64,000 nucleotides of DNA from Moniliella sp. 'wahieum' (GCA_003971905.1 RSEE01000033.1:372001-436000), one strand, 5' to 3'. Numbered from the stretch's first letter, positions 1 to 64,000 are shown. Numbers and translations are program-made. The notes: generated by a model from the letters alone, not told the origin.

Positions 1-884
1 GTAGTCAACACAGCATCCGCAACCGGTACGTTTGGCCTCTCGTTCTCAGGCTAGGTTTTCGATGATCGATACACCTGGTATCCAACCAAATTCGCAGTTT
101 CCACTGTAGGGCACGCAAGCCGCCCTTCGGGGTGGGGGCAATAGTGCTCCTCGTGGTCAAGAGGACTCGTGCTTTTTTGGCATGTCGGTGGTGTCCATCC
201 CCTCTGGCCTCCGGGTGCGGGGTGGGAGCGTGTACGAACCCAGTTATGCGTTTCCAGCGGCCCACTGAAGCGGTTCGTTTGCATTGGTCCGAGTTGAAGC
301 CTGCCTTGCCCAGTGACGGCCCACAGACCTTCCTTGGAAGTCTGAGATTTCCCAGCCTGCCCCGATGTCGCGTCTACCGAATAGTGTAGCGTTCTGACTG
401 ACCTTCATGCCGCGCAGATTGGGCTTCTCAACCTCCACTCGTTCACTGACCTAGGGCGCCACTCTAGTAAGTTTCTTCTCTATGATTACGGTACTGATCC
501 ATCGCCCACTGCATCTAGTGCTTTCCAACATATGCTTGCCTGTGTGACTTGAGATAATTGCTCAACATGAAATAGCTTGTATCCAAGCCTTCTCCACCCC
601 ATAGAGCCGACATCGGATGGCATGACGAGGATCCCCAGCGCACGCGAACCGAAAATCTGCGCGTGCGTGTGTACAAAAGCGAATGCGTTGAAGCAAGGTC
701 TCTGTCACACCCAAGTCACACTAATCACTAGCGGCTTAAAGCTTAAAGCTAGCCAGTTGGGGCGTCTGACGTAATACATTTGGCAGTCTCGCGATGCAGG
801 TCGCCAACTCGTGAGATCAGGGATGCGGCGGTTTTTCAGAGACGCGTTGCATCCACCACCCCTTTTGCTCTCTCGAGCAGTCCG

Positions 885-1411
885 ATGCCAACACAACGTC
901 GGCGCCCAAATCCTCTCCATTGGCTGTATACAACAGCGGTGGTGCTGGTCCTCTCCTTTGTATCTCCCGTTTTTTCCGCCGCGTGCTCAGGCACCTACAC
1001 GGTTCAAGACAACGACACGTGCAACTCGATTGGGTACCAGACTTACACATCAACGTACCAGCTCATTGCGCTCAACATCGAGAACACTGGAGCAAGCTGC
1101 GAACAGCTGGAGACTGGCATGGTAGGTTGCCTCCCTTTCCATCACTTCCTTCCAGCGAATGCTCATATTGACCCGCTTTTCGGCGACGCAGGTGTTGTGT
1201 CTGGGTGTTTGGGTCCGACTGCCAGGTGGTGCATCAAGTCGGTGAGGACGAAACATGCACCTCGATCGCCGCCGATTTTGGCACTACTCCGGGCTTGATT
1301 GAAGCGAACAATCCAACGATGGGAGGTTGCACCAACATGTACCCCGGCCTCATGGTCTGCGTGGCACCGGGCCTTATGCACCCGCCCCCTCCGGCTGAGT
1401 TGGGACTTTAA
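885..1411 (+). CDS. Secreted-type protein with two LysM domains
   Basis: ATG 885, then a hydrophobic segment (AVVLVLSFVSPVFSA), LysM1 (CSGTYTVQDNDTCNSIG...QLIALN) and LysM2 (CQVVHQVGEDETCTSIAADFGTTPGLIEANNP...CTNMYPGLMVCV). Intron 1122-1191 (GTAGGT..TTGAC..CAG). One apparent indel after the intron. Confidence 0.85.
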
Positions 1412-2895
1412 CCCCTGGGATCGCCCCTCGTTTTTGTCCCTATTCTTCAGGCTTTCCTTTCTTAGAGGCTGGTCCTCGACACTCTCTGGCCTTGATCTCC
1501 TACCCCGTGGTGCTTGATACCCTTTTATTGGCCCAACCAAATGCACCTCCCTTTCGGTTGGCTCAGCCGCCTCGGCTCTGCCAAGTCGATGGATAGGATA
1601 CGCTTCATGTCAGAGGGTTACAGCCGATAACATTTTGCATAGTCGGTCCAGACCGACACGTCCAATATCCAGAAGGATGGGTCAAATGCCCTGTCCCTAT
1701 CCAGACACAAGACGAAGCAGTTGGGCGGCCAAGACGAGCACGCAGCTCTAAACACGGGTAATGAATGATGAAATACTCTCAGACCCCACGCGCCACCACC
1801 TGTTCGGAAGCTGAGAGAACCAAAGGCGGTGAGAGCCCTTGGACCCGAGTGTGTCGTTTTCCATCTCAACGTTCAACCCGGTCGGAAGATTAAACCAGTT
1901 ACTAATGGGGAGGCCCCCGACGCCGGTCGGTCCCACATATCTTGAACCCCCCCCCCCCCCCCCAATCTGTGACACAAGCATGGTCCTGCTGTCGCCACTA
2001 GCTTGTTCCTGGCCAGATTGTTAGCGCAAGGCAACAAAGGCACTGGGACTAGGAAGATACCGACACGTAAGAGGCTATAGTGCAGTTCCTAGTTCTCCAC
2101 ACCACCCGCCTTTTGGCCAATGAAGGAAATGTGTTATTGGACACTCCGGTTATGTACGGACGCTGAGCTCCACATGTCGTAGACATCTCATCCAAACACG
2201 CGTCAGCCGCGTTAAACTAGCGAGAGAGAGCCAACGGACACCTTATCCAAGCTACGAATATCATCCGCGGCCCGCCATGGTCACATGGTTCCAACATTTC
2301 CATTCCTCTCTCACCTTCCCACCTTCTACCACCTTTACGAATCTACGACTCACGTCAGTTACATAGCCACGGTTACTCTCAGGAGCGCTTGGGATGTTCG
2401 TTAGACTCCGTCTGATTCCGCCTATTACGCGTCGTCGAGTGCTACACATGCGGACCCAACTAGGCCCAGCAAGGTGCAAGAAGGCTATGTGAAATTGTGG
2501 AGCTTGAAAGGGCTGAAAGGGCCCCTTAGGCCTAAGCCCTAAGCCTTAGGCCTGGTAGGTAGCCATTTACGTCACGAAGACCAGAGGTTCAGCTCTTGCA
2601 GGAGCAGGCTCTCAGATTTCAGAGCGCTGAGGCTCAGCGGCTCAGCGCGCCCTCCAGCTCTGGGCCCCCAGTGCCTCAGTGCCTCGGTACTTCAGCGCAC
2701 CCAGTAGTAGGGTTACCCCCCGATCTCTCGTCCATCGCACGAGGCTCTAATGCGCTGACGTATCTGTTTGCGCACAGACGGTCTGTCGCAGATGTCAGCT
2801 CCCCAGCAATACAAGGCACCTCGTGTCCTGCTCCGGTCTATTCCACCCCTGCCTCCATCTTCGCACTTCGACGCCCTTTCGCCACCGACACCACA

Positions 2896-3552
2896 ATGAG
2901 CAAAACCGCCTTGATTTTTCTTGCTGACGGCTCGGAGGAGATTGAGTTCACCACCACTACGATGTGCTGGGTAGGTAAACATCTTGTGTGCAGCCCGAGA
3001 CTGTCTGTTGACCACGCTCATGTGTCCAGTCCGCGCTGGCATCACTGTCACGTCCGTTTATGTGGGAAAGTCGGGGATGGATGGCAGACTAACAAGCCGG
3101 CGTATGCCACCTGCTCCCGCGGGGTCAAGATTGTTCCGGACCTCTACCTGACCGACCTCCAAGGTGCACACAAGAGCCTGGCGTACGATGCGTACATTGT
3201 GCCGGGCGGGATGCCTGGAGCACACGCTAGCCACCAACTCGGACGTGACGGCGTTGCTAAAGGCAGCCTATGGTCAGGGTAAGGTGGTCGCCTTTATCTG
3301 CGCCGGTCCTCTAGCCGCCAAGGCAGCGGGCATCACGGACAAGGCACTCACCTCCCCCCCTCGGTCAAATCCCAGTTGCAAGATGCTTTTACATACTCGG
3401 AAGAGCGGGTGGTCAAGTCCGACAACCTCATCACTTCGCGGGGACCCGGTACCACATTCGAGTTCGCCTTGACTATTGCTGAAGCTCTCGTTGGCAAGGA
3501 AAAGCGCCAGGAGATCCAACCGCCGATGCTGCTCCCACCGAGCCTGATTTGA
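2896..3552 (+). CDS. DJ-1/PfpI family protein (glyoxalase III/deglycase-like)
   Basis: MSKTALIFLADGSEEIEF, YDAYIVPGGMPGA, VAFICAGP (nucleophile Cys), LITSRGPGTTFEFAL. Intron 2971-3029. Several frameshifts. Confidence 0.9.
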
Positions 3553-3875
3553 TTGGTCGTTTGCACTAAATCCTTACGCACCTCCATCGGCATTCATGAT
3601 TCTACCCTTCTTGTCTTGGCTTCCAACTCACATCGAAGTAGGCGAAGTGAGACATGTGCTTTGCTACATTACGCAGGAGAGAACAATGTAAGGTTACGAG
3701 TCAACTCGCATACGTGCAGAGGAAAACGGGTCACTGTAGGGATATGGGCTTCGGGTGTTAGCCGTCATGACGGGAAATCGAAAAATCGCCACTGTACAGA
3801 CGGAGGCCAGAAGGCTGATCAAAAACATGATGCGTGACAACGTTGAAAATGTTGGCAGTGGGGGAGTCCACTGGG

Positions 3876-4635
3876 TTAGGGCTGGTGGTCGTTTCGGTCA
3901 ATTACCTCCGGATCCTCATCCACTTCTGCTAGCTCCAAACTAACGGAAGCGCCGCGCACATTTTCCAACGATGCCGCAGGAGCAGCAGATGCCCCGGCAT
4001 GGTTTCGCCTGGGCGATTCGCCCGACTCCCTTCCTCTCCGCTGAGTAGGGGTGTCTCGAGATCGAGAGTGGGAAAGGGTTCGGAAAAACTGGTCGGACAT
4101 GAGGTTAGTTACGTTCGCTCATCGGAGGTTTAGATTACAGCGTACCGAGCCAACGTGACCCTCACGACGGCCGCGCTCTTGACTGCTGGTGCGGGTGCGG
4201 GAACGGGACCGGTCCAAGGACCCTTCGTGGTGAATGTTGCCACGTCCACCGCGACCCGTTGGGGCATAGTGGGGCTCAACCAGTTCTTGTCTACGGTACT
4301 CTTCTTGAAGCTCTTGGTCCCGTTGCTCTTCTATCGCAATCCTAGCGCGCTCACTTGGGTCACGCGAGGGGGAACGAACGTTGCCAGCACCCCCGCGACC
4401 GGAAGAGACGGCGACAGGAGAAGTGTCTGCCGCTTTCTGGTACGCTGCAATTTCCTCTGCATTTGGTCCTGGTCGGCCACGGGAAGGTGAGCGTACCATC
4501 TGCCATGGTCAAAGAGACATGTTAGCCGCATGGGCGAGAAGCCAGAGTGAGGAACAGGGTACGCACATTGCCCGCACCACCGCGGCCAGTGGTGACACGG
4601 GGAAAGCGGCCCACACGCCCGCGGGGCTCCTCCAT
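3876..4635 (-). CDS. Par32/DUF3602-like protein with GRGGAGN repeats
   Basis: Three motifs: TTGRGGAGN, SSGRGGAGNV, TGRGGRGNI. Introns 4500-4566 (GTGCGT..GCTAAC..CAG) and 4089-4145 (GTACGC..CTAAC..CAG) join the exons in frame. Confidence 0.75.
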
Positions 4636-5962
4636 ACTGTGGTGATCGTGTGCAAGGGCGATGCCAAATACCATCGCGGACGGAGGCGACTATTAGAAGA
4701 TGGAGATGGGGTTCGACAGTGACTGAAAGTCAGGGTGAGGTGTTGGTGTATGTGGCGATGGTGAGGGTAAAAATGTTGAGCGGATGAGAAATTCACCTCT
4801 ACTTAGCCAAACAGGAGGACGGAAATGCGGGGGCGGGTGGTGTTGGTACAAGATGATACTGGCTCTGCGCCTCCACAGGAGAAAGTGGGTTTAACGTTTA
4901 CTTGTCAGGCCGTAGACTCATTACGCGTTACGCGTTACGCCTTGGACTGGAATTGGTGGGCCGAAGAACACTGCCCCCCCTCTCGGTACTCTATTTCTCC
5001 TATTTCTCCGAGCGGAGCCGTGGCCAGGCATGGGGCAGCAGCAAGACTTGCGGTACCTGTCCCGCAATTATAGGGGCTGGCTCCATGCCTTTGGAGAGCG
5101 GCAACGACTGTCGACGTCTCCGTCTTCCGTTATGGCGTCATCCACATCGAAAGCTACCACCAGCTCTCTCAACCCCTTGTGTCCCCTTTCGGGTATTCCA
5201 ATCCACATCCATATGGAATGTTCCCCGCAATTCGGGGAAAGAGAAGATTGATAAAGGCTGTTCTGACGTTGCCGTCTGTGGGGGATTCTGTCATCATTGG
5301 AACGACGTTGATGAAGTGAGGGATCCTCAGGCTCTCATACCGAACCCACCAAAAAGCCAACCAATCCTTCCCAATTGCAGTTCGGTTAGTTTTCTTACCA
5401 GCAATGACCGCGCGGCAATCGTCATTCGGCCTCTGACCTGATTTGCCCCTCTGTGGAAGAGTTTGATATAACCGAACCCATCCACACATACTTCTAATCC
5501 CTCTAAACTTTGGTTGATGGCCTGGGTTCTGCTAAAGGAGGAGAATGGAGGATGTGGTTCCGAGGAGAAATACAGGAGGTTATGAGAAGGGTAGAGGCTC
5601 ATATAGCCGGAGTCCCGGGGAGGGGAGGAAGCGTCCGGGCGGATAAGAGGGGTGATGTCTATCACGCAGGATGGCACGATTCGGGCATGGCCTAACCGGT
5701 TCTACGGTCCAAACAGATCGAGCATGACGATCCCAATGAATTTTTTGAAGACACCGTTTAGCCACAGCTGGAGACGTCTCCGAGATGAAGGTGAGGGTAG
5801 GATGGAACACTGGGATGCATGCGGAAGTGTGGGAGAGGCCAGGACCTCAGCAGGAGGGTACTGCCTTAGAAGACAGATCGGTCCAAACTCCTGGCCATGC
5901 AGGATATGAGAACGAAAAATCCTCCCGCCTGGACCTCGAAGAGGACAAGTGGAGTCGACATC

Positions 5963-6417
5963 TTAAGCGACAAGGGTGGACGCGGTGGCCGATTCGTACT
6001 TGAAGGTCGGGGAACGGCACCCTTGGCCTTGTAGTAGCGCGTAAGGCGGTGAATGCGCGACTCGATGAGAATCAGGCGGAATTTGGAGTCCATGTCCTTG
6101 CGGTTGCGCTCGAGGTGCTTGCGCACCGACACGGCCTTCTTGATGAGGTGGTACAGGTCCTCGGGAATCTGAGGTGCCAAACCCTCCGACTTGAGGATAC
6201 GGAGGATCTTGTTACCAGTCACAAAGCGCACCTGGGCAATGCCCTGCGAGTCACGCAGCTGCACACCCAATCTGCGAGGCGTCAGGCCCTTGCGCGCCAG
6301 CTTGAAAATTTGGTTGGCGACCTCCTCCGGAGTGGCCTTGAGCCACGAGGGGGGCGAGCGCCTGTAGGGCAGCGCCGAGGACGAGATGCCCTTACCCTTT
6401 CCATACATACGACCCAT
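5963..6417 (-). CDS. RPS13: 40S ribosomal protein S13 (uS15)
   Basis: [20 protein letters not shown]...[22 protein letters not shown] frameshift near the 3' end restores [13 protein letters not shown]. 5'UTR intron 6423-6511. Confidence 0.97.
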
Positions 6418-6511
6418 CTTGGCTGCAGCGTCCCCGAAAAATTCAAGTGTGTCAGTCACTCTCACTCCTTTCCGCAACGCGAACGCTGGCGCAGTCAACA
6501 ACGGGACCTAC

Positions 6512-6837
6512 CAAATCAATTGACGAGCGTCGGCGAGAGGGGTTGGCTGGGAGACGTGGCTGGGCTGACCACCGCTCCCGAAGACAGCGAGCAACAGATC
6601 CTCAATCAGAGGAGCAGGAAGCTTGCTGCGGCAGAAGTACGCCCAGGGTTTTATTAGGGTTACAAATTCAACACAACCGTTTGCGAGGCCCCAGTGAATT
6701 TTGTTAGTAGGGTTGCTGTTACACTCGCGCTGTGGCGGTTCTTCAGGCCGCCTCCGCCTGCTGGGTTGCCAGCCTGTCGGTTGCCGTGTTCCCCCTGCTC
6801 CCACCAAGCTCCATCGACTCGCTCACTGAGGTTTAAG
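6512..6837. promoter_or_regulatory. Bidirectional promoter of RPS13/RPS6 with AGGGTT (telobox-like) motifs
   Basis: Short interval between divergent ribosomal protein genes; CAGGGTTTT, TTAGGGTTAC (~6644-6663) and TAGGGTTGC (6708-6716). Confidence 0.6.
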
Positions 6838-6921
6838 GTGTGTGGCCCCCCTTCGTCCTGGTGCTATTCCACTCCCTTCAGATGCTGATTTGCGTTTACT
6901 TCGTATTCAGATTGGCCTACG

Positions 6922-7653
6922 ATGAAGCTCAACTTTGCCAACCCTGCCACCGGGGCTCAGAAGAGCTTCGAGATTGACGATGACCGCAAGACGCGCATCT
7001 TTTGGGAGAAGCGCATGGGTCAGGACGTTGAGATCGACGTGCTTGGCGACGAGTTCAAGGGCTACGTTGTCCGCATTGGTGGTGGTAACGACAAGCAAGG
7101 ATTCCCCATGAAGCAGGGTGTGCTTGTTCCTCACCGTGTGCGCCTGCTGCTGTCGGAGGGCCACTCGTGCTACCGCCAGCGCCGCACCGGTGAGCGCCGG
7201 CGCAAGTCGGTCCGCGGTTGCATTGTTGCTGCTGACATTGCCGCTCTCCACCTGATCATCGTCAAGCAGGGTGAGCAGGAAATCCCCGGCCTGACGGACG
7301 AGGCCAGCATCGTGCCCAAGCGTCTGGGTCCCAAGCGTGCGAACCACATTCGCAAGTTCTTCAACCTGACCAAGGAGGACGACGTGCGCCAATATGTGAT
7401 CCGCCGCGAGGTTGTTCCCAAGACTGAGGGCAAGAAGCCCTACACCAAGGCCCCCAAGATCCAGCGTCTCATCACGCCTGTGCGTCTGCAGCACAAGCGC
7501 CACCTGTTTGCGCTCAAGGTGCGCAAGCAGCGTGAGCAGGCGGCGCAGAAGGCCGAATACGAGAAGCTGCTTGCTTCGCGCAGCGCGGAGAAGGCCGCTG
7601 CTCACCACGCGCACCGTGTGGCTGTCGCTGCGGCCAAGGCCCAGACGGCCTAA
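6922..7653 (+). CDS. RPS6: 40S ribosomal protein S6 (eS6)
   Basis: Intact 243-aa [17 protein letters not shown]...[14 protein letters not shown]...[15 protein letters not shown]...[11 protein letters not shown]. Probable 5'UTR intron 6838-6910. Confidence 0.98.
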
Positions 7654-9074
7654 GCTTCTCGGCTTTACCTCGCACTGACATGGGGACCGCGGAATCTTCC
7701 GTTCCGTCGAACATATGTTGTCCATCGTTTATGACTTCCCTTTCTCGCTTGCACTGCTTCCCCACCCGTGCTTTTTGAGGAAGCTCATCCCGGGGGGCTA
7801 TACTAGATCAAGGAGCCTAAAGACTAACACGAGTCTTCTCTGAACCTTGGACTGTTCCTCTTGTCTCGCACCAAAACCATGGGCACTATGTCATGCTCTC
7901 CCTCCATCGCCTTAATCCTAAGGTTCCTTGTAGCGTCATAACTTTTGTTTGTTCATTGAGGCGGTAGTGGACATAAAAATGAGCGAGGTGACGTAGACAT
8001 TTACGACCACTGCAGAAGTGCAGAAGACTAGTATGCGATGTACGAGACTTACACACGACAGCTCTGATGGTACTTATGTGAAGCGATGATTGTCATAGGA
8101 TTGCGCTGGCAACTCTAGTCGTCGGGAGGTGAGGAATCGGTTTAATCAAGCAATACGCGTTTTTGGCATCGATAGTATCGTGTCTGGCATATGTGCCCGC
8201 AATCATCGGGTCATGGACAATGGTCCGCAGCCAACAGCGCCTCTGAGGGGACGGAGATGCATTTCAAGGAGAGTTGCTGAGATCAAAGCAATGGCTGTCA
8301 AATGCTGAAGCTGGCATTTGACCTGACCCCACCCGATAGAAGCTTCTCTCCCTTGCAGAACTACAGCGAGAGACTTCTCAAACATCTCCACCTTGTATAA
8401 TTGGTCCCATCTTGTCTGCCGTGCGCCAACGATGAAGAAGTGAGTTAACCGAGGGGGGAAACCAAATGGACAGTCGTCATGGGTCGGCATACGCCTCATT
8501 GGTTGCGAGGAGTAATTGGGCAGCGTTTTGGCACTGACACCACTTGATGTTGTGGATCTTCTTCCAGTCTGAATTTCACTCGGGTCGGTGAGGATGCGGA
8601 ATGGGGTACAACTTGCATTCCATGCTGTCACTTATACGAACCCATACCAGTAGGCATGTCCTGGGTTTGAGGGTGCAGAGAATGAACACAGCCAACGCGA
8701 GGCAACACGAACAAACCGGCATGGCCACCACTTGGTGCCAGTGGCTCGGTAGCGTTTTGCCCGTGAATAGGAGGATCCTCAATCGAGAGGGGATCACGGA
8801 CTCTCAGTGAGATACGTCACGTGACCGGTGACCCACCCCGATTCCGCTCATTCGCATCGCAGTTCCGCCCCCGGGGGCTTACACATACATGTGAGAAGTA
8901 GAATGCATTGGTGAGAAGGTCTGGGCGGTGCTTCGCTTGATGTGCCAGCCATCGGCCATGCTACACGGCCGGGGTTACTTCTGCCTGCCACGGGACGCGC
9001 GCTGCGCCCCTTATTCCCAACCCCTTGCGCCCCCGCCTCAGCGACGGCGCTTCGGGTTGGATTGGGCTGTCGCT

Positions 9075-10147
9075 ATGCGCCGCTACCACCACCAATTCTT
9101 GCGCGCGCGTTGCATGCTGTACCCCCCGCTGCGATGCTGCGCGCCGTCCCTCCGAGTCGTCCTCGCCCGTTTCCCAGCCCACACAGTCCAAGCCAAGCTT
9201 CCTTCACTCGTTCAAGTCAATTTGCATCTTTTACTTCCGCGGCCTGAAGCAGATTGCCTGGAACAGGCAAACAGCCTCCATGCTCCGCCGAGCCGCACGC
9301 TCGCCGCAACTGCCACATTACCAGCTCACTCGCCAGGACTGGCGTCTGATCCGGCTTAGCCGGATGGACATGCTCAAAATCCCACACATGCTCTTTTTCA
9401 TCATTGTTCTGGAGGAGCTCCTTCCCGTACTCGTCCTGTTCTTCCCCAGCGCCATCCCCTCGCCCTGCCATGTGCCTGCCCAAATTGCAGGCTCGCGAGC
9501 AGCAGGAGGTCAAGTTGGCCCAGGCTCATCATCTCCTGACTGAGACCCCGTTGGCGGTAAACGAAGAAGGCGAGTTGGAAGACTGGCAAGTTCTCCAGCT
9601 TGCCAACCTTTTTGATTTGCCCACATGGGGAGGGCAGAAACGCATCATGGCCCGTCTCGTGGCACATCACAAATTCATCGACGAGGATGACGTTGCCTTG
9701 ATCGCATCCGCCATTGAACGGCCTCAGGTTGTCCCCGAGGAGTTGAAGCGACGGATTGCCGCTCACCCCTCGTCCGAGGCCCGCGCCTTAGCGCTGGGTA
9801 ACAATGTTCCCACTACTGGGGTAGAGCTCGCGCGTGCTTGCCGCCAACGTGGCCTGCGCTCTCTCGGTCTTCCCGATGAGGAACTGCGGAAGGGACTTGA
9901 TGCGTGGCTTGAGCGGATGGGTCCCGCACCCTCTAACACGAGCGAGACGGAACAGGTGGTGGCTTTGGGCCAACGTGCTCTTTCCCTGTACAACCCCGAC
10001 GGGATCGAACAAGTGCAGGCACGAGTCGAAGAGCGCAAGCAACTCGGCTTTTTCAAGCGCACCAAAACCATCGTTCAAGGGATTGTCGATGCCGGTGCAC
10101 AGCCGCCGCCGCCGCCGCCAGGAACGGTGCCGCCCAAGCACGAATAA
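9075..10147 (+). CDS. LETM1-like mitochondrial membrane protein
   Basis: FYFRGLKQI...LTRQDWRLIRLSRMDMLKIP..FFIIVLEELLPVLVLFFPSAIPSPC, DEDDVALI, ELARACRQRGL. Start uncertain; frameshifts. Confidence 0.7.
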
Positions 10148-10616
10148 GTGTTGGTTTCGGGCTTCACTAGTCAATCTCGCTACTCCCCTTTCGGTACCCG
10201 CACCTCCCCCACCACCTTTTGCCTCCCTGAAAAACACATATTGCACCCTAATTGGACTGATCATCGACCATGGCAGACAATGCCCTGATGATTAAGGAGC
10301 ATAGGCTTCTCGCGCGTTTCCAGGTCCTATCGCTTGTATATCCCTTTCTAGCTTCGATACATGGCAACTGTAGAAAACCACCCCGGTCGCTAAAGACTAT
10401 CGATGACGGCAACCCAGTGCGAGCGAGGTATCGTTTTAGCATTGAAGTTGGTAGTTATCGAGGGCAGCGTCGGTGGGAAGACTGTGGGAGAGGGGGAGTG
10501 AGGCCCATGTAAGGCCCATATGGCCTGAGGCCTGAGGGGCCTCATCAGCCTGAGGAAGCAAGGGAGTACGGACGCATGCAAAGGATAGGGTAGGCTTAGC
10601 ACAGCAACGCGCTTTC

Positions 10617-11609
10617 TTACAGCGTCTCCTCCTCCGCCAACAAGCGCTCGGCCTCAAGCGCAGCCATGCAGCCCGAGCCAGCCGAGGTGATGGCCTGGCG
10701 GTAGACCTTGTCTTGCACATCACCAGCAGCAAAGACACCCTTTACCGAGGTCTGGGCTGTACCGGGCACCGTCTTGATGTAGCCATCCTCGTCCAAGTCC
10801 AGTTGGCCCTTGAAAAGCGAGGTGGCAGGGACGTGACCAATAGCGTAAAAGAGGCCGTTAGCATCGAGTTTCTTGATCTCATTCGTCTTGTTGTCCTTGA
10901 TGGTGAGGGACTGGAGCAGCTTGCCGTCGCCACACGCTTCGGTAGCCGAGCAGTTGAACATGACAGTGACCTTGGGGTGCTTGAGCAGCCGCTCCGCCAT
11001 GATCCGCGACGCACGCAGCTCATCACGCCGAACGAGGACATAGACGTGCGAACCGTACTTGGTCAGGTAGGTGGCCTCCTCGGCAGCCGAGTCACCACCG
11101 CCAATCACGACCAGGGGCTTGTTGCGGAAGATGGGAACAGCACCGTCGCACACAGCGCAAGCCGAGATACCGGATTGCCAGTAGGTCTCCTCCCCCGGCA
11201 AGTTCATCCGGCGTGCCGACGCACCCGTGGCAATAATGATCGAGTCGGCCGTCTCGTAGGCGTTGACGTCCTCCTCACTACCCTCGCGCCAGAGCTTGAA
11301 CGGCCTCTCGGACAGGTCAACTTTTGCGATCGTCTCCGTAATGATCTCGGTGCCAAAGCGCTCCGACTGCTCGCGCAACTTGTCCATCAGACCCGACCCA
11401 CCGATGCCATCGGGGAAGCCAGGGAAGTTCTCCACATCAGTGGTGGTGGTGAGCTGACCACCGGCAGCAAAGCCGTTGGCCAGGAAGCCCTCAAAGAGAG
11501 TCGGCTTGAGCTCGGCGCGAGCGAGGTAGATGGCGGCGGTATGGCCAGCAGGGCCAGAGCCAATGACAACAACCTTGTGGTGCGTGCGGGCAGTGGGGAC
11601 GGGAGCCAT
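10617..11609 (-). CDS. TRR1: Thioredoxin reductase (low-MW type)
   Basis: Intact 330-aa ORF with [21 protein letters not shown] (CxxC), GGGDSA and VFAAGDVQD. Confidence 0.98.
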
Positions 11610-12295
11610 GATGAGAAGAAAGGGGAAAAAAGGAGAGGGAGGGGATGGAAGGTGAGGATGGTGGGACTCAAGCCAACCGAAAGGGCTGGCCTTTTAACAG
11701 GGCGAACGAGGCGGACGCCGATTCAGAAGCACTGGAGACGGTACTCACCACACTGACGCCGAGCGGCGCAGGAAGTGAAATGTTGTGTGCTGCCACGGGG
11801 CAGGTGCTTCTGGGGTCGGTGACCAGTGAGACCAGTGATCGGTGAAATTAAGGTAAAGCCCGGCAGGACACTGCCGCCGTGGCCTCTTTCGGCGATATCT
11901 TGGTCAGATGCCGACCAGTCAAACCCGCCTCCCTAGTCGGCCACGAGGCTGACCTGTGAATGCACCCCTGCCATGGGTTGAAGCTGAAGGAAGCTGAAGC
12001 TGAAGCTTGAAAACCGTCGCCATCTAATAGCCGCCGACGGCCGCTAGGGCGGATGGCCTCCCGCCGGTATCTGATGATCTTCTCGATCACCGATCATACC
12101 CGTGCCGCCCCCCGTCATGCATCACACATCGATAAATTCTGAGATCCAACTGACCTTGGTCGGGAGCGGAAATGGCCATTCAAAGTTTAAACGCTATTGC
12201 AATCGATAGCCATCATTGACTGCGGGAGGTGTCCTGGCTTGTCGTTTATTGTCGAACGAGCACCGAGACCGCCACCTCCAGAGCTTCTTTTCATC

Positions 12296-13141
12296 ATGCG
12301 CTACGGCGTCCTCATCTGCGGTCCTGCCGGCTCTGGCAAATCCACATTCAGTGCTGCTCTGATTGCAGCAGCTCAGCAAGCCGGCCGCGTGTTCACCTAT
12401 TCAATCTCGACCCTGCTGCCGAGCGGTTTGGGTACGAGCCTGCGGTCGACATTCGTGAGCTCATTAGCGTTGAGGATGTGATGGAGGAACTGGGTCTGGG
12501 CCCGAACGGCGCCCTGGTTGCCTGCCTCGAGTATGTCCTTTCCCATCCCTAACCACGATCAGTTGGCGCCGTTCGAGGACGATTACCTTCATCGACTGCC
12601 CCGGACAAATCGAGCTCGACTCCCACGCACCACTAGTCCCACGCTTGGCCGATCTACTACAGAACCAACTCGGATTCCGCCTTGCTGCAGCGTACCCCTC
12701 GAGGCCCAGTTCATGCGACACACCCAAGTATTTTGCTGGTGTGCTTGGCGCAGCTTCTGCTATGGTCCACCTCGGTCTCCCCCCGTCAACCTAATGAGCA
12801 AGATGGATTTAGTCAAACGTCCTGGTGCACAGAAGCGGACGCGTTCTGAGCTTGAACGCTATATGGATCCGGACCCTCTCCTTTTGGCCGACACTCCTGC
12901 GGGGCGCGCTGAAGGCCCGGAGGGAAACACCAAGTTTGCTGCGTTAAACCATGCCGTGGCGCAACTCGTGTCTGACTTCAGTTTGGTCTCCTTCCTTCCA
13001 CTTGACTCGACCGACGACGAGAACGTGACCGACATACTGTCCCACATTGACAATGCGCTGCAATATGGTGAAGATGAGGAACCGAAGGAACCCAAGGACC
13101 TGGACGAGGGCGACTACGATGCAATTGACGAGGACCTGTGA
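12296..13141 (+). CDS. GPN3: GPN-loop GTPase, GPN3-like
   Basis: [67 protein letters not shown]. Frameshifts. Confidence 0.88.
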
Positions 13142-13632
13142 GCATGGCATCTAACGTCGCTGCATGTCACTCCTCCGTCTAACCTTGATACCCCTCCCAC
13201 ATCACGTTGTTCGCGTTAAAACGTACGTTTCGCCCATGCTGTTTGCACTGTACATCCGGATATGTTTACAAGTACCATTAGTACAGCCTGGAATAGTGCC
13301 GCTCAGATATGTAGGCACACAAAGGGAGAGTCGGCGTTGACCCAGAAAGAAGGCAGGAGTTGAATAGAGGAAGGCGCCTGAGTATACGATGTCGGCGAAC
13401 GCTCCGGGACCCTTGAGCCCTTGCAAGGCATCAGCGCGGGCATGTGCGGGTTGACGTCGACCTTTAAAGCGTGAAGTTTAACTAAACCATAACATAGCGC
13501 GGACCTCAAGTGGTTATTGACCACCCCTAGGTCTGATAAGCACAAGGCTAACCCCGAAGTGTCTCGAACAGAAAGATGGTTATGCGGAAGACAGCGAGAT
13601 GATGATGCAGACATGGGCGACATCATTGGAGA

Positions 13633-14376
13633 TCACCTAAAGGACGAGCCGGGTTTGCGTGCGGTCAGCCACCTCATCGTAGCATCGATGTTGGCTTGGC
13701 TCTTGGAAGAAATGGAATAACAGCTGACCTCTCGTCCGCGAATGGAAGCCAAATTCATCACACGAATTACGTCGTCCACCTCTACCGCGCCAGGGAGATC
13801 GTTCTTGGTGGCAACCACAAGTAATGGGATCCCAGAAAGTTGGGGTCGCTGAAGCAGGTGGAAAAGCTCCTCGGTTGCCACGTTCCACAAATTCTCCGAG
13901 TCGCTCTCAGCTGGTGACGAGGGTGCGGTTACTGCTGGAGGGCTGCCTGGAGGGAGGTCGTCATCCTCAGGAGCTAAGAGGAATGAGCCTCCTTGAGTGG
14001 ATCTGGCGGCTGGGCGGCTTGAGCCTTCTGCTTGGCCTGGGTCTGGCGCGCGTAGGTTTTAGGCAGCGGGATGGACGCATCCACCACATAGACAATGGCC
14101 GCCACGCCGGTACAATATCGTGCCCACAGAGGTCGATAGCGAGCCTGACCGCCGAGATCCCATACGCGCAGGGTGCTGGATCCCGCGCGGATTTGGTGCA
14201 TCTGGAAGCCGGTGGTGCGTACCACTTGGTCGCTAAACTCACCAGAGGCAAGCACACGGCACAGGCTCGTCTTGCCCGCTAGAGCCAGGCCAACACAGGC
14301 GATCTCCAGCTCCTTGGTGAAGAGAAGCGAGCGCAGACCGTCCACAACCGATTGCCATAGCGCCCATAGGGTCCAT
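13633..14376 (-). CDS. ARL8: Arf-like small GTPase ARL8 with internal insertion
   Basis: LRSLLFTKELEIACVGLALAGKTS, WDLGGQARYRPLWARYC, IVYVVDAS, GIPLLVVATKNDL, REVSCYSIS. Start approximate. Confidence 0.85.
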
Positions 14377-15291
14377 GTTGGAGTGCGGGGACAGGCGCTA
14401 GCAGGACGGGAAGGGCGGAGAGGTGCAAAGCGTATGTTGAGAAGGTTGGGCTCAACGCGGGGGAAGCTGTTTGGGGTGCGATCGCAGCAGACGGGGAAGG
14501 GTGCGGCCGATGTGGTGTGGGCGGAGGGCGGTGCCCAACGAGACGGGCGATGCAGCGGACGCGAGGAGGGCAGGCAGGGTAAGCAAGCACCAGGAGCTTT
14601 ATTCACCACGTCTGGATCGGGGCCGGGCGTTGGGTTCAGCGGCTTGCAGGCGGTCGCCCAGGCGGCCGAGCCGAAGCCCCACGTTAGCGACGCTGTGATG
14701 CGTCATGCATCATGGCCAGCCCCAGCACACACTGCTGTTCTGCGGACGGGGGGGGCGTGGCTAGGGTTGTCTGTGTCACCTATGCTGCTGCTGCTGCGCA
14801 GAAGGACACAGAGCCCAGGCACGCGTCACCAGCCCAGTCACCGTGCAATCACGCGCCCTGGGGAGCAGAAACCCTATCGGCGCCCCGAGTGCCCCCCTGC
14901 GCAAGCGCTCGCTGGGATGCTATCTAATCGATAATCTCGCTGGGCTGGCAGTGGGGCTGATGCATGAGTATGATGTATGGTGCATGATGGGCAGCCGACA
15001 CGGACGCAGCCATGCTCTGCTGTGCTTCGCTGGAAGCGCTTGGCTGCTGAGGGATGCCTCCGCGCCCGATCGCACATGCAGAGCGTCGTAGCCGGCGGCA
15101 AGGCCAGGCAGCGCAGGCCCAGGCACAGGCACGAGACACACCAGCACGCGGTCATGAATCAAATTAGTCGCTCGTAGCTCGGATCTTGTGAGGGCGTTCG
15201 TGAGGCCCGCCAGCTCGGGCGTCTCCGCGTCGTCTGCTAGCCTCCTCCCACTTGCCTTCCCTCTCCGGTCCAGCCCTGCCCGCTAGCCCTG

Positions 15292-17927
15292 ATGCTGTCC
15301 AACCTGTTTCAGCCGTCGGAGATCAAGATCCACCTGCTCCAAAACGTCATCTTCCTCCACCCCCCGGAAGGAGGCCGCTGCAGAACCAGGCGGAGGATGC
15401 GCCGCCTCAGACCGATGATGAGCTGGTTCGTGGCCTTGTCGAGCTCCATGTTCCCAGCGATAGGTACATCGGCGGCATCCGCGTCCGCCTGCGCGGTTCC
15501 GAAACGGTAGGCGTCATGGACCCCTCCATCAACGCCCCCATCCCCACCAGTTGGGATGAGCGCATCATCATGGACAAGACACTTGAAATGGGTGTTCCCG
15601 CCCGCCACTCGACACGGAACAGTCGCTCCCACTCCCGTGCTCACTCCCCGCAGGTGGATCGGAGCCAAAGCCGGAGCCGGCGCGATAGCATTGACAGCGC
15701 CGATACGGAGACCCGAGGCAGGGCTTCGTCCCGCGCGGCGAGTCGGTCGCGGCGAGACCAGAGCGTAACAGGCCTGGCCAGCGCTTTGGCAGCGGCCATG
15801 CGAGGGCGCTCCTCTTCACGCGCCGCCGCACCGCGGAGCCTCAGCAAATCCTCTCGTCCGCTCTCTCCACCCAGTCGTGGTCCATTGGGCAATCGTGATG
15901 CCTCGTTGGGAGCCTGGCATCTGGTCCGGGACGCAGGAGCATGTCGATGCATCGGCACAGCCAATCCCTTTCGTGGGCGACCAAACCTTGATGATGAGGA
16001 TGCGCGTGGTCGACCGGTTCACCGACCATCTATAGTGCCCGAGGAAGGTGGTCCCTCAGATGCTGGCGAGCGGCATACCTCCTCTCACCCGCCATTTTGG
16101 TCTGCTCCACACACTCACACAATTCACCTCACGAGCCCCGTTCCTCCAGTGTAGGAATCTTCGACCGTTCAATCTCCCGCCCTCGACAGGAGCACGACAA
16201 TGGCGAGGATGCCGAGCACGAGGGAATGTTTGTCGCCAAGGGTATTCATGGGTGCGTTTCTTTCTTTTTTTCTCCCTTTGCTACTGCTTTGGTTAACCAC
16301 CCGGACCCAGGTTTGAGTTTGCTTTTATCCTCCCTTCAGACTGTGCCCCGTTTGAGCGGTCTCCTTATGGAAGAGTGTCCTACATGATCAAGGCCACTGC
16401 CATTGGGGCCGGCCGAGCGAAAAGCAATGTCGATGCCATTCGGGAAATCTTCCCCATGACAGTGCCCAGCATCGAGTCACCCTCGACAGCTTTGGCGGTC
16501 ATGTACCATGATCTTCACCCCACCGTTGGACTGCTCAGCATCGCTTGCACTTCCAATAACATCTCTGTTGGGGGATCTTCAATATCGACGTACATTCGCC
16601 CACCGCGCCTCCGGATCTCATTGTCTACATGGTACGCATCTCCCTCGAGACGCAGGTGGAGCTGCACACGGCCAAGCAAGGCAAACAGTTGGTTCCGCTC
16701 ATCAAGCACCGTCTCTTTGAGAAGGGTTTCATCCCCTATGCCCCTTCTGATATGGAACCGCCACAAGCTAAAGAGCGAATCGTTCGCTGGTGTGGAAGTA
16801 GCGATGCTTGGTCGGTTCAGGGAATTGCTCGCATGCCCAATGACGACGTCATTCGGCCTACCACTCTGTCTGGGTCCAAGGGCGATATCCGTTTCTCTCC
16901 CTCTCTTACGGTGGAGATCATCCACTCTCGCGACCCTGCACTGGAGGATCTACCAGCCGAATCCGATCGGCGACTCAAGGCCTTCACTTTGCGCCAGCCC
17001 GTCATCATCCCTTCGTGCTGTGTCGCCTACAGCGCCGTGACACTGCCAAGGTACGAGGAGAAACCAGCATCGTCCACCACGAAAGCTCCGAACCACATGT
17101 ACCACGTGCCGGATGCCTTGCTTCAGCAAAAAGAGTCGCCGTGGTCCGTCGCTGCGGGCCCGCTTCAGCCTGGTGGACATGAATTCTGTGTATGCGGCAT
17201 GAGCCTGGCCGATTTGGAGGCCCAGGAGCAAATGTTCTGCCTAGGACGCCCGGGTATGATGTGCCGATCAACAAAGTACGCCACCGGGGAAAAATTGGCG
17301 AATATGCCCCAGTGAGCAACTCGGCTTTGCATCGGAAACCCTTGGTTGAACCATCTTCCTCCAAGAGTGCCTCGGCCCCGCCGCCAGCGTCAAGTTCGAG
17401 TGTCCAGACGCCTCTCCTGCCCGTCCGGCGAAGCTGCCGTTTCTCAAGCCCTGTCGGATCCGTCCGATTCGCACCAGGATACACCTAGGAGGCAGCCCAA
17501 TCATCTTCTCTCCATGTCCAGTAGCGAAGGGGAGGAGAAAGGAAAAGAGGGTGCCCATTTCGTCCACGTCTCCGACCCTTCTCAGTCCAGGACTAGCGTA
17601 CAAGACAACCTTGATGGGTCAACGGGACCTAGGATGCCTCTCGCCCCCACGCCCCGCGGCTCCAGAATGAGTACGCCTAGCCGAAGCATGTCCCGCTCCC
17701 AATCTCGCGCGCGATCTCAACAGGCCAACGTAGCCGATGCAATCCCGCGCCTCAACTCGCTGGTTGAAACAAGCGAGAATGACAACTTGCCGCCTTCGTA
17801 TGACTCGGTGGCGAACCAACCCCAAGAGAAGGTCCAGGTGGACAGCGAAGAAGAACGAGGGCGTACGTGGTCCCGTCATTCCCAAGCTGTTGTTGACGTA
17901 GGAAGTACTGGGCAATGTGACGGGTAG
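15292..17927 (+). CDS. Arrestin-fold (alpha-arrestin-like) protein
   Basis: IKIHLLQNVIFLHPP, LVRGLVEL..DRYIGGIRVRLRG, KGIHG/FEFAFILPSDCAPFERSPYGRVSYMIKATA, IARMPNDDVIRPTTL, C-terminal LPPSY motif. Intron 16252-16310; multiple frameshifts. Confidence 0.7.
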
Positions 17928-18702
17928 CAATCTCCCTTGCGACGGATCTGCTTGAGGAAAATAACATCTTTTTATGCGGGTTAATGTGCACCTGCAAAAT
18001 GGCTGATATGCGTCTTCAGGAAGAAGAACATAGGAGCAGGAAGGGAACCAACGCAAACAATCGGCATTGCAGTTAATGTAACCGCAGTAGTATGAGCGAA
18101 CACTACAGCTGCTGAATGGTTCCGCGAACCTCATCCTATCGTCTGTGGGCGAACTTGGCCGATAGCCTCAACCAAACCGGCCCTTTCAGCCTCGGTGTGG
18201 TTGGGAAGAATATCGAGATGCCATGTCGGCCATCGAGCGGAGAGCCGAGTGATGGTTGTGGACACTGGATATTACTACTAAGTACTAAGGGGGAGACCGT
18301 ATGCGGGCCAAGGGCGGCAGGTGCGGCTGGGGAAGCCCTCACGTGTGTGATGGCATCAGACATGCGACATGTGATGTGACATGGGCCGAGCGACATGCGA
18401 GCATGTGGCTGCCTTCCGCCCTTCCGCCCCGCCTGGCGCAGCTTCCGCCCGCCGCCAGCGGCACCTGCCAGCGCAAGCAAGCAAGCACGGCATGCACTGG
18501 CGCCGTGCTGGACGCTGCATGAGCTGGCCGTCGCGCCGCGGGGGGCAGTGTCAATGCGGTTCTCGTAAGCATTGGGCGCCGGAAGACGCCCGCTGCTGGC
18601 TGCCAGCGGCCGCCCGTCCCGCCCGCCACGCTCGCGACCCACCCAGCCCAGCCAGCTAGCTCCGTTTGCTGCCTGCCACCCCGCCTGCCTCTTCTTCACG
18701 CC

Positions 18703-19673
18703 ATGCTCCCCATCGCTGCCCGCTCCCTCGCCCAGGTACGTTTCCCTTTGCCTGCCTTTTTCCGTTCTCGTCCTGCTCTGGATGCTCTGCGTGCCTTGCG
18801 TGCTCGGGGTGCTGTGCCTCGTGGGTCCTGCTCTCCTCGATGGTTGTGCTTCCGCCCCTGCCTCATCCGCCAGCCCACTCGGCTCAGAATGCTGGCAACA
18901 CCAGCATGCGTTGCTCGGGCTGCGCCATATGCCATCCATTCTAGCGCGGCTGCGACCCAATAAGCAGGAGCAGGAGGGCGCGGACGGAAGAGGCGGCCTC
19001 GCCTCCCCCCACCCCCGCTGGGGAAAGTAGGAAGACAACCAACCAACTGACATGCTATGTGCAGGCTTCGCGCCAGGCCACGCGTGGTTACGCCACGGCG
19101 GCCGTCAAGGCTCCTGTCCAGATCCCTGGTTTGGCCGGCACGTATGCCACTTCGGTGTTTGTCGCTGCGCTGCAGCAGTCGGAAAAGACGCTGAAGCAGG
19201 TGGAGACGGACTTGACCACGCTCTCGAGTGCGCTGAAGGAGCACCCCGACATCCTGCTGGGTCTCAGCAACCCGACGCTGTCCATTGCCCAGCGCCTCGA
19301 CATCATCTCTGCCCCACTTCAATCGCCTTCGGGGATCACCAAGAACCTGTTCACGGTGCTTGCCGAGAACAACCGTCTGAGCGAGACGGAGGCGGTGATT
19401 GAGGGCTTCCACGAGCTGATGGCTGCCCACCGTGGAGAGAAGGAGGTGACCATCACCTCTGCCACAGAGCTGGACTCGGCTTCGCTCAAGCGCCTGCAAA
19501 AGGCGCTTGACAAGGCCTCTGTCGCCGAGGGCGGGGCCACGGTCAAGTACATCACCAAGGTCGACCCCACTCTCGAGGGCGGCTTGACGATCGAGTTCAA
19601 CGGCAAGACCCTTGACCTGTCTGTCGCTTCGCGCGTCCAGAAGCTCAACGCTCTCCTCAGCGAGACGGTGTAA
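18703..19673 (+). CDS. ATP5: Mitochondrial ATP synthase OSCP subunit
   Basis: Exon 1 MLPIAARSLAQ (18703-18735), intron 18736-19064 (GTACGT..CTGAC..CAG), exon 2 ...GLAGTYATSVF...NLFTVLAENNRL...VTITSA...DPTLEGGL..KTLDLSV. Confidence 0.95.
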
Positions 19674-20705
19674 AGTAAAGGAGGGATTCCATGTGCTTGG
19701 ATGCCTTTGACTGCCCTACGTTGCAGGGCCTGCCAAGGCTCGTATGCCTCTCTATACAACATCACCTTGCGCCAGCTACTGTGCGGGTTGTTTGGACGTA
19801 GTGGATCTGGACTTGGCTCTGAGCTATAGAGGCCTAATCATCGACTTGTCTTGCCCGTACACGTTTAGTTTCCGAGGGCATCTGCACCTCAAAACCCAGG
19901 ACAGGTGGCTGGGTTAACTTGAGAAACACCCGCATGAAACAGTACAGATGGGTGGCCGCTTGATGGCGGTCCGTGGTGCCTTTGTGCAAGGGGGGGGCCA
20001 AAACAGGTTTTGCCCTCTGCATCCAGTAGGGGGAACAAATTCCTCCACAGACGAAGAAGCAGAACGAATGCGTTATGTCCTGGTTTCACCGTGGGGTCGA
20101 GTGTGCCTCCGAACTCGTCCATTCCTATGGGTGGCACGGCCTGCTTCTGGCGCTTTTTAGACAGGTAGAGTAACCGCGCCTCCTATACATATACATCAAT
20201 CCTCCCCTCACGACACTCCGCGCCTCCTGCCGCTATGCGCACCATCGAGACGAGAGTTCCCTTTTTGCATAGACACAACTAGAGCAACTCTCGTCTCTCT
20301 CGCGCCTCTTTCCTAACCAGAAACCTGTGCGCCAAAATCTCCGTCTTCCCCAAAGCGAAACGAACCTGTGCGTCGGGTCTTACAAGCACAAAGAATCAAT
20401 GCACAACAGTGTAAGCACGCTTTGGTCCAACGATGAGTCACTAGAATCACACCTGGTTCGAGGAAAGCATGCTGCGGTTCCGCGCAGTTTGAATAGTCCC
20501 AGTCGGAGGTTAGGTTCCCTAAGGCGACAGAGACCAGAGCCGAGATAAAAAGGTTGGGGGATGCAGCGATCACGTTGGTGAACGAACGAGAAGAAGCAAG
20601 AGCAGACAGGTGCATGATGGAAAAGCATAAGAAAGGACAGAAAGAGGCAGAGACGTTGGGCATGGGCGCGAGATGAGCAAGTAGGACAACCCTCGAATGT
20701 TGGAT

Positions 20706-20930
20706 AGACTAACAAGAGATGGAGAGGGGGGAAAGGATGAGGATCATATTCATCAAGCGGACAGAAGGCGAGGTATATATGGCTCGGAGAAGAAGAGAAC
20801 AGGCGAGCAAGTCACGGAGGAAGAAGAGGAGCATAATCAAAGGGGGGATACAGGGTCTAGAACAAATCAGCTAGGGACCAGTTAACTTGGCGATCAAACG
20901 TGATTAAGTGGGTCTAATCCGACATAGGCA
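20706..20930 (+). repeat. Dispersed repeat copy A (inverted relative to copy B at ~47630-47860); probable decayed mobile element
   Basis: Shared blocks with the reverse complement of copy B: GGAAAGGATGAGGATCATATTCATC, GGCGAGGTATATATG, CTCGGAGAAGAAGAGAACA, ACAGGGTCTAGAACAAATCA. Confidence 0.8.
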
Positions 20931-21766
20931 CACAGCGAACGCACACCTGGTAATGGGTGTTCCATGAGAGGAGGCGGGGGGGATGGACGAAACTTCTTCG
21001 CCTGGTTTGCTCGCCTCCGACAAGTTGGCGTGCTTGGCCGAACGCTGGCAACGCAACTGGATCTGGCGGTCAGACACGATTGGGGCGAGAGGCCGAGAGG
21101 GCCTGGGATACGCAAAAGGAGATGGGAATACAGCTATAGGCTGGCTTCCGGTAGAGTGGCACGTGACTCGCTAGTGATTGCGATTCGAAGAGTACCAATG
21201 TCCATCGGCGGTGGCCGGAGGGTGCATGCAGATCCGGTGGGCACGCTAGTCAGACTGGTGGGCGTGCTGGACGACCAACTGGGCCAAACGGGGAGCGGCG
21301 GAGGACGTTTGTTGAACGTTGAATTTGGTACTTGGGGCGGCCGCGGCCGCTTTCACGCCCTTCTGCAAGGGATGGCGCGCATGCATGCATGCATCACCCA
21401 TCCGCCTGCGGCAGCCACACGCTTGATGCTGCAGTGCATCAGCCAGCGCTGTGGATGAGTGATGCATGATGAGGCTGCTCGGCCGAGGCCGAGGCTGCGC
21501 GGGACGCTGGCTGGCGCTGGAAGCGGCAGGCCGAGGCAGGATCTGGGCTCACTCTTGGCTGCCAGGCTGGTTGATGGGGCACTGGCACTGCCACTGCCCC
21601 ACCCCATCCCCAGCACACGCTGGCCCGTGGCATGCAACCCAACATGTGAAAGTGCAACCGCTGGCTCAGCCATAACCCATCCTGCCACCCGCCTCAAAAC
21701 CCCACACCCTGCCCCCGCTCTCGCGTCTCTGCCCCGCACCACCCCCACTCTCTCCGCTGCCCCCCC

Positions 21767-24105
21767 ATGGTAGACGCCACCTCTGCTCCGACCAACGTCT
21801 TTGGTCAGACCCTGCCCACCGAGCCCGCCTTCACCCCCGAGCAGCGCAAGGTACGCTCCTTCCCTTTGCCTTCTCACATCCGACCTGAGGCCTGACCGTC
21901 CCCCCCCCCCTGCCCAGGTCATCCTGGCCATCGGCGATGTCGGCGTGCAAGCTCTGAGCGGGGCCGAGGCCGCCGAGGTGGAGGCATCCCTGCCTCCTAC
22001 CGCGTCCGAGGAACAACGCGCCGCCTTGAGCCAGTATGCCACCACCACCGTTCTCTGCATTTCAGGACGAAGTGATTCCGGCCATTGAGCGCCTCGTTAC
22101 CCTCTCGCTCCCCCCCGCTCTCCAGGGCGAAATCAAACTTCTGCTTACCCTTCTCTCGACACGGGCGGGCTCCTTGTTGCTGACTGGCTCCCCCGTTGCC
22201 TTTCCGGACCAAACGGTTGCGCAGCGCCAGGCCGTGCTCCACTCGTGGCGTTCCTCGCGCTTTCTTGCTCTCCGCAAGGCGGGTTCGGGCTTGTTGGCAA
22301 TCTGCCTGCTTTCATTTTACCGTGCTGTGCCCTTTGCCCAGCGCGCGGCAGGGTACCCCATCGGCCCGGCCACCGACTATGCGCAGTACAGGCCCAGCTC
22401 GCAGGCCGCCCAGAGGAGGAGTCTACCCGTACCGCTTCCTCAACGACGCCTTGTCCCCCTCGGGCCCGCTCGAGGTGGAGACGGAGGTGGTTGTGATTGG
22501 TTCGGGCTCGGGCGGGGCGGTGGCGGCAGCGCACATTGCTGCGGCCGGGCTCAATGTGGTCGTGGACAAGGGCATCTACCTGCACCCGGAGGACTATGAC
22601 GGGACGAGGCGCGCGGCTTCCGCAACCTGTACGATGGCGAGGGCGCTCTGATTTCCACCGATGGCGGCACGACCGTCTTGGCGGGCGCCACCTTTGGCGG
22701 CGGCAGTACGGTCAATTGGAGTGCCTGTCTCAAACCGCGTGCGTTTGTGCGCCGTGCCTGGTCCAAAGGCTTTGGCGTGCCCTACTTTGCTTCGCCTCAG
22801 TTTACCGCCGACTTGAACTTTGTGTGTGCGCGCATGGGCGCCAGCACGGCCCACACGCACCACAACTTGGCCAACAGTCTGCTCGCCCTGGGCTCGCAGC
22901 GCAACGGAATGGAAGTGCTGCCCGTTCCGCAAAATGCCGGAGAGCACGCCCACTATTGCGGCAAGTGCCTCTACGGCTGCCCCGCCAACGAGAAGCAAGG
23001 TGCGATCAACACGTGGCTCAAGGATGCCGCCGAGAAGGGAGCCGAGTTTATGACGCAGACCAGTGTGGAGCGGGTCTTGTTTGAGGACAAGGCCGAGCCG
23101 CAACGCGCCACGGGCGTCCAAGCCACCGTCCAGGGACGGCCAGTTACCATTCGTGCCTCCAAGGCGGTGGTTGTTGCGGCTGGATCGATGCAGTCGCCGG
23201 CGGTGCTGCTGCGCACGCCGCAGCTCAAGGCCAACCGGGAGATTGGCCGCAACTTGCACTTGCATCCCATTACGATCGTCGTGGGCTTTTACGACTTTGC
23301 TGTCAACCCTTGGGAGGGGGGCTTGCTCACCATGGTCAACAATGCGGCGGAACTGGTGGATGCGCAAGGCTGGGGGGCCAAGGTGGAGGTGATTGCGTCG
23401 GCGCCGAGCTTGAATGCCGCGCTCTTGTCCCGGGTGGGCGTGGAGCACAAGAAGCTCATGATGCGGTACAAGCACTCGTTTGCGCTGCTTGTGCTCACGC
23501 GCGACCGCGAGGGAGGCCAGGTCACTGTCGACTCGGAAGGACGGATGCAGTTCTCGTACACCTTGTCGCCGCACGACGAGCGCAGCCTGGTCAAAGGCAT
23601 GCTCGTCGCCGCCGATGTGCACATGAGCGCAGGCGCACGCGCAGTGTACACGGGGCAGGTCGGTGTGGACGGGTTTGTGGTGGGGGAAGATGTGCTGTCG
23701 GCGCAAGGGGGAGACGACACCGGTGCCCGGCACGACCTACCCGCCCGAGGCGCTGCAGCGGGACCTGTCCAATCCGCGCTACCAGGCGTGGCGCTCCCAA
23801 GTCGAGAGCTACGGCTTCCCCCGGCTCAGCACGGCCATTGGTTCGGCGCATCAAATGTCGACGTGCCGGATGAGCAGCGACCCCAAGCGCGGCGTGTGCG
23901 ACCCGCTCGGCCGTGTCTATGGCGCAAAGGGACTCTATGTCGCCGATGCCTCGCTCATGCCCGAGGCGTCCGGGTGAACCCAATGGTGACCGCCATGGCG
24001 TGCGCCAAGCATGCGGCCCGGACGGTGGTGTCGGACGCCGGGCGGAGCCAAGGTGGGCAGCCGCCCTCGCTGGCAGCGGCAGGGGCGGGCGCCAGCAAGC
24101 TGTAA
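21767..24105 (+). CDS. Long-chain fatty alcohol oxidase (GMC oxidoreductase)
   Basis: VVVIGSGSGG (FAD), AGATFGGGSTVNWSAC, HYCGKCLYGC, IGRNLHLHP, SAHQMSTCRM, LYVADASLMPEASGVNPMVT; ends in SKL. Intron 21851-21917; frameshifts. Confidence 0.92.
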
Positions 24106-25624
24106 AGCGCTGTGGAGATGGGCTCTGTGCCCAGGGGGATGGTTTGGTTGGGGAACGGCGGGGGTCTCCTGGCCAGGCGGTGGCGAGGGTGGTGCGATCC
24201 TCTTGCTTTTCTTGTCGTCTCACTCTCTGTTTATGCGTAGGTGCATGATGCATGCGGGCAGTGGGGATGCTACTGGGCCATGGAGGGGCTTGCATGCACC
24301 CTGTTATGTGCATCATTAATCACGAAGAAATTCTAATGGCCTGAATGAGGGTTTATCGCGGCTGGCCAGCCTCGTTTGGGAGTTAGGAGGAACAGAAGAA
24401 GGAAGCGACGGGGGAAGATGCTAGACGCGTGCAGGCCGTGGATTCGTCCGATTCGTGGCGCAGGCGGAGCTGAGCAGAGCAGCATCGCGCCCGAACAACG
24501 TCCGCAGCTATTCGTCTTGGGCTGTCGTGGCAGAGGCGTGGATTGGGGGGTGGTTAGCCACGCGATCCAGGCAAGTGCATCTGAGAAGCGGAACGTTGAG
24601 ACGTGGTGTTGAACTGGGTTGGGCGGAATGGTTGAGCTCAGCAGGCATGCATATGCAACCTGCCAGCGCGGCAGTGTGACATGTGAGGGGCTAGTGACGC
24701 GTCAGGGACACAGCAGTCACTGGACCAGTCACGCGTCACGAGCCACTGCCCCCGTGCCTGCTGCCAGGAGGTTGTCATTAGTCCCTCGCGCGCCGTCTTG
24801 TCACCACGTCACGCGTCACCCCTCCCGCCTCACCCGCCCACCACTCGCGTCGGGCGGAGCAGTGCAAGCGGCCATGCTGGATGCCCCGCCGTCGCGCTGG
24901 CCGCTGCCCGCCTCGTTGGGCGCTGGGCGGGCTGGCCAGCACGGCCACGCATCGCCGTCGCCCCACAGGCGCCGCGGCACGCGGGCAAATATGACGTCAA
25001 CGCATGACGTATTTGTTTGGCCGACCATCCATCATCCATCAGCGCTCAGCCATCGCGGCGGCTCAGCATGCAGCACGCCTGCCCAGCCAGCACCCCGGCA
25101 CAGGCCCCGTGGCCCCCCGCGTGGGGAGCTGCACCTTGAAGCGTGTGTAATGCGCGCGACCGGTGATCTGCCCCGGGCAGGCAGGCGAGCCGGCAGCAGA
25201 CCAGTGCCAGCAGAGGGGGCACCTGGCCAGCGTGCCGCACGCGCCCGCATGGGCAGCAGGACGCAAGGCGCTGGAGGGGGCGGCGCGGGGGCGGTGTGGG
25301 CGCGGTGCACCCGCGGTCGCGCCGCCACAGCAGGCCAGCAGGCCACGGCGGGCGTGGCAGCGCGCGCACACCGCCCAGCATCCACCCGCGCCCACGCAGC
25401 CCAGCAGGCGGCCACTCCGCACTCACCCTCGCTGTCACCCGTCGCCCTGGCTCTTGGGCGGCGCAGCGCCTGCCCCCGTCGCTGCGTCGCCCAGCCTCAG
25501 CGGCCCCCTCGCCCCAGCCCATTGCGACCGCCGCTCCGTCTCGCGCCCCCCACCTCCTCCTCGCCTCTCCCTCCGCCGCCCCACCCCCGCCGCCTCCGAC
25601 AGCGTGCTGCCCGCCGCCCGCAGG

Positions 25625-26731
25625 ATGGCGGATCGCGACAGCTGGAAGTCGCTGCTGCCCAACCATGATCCGCTGTATGTGTCGCCGCCCGCTGCCGCCC
25701 CCCCGTCCGTAGCCGCCCCCCCCCCCGCCCGCTCCTCCATCGCCAGCACCACCTCCGCTCTCTCCCGCCTCTCGTCCCTCTCCCTCTCCCATGCCCGCCC
25801 GCCCACCACGACCCCTCGCATCACCACAGCGACCCTCACCGCCGCATGTCCACCCTCTCCAGCACAGCTCCCACTCGACCTATTCCGCCACCATCCCCCC
25901 CACCAGTGTCGCCCCGGGCAGTCTGTCCACCCCCACTCCCAGCAAGCGCCCCCCCCTGCCGCTACCGACCTCGCCGCCAGCCTTTCCCCCGCGCCCGCCG
26001 CCCACCCCCACGCACGGAGAAGAACCTGGACCAGGTCTCGTCGCGCTCCGCCCCCCCCAATCTCACTGCCCGTGACGCGGGCCTCTCACCGCCCTCGGTG
26101 CGCAGCGGGCCGGACGAGACGGGAATCCTGGGCATGCGGATACCGAGCCGCTCGACCGCGTCGCACGTAGTACTCGTTCCTGGAACGGCAAGAGCGGCGA
26201 GCCAGAGTATGTGGTGCAACACTCGCCCGTGCCTACCACACCACTTTCTCGAGCGCCGCCCTGCTCCGCCCGAAACGACGCTCACCGTCGACACCCATGC
26301 CTGGGATGGACATCCGCTTGCACCTGCCGGGCTTTGCGATTGAAGGGCTGACGCTCAGTGTCAGGCGCGTCGGACGGTGCACATTGTGGCGGACAAGTGG
26401 GACGAAGAGTCGGGGGGGCACTTTGAACGACGGGTGCTGTTTGTCCGGATGCAGATATGCGCCAGTGCGCGCGCAGTTTGATGGCCAATGTCTCTTGGTC
26501 CATGTGCCCCTGCGCCAACGGCAACGTCCGCCTCGCTCTACTTCCCCCCCTCCGCCGTTCCCCTGCGCCTTCGACGCCACATCCATCTCTTCTCGCAGCC
26601 ACACCCCAGCCGGCGGGCCCACCGACACGCCTTCCCCCAAACCCGCTCCCACGCTCACCGCCTGTCCTCACGCTTCGGACTCTGGGACTCCGTCGGCAGC
26701 CCTGCCCGTGGCCGAGCAAGGGCCAAGCTGA
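25625..26731 (+). CDS. Pro/Ser-rich protein with C-terminal HSP20/alpha-crystallin-like domain
   Basis: Stitched across frames: IRLHLPGFAIEGLTLSVR..RTVHIVADKWDEESGGHFERRVLF..VRAQFDGQCLLVHVPLR; N-terminus MADRDSWKSLLPNHDPLY. Confidence 0.6.
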
Positions 26732-28857
26732 ACCCACCTCCCCACCTAGCAGCCCATCTCTTGCGTTTGCCTTACCGCCTTGCCTTGCTGCCCTGTCGTG
26801 CCGCCTTGCCTCGCTGGGCCGCATCCCGCTTGCTCCCTCATACCACAACATGCCATACCCCCCTTGCATCTATCCATTCCTTCCTCGCCGTCTTCGTCCA
26901 TCCTTGCCCCCCCCCCTCCCCGCCTCTGCCCCCTCCCCACCCCCTCACTTCCCCACCCCCCTCTCCCCCCATGCTCCCCTATCCTGCCTTGCCCTGTCTG
27001 CAGGTATAGGATGTTATTAACGCCCGTCCTTTCCCCCCGCCCTCGCCACGGCCACGGCCACGGAGAAGGACATGGCCTTTGCTCCGTTTCTGTTCCCTTG
27101 CTGCTTTTGTTTCTGCATGCTTGTTTGGAATCCTGTTTGTGCGTGGTGGAAGGGTACGCTGGCCCTAGCCCGGCCCACGGTAGTAGCTGCTCCCTCGGTC
27201 CATCCTGCCCGCCCGCCCCCGTCCCATCCTCTTCGCCACCGAGGGGACCCGCGCGGCCCGGGACGAGGGGGTGAGTTGCTGCCGGGACGCAAGGCAGAGT
27301 TGGGCCCGCGCCCACGGCCTGTTGGCCAGCGCAGCGGGGCGGATACTATAGTCTAGACAGAGTCAGATTCCCGCTCCGGTCGCCCAAAACGCAGGCGTAG
27401 GTGGGTGGTAAGTCGCACCCGCTGCCCCCGCTCTCCCGACGCTGCATCGCCACCAACTCGTTTGGGCATGCGCCCTGCGCCACCCCGCCTGGTGGATCGG
27501 ATGGGGCGCGATACTAGTCCTCCCACCATCCCACTACGGGCCATCGCTCCCCATCCCCCGCGCAGGCTCCCTACCCAAGGTCAGGCCGGGACCAAGCCCC
27601 CGCCGCAGGCCGCGAGCCGGATCCCCAGTCGGTCTTCACTCTGCCGCGGTGCCCGCGACTGGGGCCGCATGGGCACGGGGTTAGGAAAAGCGATGACAGC
27701 GGCGACGGCAGGGACAGGGGGGGTTGGTTGTCCAAGGGGTATGCGTGGGTGTACGCCGGGGGGGTGTCCCAGTCCCCAGTCCCGTTGCTGTGCCCGTGCG
27801 TGGGTGGTGCGTGGACCGCGACGTGGGTGCGCACGGCATGGGCCTCCGTACGCGATCCCGGTTGCGGTTGTGTTCGGTTGGTACGGCCTGCTAGGTTCGT
27901 AGCCTTCAATCCATCCATCCGTCCATCCCTCTGCCCGACCGCCTCGATGAACGGCGCCCGGTTCGTGCGAGAAGCAAGGAGCAGATGCGATGCACCGTCA
28001 CCGTCCCCTCACCCGAGCACACGGCGCACGACGACGATTCAGGAACAGCCTGAGGTACCCTGCTGGTGCCGAGGTGCCCCACGGGCATTCCTTTGCACGA
28101 CACGGCCGTAGGCCAAGTGCCATGCGCCAAACAAGTGTACAACTACCTGCCTTGTGCTTTACAAGGTTCCACCGAGGCGACTTGGCCAATGGCAGTGCGA
28201 TCCCACGCGGCCTCCTCCAGTGTATCTTGACGTGGCGGTCAATGCGGCACCGAGGCTTGCGATCGACACGTATGCCTGCGGCCGTGTCGGTCCGCAACGT
28301 AATGGAGACGCCACCCCCCCAGCGGCCCACCGCGGCAGAGGGGGAGATTGGATGTGCAAGCCAGGGAGGGCGTGCAACAAGGGGGTGAGCGGGTAGGGCG
28401 CACAGAGCGCTCAACGTACCGCAACGGATCTTCCGGCCGAGGGGAAAGCGCAATGCGCCCGACGTCCGTCCCGCAGCCCCGGCCTGACACGACACGCCAC
28501 GACACGAGGCCCAAGCCGATCCTTCAGTTCTTGGCGCCCTACCATGGGGGCCCGCCGCAAACCACCATCCTCACGCCGGACTCCTTCATTGTTCACACAT
28601 ACCCATTAACCAGCCGATATCTACTACTACTACTATCGAGCTATAAGGATGCTCAGCATATCTCACGCAAGAGCGTGCATGCCAACATATTCTGCATAAC
28701 GCAATCAACATGCAAACGCAAGGCAGGAAAGGAGGGGAGCAGGGGGGGGGGACGGCATGTCGGTAGAAGAGAGGTAGGGGAGGGGAGAGGGTTAAGGACG
28801 TCGGACGTCCTCACGATAGGTTTTTGGATCTTGCTTGGCAGGAGCAGCAAGATGCAC

Positions 28858-31800
28858 CTACTTGCGCAGGTGCGGGGGCACATACGATCCCCGGCCCGCG
28901 GCCGCAGGGGGGTTGGACGGGGCCGGGGACCCAGGCCCAGATCCGGCCGGCGATCGTGCCGAGGGCGAGGCGCCGTCGCGCATGCCGCTCCGGGTCGAGA
29001 CAAAGCCACCCCGAGGGGGCTGGTACGCACGAGGCGCCGCGCCCGAGGGAGGAGTGTACCCGGCGCCGGCGACGCGGGCGACGAAGGCGAAGGCGAAGGC
29101 GACGAAGGGTTGTACCGGCCCGAAGCGCGCCATGCGCCGGTCGAGCGCGGCGGGAGCTCGCCCGCTGCGCCAGCACTGGACGGCACCGACGGAGGCGCCA
29201 GGCACCGCCACCAGCTGCGGCGGCGGCCGGTGCGGCGCGACGAGCTTCGGACCGGGCCAGAGCGGCTTCCTCGCGCTCGCGTTGCTTGGCCGCAGCCTCT
29301 TCGCGCTCCTTCTGCTCGGCTTCGAACCGAGCCCGACGCTCGGCGATCGCCGCTTGCCGCTTCTCTTCCGCTTGCCGCCTTCTTCCTGGGCCTGGGCGAG
29401 GCGAGCCTGCTCCTCGGCCTGACGCCGCTCCTCGTCCCGCTTGGCCTGGAGCTGTTGCTTGCGCTGCGCGATGATCGAGGCACGGTACTTGGCCTTTTCC
29501 TTGTCGCACTGCGCTTGGGCCTGGGCACGGCGCGCGGCCAAGGCCTCGGCGCGGGTCTCCTCGAGCCGAGCGCGTGCGACACGGTAGTCGGGCAGAATGG
29601 CCAGCAGACGGTCGCGCGTCTCCACGTCGGCTTGATGCTTGGCCCGCGCGGCCTCGAGCGCAACAATGCGCACATGCTCGTACGCGGCCTTGTCGGCGGT
29701 TTGCTGCGCGGCATAGTCCGCATCCTGGTGCTGGATCGCGGCACGGCGGTAGGCGCGCTCCAGGTGGTCCATCTTACGGTGGATCGCCTTGAGCCGCTCG
29801 TTCTTCTCCTTGTTCTCCCCTCAATCTGCTCCACCTGGAGCTTAACCAGCGTATCCGGGTCCATCTGGTCAATGTCCTTGTCCTCCAGCTTCAGACCGCC
29901 CTTCTCCCGCAGACTTTGGGCCATCTTGCGCGCCTCGTCGATCCGGACCGCCTGCAACTCCTTTTCGATCCGCGCACGTTCCGAGCGGCAGCCTCGGCAA
30001 CAGCACGTTGCGCATCCGCTTCCGCTTGCGCCTTGGCCTTGGCAGCCGCAGCCACAGCCTCGTCCCGCTCCCTGCTGAGTCGCAGCGCGGACGAGCTCCT
30101 TGCGGTGGGCCAACAGCTCCTTACGCGCAACGGCCGCCTCGTGCTCCGCCGTGGCAGCAGCGATTGCCTTCTCAAACGCAGCCTGCCGCTTGGCCGCGTC
30201 CGCCGTAGCCCGGGCGCCGGGGTGAAGCACATCGTTGGCCCGGTCCAGGGCGTGGGCAAGACGGCTGAGCTGGGTGCGGACCAGCTCGTCCGGGGTGGAC
30301 TGCAGACGCACGCTGTCCGAGCTGGCCGCCGCCGCACTGGGCTCGATCGAAGGGTGGCGGTCCGTGTCAAACACATCGTCTTGGAATGTGATGGAGCGCG
30401 AGGCATGGTCAATCGACAAGGCCAGGTGGCCGCGCTTGCAGGCGTTGAGCGCAAACTTCTCCACGTCCACCTCGGACAGCTGCGTGCCAGCAGCATCCGT
30501 CTTGAGCGGGCTGACGAGCTGAAGAACCTTGGCAATGGTCACATGCTCGTACACTTGACTCAGCTGCTGGAAGAGACGGGTAAGAATAACATTGTGCAAC
30601 GCCGGAATGTAGCGCTTGGCCGCGGCCGGCGAGGCGGCACCAATCTGGTCCAGAATCGGCTGCGCGTCGGCACAGATCGAGAGAGGGTGGAACTGCTGCT
30701 CGAGCATCTGGTACAGAGCACGGATGTGGGGCGAGGCGATGCGGAGCACATTGCGGCCCAGCGCATCGCGCAGCAGGCCAGCCCGCGTGGGCGTGCGCTG
30801 AAGACCCAACAGCGCATTCAGCCGTCCCGCACGCGTCTTGCTGTCCACATCCAACCCGCCAATCAAAAAGTCCGACCGGCCACGTTGCAGGTTGCCCGTG
30901 CCGGGCGCCGCCGAGGTAATCACCGGCACAGCCAGCGCCGAGAGCAGCACATTGTCCGCAATCGCACGCTGCTCCTCGGGCGTCGCCGCCTTGAGCAGTT
31001 GCTGGTCTTTGGGCGAGGCGGCACGCACAAGAGCGTGGTACCGGTTCCACGACGCGGCGTGCAGCAGCGCATTGTCCGAAACAAGGAAGATGCGAGCCAG
31101 CTTCTCGTAGTAGTTGGCCATCATGGCCAGGCGCGGCTGCTTCTTGCTCGAGGTGAGGAGCGAGTGGATGTCCTCAACAGAGCGGAAGGCCTCCTGCCAC
31201 AGCTCCAGCTCGACGGCCGCGTTGAGCTGGGCAAAGCGAATGTCGAGATGGCGCTGCAGCGTGTCCGGGTCGGTCAGGTTGAGCGCATTGGGGCTGGTGG
31301 AGTACTTGGTTGCGTTCGTCACGTGTTGGCGCAGAAGCTCGCACAGGCGACGGAACTCGGTCTTGCGCTGGTAGGCAAGGCAAAACTTGAACGCACGCAG
31401 GCCACGTTGTGGTACACCAGCTCCAGGCGCGAGTTGTTCTTGAGAATGTCGAGGGCGGTGCGGTAGGCCTCCCAGAGGAACTTGAGCCAGGGAACCACCA
31501 CCACACGGTCGCGGCGGTCACGGTCCTCCTCGACGCTGACGGCAGCGAGGAGCATGCTCTCGGGCGTTTCATCCTGCTCCAGGTCTTCGACATGCTCGTC
31601 GGTGGCGGCTTGCTGCTGCGCCTCGTGCACACGGGCGTTGGACAGCTTGAGGAAGTGGGTAATGGCAGCCTCGATGCTGTTGGGAGCGCCCTGGGCAATG
31701 TTCTTGAACTGGACCAGGCCATCCTTGGCGACGCGGCCCTTGCGCTGCTCGACGGCAAGGTCGATGAAGCGGAGCACAAGGGGCTCGAGCTGGCTGACGC

Positions 31801-31930
31801 TGACCTGGCGGATGCGGCGCTGGCCAAAGACGTCGTGCAGGGCCTGGAGCGCGGCGGCGCTCTGGCCGACGGCAACGAGCTCGTCGGCGCGCTTGAGGAC
31901 AGTGTCGGGGCGGGCGGCTTGGCGAGACAT
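28858..31930 (-). CDS. TIF32: Translation initiation factor eIF3 subunit a
   Basis: PDTVLKRADELVAVGQ, PWLKFLWEAYRTALDILKNN, LELWQEAFRSVEDIH, PCI region, coiled coil DHLERAYR, ends YVPPHLRK. Intronless; several frameshifts. Confidence 0.96.
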
Positions 31931-32796
31931 GGCGACGCGAGAGGGGGAAACCAGCTGCAGAGTGCTCCTTGTGCGCGGTGGGGCCGGGCTGAAGCGACTC
32001 GGTCGGACGACTGAGCAGCGGTGGGGTGGGGGGGGGGGGGGGGAAAGCGCGGCCAGCCCGAGGCCCAGCAGCGCCCTCGCGCCACGGGCCCAGTGTCGCC
32101 CGCCGAAGCAATTTTTTTCTTCCGCCCAGCGGAACTGCCCCCGACGCAGCGGCCGAGCCCAGCGGAACCACCTGGCAGGCATCCACTATCCAGGAGGCTT
32201 GCAATGTTGAACGTTTGGCTGGACATGGGCCGATACGAGCAGCACGCGTCATCGATCATCCACCATCCTCACCTTTCAACTCAACTTGAACGTACGTCAG
32301 TGGCTTATCGCCCACACAGAACTCCAGTGCTAGGGACCAGTGAGCGGCGACTGACGAAATACCCTCATCCACTCATGCATCGTCCGTGAGATCTGAGTCT
32401 GAGGGGTTAGAGACGGCGACATCGAGAGATTGGGACAGGCAAAAAGTGTGGGGAGAGGCGAAGCGCACGGCACTGCCCTCACGCTCTGGCCTTCCCCAAT
32501 CGGACGGGCGGGCGAGGCGCAAGCAGGCCGCGGCGATTCTGGGGGGCGCGAGGCTGCGATGGGCGTCGACCACACACACACACCCCAGCACACAGGCCAG
32601 GCAGCAGGCGTCCCTCAGCCACACGCATCGCATCCATGCCGCTTTGACAGCCCCACCCCTAGCCCAGACGGTGCAAAAAAGTTGGTCCCACTCCGCTCAT
32701 CCGCATCCAGTATTCACGCCCAACACAAGCCAATCGCAGCGCCCAGCACCCGCCCCACCACCGCCTCTCTGGCCTTGGCAGCCCCCACCACCCGCC

Positions 32797-35350
32797 ATGG
32801 CCTACGCCCAGCCCGCCTTTGCCCCCCGCCTACGCCGCCCGAGCGTCGGCAGCATTGCCAGCACGGACGATGCGTGCAGCGACGACCAGGTGCCCTCTCG
32901 ATATGTCCTGCAGATGCCCGCGCCGCCCCAGCAGCAGCCAACGTGGATGCTGCCTCACGAAGCTCCGCCCCAACTGTCAGTCCCGCCGCCCTCACGGTCG
33001 GAGCATGCCCCTATGCTCGGCAGCCTGGATCCCAGACAGCTCTCCCCTCTCCCTGGCCCCCAGCCTCGCCTGAGCGTCCCCATCGAAGCCAACGACCGGG
33101 GCCCCGAAGCGGAAGAGCTGGACCTCCTTGGGCTCCCGTCCTCGGCCTCAGGGAGAAGTGCACTTCCTCAAGACGAAGACTACTTGACGGTCAGCGAGAT
33201 ATTTTCCCCCTCGGGCATGAGCGGGAGCGAGCCCGAACACGATCCTATGGTTCCGTCGGATGCGGCCTCTTTTGAAAACCCCCCCTCGGCACCACCCATC
33301 CAGGGGAGGATGGCTAGCCCAGGTACTGGCGGCTGGGTCCGGTGGGCCGCTGCACGTTCCGCCTGGGCTGCTGCAGCGGCTGCGGCTTCTCGTGCTCGCA
33401 GAGTGTCCACGGCCTCAATGGACTCGACTGCTTCGGCTAATGAACAAGTTCCTGTTGACGCTGGGTCTCGAGAGCGACATTCAGTTACCCCAACCGCAAA
33501 CGTCACTCCGAGCAGATCGCTTCCCGATGCCTCCTGGTCCTGGGCTGGCTTGCCTCCCACTGGGACCCATCAGTCCAGTGTCGCCTCACTTTCCAACCAC
33601 GCCGAAGCAGTGCAAGCATACACCGCTCTGCCTGGCCGTGGACTGGCCATTCTCGATGAACTCGACCTGTTTGATGATGAAATTCAAGCTGCGCGCAGAG
33701 GGGCCGTGTCCCCAACATCGTTGTCGGAGCGCGATGCACTACCTTCCCTGGCAAGCAATCAGGAGGCCTTTTCGTTCCGTGTTGGGATGACCCCCCTAAA
33801 CGAGAAGGAGCCTCACACTCCATCCCGCATGCCTTCCATGGCACCATATTGTACCCCCTCCTACCTGCATTCTTTCGTCGAGAGGACGAGCTGCGTCAAC
33901 GCCCCAGCCCCCGGCAGAGACACTGACATGGTCCGAGCTACCGGCTCCTTTCCTACTTTGCTCACTCGTCACGACCCCTCCTACCTTTTACAACCTTGAT
34001 TGAGTCGGGATCGGTTCGTGCTCGACAGCCTGCACGAGCTTTGTCTCCCTTTCCGGAACAAGATGAAGGAATATTAGACCAGATGGCTGCTGCACCTGCT
34101 GCCATCTCGGCCGGGTTGCACGAACCCTCTCAACGTGGTTTCAAGCGTTCCTATCGTTCCGAGGGCGCAAGAACAACCTATGCAGACTTGCAACCCATCG
34201 AGTCAGTGCGCGTGTGGTCCCGTCTCCGTGGAGATTACGGACGGTTCACCGATGGTACCCCACCTTTTATTACCTACGATTCGGCCTCTGAGCAATCCCA
34301 TGGTGACGACGGGGGATCCATCCGCTCACACACTACCGCCACCACAAACACTGTTACGAGGATCAACCGAATGTATTCGCCTCGCACTGTGGCCTCGGGG
34401 CGTGCCTGGGCTCATTTGCCGTCTCAAGACCCAGCGGTCACAGAGAGCCCTGGCGCATGGTCTACTCGCCCTATTGCCTCTTCCTCCTCGATGCTTTCGG
34501 ACGAGGCCACGCGCTGGACGCGGCTGACCTCACCCCTGCGCAGGTTGCACCCCCGCCAATCTCGCAACGATTGATGAGCATGGTTTGGCGCAACCTCTTT
34601 GCCGTTGAGACCGATGTCGTACAGGACTTCCTTACGGCCGAGCCCGACTATGCCCACTCTCTCGAGACAAGACGCCGTTAGGGATCAGCTTTCCTGTTTC
34701 TCCCGAGATGGACTTTGGAGTGGGTGTCAGGGAGGTCCCGCCGGCTGCGCTTGCGTTACGCTCTGAGAACAGTCGCGAGTACCAGTTGGCACCCACAAAT
34801 GGAGAGATTCCTGTACCGGCCTCGCAGTTCCCCACTCCTTCTTCTGTCCTACTTCCACCGAATTTGAGTCAATCCGAAGAACGGGCTGCCCCCCTCCGGG
34901 CCGACCGACCTGCTCCTCTTCCCCTGCTCGACGACCTGCGCTCGCTCGCGCACATATCTCGCACCCAAAGGGCCCAAGCTCGACTGCTGACCACCTCTGT
35001 CGAAGCTAGACCGATGAGCTGCCCGCGTCGGAGCCGAGCATGAGCGAGGCGCTGAAAACGCTTGTTTGGCAACCTGGGTGCTCAACTCTGCACGCACCTA
35101 AGTCGTCATTTTTTCTTGCTCTCTCTCGCTGGCAGATGGCTTGTGCGTCCCTGGTCCTTGGACCATGAGCCCTCATTTGTTCCCCACACTTCTTCCCTCG
35201 CTTCCCTAGATCTCCTTCCGGGGAGAGCATGAGAGGGTCCCATCGGGTGCGCCACTGCACGTACTCAGGGATTTCCTCCTCGTCTGTCGATACGATTGCC
35301 CGGTCCAGCTCACAGGCGAGTTCCTCCCCGCTACCCTCGGCTCGGGCTTA
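32797..35350 (+). CDS. Hypothetical Ser/Pro-rich protein
   Basis: Good-context ATG (CCGCCATGG), then consecutive long same-strand ORFs (to 33999, 33996-34574, 34708-35043) that look like one frameshifted gene. No recognisable domain; 3' end uncertain. Confidence 0.55.
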
Positions 35351-37111
35351 AGTGGGGGTTCACATTTGCTTTCCCGTCCTTCTCTCCGGCACCTGAACTA
35401 CACCCTGATTCGGTGTGCACCTACACATACAGACTGCACGCCTTCCCTGTTATGCCAACTCTCCCCCCCCCAAGAAACCTGCGATTCGTAGGCCCCTTTC
35501 GCCATATCATTGTACTGATGGCCACTCCTGCCCATAGTTCTGAATTACGTCCCTGATGAATTAAGCCCTGAGCTTCCATAACTGCAAATGACAATCATTC
35601 TCCAATACACGTGCATATGATGTCATGCCTCTATGGCGGACTGAGGAAAGGGTACTTTCCTAGGGGCGCAACGTTGGAAAGGGGAGAAAGTATGTGAAAA
35701 GAGCAAGTTAGACGGGGAACACACGGATGACCTTTTGCTTGGGCATGGCATTGCCAGCACGGGCAAAGCAGAGCGGGGGTACACTACACTGTCTTTTTGG
35801 GTTCAAGATATGACTAGAAGCGCTCGTTCTTGCACCATGACATGCTTTCCCCCTTTGTAATCCAGTCCTTGAGCCCAATGATGCATCGAGCAAACAGCTG
35901 GCATTAGTACCTAGTTCTCTTCTGCATCTCTTTCTCATCCGGGCAGTCGCTCACCGAGATGCGTGCCCTTTTGGTTTGGATCCATGTATTCTTCCAGTAT
36001 AGAGAAGATGTCATTCTCTTGGGCTTGTTGTCACCCACTTCACCCACTTCACTACACAACGTACAACTCCATCCTAACGATTTACCTTCGCAATCCCACA
36101 ACTCAACGCTATTAAGTACAGTCCGCTTGAACCGGGACGGGGCACCCTGTCGTCTTGACTTTTTTATGGCAATTCGGGCCGGTCACTAGGGTCGCTAGGG
36201 TCGGTCGCCAGGGTCACTAGGGTCACTGACCTGGCGACGCGAGTGGGGCTGGTATACAGCTTGCAGATCAGTTGGTTCAGTTCCCGACTGATCCAGTGTC
36301 GAACTGAGTAGTACCCATTCAAAGTCGCCGCCTGTTCACCGGCCCTCTCCTGAGGCCTGAGAGTAGTCCATATAGTGTCACGTCGCTCATGGTGCTGAGA
36401 CCGCCTTTGATCTCGGGTCTGTGCATCAAGACGGTGGGGGGGTGGATATCGAATAGCATGAATAGCATGGCACAGCTTGCCCACTGATTTGTGGCTCGGC
36501 TGAAGTGGTGGGGCGGCGGAATGCAAGCCCGCACGGCGGCGTTTTCTGCGGCAGCATGTAAGGCGCATGGCGTGTATTGCATGCATCCGCCGGACTCCGA
36601 TGCCGTGTCTGGAAGCGGCGCAGAGCACAGCTCCCACATTGAGAAAGTTTGCAGCAGCCATCATTAATCCGTGATCACCCGTCACACGCCGCCAAGGGAA
36701 AAGCCACGGGGCGCATGTCCATCTGGAGCCCCTCCTGACAGTCGCGCCGTGCGGGGCAGCAGGCCGCCCCTGGCCGCCACTAGGCCGGGTGGTGGCCGAT
36801 CGGCCACTGGCCGAGTGTGCGGGCCAAGAAGCACTGGAGGACACTGGCGCTGGGCCTGGGCGCAGCACACAGACCAGGGGCGCCAAGCGGGCTGTGTCGT
36901 CCCAGCCTTTTCTCAGTGGCAGCCGCTGTTCACTCGCAGCGCCTCTGCTTCTCTCTTGCCCCCACCCCACCACCTCCGTCGCTGTGCGAATCTCCCCTCT
37001 CCCGAGTGCAGGCACTCTCTCTTCACCGCCCTCCCGCCTTACCCACCTCCCGCGCAGAGCGCCCACTTACAACACACCCACCTCCTTTGCCCCCACTTCT
37101 TTTTTACCGTC

Positions 37112-37961
37112 ATGGTCTCTCTCTCGCGCACTTTCTTCGCCGTCTCTGTGGCCCTTGCTGCCGCTGTCGGCACGCAAGCGTCGATGCAGAAAGATGAAGC
37201 TGCCCTTGTCCCGCAGGCTCGTGCGTTTGGCGTGCCTAACAACCACGCGCGTCTCGTCTCCCGCTTTGGCAACACGCCTCAGCGCCGTGCGCGCAAGTGC
37301 CGTCCCAAGTCGTCCGCCTCAGCGCCGGCTCAGTCATCGCCTTCCAGCAGCAGTCTTTCCAGCCCCCAGGGCAGCCATTCCCCGACGCACCACTCCCACG
37401 CGCATTCCTCCCAGGCCTCCTCTTCGGCTGCTACATCGTCGCCTAGCTCCTCCGTCAGCTCTCTCGCTCGCATGCCAAGCCCTCGCCTCGCCCATCTCCC
37501 AGCTCCTCCTTAGCTCTTCTTCGTCTTCCAAACAGGCCTCGACGAGTGGCGGTAACCATGCTGCAGGGAGCTCGTCATCTGCTCCTGCTCCTGCCCCTTC
37601 ATCCTCCTCCTCGGGCGGCGCTGGGGGCGTGTTGGCGGGCGCGGCGTCTGGCACCCACACGGGTGAGCTGACGTACTACGCCACGGGTCTCGGCGCCTGT
37701 GGCTGGACCAACAGCGACTCGGATTACATTGCTGCTATCGGTACGGGCCTTTGGAGCCAGTACGGGTTTAGCAACAGCAACAAGCTCTGCGGCCACAAGA
37801 TTGCGTTGACGTACCAAGGAAAGACGATCCAGGTGACTGCCAGTGACCAGTGCCCCGGATGCGCTCCCTTTGACCTCGACCTCAGCCCGTCGGCGTTCAC
37901 TGCGCTCGCGCCCGAGTCAGTTGGCCGGCTGACGGGTGCTACCTGGCACTTCATCTCCTGA
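37112..37961 (+). CDS. Secreted RlpA-like double-psi beta-barrel (expansin/loosenin-like) protein
   Basis: Signal peptide MVSLSRTFFAVSVALAAAVGTQA, Ser-rich linker, then GELTYYATGLGACG..SDYIAAIG..CGHKI..DQCPGC..DLDLSPSAF. Confidence 0.9.
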
Positions 37962-39294
37962 GCGCGCGATTTTTCCAGGCCCCCTTTTGCACCTTCTCAC
38001 ACACTCATCCTTGCTACCATTTTTTTTCTCTTTGCTCTGGTACATCCTGTGGAGATGTCAGCTGGCCTGGCATCCCCTCCCTGTTCCACTTTCGTTGGGC
38101 ATATGCCCTCGTGTTAAATGCACCACCACCTCCTCTTCCTCCTACCTTGTACCACAGACTTTCGTGTGACATGTCCCTGGGGCCAATCGGACACGCACCT
38201 TCGCTTCGAGTCGAACAAAGGAGATGGGTAGGAGGAAAGCGTGGCTAGGCCTTGGCTCCGATGACCGGGACCTTTGATGATCGATGATGATATATGATAG
38301 TGCAGTCACCGGCACTAGCCACATGTCACACAAGGAAATACTAATCAGGTTAATCAGCGTAACGCCACCAGGTGGTGCCAACCAGCTGACCACGCTTGTC
38401 TGACCACAGCGCGGCACTAGCGTGGCACACCATTTACAGGGGGGCAAAAGGCGGTGGGTGGATCGATGATCATTCGTGGGGACAGCAGTCGAATTCTCTT
38501 GGCACAGCCTCAGGACGTTCACTATGTTCGCGCACAACCACAACGGCCGGCCGGCCATTGTTGCTTCAAGCTTCAAGCTGCAAGCTTGAGTTCTATATAT
38601 CAAGCGCCACAATAGTACCGCCAGTTTTCTTGTCTGTCCTCGTCCTACCACCGCCACCGTTCTACCTTTGCGGTTTCTGCCAGGCAGGTCTTTCCCCGTT
38701 GCCTCTCTGCTGGATGCATCTGACCCATGTTTTTCTGCGCTCACTATAGTTGTCCGCGATGCCCGCCGTTCTTAACCCCCCGCTGTTGCGATGGTGTCCC
38801 CGGTGCAAGTATGTCACCACCTCCTACGACTGCATCTGCCGCCTGTGGCAAAATTACTGGCCCCGTCAAGCATTGCAACAGCGTCTGAGTTCACGCCTGT
38901 TTCTTATTCTTCTTCCTGCTACATCTCTGCCTGCCTCCAAAAAGATTCCCGATCGGCCTGCTCTGTCGCTGCGGGATGAGCCCTGTACCGTTTGATACGG
39001 CCAGCACTCCCCATCATCCTCTGTTTCCAATTTACTGTCATGGCGCATGGCGCCTAGCCCCCCCCCCCCCCCGCCTTCCGCCCGGGTCCTATCTCCCCGT
39101 TTGCGTTTCCCCGCTCGTCATGGGATACGGTGAATAAGATAAAAGTGAAGTGAATCATCCAGCATCGAGCAATGCCACTCCGATTCGGATGCATATGCAA
39201 ATCAACTTGTCTGGGTAGCGGAGTCGATAGATTCCTGGGCTGCGCAGGCGGCAAGTCCCGAGGGGGGAAGCATGAGATGACTCGCGGATCACCC

Positions 39295-40285
39295 TCACCA
39301 CAGCTTGTTCATCGCAGCCAACGAGTACTCGACACCAACAAACGTCGCCGCATTCGCCGGGAACGCACGCGCCATGGCTGGCCAGAAGCCCCGGAACAAC
39401 GCGCTGACGCCATCTGCCTTGACTGTCTTGCGGACGCAGTCAGCAAAGCCAGAGTAGGTGCCTGGCGGCGCACCTTGGATCCGCGACTTGATCACGTCCG
39501 GAGGAATGGCGAGAGACCACATCGCCATGCCTGCCATGCCTCCGGCCAGAATGACATTAACCAAGCTCAGGGACTCGCCTGGCTTGGCGTCCGCAGGCGT
39601 CAACCCCTTCTTGACCGCCTCGTAGGCACAGAAGTAGGCTGCGCTGCCGGGACCGTCGCGGGCCAGGGTGGCCCCGAGCCACGGAAGATGGATTTGACTC
39701 CACTTCAGCGTAGAGTTTCTTCAGCACATCTCCCACTCCATTGTATTTCGGCCCGTTGCCGCCTTGGCCTTGGAGCTGGAGCAGCACCTTGACCCGCTCA
39801 GCTGGCGCAGCAACCAACGTGGTGGGCACGGCGCTGAAGAAACCGGCAAAGGCGAGTTCCGGAAGTGAAAGCGTCGTGTCGGTCCGGCTGGGCGTGACAG
39901 CATAGACAAGTTTTTGCCAATGTCGTACGACCAGAAGGACAGGGCAAAGATGGGCGTCACACCCAGGAGCGGGGGTAGCATACCGCGGTACAAGCTGCAA
40001 AATGGGTTGGTCAATGATTAATGACGAGAAATGAAAGAGGGCAGGGATGGTTTACGTACCCACGAATCCCATCTGCCGCAATCGTCTTCTTGACCACGTC
40101 GAGCCCGCCGGTGTAAGTGCCTGGGGGAGCAGTTTGAAGACGTGTCTTGGTCAGGTCGAAGGGCTGGCCGACAAGCACTGCTGCCACGCCGCCAAACCCA
40201 CCCGAGAGGAACGACTTGACCTGGTCCGTCTCATTGCGTTGCTGCTCGTATGTGACAGAGCGTCTTCACTGATTGGGTCGGACAT
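39295..40285 (-). CDS. CRC1: Mitochondrial carnitine/acylcarnitine carrier
   Basis: Three carrier repeats (GQPFDLTKTRLQ, APAERVKVLLQ, IPPDVIKSRIQ), GVTPIFALSFW, RAFPANAATFVG. Intron 39995-40059. Confidence 0.92.
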
Positions 40286-43200
40286 TGGTAAGGGGCGTGT
40301 GGAAAGAACGACACAGGGATGGTGGTGGGGAAGAAGAGCCTTGCTTGCCTGGGTGCGTGACAGTCCGTAGGACGACGGCAGGTGGGTACAATGTGATTTC
40401 TTCTTCCGCACCGGGCCTCGGGCCATGTCTGCCGGTCCGGCCCAGCTAATCGACAGCAGGGGGGCAGTGTGTTTTGATGCCGCCGGCTGTCACGCGCTTG
40501 GTGGGGCCGATAGTGGGAATGAAATCTTGGCACGACTGGGAGCGCAAGCTTCAAATACGTCAACGGCTTGGCTATGGCATTTCAAATCCACCTCCAAGGT
40601 ACTGTCCGGCGCGTCGGCCAGGGCAGTGCCCGGCGGTGTGACACGGGCTGCACGGATGGTAGGATGAGTGCGGCTGGTGGTAGTGCCAAAGGTTGTGGCC
40701 CAATGGAACTTCAACCATTGGTACACTGCAATACGTGGTGCCCGTCCCAAGAAACGCCGGGGGCGCGCCTCTCTCATCGGGCACCCAAGGCTTGATGGCC
40801 AGAGGTCGGCGCTCCCTTTTCAGGCTCCGCTGCAGGGACAATGTCTCCCCTGATGAATGACGGCTTTTGCATGTGTGGGCTGCTCGCCACCATCACAAGT
40901 ACCCTGATCCTCTCCCCCGTTTCCGGACGAAGGAGGGACAACCTCCATTCTCATCCGTTTCCGTGCGATCGATCTCCTTTCGGTCTGCGCTTACAGAATC
41001 AAACACGTTTTCTCGATCAGACACACACAGCCTTGATATAGCACGTTACAATCGCCAACCAGAAAGGTTTGGCCTGTGCGGTTCGACGTACCTTTGGAAA
41101 TCTGGGTTGGACATGTGGACATGTGGCCCGGTGGTCCTTTTTGACTTGGGCCTTGTGGTACCATGAACGGGGGCTTGGTCACTCGGCGGCAACTGGGATG
41201 GGGCTTTCATCCGCCGTTGCCCCTGACCCAGGATAATCAGCGAGGCAGATGGAGGCGGCCATGCAGGGTCCGGCCAAGAAAGCGTCGCGTGGCTTCCCAT
41301 CCGCACCGGTCGCACATTCCATCCCCAAGTCGTTCCGCTGGTGGCGATGGTGGTGGGCAATGGCGCGAGTGTTGGACATGACAGCATAAGCGAGCCAGTC
41401 TCCAGCCGCTCTTTTGTCGGCGTACCGACGACCGCGCTGCGGGCTCGCATTGCACATTTCAATCTCCTTTCCCCATGGGGATGCGTCACATGTCACATCC
41501 CATGTCACATCCCATGTCACATGTGATCGCACGTGTCACGTCGCACTCCTAGTAAGTGGGTGCGTCCCCCCTCCCATCAAGAGATCCAGTCGAGGATGAT
41601 ATTCAATGCCTCCTCTATCATTCCCCACAGCGGGGACATACCACGCAGCTTCATCCTCACTGCCACTATTAGTTCTCCCACAAAATTCACCTTATATGGG
41701 CTGGTGAAGCGACCCATATTGCTCATCATTTCCCTCGGGCAACATAACCTCTATCGCACAACGTCACCGGCGGGCCCCGGCAGGGGGTCATCGCCCAACA
41801 AGCTTGTGGGGTACAATCTCTTAGGAGACGTCAGGACGAATGACGGGACTTTCGGACATGGGCTAGGTTGTGGATCCGAGCGGATCTAGTGACGAGGAGA
41901 GGCCTTTGGGCGTGAAGCGGAGGCGGCTGCACATGCGGCACAATGCCCAGCCTCGGACCTGCCGTGGTGACCGTGGAGCAAGGTATACCGCAGCGCTTCA
42001 GGCTCGGGCAACCGCCTGGCCCTGCTCGTCAACCGACACTTGCCCGACGACGAAACGCCATCTTGTTGACGCCGATGATTGAAACGGGGAGCCGAAAGAT
42101 GTATGTGTCCTTGATACCACAACACTCGATCGGGGGCCGTCACCCTTAGAGCTACGCTCGGCTGAACTATGTCGAACAAAAGGAGAACGACACCCGATTG
42201 GCGTACAGGAAGTCAGTACCAAGACCGCTGGAGAGCGTTGAATTGACATAACGTGGAACTCGTTAGGCTGACCAAGGTGGTGGGGGTGGATGCACATTAC
42301 TTGGCCAACCTGGAGCCTGGCCTCCACCTCTTTTTCGTGGCCGTGATCGACGTGCCTACTTTCTTCCCTCCTGAACCAAAACGGTGGAAGAGCACTCAAT
42401 CTGTGTAGTGCAAGTGCCTTGTTCTACTTTCCCCTCTTTGGTGTAACCCCTCCAAGACTCCAAAGTTTCCTCTTCTCGCCCCATTACTATCCGTCTCCCA
42501 ATTGCGGTTGAGACCCCCCGTCCCTCCCCATCGTATGGATGTACATCCCCCTTCCGTGTCCCGTTCCAGAATCGTATAACGGGTTGCCTTGTCCAATTGA
42601 CCCACATCACGGCTCTACAGGTATAGTAGAGTAGTAGATATAGGAAAGAGACCGATGAACTCACCGCCAGTAGAAAAAAGCAGCTCGGTTCCATTCCCAT
42701 AGTCCCCATGATTTGTGGCGTGCTGTCGTCCGCGACGCATCCAACTAAAGACACACCGACTATATCATTTCCTTTGGGGTATCTACTAGCCACCCACTGC
42801 AGTCAGCACGGCTGCGTGCATGAAGTGCATGAGGTGCACGAGGCAGCATGGCACGATGGGTTAAGAAAACGATTACCACCGCAGTTGTCATTCGACTATT
42901 CTTCCGAACGAATTTGGTGTGGGGATGGATAAAACAGAGGGATAAGACCAATGAGAGAGACGACGGTTACTGGACTCGAACAAACAAAAATCCATCGGAT
43001 TGTTGGATACATGAAGAAGGAATACCACCGATGGACAGGGACATAAAAGAAAGATTGATACGGGAGAGCATGGGACGGTCGCCAGGAAAGGATAGACTCA
43101 ATATACATCGAGTTGATGGGCTGCCAGAATGAATGCGTATCTCGAGTGAAAGGAATGCACATACGGCCTGAGAATAAAGCACTCGCGGTGGTGCCGCCCG

Positions 43201-43417
43201 CATAACATGATAACAGGTAACCAAAAAACGTAGGACCCACAACTTCCTACCCCACGTAAAAGAAGGTCTCTTGATGGCTTCGATGACTGTAGCCGGATGA
43301 AAAGATTGTTGGGGGGGGCAGCAGTAAAACAAAAGGAAAAGATGGAGAGAGCGGACAACACTGCTACCCCTCCCACGCACAAACAGCGGGTAATAGAAAA
43401 CTCGATATACCTCATAT

Positions 43418-44927
43418 TCATACCAGCTTATACGAAGAGAGCCGCAGCACCCCCACCGCGGCAAGGGCTGCACCGGCCACACCTCCTGCAGCTTGAACAT
43501 GAGCCGCACCACCCTTCTTATCCTTCGCCGAACTCGTGGTGGAACTTCCCGCCGCCGAGGCGGGAGCACTGCTGGCTGACGCCGTTGGAGTAGCAGACGA
43601 GGATGAGCTTAGGTCGGTAACGGAGTAACTCGGCTTGGCTGTACCAATGGCAAGCGAGGCGACCGAACTTGCCACAATGTCCTGAGCAGACGGAATGACA
43701 GAGGGCAAAATGGTACCTGCCACATATTCGGCAAAGTTGGGGTAAACAATGTCCTCCTTGTACGGTGTGGTGTTGTTGAGGCAGGTCTGGACGGGGACAA
43801 TGTGCGCAAACTCTTGCTTGATGTTACCGTATTCCTGCATCATCAGGTGCATCGTCGAAGCATCAATCTCATGCGTAAGAACAATGATACCATTGGTCGC
43901 GGAGGCGCCAGAGGAGATGATGGATGCATAATTATTGACAATCTCAGACGACGGAACAGTGCCCTCCCTGTCATAGCACATATGGCAGTCAGCAAGCGCA
44001 CACCAACAACACTCCCAACATAACGGAGTCGAGACGCGGTACTTACGGTTGAACGGACCAGTCGTTGGTGTCGGCAGCCCAGAGGACGGTCTCAAGGCCA
44101 AGTGCAGCAGCAATGTAGCGTACACGGTCATCCACATCACCATACGGCGGACGCCAGGAGGTGACGGTCACACCCGTTGTCCACTTGATGACCTTGATGG
44201 TGTAGTAAAACTCAGCAAAGACTTGCGTGTTGGTGAGGGAGGTGGTGTAGCGATGGGACCAAGTATGGCAGGCGAGTTGATGACCGTCCGTCAGGCCGCG
44301 CTGAGCTTGCAACGGCCAGTCCAAAACATTGGAGCCAATGTAGAACATGGTGGCCGTCTGCTTGTTGGACTTGAGGAAATCATAAAAGGCATTGTGGGTG
44401 CAGTTGGGGCCATCGTCAAAGGTCAGACCCCAGGTGCGCGCCTCGGGGCAGTTAGTGAGGTCGGGTTTGAGGCCAGGCAACTTGGGCTGGGTGCAGGTGG
44501 TCTCGGTCCACCAGCAGTCGGGGTCTTGCTGGTTGTTGTAGGTGGTGCCTTGCTCCGAGTTGGTGGGCTGGCCCTTGGGCGCAATTTTGGGAATGCCAGC
44601 GGAAATGGAATTGTACAGGTTCTGGGCTTCCTGGTCGCCGGGCACAATGTCAGCAATCTCCCACGAGGTGGGGAAAGCGTGTGTCCAGGACGAGGCAGGC
44701 CCGTAGCTGTACGCGGCGCACTCTTGCGTCGACACGGTGAGGGACTGCCAGGTCTGGTCGTTGTAGGTGACCTGGCGGCGCTGAAGGCCACGCTTGGCGG
44801 CGCGAGCCTTCATGTCGCTGGGCAAGCGGCCGGGGAAGCCGGCGCCGACATGAGCGGAGACAAGGTCGGGGGCCGCCAGGGCGATGGCGAGCAGAGCGGG
44901 GAGGATGGCTGGAGCAAGCGAGCGCAT
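43418..44927 (-). CDS. Chitin deacetylase (CE4/NodB), probably GPI-anchored
   Basis: Signal peptide, TFDDGP, HTWSH, WRPPYGDVDDRVR, DTNDW, GIIVLTHE, Ser/Ala-rich stalk and hydrophobic tail. Intron 43968-44046. Confidence 0.95.
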
Positions 44928-45704
44928 TCTGGGACGGGAGCAAAACGGAGGGGCGTCGACGGAGGGGGGAATTCGAACTGGGAGGGGCGGGGGGGGAGGG
45001 GGCTGGGTTATAAACGCGGCAGCAGGCGAGCGCCTCGGAAGCGTGCAGGTGCGGGGCAGAAGGGAAGGTAGGCACTGGGTCGGCCGACGCCTCGGATCTC
45101 GGGCCTAAGATCTAAGCATCATTATAGGCGGTGGGCGCACTGGCAGGCAGTCTCCCGCCGACGAACGCGAGGGGCCCGGTGCCTGGGCACGGGCAAGCGC
45201 CGACCGGCAGCTCGGCAGTGTGCCTCGTGTCCAGCGAGTGTCGTGCGCTGCTGCCTGCTGCCTGCTTAGCGCCCAACCGATGCGGCACAGGTGGTGGGGC
45301 CCCATCTGCATCATCCACCCCGCATCACTGCTCAAGTACCCAGTCCTCGGCTGCAGCGCGGACGGGTGACCAGTGACAGTGGCCCTGGCGCACGCGACGA
45401 GCATCTTGCCGATCGCAACCGAGGCGACGACATTGGGGCATCAGCACACTGTGCCTGCTGTGCCCGGTCGTGCCTGGCCGAGGGTTAAACCAAAGTATCG
45501 CTGTGCTCCCCCTGCCGAGCTGCCGGGCGCAAGGGGCCAGCGCCACGGCGCCCTTCATGGACTCAGGCACTGAGGCGCTTATTGAGCGCCTGGAGCGGCC
45601 GGAGATGGGCAACCTAGGCGTGGGAACTGTGTGATGCAGCGGCAGCGCTGTGGCAGCCAGTAGTCAGTAGAGGTGGCGCATGCGCCGATCAACGCGAATT
45701 CTCA

Positions 45705-46250
45705 TGGTACATGATGCATGATGCATGATGCATGATGTGTATTGAATTCGCATTGCTGAGCAACACTGGCGAGAGAGGGCGAGGAACAATGATTAAAGAT
45801 CGATGATCGATGATCAATGATTAATGATGCATGATGCACAGGCTGAGCGCTGTGCGGCTGAGGCCATGCCATGATGTGTGATGCATGCATGCCAGCCGGC
45901 CGCGAGCGCGAGCGCAAGCCGAAACCGGAGCGAGTCCGAGCTGCCTGGGGCGTCACCTGACGCGTGACGCCTGACGTGCGACGCGGGACACTTGAAGCTT
46001 GAAGCTTGAAGCTTGAAGTTAAGGCTTGAAGCTAAGATGGAGTACACGTGCCCCGGTCACCGGCCTCACCGGTCACATGCACCCAACTGCGCGTCGAGCC
46101 CATATAGGCCGAGTCATTAATGGTTAGTCACTAGACACTAGTAGTCATTAGCCCTAAGAACAGCCGGCCCTCGCCTGCCCTCGCGTCTTTCCTTGGTGCG
46201 CCTCTTATCGATTATCGCATCCACCAACATCGATCGGATCGATCAGGACT
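45705..46250. repeat. Cluster of 7-bp-period TNA+palindromic-tetramer arrays
   Basis: (TGATGCA)3 at 45712, mixed TTAA/TCGA/TGCA array 45790-45838, CGCG-to-AGCT array 45958-46020, TTATCGATTA 46205. Confidence 0.85.
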
Positions 46251-47629
46251 CTCACTATTCAGACTATTACCCTGATGCATGAATCATGGATGGTCAATTT
46301 TCCTTTTCTTGTCGTGAACCATGGATGGTCAATTTTCCTTTTCTTGTCGAATCGGAAGGTCGTTTTTACTCCCTTTTTAGTCTTTGTTTTGTATATTGAT
46401 TCGTTCATTCTTCTTCCGAGAGACGTTTTGGATGAAGTTTGCGGGTGGATACTCTTTTGCTGGAGGGTAGTGCTCCCTTACACGGCCCTTGGTTGATCGG
46501 TGACGCTCGCATAGCCGGGCGGATGAAGAGTAGTTCCGCTCTTGGCAGGGCTACGCACCCTGCTTATCCCTCCTCTCTCTCCTGTCTCCTTCCCTTCAGG
46601 CCCTTCAGGCGTTGCTTGAAGACTTGTGGCTCACCACTTTTCCTTCACGCCTTAGGTTTAGCTTCTGCTTCCTTCCCTGGCCTGTTGCTCTTCACAACTA
46701 ATGAGACGTTGCTTGAAGACATGCGGCTCACTACTTTGCCTTCACGCCTTCTCTGAAGGCTACTTTGCAGCTGATCCGTATGATCGCGAAGAGTGCTCCC
46801 AAGTCGCATTCTAGCATCTTTGTCTCGAAGAGCTCTGCACAGCATCACTGTTTCTGTCCTTTCTATTCTCCTCTGCATAGGTTACGAGGGGACCACTGGG
46901 CCTATTATACGGCCCGGTCTGCTGGGGCTTCTCCCCAGCTTGTTTGAGTGCTAGGCCACCGTAGCCACCGTAACCACCGTTCCAATGTTCCACCGTGTCC
47001 CATGCTTTGAATTTCATCACCAATACGCTGGGATATGCGCGGTGGTAAACCTAAACAATTACTAGGAGTATGCACACCATCGTGTTCTCTTTTATCTTTT
47101 TTGTCCCAGCAGCTTAAGCTCTGTCAATGATATGGCTACAGAATATAGGAGGTACTGATCAAGCTGATCAAGCGAAGACAGATGGCGGAAAGCGCGCCAT
47201 ATCCCACAGGCGTGCATTGCTGGCGCACCCACATTATCGTATACACATGTGTTACCGTGTGGGTGATGATCTCTGTGAGAAGGCGACTTGTACAATAGTA
47301 GTCTCTCTTCTCCTTTGGACTTTGGCACATCATCTAACCCCCGCTTCAACGGCTGATCCATCTGCCGATCCAAAGGGAAAAGGCTTCCTGTGTGTGGCAA
47401 ACGTCCCTGTCGCTTTTCCTTGTGATTATTGAAGCTGTTGTGGAAATACGGGACATCCCCTGTGACTGTGGGGTTGCTGGCTTCCCAAGCGGAGACCTTC
47501 CCTGCCCATCGGGACAAGACTCACGGAGGACTAAACGCGTTTCAGATCCAAAGCCCCAAGAAGCACTGGCGTGAACGTTGCAGGGTCGTGAGTAGTGCTT
47601 TACTGTTCGTCAGGCAGAGCCAAGCAGCG

Positions 47630-47860
47630 TCCGTGTCGGGATCAGACTCACTTGATCACATTCTCTGTCACCAAGTTATCTGGCCCCCTTTGATTTGTTC
47701 TAGACCCTGTTTTCCCCCTTTGGATTGTGCTCCCTCTTTCCCTCCATGTGATTCAGCTCGCATGTTCTCTTCTTCTCCGAGGCATATATACCTCGCCTCC
47801 TCTTCACTCGATGAATATGATCCTCATCCTTTCCCCCATCTCCATCTCCCGTTAGTCCGC
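47630..47860 (-). repeat. Dispersed repeat copy B (inverted relative to copy A at ~20706-20930)
   Basis: Its reverse complement aligns by eye with 20706-20930 over ~225 bp, with scattered substitutions and small indels. Confidence 0.8.
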
Positions 47861-49863
47861 GGGGAGGTTGCACGTTCGGGGTCGGACGAGAAAGCTGCGA
47901 GTCCCGAGGGGCGAGGGAGGGGAAGCACGCTGATCGCAAAGGTGGTTCTTCTAGAGTGGAGTTTGCCTAGAAGAGGGATGAAGTGGAACGGGAAGAAATC
48001 AAAATGGGGGGCGGCTTGGGCCATCACCATATATTTGGATCTAAGAACAGGCAGGTTTTATAGAAGAGAAAGGGAAGAAAGGGCAGACCAACAGGTCTAC
48101 AGCAAAGGGGAACGAGTCAAAGGGAAGAAGTGAGGACCAAGTGCGAGGTGCCCGAGGTGAGAGACGAGGCGAGGGTCAAGGGCAAAGTGAACCCGAGACG
48201 AGAAACGAGGCGAGAGAGCGAGTCGAAATCATGTGTAGTGTTTTGGATTTTGACGAGCGGAGCGGAGAAGAGACAATTTGTTATGCATTTGTAGATGTGT
48301 TGAGAAACGAAAGCGAAGGATGGCGAACTTGAGTGGTGATAGTAAGAGAAACCGAGAAGCGAGAGCGACGATGAGGAAGTGGAGGTAGCGCGACTTAATC
48401 GTCGCCCCGTGATATTCCCCCTGCGCATTCTCCTGAATTTGTTGTGAATGCACGCGCTCGGGGCCGTGTTGGGCGCGTGTTGCGTCCTTGAGCGAGAGAT
48501 GACGAGCAAGGTAGGTGTCCACAGCAAAAAGACAACCCTGATGATGTGCCGAAGGGATTGAACCCCTTATTACATTCAATTCTGACTTGTGGACCGTAAG
48601 AGGAAATCATTCTAACGACGGGCGGCCCTGCACAGGCCAGCCAAGTACCTTTGCCCTGTCATCAAAAGGGAGAGGGAAGAGAGTTTCTCCGGAGTTTTTG
48701 ATGGTTGTGTGGCTCGCACATTTTTCTTCTCCCTCAAAAAGATTAGTACCTTTTGCATCCTTTGTTGTCACTACCGCCACGATCGGCTATAAAAGCTCTC
48801 TCGCTCTTCCAATGTCCTATTTCTGTCTCCCGTGTATCTTTTGCTCTTCCCTTTCCTCTCCTTTGCTCCTGACACCTGGGCGATGACATTGGTTCCTCCG
48901 CGAACGATCTTAGGATTTCCCCCGTCTCGTCAAGGCACCCTCCTGTAGCCCCGTTAGAGTCCTGTTGGCCAGTGGGTACGGCGCATAATACCCTCGGCGT
49001 GGCTTTTTGACAACCGTTTTGCTTTAAGGCCGAGAACATGATGATTGAGATAAATGTTCAAACGGAAAAGGGGCGGCTTGCTTACTATTCAATGCACAAG
49101 GACTGGTTTGCGGGGGCATCCTTCTGATAGCAGTTTTGGATGGGGAAGGGGCACAGCAATAATGGATTTCTTCGACTTGATTGGTCCGTCTCGTTGCCCT
49201 GACGACAATAGTCCGCGTGACCGACCACAGCCAGAACGACCGATCCGATGGTCGGTGCAACGCAGCTGATCCGTCACGGTGACCGGTGGCCGGTGGCCGG
49301 TGAGCGGTGACCCGTTTCGGTTTGAAATTGTAGCTTGGAAGCATAGATAGTGCTTGCACTGTGAATTTGAATTGCAAAGGCCGGATTGACTGGGGGCGGC
49401 GGGTGTGCGGTGGGCAGTGCGCCAGTTGAGACTGCCGCCGTGATGCCGGGGTGTGTTGAACGTTGAGAGACTGCACAGGTGCAGGCAGATACGCCGGTAT
49501 CAAATCGGGTTGATGCATGAGGCATGATGCATGACGCATGGCGCTCGAGCCAATTAAAAACTCCATATCCAACGCTCATCGATCCATCACCGATCGTATC
49601 AATAGCAGCGCATCCTGCGCCAGATGCGATGCCTGATGCCTGAGACCTGCAGCTGGGGACCCCATGCGCTTCGGTCGGAGTGCGGTTGCAATCCTTCCAG
49701 CCCGGCAAAGTGCCCCTTGTGCCCGCTGCCCACACAGCAATCATTAATCAACACGCGACGGACCCAGGCCAGTACCCCCCCGCCACCCCACCCCATCGCC
49801 TTCTCCTATGCCACCCACGCCGGCTGCTTGATCTGCCCACCCATCCCTCTGTCCGAGCCCGCC

Positions 49864-52265
49864 ATGCCAGCCGCGTCCCATTCCCATTCGCGCTCTCGCT
49901 CCCGCGGCCCGCCGCCGCAGCAGCTTACAACCACCTCTCCGACTCCATCGCCTCCCTCTCTGCTCGTGCTACCGTGACCCAGGCCGGAGCCCAGGCGCTC
50001 GACTCGTCCACGCCACTCGGTGTCGACCTTCTCTACCGCTGGGACGAGCCCGATGCCGCCCACAGCAGCGACGAAGAGAGCGATTTCACTCCTCCCCCTC
50101 CTGCTTCTGGGCAGGGCACCGAAGAGGCCGCAGCTGGAGCCGACCGCTCCACCGACGCATCACCTTTGTTTCCTGCCGAGGAAGAGGACCATCTCGCATG
50201 GTGTCGTCATCTTCCTTGGTGGAAGCGCCCGTCGGATGTAATGTTGCGACCCTTTGTCTTCTTTCTCGCCGTGGCCACTGGACTAGTTATCCCCGTCCGA
50301 GTCGAGTTTTTCGATCAACTGGCATGCGAATCCCTGTATGCTTCCGCCCCCGCCGCACCTGGCTTACCTACCGGTGCCTCTATTGTGGGTTGGGCATCGG
50401 GCTCAAGCTGGTTCCAAAGTTCCCCCGGCATGGTTGCTCCACACCTTCCTTATGGCCCCGATGACCCTGCGCTGTGCCACTCTGCACCTGTGCTGGCCCG
50501 CAGTGCGAGTCAGCAAATGCGCTTCACGGTGGTATGTGGTCTACTGTCGGTGTTGACGACTGGATGGTGGTGCGGTCGATCCGATCGGATGGGCCGACGT
50601 GGTGTGATGATTTGGGGTGCGCTGGGGATGGCAGTCAATGCGGCCGTGTTCGTCATCACGGCTATTGTGCCTCGGACACAGTTGCCGGGGGGTGCCAACT
50701 TTTTGCTCGTGGGTGCTGTGGTTGAAGGATTGGTTGGTGGCATGCCGACGGCGATGGCTACCTTCAATGCGTACATTGCTGATGCCACCCCTCCGGAACC
50801 AAGGCGATAGGCTTCAGCATGTTCCTTGGACTCTTTACATTGCGTTAGCGGTCGGGCCCGTGCTTGGTGGTCGCATTGTTGCAGTAAGCGGCTTGGTCAG
50901 TGTCTTTTATGTCGCGACCGCCATCAACACTTTGTACTTTGCCTTTGTCTTGCTTTTCTTGCCCGAGTCGTGCTCGCCTTCGGTCCTGGCCCACTCCCAG
51001 AAACAGGACCTGGCTCGCACGAGATTAAACCAAGCAGATCTGGAGGCCAAGCTTGCATCTTTCTCCCACCCGGATCCATCAACTCTGGGTCCACATCATG
51101 TTCCATATTGCCCATGTTTTCCAGCCCTTGTCCGTCTTGATTCCTCCAAAAGTGGCCGTGGAGGCAGAACCTACGTCGGTGCCCAGCGAAGCCGAATCCA
51201 GCGAGGTGTCCCCTCTGTTGGACCCATCCCGCCGGGCCTCGGCATACAGTGCTATCAGTGGCATGACATCGGCCGAGACCAATGCCTCCTACATCTCCGT
51301 CTCGCACGTGTCGAAAAGTGGAAGCGGGACTATAACCTGCTGATTGTGGCGCTGGCCATGTGGTTCGAAGTCTCGGTAGTCGGGGTGCTTGGGAGCAAGA
51401 TGTTGTATGCTCAACAGCATTTCCACTGGGGTGCCCCCGAAATGGGTGAATTCATGACCGCTGCTTCCTTAACTCGCGTGTTGGCCTTGACCCTGATCCT
51501 GCCCTTGGCTATCAAACTGCTTCACCGACCTACGCGCCGGATTGCACTCCCCCAGGACAACGATACGCGGCACCACATACTGGACCACGAGGGGCGCGTG
51601 TCCCGTCGTCAATCACGTGCGCCCCTTGGCAGCGACATGCCGTACGACGAGGATGGGGAGGAAGAGGAAGCCTACTCCTCCGGATCGGACGTGGGAGATC
51701 AAACCCTGACCGACGTGGAGCGGAAGATTGAGCACGCATGGACGATGCGTGCAACCCATCTCCGTCTGCTGCACGATAGCCGTTTGACCTGCATGTGGCT
51801 CGGTGGAGCATGCTGGTCGCGGTGGTATGCTACCTAGGCACGGCCACGGCCCAAACGGGGGGCATGTTTATCGTTTGGAGTTGTGCTGCCTGCTTGGGCG
51901 CCGGAGCTGGTGCGGCCATTTCGTCGCTGGCAGTGGCACTGTTGAAGGACCCAAAGGACGCGGGGCGTCTGTTCGGGGCCAACTCGATGCTGTCAGCCAT
52001 TGGACAGACGGTGATCAGCCCCATCGTCTTTACCCGCGTCTACCAGACTACCGCCGATACCTCCTATTCGTGGGCCATCTTTGTCCTTGCTGCTGGTACG
52101 TCATTGCGCCCCTTGGCCCCATCTTCATGTTCTGACCAATGCGATGTTCCAGGTCTGTTTGGCAGTTCCTTTATTCTGCTTTGCTTGGTGCGGGTGCGTA
52201 AGCCCAAGTCCCTTCCCGCCTTACCCCCTCGTCCAGCGTCGCGGCCGGTGAGCTTTGCTCTCTAG
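49864..52265 (+). CDS. Major facilitator superfamily transporter (TetA/SLC46-like)
   Basis: LPWWKRPS, WWCGRSDRMGRRGV (MFS motif A), EGLVGG..AYIADAT, ALAVGPVLGG, DAGRLFGA; multiple TM segments. Intron ~52096-52152; frameshifts. Confidence 0.9.
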
Positions 52266-53550
52266 CTGATCCGTTACATCCGTCTCTGGCTGTGTATCCA
52301 TTAATTATCGGGTTATGTGTAAATCGCTATCGGGGTGTTGTGTGCATGACTGTTGTTCCATCTGTGATGGCATGGTCCTCTCGTCAATGGGATTGATTCC
52401 TAGCTGTATGACATCCCCTGTGTATCGACAGGCTCCTATACCCTTGAAGCAGGTATAGCGACCACGAGAGGACTATCAAGACGGCACAGTCGTTCATATG
52501 TGCTCCAATCATGGAAGATAACCAACGTGTATTCGGGAAAGAAACGGGGTACTATGCTCTCGTTCCCTCTTTACTTTTGGGGGAATGGGACGGTGTCCCA
52601 TGATATCAACTGGACCCCGCCTGTGCGGTGTCAAGGTGGAAGAGGGAGTCGTGCCTATATATGAATGCGCCTTCACGACTGGGTCAAACAGGTGGGTGGC
52701 TCAAAGGGGAGCGGTGAAGAAACGAAGGGGAGCGATGACCCACGGGGGAGACAGCGGTGGTGCCAAGGTTGGTGAGCTCTGTGATGAAAAGGCGAAGGAT
52801 TTCACTAGCGGAGGAGAAACGCGAGGCCGATAAAAGCGTAAGGAATAGCCATACAGAGGTTCTTCAACCGCTACTTCCGGGGTCTTGTTGCCCCTTGACC
52901 AGGATCATCCCTATAGGCGCCTCCCCTCCTATACCGACACCCACCTTCACATGATGGGGCTGCCTGCCATGCGCGTATGACGGGGTATCCGCCGCTGCGT
53001 GATAGGACACCACCCCCTTATCCGCCCGGACGCTCTCTCTTCTCCCGGTACCCACAGCTACGTGAGGCCCAACTCATCTCATCGCCTCCTGCACATCTAT
53101 ACTCAGAACCACATCTTCCATTCTCTCCCCCTTCAGGTGTAATACCGGTTCCCTCCTTTGGGCATCATCATTGCATCATTGTGCAATCCGACTGACAACA
53201 GAAGAGTGGGCCTCTACGGCGTTTAATCATAGCAGATGATGAGTGGGCTTCGTAATTGGAGGGAAGATGATGCGAGGAGTGTGAGATATGAAAAGAAACG
53301 TCAAACGTCACAAGCGTTAACAATCACAACGAAAGGTAGGATGATGTGGTCAGAACACAACAACAGTGAGAGTGTGCACAAGGGGGCATCAATGATGGAT
53401 GGACAGCTAAACGACAGTGTTCAAGAATAGTTTTCACGAGAGGAATAGGGATGTTGAGAGGATGAATGAGATTGAGCCGCCGCGGGACTCACAGGCCTGC
53501 AGCCGCGGGAGAGTGGTTCGCATTGACTCTCTGGCCCAAGCCTCTTTTTT

Positions 53551-55265
53551 TCAGCTGTGACGGGCAACCCTCCACGGCGAATTCGACGAAGCATCGGAAG
53601 TCCCGGCGACATAGTTTCCCCCACTTGAGCCAAAGACGTCGTCGATCTTCCTCCGAACGGGCCGCCAGAGCGCGAGCTCGGGCCCGAGCGTGTTCCGTTT
53701 TGGTCGCGACTTGAACCAAGGGTGGCACGTTGTGGGTTTGTTGGATGGGGACTTGGTCGGAACCCAAAGTGCTTGCATGGTGCCGATGAGTCTGATAGTT
53801 CGAGAGGCCGGTAGAATCCGACCGGGTTGGCCATCCAGCGTAGCCGCTTGGGTCATCGTGATGGGGGGATTAGGCCGGTATGATTTGTCCAGAAGACAGA
53901 ACCGTGAAGGGGAACAACCCCACTCTCCACCTGTTGTGGAAGAGGTGTTCTCTGTACGAGAAGAATTCTTGGGCGTGCGTTGCTCCTCCCATTTCTTGCC
54001 TCCATTTGAGCCAAGAGCTTGTTGAGAGACGCGGTTGCCCCACATTGTGCATGGCATCAGATGGAATGGAATTTGAACGCGGGGGGAAACGAATCCCCCA
54101 ACAGTACTGGATCTTGATCTTGTGTAGCCACTTCCCCATGGGCTGGCGCACGAGTTGGCGCTGGTCACGGACATCATGATGTTTTGTGTTCCCTAGCTAT
54201 GTTGGACGAACTTCGGCAAGGATACTGGGACCGTATCTGTGGAGTTGACATCGACGATGCATCCAGTGGAAACGATTCCAAACTAGCGGTATTGAGTTTC
54301 GAATGGCGTGCCTGATTTTGGAGGGAAGGAGAGCCAAGATCCGATTGCGTTCCTTTAGGACTGATGTTGGGTAGATAAAAAGAAGGCGAACTGGAACTTG
54401 GGCAGACACGGTTTTGGGTCGGGCTCGCCATCCCCGAGAAATTCGGTAACCCCGAGCTGGCCGACGACACACTTGTCGACCTGATCGATAGCCGAGTGAG
54501 ACCTGAAGATTGGGAGAAGTAGTACGATCATACTTGAGAGTGACCATCGTCGCGCTCGGAGGTGGCGAAAGAATTGTCCTTAAGGCCGCTGGTCGTGTTT
54601 GAGGTGCGAGAATCGTACTGGACGAGCATTCATATCGGTCTGTCCCCTGAGAAGAGAAATTAGATGCCCTCGGAGTCTGATATTCATCAGCGTAATGAGG
54701 CATCTTCATCATCGCTGAGCCGAGAGGAACGTATTCCAACGAGGTGTCGTGAATTTGGGAAGAGACATCCTCAAGGGAAAGGTTGTTGTTAGGGCCCTGA
54801 GCAATGCACAGGCAGAAGAGGTTCCACATATGAGCACAGTGTACGCAAGGCAAGAGTCCAAGGGGAATGTGACTCACATGTGCAGAGGACGGGCGTTGAA
54901 CGTTGGCATCCAGGGAGACCTCGCGGGATTCAATGCCAACAGAACGCCGAGGTGCATCAATGGTAGAGATGACTCCATGAACCAACGGAGCTAACTGCAT
55001 CTGGACAGGTTCCTGGTTGGAAATGGGCAAGCTCAAGGTGTGTTGCAACGGCAGAAGGCTCGCAGAGTCGGATAGGGGGGTGTTCCCTGTGAAGTCCTTG
55101 GGATTTTGGGTGTGGGCAGCCCTTTGGGGCTGGAAGACGTGAGGCCAGTGTCCTGGCTTCGACGGAGGACGTTGATGGCTTCGAGCTCAGCACGGACAGC
55201 TGTCCAGTCCCTCCGACTCTTGTCAGAGTCGAAGAAGGTAGCAGTGTTCCGCGGAAACGGGCCAT
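53551..55265 (-). CDS. Hypothetical protein (orphan)
   Basis: Chain of overlapping minus-strand ORFs and an in-frame 81-nt intron-like segment 54797-54877 (GTGAGT..GCTCAT..CAG). No domain recognised. Confidence 0.35.
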
Positions 55266-58010
55266 AGTGGTGAGATACTGGAAAGGGCGAGTTGAAGGGT
55301 GGAAGGTGGAAGGTGGAAGGTGGAAGGTGGAAGGAGGGAATTCGGAGGAGAGAAGAGGACTGATATACACTGGTGAGAGTCTTTTAGCTTTTTTAAGAGA
55401 GGATCTGGTGCAGTTGTGGGAGTGTGGGTGGAAAAGAGGGGCGAAGCATTGGAGATGGTGTCGGATGATATGTTGAGTATTTGAAGATGAAGATAGCGTT
55501 GACACGACGAGAGAAATCTATGTAAAGTGGATGTGGTGTAAAGCAAAACCGCACCTGCCGGACAGCGGTAATGAGAAGCTTGAAGGGAGCAAGCTTGGAG
55601 CAAGACGGGGGTTGGGGGCTGTGGGGGGCAAGAGTGGCGGGAAAAGATGATGTACATAGTGGTTTCGGGTTAGCATCACAGGTACACAGCGAGTAAGACT
55701 TCGCAATGTGCAACTAGCTGTTATGAGTGCGGGGTTAGTCCGGTTAGTCCCTTATAGTACTTTCAGGCATAAAGCTTTGAAGCTTGAAGCTCTTCGCAGG
55801 CCCCTCAGTCTGAGGACTGAGGTACCGCATGGGCACACCTCTGCCACCGGTGCGCCCTTTGACAACCGCGTCGTCCGCAACATCCAAGGACCCTCCACCT
55901 CAGGCCTCACTCCTCTTCCTATGCCTGGCCTACTGTTCCATCGTAACGTCCTATATTGCACTGGCTCAGTGTGTGCTCAGCCTGAGCGCTCAGCAGTGGA
56001 CACTGGTCACCGACATAGTACCCCACACACCCAACGTCCAACACTGTTGGGACCCGTGGTCCCGTACTTAGGCCAAGGCGCCTCATCACCCTTCACCCCT
56101 GATTTGTCCTCCGAAGCCTCCACGTGTATACTCAGGCTTGTCTGAACCCCTGTCTCTAGGTGTGGCACAAGGCTTAGACCTTAACCACCACCATCGCGAT
56201 TGCACTGCTCTACATTTCCAGAGGTTCTTCACCCAATCCCTTGGGTTCCTCCGGTCTTACAAACACCTCTCTCCGCTCCTTACCGGTTACCGGTTACCGG
56301 CCTTACCCACCACCCACCGGGGCCGCCCACAATTGCCTGGACGTAGGTGGGCCTTTTCCCAACTGCACCCTATTATATTACACCCTTGTGCTTCAAACTC
56401 GTCTCAGATAACTAGTAACTGTGGCAAAAATCCCTATATGGTATTCCAATCACTGTTCAACGTTCCTGTTACTCAGAGCCCCAATGAGCTTCATGTAGCC
56501 TAGAACATGTAACAGGGCTAGACCCTAAGGCCTAAGACCAATTCTCCCCACTCGCCTCGGTTCAACTTGTTCAACCAGTTTCGGTACGAGGGGCTATTGC
56601 ACGCGAAAAAAAAAACATCAGATCTCAGATCAGGAGTAGCTTGTGAGCCGTCCCCCAGGTCCCACAGCTCTTCAGAATGTTTCATCTGTCCATCACTGCA
56701 ATTGCCCCCACAGTGCGGCGACCATAAGAGTCCCACAGGCACCCACCACATATAATAGCACGGCCACACATGGCCGTAGCCATCGCCAGTAAACAAATTT
56801 TCTGATGGTGTGCACATACATACTGGAGCTTCGTATATGCTTTCCCCAACGACCAGTACGAGATGGATGAAAGGAACATTATATGTAAGGTGTTTCTGCG
56901 AGTTTTGCCAAGGGAAAACAGTAGTAGGGCTGTGTGGGAGCTACAAGGAAATTCGTGTAACACCTATTAAGTTCTTTTCCCCACACATCCTTATTACAGC
57001 TAGTAGCTATTACAGGCCCATCTGATCAAGCTGATCAAGGCCTCCGCATGTAACGCGGGCCATTACGCACAGAAGGTCCAAGATTGAAGGCAGATACCAT
57101 GGCGTTGCAGACCCAGAGGATGCAGGAGGCTATACCTTTGTTGCATGTCCTTTCGAAAAAAAGAACGCATGGCGCGGCGCGGGGGTCGGGCCGGCGGCAT
57201 AGAAAAGGCCGGCGGGCATTCCATCTCGCTGGTTGCCTCAACAACCCCCAACAGCATGTGAGGCCTGAGGTCGATGATCGACGATGATCGATGAGGCCGA
57301 TGAGGCCTCTCAGCCTGTTGGGCCCTGAGCCTGAGGAGGCCTTAGGCCTTACGAAGGTACCCTCCGTAGTATGACTTCAGGCCCACAGACCAGGGGCCGT
57401 TCCGAACGGTTTTAAAGAGCTTCCAATAGTCGTGGTATTTTTGCCATCTGTCACATGTCAGAAGCTGGAGCAGCTGACTCCCAGACGCATGAGATTGCGA
57501 GCAGTGGAACTCGGTAGCCCCTGTGCTGCACTGCCTGAGCTACCGGAGCTGTGCCTGTGGCGAAAGAGGGGAGGACGCAGGCAGACGGCTCGCAGACGGC
57601 GTGGGAGCGTCACGGCAGAATTGGGTTTTGTTGGATCCGCGTTCGGCGCTTTCTAGTTTCCTGGTAATGCAGCTTGCTGCCCCAGGCTGCCCCTTGAAAG
57701 CCCCTCCCCGCGTAAGAGCGACACCCTGCGACGCCGGGTGTCCGGGCATGGCACAGCGTAGCCTTTTTTCCTGATTCCAATTGATTATTCGCCTCCGAGA
57801 AATACGGCATTGCAGGACATTGCCAATTCCACCTGCTGAAGCTGCTGAAAAAGGGAGAAATGACAAAACCCTAGTGCGAGGATTGCTGCGGCATATATTC
57901 TGACCGGCTTACACTAGGGTTGCCATCGCACTTCGCGGCCGTGCTCACCCACGCCGCCCTCGCGCAACGGACGTCTTCACCACCTGAAGCACTCTAGCAC
58001 ACCAAACAGA

Positions 58011-58431
58011 ATGGTAAGTGACTTCTCATACTTCTTGCGTGAGGGTTGTGAGGTGCATCGGCATCCGGGCCTAGATGTAGAACCTGGCGGCGCGCGCATA
58101 TATGACCCTCTCTTTCGCTTGCCTCAAAATCGGGACGCTAACCCATCCGTCTGCAGTCCAAGCGTACGACGAAGGTTGGGATCACCGGCAAGTACGGCAC
58201 TCGTTACGGGTCGACTCTCCGCCGCCAAGTCAAAAGATCGAGATCTCCCAGCACGCCCGATACACGTGCGCCTTCTGTGGCAAGGACGCTGTCAAGCGCC
58301 GCGCTGTTGGCATCTGGGACTGCCGTGCTTGCAAGAAGCAGGTGGCCGGCGGTGCATGGGCCCTCTCTACCACGGCCGCTGCCACCGTTCGCAGCACCAT
58401 CCGCCGCCTGCGTGAGCTTTCGGATGCCTAA
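58011..58431 (+). CDS. RPL43: 60S ribosomal protein L43 (eL43/L37a)
   Basis: ATG, intron 58014-58156 (GTAAGT..GCTAAC..CAG), then [50 protein letters not shown]. Confidence 0.96.
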
Positions 58432-60831
58432 ACGCCATCGCGGTGCACTAGCCTCGGTCACTCTTCCCATTTTACATTCCCAACCTCGGTCTCGTTCCCA
58501 TTCCATTGCTCTATCATCTCAACTCCGCTATGCACCACTGATGGGGCTTGTCGGGTGAACAAACAGTTTTGCTTAGGCACTGGACTCCAGTACCTGCTTG
58601 CCGACGCACTCACTGGGAAATGCCGTGATGAGCGTGTCTTTTACCCTGACAGGTTGGAGGGGTCCGGTCCTGCACGCGGTTCATGTTGGTGAACTGCCCG
58701 CAAAAACCAATCATGCATGACGTCTATGCATCAACGAAGCATCGCGGTGGGAAGGACGGATGCCATATATAGGACTTTGTTCCACAAGAGTCCAGCCAGT
58801 CGACCCCCCTCGTGTTCAGCGCCTGTCTGGCTGTCGCGAATCATTGCTACTTTCAACGCATTCTATACAGCCCTGTGTATCTGCAGCGTATACCCTTCCA
58901 GAGGAGTTGAAGTGCTCGAGTGAGGTCACGACTGTGGTGGATGTATGTCGCCAACAAGTGATGGCGTGGTTCAGCCCCTTGAGTGTGAATTGATTATAGC
59001 CTCTCAAGTGTGTTGGTGCAGGATGGTGAGCAGGGTTGTATGGAGCACACACGCAGCCACACGATGTCAGGTATAATCCAGCTATAGCAGCCTGCAAACC
59101 CAACTAACATAGAATAGCCGATTGTGTTGGTTGCGTGCCCGTAAACCCATTACCCAGACAGATCCGATACCTACGACTACGATCTATACTCCTTTGGACA
59201 AAGTTCCATACCGAATGATCTATTCCCACGGCATATCGGCCTTCGTTATATCATACGCAATCTCGCCAGCGCAATTCGCTAGCTCCAACAGTGGCCACCC
59301 TCGAATCCGCATGGGTGGCTCTGCTCCCTCATCCGCCATCACCACTCTCCCATCATTTCCTTCCAAAATATGTACCGTATCATTCCCGACGCCAGCCTAT
59401 TCACCATCCCCGTGACACCAGCATCGGGTTTTCAGGCTTTCGTGTATGCATTTTGAACAGCCCTCCCTACATATCGGTTTGGAGCCCCATACACTTGTCC
59501 GGTGTAGACAAGTTCGGCAGCATTCTCTAAGCATATCCTTTGGTACCCTCTCTCCTTTTTCTCACTTACCATCATGCAATCAACATCGCCTATTTCACTT
59601 TGGATCTGAAGTAGACGGAATATTCTCTCCCCTACCTTCACAATGGGCTCCACCACTCAGCGAGTATAAGTTGGTTTTTGGAGCGAAATGTTCTTGGTAC
59701 ACTTCCCCCTTATTGGGGGGTTGCTAAGCAAACCGACACGCCGTACGTGAGTCCAAGGAGCAACGAAGACGACTTCCACCTTTTGCATTCTTTCCACCTT
59801 TTGCATTCTGGGCCCACAATCAAAGACCACACAGTCGAGGACAAAATCAGTCAGCCGTTGTCTCCTTTCCCTCGGCGGTGGGCTCGCTTGCAGATGTTCA
59901 AATTCTTACTGTTGGGGCAGGTCTCGCCTCAAGGGCAAATTACTAGACTGTTATCACGGTCAACCATACTGTGGCCTTGGCATCGTCGGTTTATCAATGC
60001 TTGAGGCGTTAATGTTGGAATTCTCCATCAGGGACAAACCCTGAAGTGAATATGGCGATGAACATTCGCTTGGTAATTCAAGTGGATTATGATATGGGGT
60101 CAATTTCCCCACTTTCTCTACTCTTATCCTTACGGCACCACATAAGGCGCCTCATCGGCCGCTAACAATTTTCTCAAAAGGCGGTTCAGCGACTTTGAAA
60201 ACCAGCTTCGTCAAACTTGGATCGTCTATTGCCTTATCCTATATGAGCCCCCATTCATTGGTGCGGCGGAAGGACTCCATGTGACGGATAATGAGCTCAT
60301 GGGACGGAGGCCTCACCAACATCGAATAGGAGACGTCACACCAGATTTTGGGATCCGCATCTCTGCTGACTCTCCTCAAAAATCCCTACTCAAGCCAAGT
60401 CGTCAAGGGATGGAAACCTGCCTTGGCTACATTCCGCGGGAGATTGACAGGCGGTGCCGAGAAAGGCAGAGTTTCCTACCTTCATCCTTTTCATCGATTA
60501 CCTTTTCTTCCTTTTTTAGTTCTTTCAGCTCTTCTCTTCTCTCTTTTTGTGTGGTAGTTGTGCATTTTCTTTGTTTATTGTTACAGGGCCTGGGGTATAT
60601 GCGTCAGTGTGGACATAGCGCCTCAAAAACAAAGAATCATCGGCCACTTCTGCTTTTGAATCGCCCGTTTATATCCTTTTTCGCTGGTCCTCCGCAAATC
60701 CCAGCTGGGTAGAATGAAATGGCGGGTGGCCAAAAGGTCACAACCGGTTGAAGTCGTTGAAGAGCCGGTGGAGTGAAATTTTAGTAGCCTAGCACGGCGC
60801 TGCCTTGTGAAACAGCCAGGCAAAGTGGGAG

Positions 60832-60893
60832 TGACTAGTGACTAATGGCTAGGCAAGGTGACCGGTGACTAGTGACTAGTGACTAGTGACTAG
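60832..60893. repeat. 7-bp array (TGACTAG)n with one TGACCGG unit, upstream of PEX5
   Basis: GTGACTAGTGACTA...GGTGACCGGTGACTAGTGACTAGTGACTAGTGACTAG. Confidence 0.9.
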
Positions 60894-61036
60894 AGTGACT
60901 ACTTGTCTGGCGCCGCCTCTGCTATGCCAGGCTGTTATTCAATGCCCTATGCCCCTTTCACCCCACGGCGGACTTAAGCCATCACGGTTCCTTCTTCCCT
61001 TCCTCCGTCACCTTGATCTGCATCCCCCCTCATACG

Positions 61037-63072
61037 ATGGCGTTTCAGGCCATAATGTCGGGCGCCGAGTGTTCGGCATCCAACAGCGCCCTTGGACAAT
61101 TCTTGAAGCACACCCAAGCAAGACGATCGCTCGCTCCATCAATCCCAGCTCGGTCCGACTCACTTCGGGCCCCTGGATCCAGCGCCTTTCGGTCAGCCGG
61201 CCCCGCGGGGCCCAGTGCCGCAGCGCCCCCCAAGGCTCATCTCCAATGGAGTTCTTGACCCATGGTCGTCCTGACATTGCGCCAGCGTTCGACTTGGGCC
61301 GAATGATGGGGAACATGAGCTTTGGCAAAAATGGAACTACCCCCGCGGCCTCCGTTGATTTCGAAGCTGCCTTCCGCGCCTCTCAGCCCGTGATTACTGG
61401 CCAGCCTACTACCTACTACCAAGCGTCTGCTCCGACTGGGTGGCAAGAACAGTTTCACCAACAAACACACCTGACTCCTTTTTCCGGGGGCGGTCTAGCA
61501 CCCTCCCCACAGCAGTCTAGGACAATGGGTGGGATGCGCTTGGGCATGGGCATGGGCGGCATGGGTATGATGGGCCGCCCGCTCATGTCATCCTCTCTCC
61601 GTATGGGAGGCATGGGTCAGTCCATACCCCAGCAACCCAAGGTGGTAGACGAGGAGCGTTTTACCCAACTTTCGGATGAGAAGTGGGAAGCCGAGTTTGC
61701 CAAGCTTGATGAGCAAGTGGGGGCGGACAAGGGCAAACAAAAACTCGGGAGGCACAACCGCATCAAATGGTGGACGAGACGGAGAAGTGCATGTTCAACA
61801 ATGCGGGTGAGTTTCAACAGGACAAAGGATCGGATTCCCAGACGGTTTCGGATCGGGCAGCCGTATCCGAGCCTGTGGAAGAAAACCATGCACCCGAAGC
61901 CTTATCTCAAGACCATGGCCAGGTGGAATCGACGAACTGGCTAGACCAAGATTTGGATTGACTATTTTATTACTGGGATGGGATCCATGGATGCACAGGG
62001 GAACCCGCGTCTGGGGGAGTACAAAATGCAAGGATCGAATCCGTTTCTCACCACCCGGACCCTTTGGCAGAAGGCGTAAAGCTTTTGGCGGACGGGGGGT
62101 CGCTGTCGGATGCTACACTCTTATTTGAAGCCGCTGCCCAAGGAACACTGTCATCACTTCTGGTACGCCGGAGGAGATAGCTCGGGTCACTCGGGAACGA
62201 TCGGAAGCATGGCGCCGGCTCGGCGAGGCACATGCGATGAACGAGATGGAGGTGTCGGCGATTCGAGCGTTGGAGAAGGCAGTGGAGATTGATGGCACTA
62301 ACGCGGAGGCCTACATCCCCCTGGCCGTGTCGTATATCAACGAGGGTTATGATGTAACCGCATGGCGCACGCTCACACGATACATCAACCTGGCCTACCC
62401 CCATCTTAACACGCCTGCAACTCAAGCAGAACCTTGGGGAGGGCTAACGAGGCGACCAATCTGTTTCTTCAAGCTGCCCGCGATGGTGCTGCGAAGGGGA
62501 TCGTGGATGCTGATGTGCAGGTAGGATTGGGCGTGTTGTTTTTTCTAATCAATCGTACTCCCAGGCCAAGGACTGCTTCCAATCGGCATTGGAAGTGCGG
62601 CCGGATGACTTTTTGCTGTGGAATCGGCTGGGTGCAGTGATGGCTAACTCGGGCAACTCGGAGGAAGCTATCTCGGCGTACCAGCATGCTCTCGAGCTGC
62701 GTCCTACTTTTACACGTGCGATCTACAATCTCAGTGTGTCATGTACGTTCATGCCCCCCGAAGCGTTTTCTGTTCCGTTGCTCACTGATCCTACTTTCAA
62801 CCAACACAGGCCTCAACTTGGGTGCCCATCACGAGGCTGCCGAGCACCTGCTAGCTGCTATTGCACTCCAACGCAACACACAACTCCCACAAGTCCCCGA
62901 GGAGGAAAACCAACGGGGATTCTCTTCCATTCCGGACGATTCCATGGAGAGCCAAAGCCTCTGGTCGACGCTGCGCCGTATCTTCGTTGGAATGGAGCGG
63001 ATGGATCTGGCGAGCAAAGCACACGTTGGCACTCCGCTCAGCGAGTTCCAGTCGCTTGGCTTTGAATTTTGA
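61037..63072 (+). CDS. PEX5: Peroxisomal PTS1 receptor Pex5
   Basis: [12 protein letters not shown] (conserved N-terminal Cys), WxxxF motifs (WQEQF, WEAEF), TPRs ([52 protein letters not shown]), [12 protein letters not shown]. Intron 62743-62809; frameshifts. Confidence 0.95.
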
Positions 63073-63155
63073 GTGAATGGCCTCTGCCCTGATGGCCTGA
63101 TGACGAGGTCATTGGCAACTTCATTTGCGAGCAAGCATCGACGCATTAGTACACG

Positions 63156-63309
63156 GCGACCACCACCTTTGGGAGCGCCCCTTGCGACCACCACCTTTGG
63201 GAGCGCCCCTTGCGACCACCACCTTTGGGAGCGCCCCTTGCGACCACCACCTTTGGGAGCGCCCCTTGCGACCACCACCTTCGGGTGCACACCCGGTGAC
63301 CACCACCCC
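63156..63309. repeat. 28-bp minisatellite
   Basis: GCGACCACCACCTTTGGGAGCGCCCCTT x4 perfect (63156, 63184, 63212, 63240), plus one diverged and one partial copy. Confidence 0.95.
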
Positions 63310-64000
63310 GGCACCGCCCATGGTGTTGCGCACCCGTATGGCGGATCCCCCCGAGGAGGTCCTGGCGCCCGAGACGCCCCCCTCCCCGGGAGCCCCGCCC
63401 CCCGCTCCCGCCCCGTCCCCCACACCCGCCCTTTCCCCCACGCCCGCCCCTTTGGCCCCAGAGCACCAAGTGCCGGTCGATGAGACATTCACTCAACCTG
63501 AGCAGATGCCTGACCACGTGACCGGCGCCGGCTTGCTGCCACCTGGGGTCCTGGCACGTGACACGCCCGCCCCGCCCGCCGCCACCCCCACCCCCATCCC
63601 CACCACCCCCGTCCCCGTACCCACCACCCCAGCCCCCCCGCCACCGACTCACCCCCCAAGCGCGAGTATCATTGCTCCCTTTGCACGAACCCTGGCCACA
63701 ACAGGGCCCGCTGCCCCCGCAACTCCGAAGCCAGGAACCCGGTGCCCGAAGTACCGGGTCAAGGCACGCCCCTCCTCCCCAACCCCCAACTCGCCACCCC
63801 CCGGCGCCGCAGCCCCCGGCTGGGCTCCGAACAGCCAACCAATGGCTACGGCGCCGAGACCCCACGCCCCACTACCCACGCCCGCGCCGCGCCCCCGCGC
63901 AGACAGCCCCCCCCGCCGCCGCCACCCCGACCCCTCAACCCCCCGCGCCCCCGCACACCGCCCCCCCGCCGCCGCCGCCGCCCCCACCACCACCGCCACC

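Follow-up and report, generated by a model that had tools for sequence, protein, structure and literature searches.

Non-coding DNA in the window (the whole stretch of 64,000 nucleotides that was analysed) repeatedly carries an asymmetric 12-mer, TNAxy-y'x'-TNAxy, in which a pentamer TNAxy appears twice and the two nucleotides between the copies are the reverse complement of its end. Read from the sequence, these units are host-templated 7-bp insertions at TNAxy, approximately 54 events in 64 kb, iterated into arrays at some sites. Their anatomy, host templating and TNA specificity, all taken from the sequence itself, mark them as probable scars rather than as a regulatory code or functional elements. 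We consider with moderate confidence that the scars go back to staggered breaks specific to TNA, for which a DDE transposase was probably responsible, and to their repair via a hairpin-like step.

Abundance of palindromic spacers between TNA trinucleotides

The 10-mer TNA-N4-TNA occurs 176 times in the window, and the N4 is palindromic in 71 of these occurrences (40%). In Markov simulations (30 for each of orders 1, 3 and 5), the palindromic class had means of 7.6, 6.1 and 10.5, respectively, and a maximum of 19. Thus, the pattern reported in an earlier sequence-only reading, which had set several dozen cases against a rough chance figure of about 8, is real, and the comparison of spacers with a Markov background that it had proposed clearly gives an enrichment of palindromic N4 at TNA-N4-TNA. 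All 25 of its example coordinates carry the motif given for them, there or within about 10 nt; TGA-TATA-TGA is present, but at position 38288 instead of 38297. Its count of at least 14 of the 16 palindromic tetramers also holds, since 15 were found, ATAT being the missing one.

Among the 256 flank classes XNY..XNY, the pair (TNA,TNA) is the sole outlier, with a palindromic fraction of 0.403; the runner-up reaches 0.124, and the palindromic-tetramer fraction across the window is 0.059. As an outside control, 80 loci of other fungi (826,645 bp), chosen around eIF3a homologues, were used, and the spacer there is palindromic in 130 of 2087 cases (6.2%; Fisher p = 1.6e-33). The enrichment is confined to spacers of 4 nt: those of 2 nt and 6 nt between TNAs are palindromic in 20 of 82 and 4 of 132 cases, respectively, at or near chance.

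Anatomy of the 12-mer

The unit is longer than the 10-mer by which it was recognized: a 5-bp direct repeat encloses a 2-nt gap, and the gap is the reverse complement of the last 2 nt of the repeat. N is identical in both flanks in 64 of the 71 hits, which makes the structure a direct repeat instead of a palindrome of 10 bp. The palindromic spacer of the sequence-only reading stands, and its 3-nt repeat gives way to the 5 nt measured here. That reading overlooked the same N on both sides, the 5-nt repeat and the copying of one tetramer half from the adjoining flank.

Perfect 12-mers number 69 (both strands counted), where order-3 Markov simulations give 0.2, and one-off variants number 70, where they give 6.3. 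The variants look like a tail of decayed copies. When any sequence of the form W5 + rc(w4w5) + W5 was sought without bias, W was TNAxy in 69 of the 108 hits, the remainder being mostly other registers of the same arrays; the same scan of the 827 kb from other fungi yielded 96 hits, with about 101 expected, and only 7 of them were TNA.

The geometry is strict. Direct repeats of TNAxy are enriched at a gap of 2 nt only (85 cases, 69 with the inverted dinucleotide), and this dinucleotide always comes from the TNA-distal end: the mirror product, TNAxy-N'A-TNAxy, was found 0 times against 69. A T is required at position 1 (69 hits, as compared with 3-4 when A, C or G stands there), and other complementary anchor pairs, e.g., CNG and GNC, gave 2 hits each. 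Among the 21 period-7 match runs of exactly 5 nt, registers 0 and 2 account for 8 each and the symmetric register for 1. The 54 same-N chains agree with this one-sidedness: 44 extend by at least 2 nt on one side and 9 on both sides.

Host templating and the number of insertions

The tetramer half equals the adjacent 2-nt flank in 54 of the 64 same-N hits, as compared with 14 of 42 non-palindromic controls (p = 1.1e-7). The dinucleotide xy is drawn from 14 of the 16 possibilities, each used at 0 to 2 times its availability and none above 2. This match to the flank, together with the broad usage of xy, indicates that the tetramer is templated by the host sequence. When the insertion rule was applied in reverse, 54 events (378 bp) were removed, and the palindromic share fell from 40% to 14%.

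Genomic location

A conservative mask of coding sequence, amounting to 24% of the window, takes in only 1 of the 71 hits (binomial p = 1.6e-7). The sequence-only reading had placed its examples outside coding sequences and had named equal density in coding and intergenic DNA as contrary evidence; the densities are not equal. However, non-palindromic TNA-N4-TNA is likewise depleted in the mask (6 of 105), so that the absence from coding DNA is not specific to the palindromic class. The principal sites are listed in Table 1.

Table 1. Positions of TNA-palindrome-TNA units and arrays in the 64-kb window
Position	Strand	Feature	Context
737..60889	.	Whole set: 71 hits, 61 chains	
734..750	.	Short array, 2.4 copies of the TAA + AGCT heptamer	
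4921..4940	.	Array, 2.9 copies, TTA + CGCG	
10522..10537	.	2.3 copies, TGA + GGCC	3' region between convergent LETM1-like and thioredoxin reductase genes
12001..12124	.	Two probable single scars	Divergent promoter of thioredoxin reductase (-) and GPN-type ATP-binding (+) genes
14703..14967	.	Three probable single scars	Upstream of Arf-family GTPase gene (-)
24677..24818	.	Four single hits, one a 10-bp palindrome with complementary N	3' of GMC oxidoreductase gene
32249..32396	.	Two probable single scars	Directly upstream of eIF3a gene (-)
38275..38587	.	Two short arrays: TGA + TCGA/TATA; TCA + AGCT, 3.6 copies	
45106..46282	.	Densest cluster, 14 hits: two 4-copy arrays and mixed arrays, adjacent units having different tetramers on the same TGA	Upstream of polysaccharide deacetylase gene (-)
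49457..49750	.	Four hits	Immediately upstream of MFS transporter gene (+)
55778..57460	.	Twelve hits: 3-copy TTA + CCGG array; mixed region with periods of 7 and 9 bp	
60491..60893	.	Seven hits, including the longest array: TGA + CTAG, with a TGA + CCGG unit ahead of it	Stops about 55 bp ahead of the ATG of a 331-aa ORF

Proposed mechanism

In the elementary event, a host pentamer TNAxy would be converted to TNAxy-y'x'-TNAxy. The direct 5-bp duplication would be the mark of a filled-in staggered break or of a target-site duplication, and the 2 nt inserted between the copies, being the reverse complement of the last 2 duplicated nucleotides, would correspond to a hairpin-type (P-nucleotide-like) end. 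The product restores the target, so that a site could be struck again and again and a period-7 array built up, whether or not slippage contributed later; hits on the opposite strand would draw on the other flank and give mixed arrays. So strict a T-N-A anchor, combined with one invariant geometry, suggests an enzyme. The likeliest one would be a DDE transposase, belonging either to a TNA-inserting cut-and-paste element that re-excises or to a transposase-derived nuclease, with non-coding DNA beside genes as its main field of action. A break, a hairpin step and a transposase are what we infer, a step beyond the 12-mer anatomy, the host templating, the TNA specificity, the non-coding restriction and the lack of an excess at other fungal loci, which the sequence shows. 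TNA is described as a transposase target (PIF/Harbinger uses TWA and NuwaII uses TNA between C and G, C-TNA-G; PMC4482050), and palindromic nucleotides derived from the flank are described as an accepted mark of excision through flank hairpins (PMC4561436, PMC5873905).

Some observations stand against this explanation. The reaction is fully one-sided, and a symmetric transposase dimer would not predict the complete lack of mirror products; in addition, hairpin/NHEJ footprints vary far more than this product does. None of the published cleavage geometries checked yields the exact 12-mer product. A scan of the 64-kb window for terminal inverted repeats of at least 9 nt with flanking duplications gave 44 pairs, at chance level, and 0 with a TNA duplication; elements of this kind, for which the sequence-only reading had proposed a search, were thus not found there. 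Nor did any of the 197 ORFs scanned, out of the 213 of at least 110 aa in the window, match a transposase family.

It is also conceivable, and we suggest it tentatively, that this lineage has an uncharacterised sequence-specific DNA-breaking activity, i.e., a transposase that is unusual or has been domesticated, or else some other nuclease. Such an activity would make a one-sided cut with a stagger of 5 nt at T-N-A and rejoin the ends via a fixed 2-nt hairpin step. If so, it would write a deterministic 7-bp scar about once per kb of gene-flanking DNA and would continuously remodel promoters.

Alternative explanations

The same scars may have arisen independently of transposons, by an endogenous nuclease or by a template switch during replication or repair, and this is a possibility of some weight, if clearly a minority one. 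In the template-switch version, synthesis would pass through TNAxy, copy 2 nt from the opposite or nascent strand and restart at the T. The inverted dinucleotide is indeed host-templated, and neither an element nor a transposase was found in the window. Furthermore, the window has an excess of simple tandem duplications as short as 7, 8 and 9 bp (for example, 43 period-9 match runs of at least 7, with about 3.3 expected), which suggests a generally duplication-prone repair background. A polymerase error, however, leaves the T at position 1 and the A at position 3 unexplained, as well as the single 5 + 2 geometry, and the 12-mer has no excess in the 827 kb from other fungi, so that it is no general trait of fungal replication. 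The hairpin or template-switch process put forward in the sequence-only reading accordingly accounts for the inverted 2 nt but, taken alone, not for the strict T-N-A or the fixed geometry.

Selected cis-regulatory or structural elements, i.e., symmetric sites read by their shape or nucleosome-excluding platforms, were another proposal of that reading, and we regard them as improbable. As such elements would, the motifs cluster in non-coding DNA beside genes, often no more than a few hundred bp from starts; nevertheless, the depletion from coding DNA is equal for the non-palindromic class, any tetramer serves, and its identity is set by the neighbouring bases. N is repeated and not complemented, and the 10-mer has no protein-style dyad. 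Decayed copies form a tail. The proposal is therefore unsupported, because the palindrome simply follows from the copying of the flank.

Replication slippage alone, producing ordinary heptanucleotide microsatellites, is less probable still. A few arrays have 3-4 perfect copies, and generic period-7 repeats are also present, but the 61 chains comprise 55 singles, 3 doubles, 2 triples and 1 quadruple. Period-7 match runs are most often 5 nt long, i.e., 1.7 copies with 2 new inverted bases, and slippage cannot make those two bases. Moreover, the class considered here rises from 2.7% of the period-7 runs at length 3, the chance level, to 25-37% at lengths 5-6. A heptanucleotide microsatellite in the sense of two or more full copies was rejected as a class for these units on the chain counts and the modal run.

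It is very unlikely that the units are the canonical footprints of a Tc1-like element, with 3 bp of TNA duplicated and each terminal inverted repeat leaving 2 bp behind, as the sequence-only reading had also suggested. In layout (3 + 4 + 3) and in having a filler fixed at 4 nt, the units resemble the footprints described for elements cut 2 nt inside their ends (PMC4561436), and Tc1/mariner elements likewise leave one dominant scar of fixed length (duplication + 4 nt + duplication) that can be iterated at a regenerated target. Their filler, however, is element-derived and should be constant within a family, whereas 15 tetramers were seen here, and the filler varies by site and is copied from the host flank. 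Thus, the direct duplication of TNA and the resemblance of the arrays to repeated events remain from that suggestion, while the 2 bp per terminal repeat are refuted by the flank match, and the direct repeat measures 5 nt in place of the proposed 3. Nothing was found in favour of an artefact of assembly or base calling, which is hardly credible: the pattern is sequence-specific and non-coding, it shows no homopolymer character, and both decayed copies and mixed arrays occur in it.

Comparison with known systems

The ATTCACG-type heptamers that the sequence-only reading attributed to Ustilago maydis, as a possibly related phenomenon, would not fit the TNAxy-y'x'-TNAxy rule. The nearest precedent comes from that species, in the form of the intergenic repeats of about 10 bp read as "TE footprints" (Schirawski et al. 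2010 and another paper of 2012, cited in Ali et al. 2014, PMC4081816). As described there, U. maydis is likewise a basidiomycete with a TE-poor, gene-dense genome and many very short intergenic repeats regarded as transposon relics. The sequence or anatomy of the 10-bp repeat was not found in 11 of the 15 supplementary files of PMC4081816.

The even, one-sided and invariant geometry of the window scars fits none of the transposon footprint types checked. For hAT elements (Ac/Ds), the extra nucleotides are reported to be palindromic copies of flanking host DNA and not of the element, with both copies of the target duplication kept (PMC5873905, PMC4561436); the palindromic nucleotides of the window scars also derive from flanking DNA. 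The hAT palindrome, however, is odd, with the complement of the element-adjacent base at its centre (PMC5873905), whereas the window units are even, with the axis between y and y'. Its junctions are also heterogeneous (28 different footprints in 128 excisions of Ac/Ds in Candida; PMC5873905), while the window has essentially one product with one spacing. Families with 5-bp duplications, hAT5, are mentioned in PMC12730594. The hAT duplication is usually 8 bp (5-8 bp in variants), as compared with the 5-bp repeat and T-N-A anchor of the window.

RAG hairpins have a +2 opening preference, and a hairpin opened 2 nt from its tip would contribute just 2 palindromic nucleotides. Transib shares the 5-bp target duplication with the window units and, by analogy with RAG, may form blunt hairpins on the flanks (PMC1131882). 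According to the same source, Transib targets are symmetric and GC-rich (CGGCG, CASTG, CAWTG), unlike the asymmetric TNAxy. P nucleotides of this type can occur at either end, not at the TNA-distal end only. Fungal Transib is reported in PMC1131882 only from soybean rust, and no Transib transposase gene was found in the 64-kb window.

The PIF/Harbinger-ISL2EU-Spy superfamily (PHIS), which includes NuwaII and occurs in fungi (PMC4482050), has a T-N-A target and duplication; in the window, position 1 must be T and position 3 must be A, and for mPing any middle base is described as tolerated (PMC4561436). Excision of the mPing type is described as precise, without a footprint (PMC4561436), whereas the window sites, if they are excision sites, each gained 7 bp. 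Neither PIF/Harbinger elements with terminal inverted repeats nor a DDE transposase or Myb-like ORF was found in the 64-kb window. The C and G that flank the NuwaII target (PMC4482050) are not a preference at the window scars, where C precedes T in 14 of 69 and G follows A in 11 of 69. Whether the NuwaII duplication is of 3 or 5 bp was left undecided by its authors (PMC4482050); the 5-bp version would be centred on TNA, while the repeat in the window has TNA at one end (16 of 21 runs in register 0 or 2).

Palindromic spacers between TNA triplets

The window, a stretch of basidiomycete nuclear DNA, has 58% G+C, closely spaced genes and short exons. It carries housekeeping genes for thioredoxin reductase, ribosomal proteins S6, S13 and L37a, eIF3a, ATP synthase OSCP and an Arf GTPase, together with those for a GMC oxidoreductase, an MFS transporter and a polysaccharide deacetylase. 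The thioredoxin reductase shows about 75-80% identity to many basidiomycete ones (Tilletia, Naganishia, Tilletiaria, Meira and others), and 90% to one other record.

The sequence-only reading had listed examples of two TNA triplets separated by a palindromic tetramer, and these were found in the window. A palindromic spacer occupies 71 of the 176 TNA-N4-TNA 10-mers, as compared with a mean of 6-10.5 and a maximum of 19 in simulated sequences (Markov order 1, 3 and 5; 30 runs each). The TNA/TNA pair is the sole outlier among the 256 XNY flank combinations: 40% of its spacers are palindromic, against at most 12% for the others. Fifteen of the 16 palindromic tetramers are represented. When the second TNA is lacking, the palindromic share after a TNA is barely above background (7.0-7.8% versus 5-6.6%).

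As an outside control, we used 80 loci (827 kb) of other fungi, taken around eIF3a homologues; in the closest of them the eIF3a protein identity is just 54-57%, and the loci served as a negative control. Their palindromic share was 6.2% (130/2087), which is the naive expectation (p = 1.6e-33 versus the window). Because the control loci sit at expectation, the excess is specific to this genome or lineage and not general in fungi.

Anatomy of the repeat unit

The middle base of the TNA is identical in both flanks in 64 of the 71 hits (10-mers with a palindromic spacer) and complementary in 5; thus, the flanks repeat each other directly and the 10-mer lacks dyad symmetry. When linked hits were joined into chains, the period-7 identity was found to continue for 2 nt or more on one side in 44 of the 54 chains with identical middle bases (on both sides in 9), and therefore the direct repeat exceeds 3 nt. 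Consequently, the 2 nt flanking the motif recur as one half of the tetramer, as seen in 54 of the 64 palindromic hits with identical middle bases, against 14 of the 42 corresponding non-palindromic ones (p = 1.1e-7). Among the 21 period-7 match runs of exactly 5 nt, 8 start at the T, 8 start 2 nt before it, and 1 lies in the symmetric register; the two main registers are reverse complements of one another. The unit is thus TNAxy-y'x'-TNAxy, in which two copies of one pentamer enclose the reverse complement of its final two bases.

Perfect 12-mers of this form number 69 on both strands, versus 0.2 in simulations, and variants with one deviation number 70 versus 6.3. In a scan blind to TNA, for any pentamer W5 followed by rc(w4w5) and W5, 108 matches were obtained; W is TNAxy in 69 of them, and the remainder are mostly other registers of the same arrays. 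The same scan of the 827-kb control gave 96 matches versus about 101 expected, including 7 of the TNA type. A T at position 1 is needed (69 matches, versus 3-4 with another base). In the window, TNAxy repeats at gaps of 0, 1, 3 and 5-8 nt were at background level, palindromic 2-nt and 6-nt spacers between TNAs were at or near chance, and the mirror product, with inverted bases from the TNA end, was absent (0 versus 69). The enrichment is confined to the single geometry TNAxy-y'x'-TNAxy.

Arrays and reversal of the rule

Fifty-five of the 61 chains are single units, and the others hold 2-4 units. In mixed arrays the TNA is constant and the tetramer differs between adjacent units; judged by eye, one or two ancestral TNA sites suffice to generate such arrays if the rule acts on both strands. 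An event, namely a putative 7-bp insertion that converts a host TNAxy into the 12-mer, would use the right flank when on the top strand and the left flank when on the bottom strand. Running the rule backwards over the window removed 54 events and 378 bp, and lowered the palindromic share from 40% to 14% (17/120). The residue consists of five 10-bp palindromes, about the chance number by our own estimate, and of units with a flank since altered. On average there is about one event every 1.2 kb of window, with no strand bias among the scars (30 versus 24). For xy, 14 of the 16 dinucleotides are used, and none exceeds twice its availability; this broad, availability-limited usage fits a host-templated origin and not a handful of element families.

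Location relative to genes

When 24% of the window was masked as coding on conservative criteria, only 1 of the 71 hits fell within the mask. Non-palindromic TNA-N4-TNA 10-mers are similarly rare there (6/105), so that coding exclusion alone does not single out the palindromic class. The hits are grouped in gene-adjoining stretches (see the table). The earlier suggestion that they constitute a regulatory code was unsupported.

Positions of putative scar-bearing stretches and other features in the window
Feature	Position	Description
Polysaccharide deacetylase upstream region		14 hits within 1.2 kb
Other upstream regions with hits		MFS transporter, eIF3a, Arf gene, 331-aa ORF
Divergent thioredoxin reductase/GPN promoter		carries hits
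3'-region hits	e.g. 10164, 10526	
Degenerate array	60830-60893	up to ~9 copies (TRF)
Mixed array (example)	45787-45838	
9-bp tandem duplications	2505-2522, 4991-5009, 11821-11838, 36031-36052, 36186-36227, 36451-36469, 39524-39541, 46592-46610, 46955-46980, 47155-47173, 55733-55750, 57022-57039, 57289-57307	identical 9-mer duplicated at 47155 and 57022
8-bp tandem duplications	2631-2647, 2669-2685, 8011-8026, 18412-18429, 25328-25345, 41108-41126, 53166-53181	perfect, 2.0-2.4 copies
Dispersed ~225-bp repeat	20707-20930, 47630-47857	opposite orientation, ~85% identical
28-bp tandem repeat	63156-63307	x5.4, 94% matches
C-rich 18-29-bp repeats	63392-63658	
35-bp tandem duplication	46280-46349	2.0 copies, 97% matches; adjoins densest scar cluster
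C17	1947-1963	non-coding
G21, one interruption	32023-32043	non-coding
C15	39058-39072	non-coding
G+C-rich segment	24000-32000	65-70% G+C versus 52-60% in rest of window; holds eIF3a gene; several long open frames overlap on both strands

Origin of the units

These sequences are very probably mutational scars of one kind or another. We give about an even chance to the narrower explanation that the scars arose where a DDE transposase, or an enzyme derived from one, repeatedly and specifically broke the DNA at TNA. The anatomy indicates that the host pentamer was duplicated and that, where the copies join, two bases were taken from the complementary strand. Staggered breaks and transposon integration classically leave a short direct duplication. 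According to the relevant passages of PMC4561436, PMC5873905 and PMC5499845, palindromic bases that repeat the flank classically result when a covalently closed end (a hairpin) is opened away from its centre, as happens with Ac/Ds, Transib/RAG and MULEs. The strict need for T-N-A and the invariant product favour an enzyme over polymerase error. The IS5-related PHIS transposases are documented to target T-N-A, and PIF/Harbinger uses TWA (extracts of PMC4482050); the same extracts give C|TNA|G as the NuwaII target, leaving open a duplication of 3 or 5 bp, and mPing accepts any middle base (extract of PMC4561436). The duplication, the flank-copied bases, the strict TNA and the existence of TNA-using transposases together favour TNA-specific DDE breakage. 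The scar idea and the TNA duplication of the sequence-only reading were thus retained, while its derivation of the inner bases from terminal-repeat remnants was not.

Several observations do not fit TNA-specific breakage by a transposase. No element or transposase was found within the 64-kb window, and a scan of it for terminal inverted repeats with duplications yielded chance-level pairs only. As far as the cited extracts go, known TNA users excise precisely (PMC4561436); hAT palindromes are odd-centred and heterogeneous (PMC5873905), and Transib targets are symmetric and GC-rich (PMC1131882), both of which we count as misfits with the TNA scars. The total one-sidedness (69 versus 0) is unexpected for a symmetric transposase dimer.

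Candidate repair models were worked through by hand and rejected where the predicted product differed; the 12-mer could be derived neither from the published cleavage geometries nor from snap-back end joining. A 7-nt symmetric stagger requires palindromes in both flanks, with which only 9 of the 54 chains comply, and two independent flank hairpins fit just 1 of the 42 non-palindromic hits with identical middle bases. PiggyBac/mPing-type 5' TNA overhangs would yield precise repair or TNATNA. Wrong products result from a hAT-type hairpin offset by 1 nt (for duplications of 5, 7 or 8 bp), from flank hairpins on a 3-bp TNA duplication, and from snap-back SD-MMEJ. Within transposon- or hairpin-type footprints, the geometry is unusual, deterministic and one-sided.

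Published parallels and implications

Full-text literature searches returned no description of the TNA-palindromic tetramer heptamer or of the 12-mer rule. The closest published parallel, compared by description only, is the 10-bp repeats of U. maydis (first described by Laurie 2012 and Schirawski 2010). In the available part of Ali et al. 2014 (PMC4081816), these are numerous and dispersed through the genome, and are proposed to be footprints left by earlier TE activity; cluster 19A has 26 of them between its effector genes. Provided that the units are scars, the roughly 54 events of the 64-kb window would scale to tens of thousands across a fungal genome that is small and rich in genes. Almost all of these would sit in non-coding DNA beside genes, in promoters and 3' regions, and would make the process a major cause of regulatory sequence change specific to this lineage. 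Their regularity would be a molecular fingerprint of the enzyme, constraining candidate transposases by the T-N-A anchor, the 5-nt one-sided stagger and exactly 2 inverted nucleotides. The rule may also account for the poorly characterised short intergenic "footprint" repeats long noted in smut fungi, and would allow insertions to be polarised and dated when genomes of the clade are compared.

Other repeats in the window

Perfect 9-bp tandem duplications (about 2.0-2.4 copies, without a palindrome requirement) are in excess: period-9 match runs of at least 7 nt number 43, versus about 3.3 simulated. On our own reading of the units, a palindromic tetramer is present in 9 of 14, close to the chance value of about 44% by our own estimate, and we did not assign them to the TNA scars. 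They may represent simple target duplications left by a different type of element, or may reflect a repair background that is prone to duplication. Perfect 8-bp duplications are likewise commoner than simulated.

The dispersed ~225-bp repeat showed no obvious terminal inverted repeats or TNA duplication, and Rfam returned 0 matches; the repeat might represent a short non-autonomous element or else conserved non-coding sequence. The 28-bp and the following C-rich repeats sit within long open frames at the G+C-rich window end and could be a repetitive proline-rich coding region.
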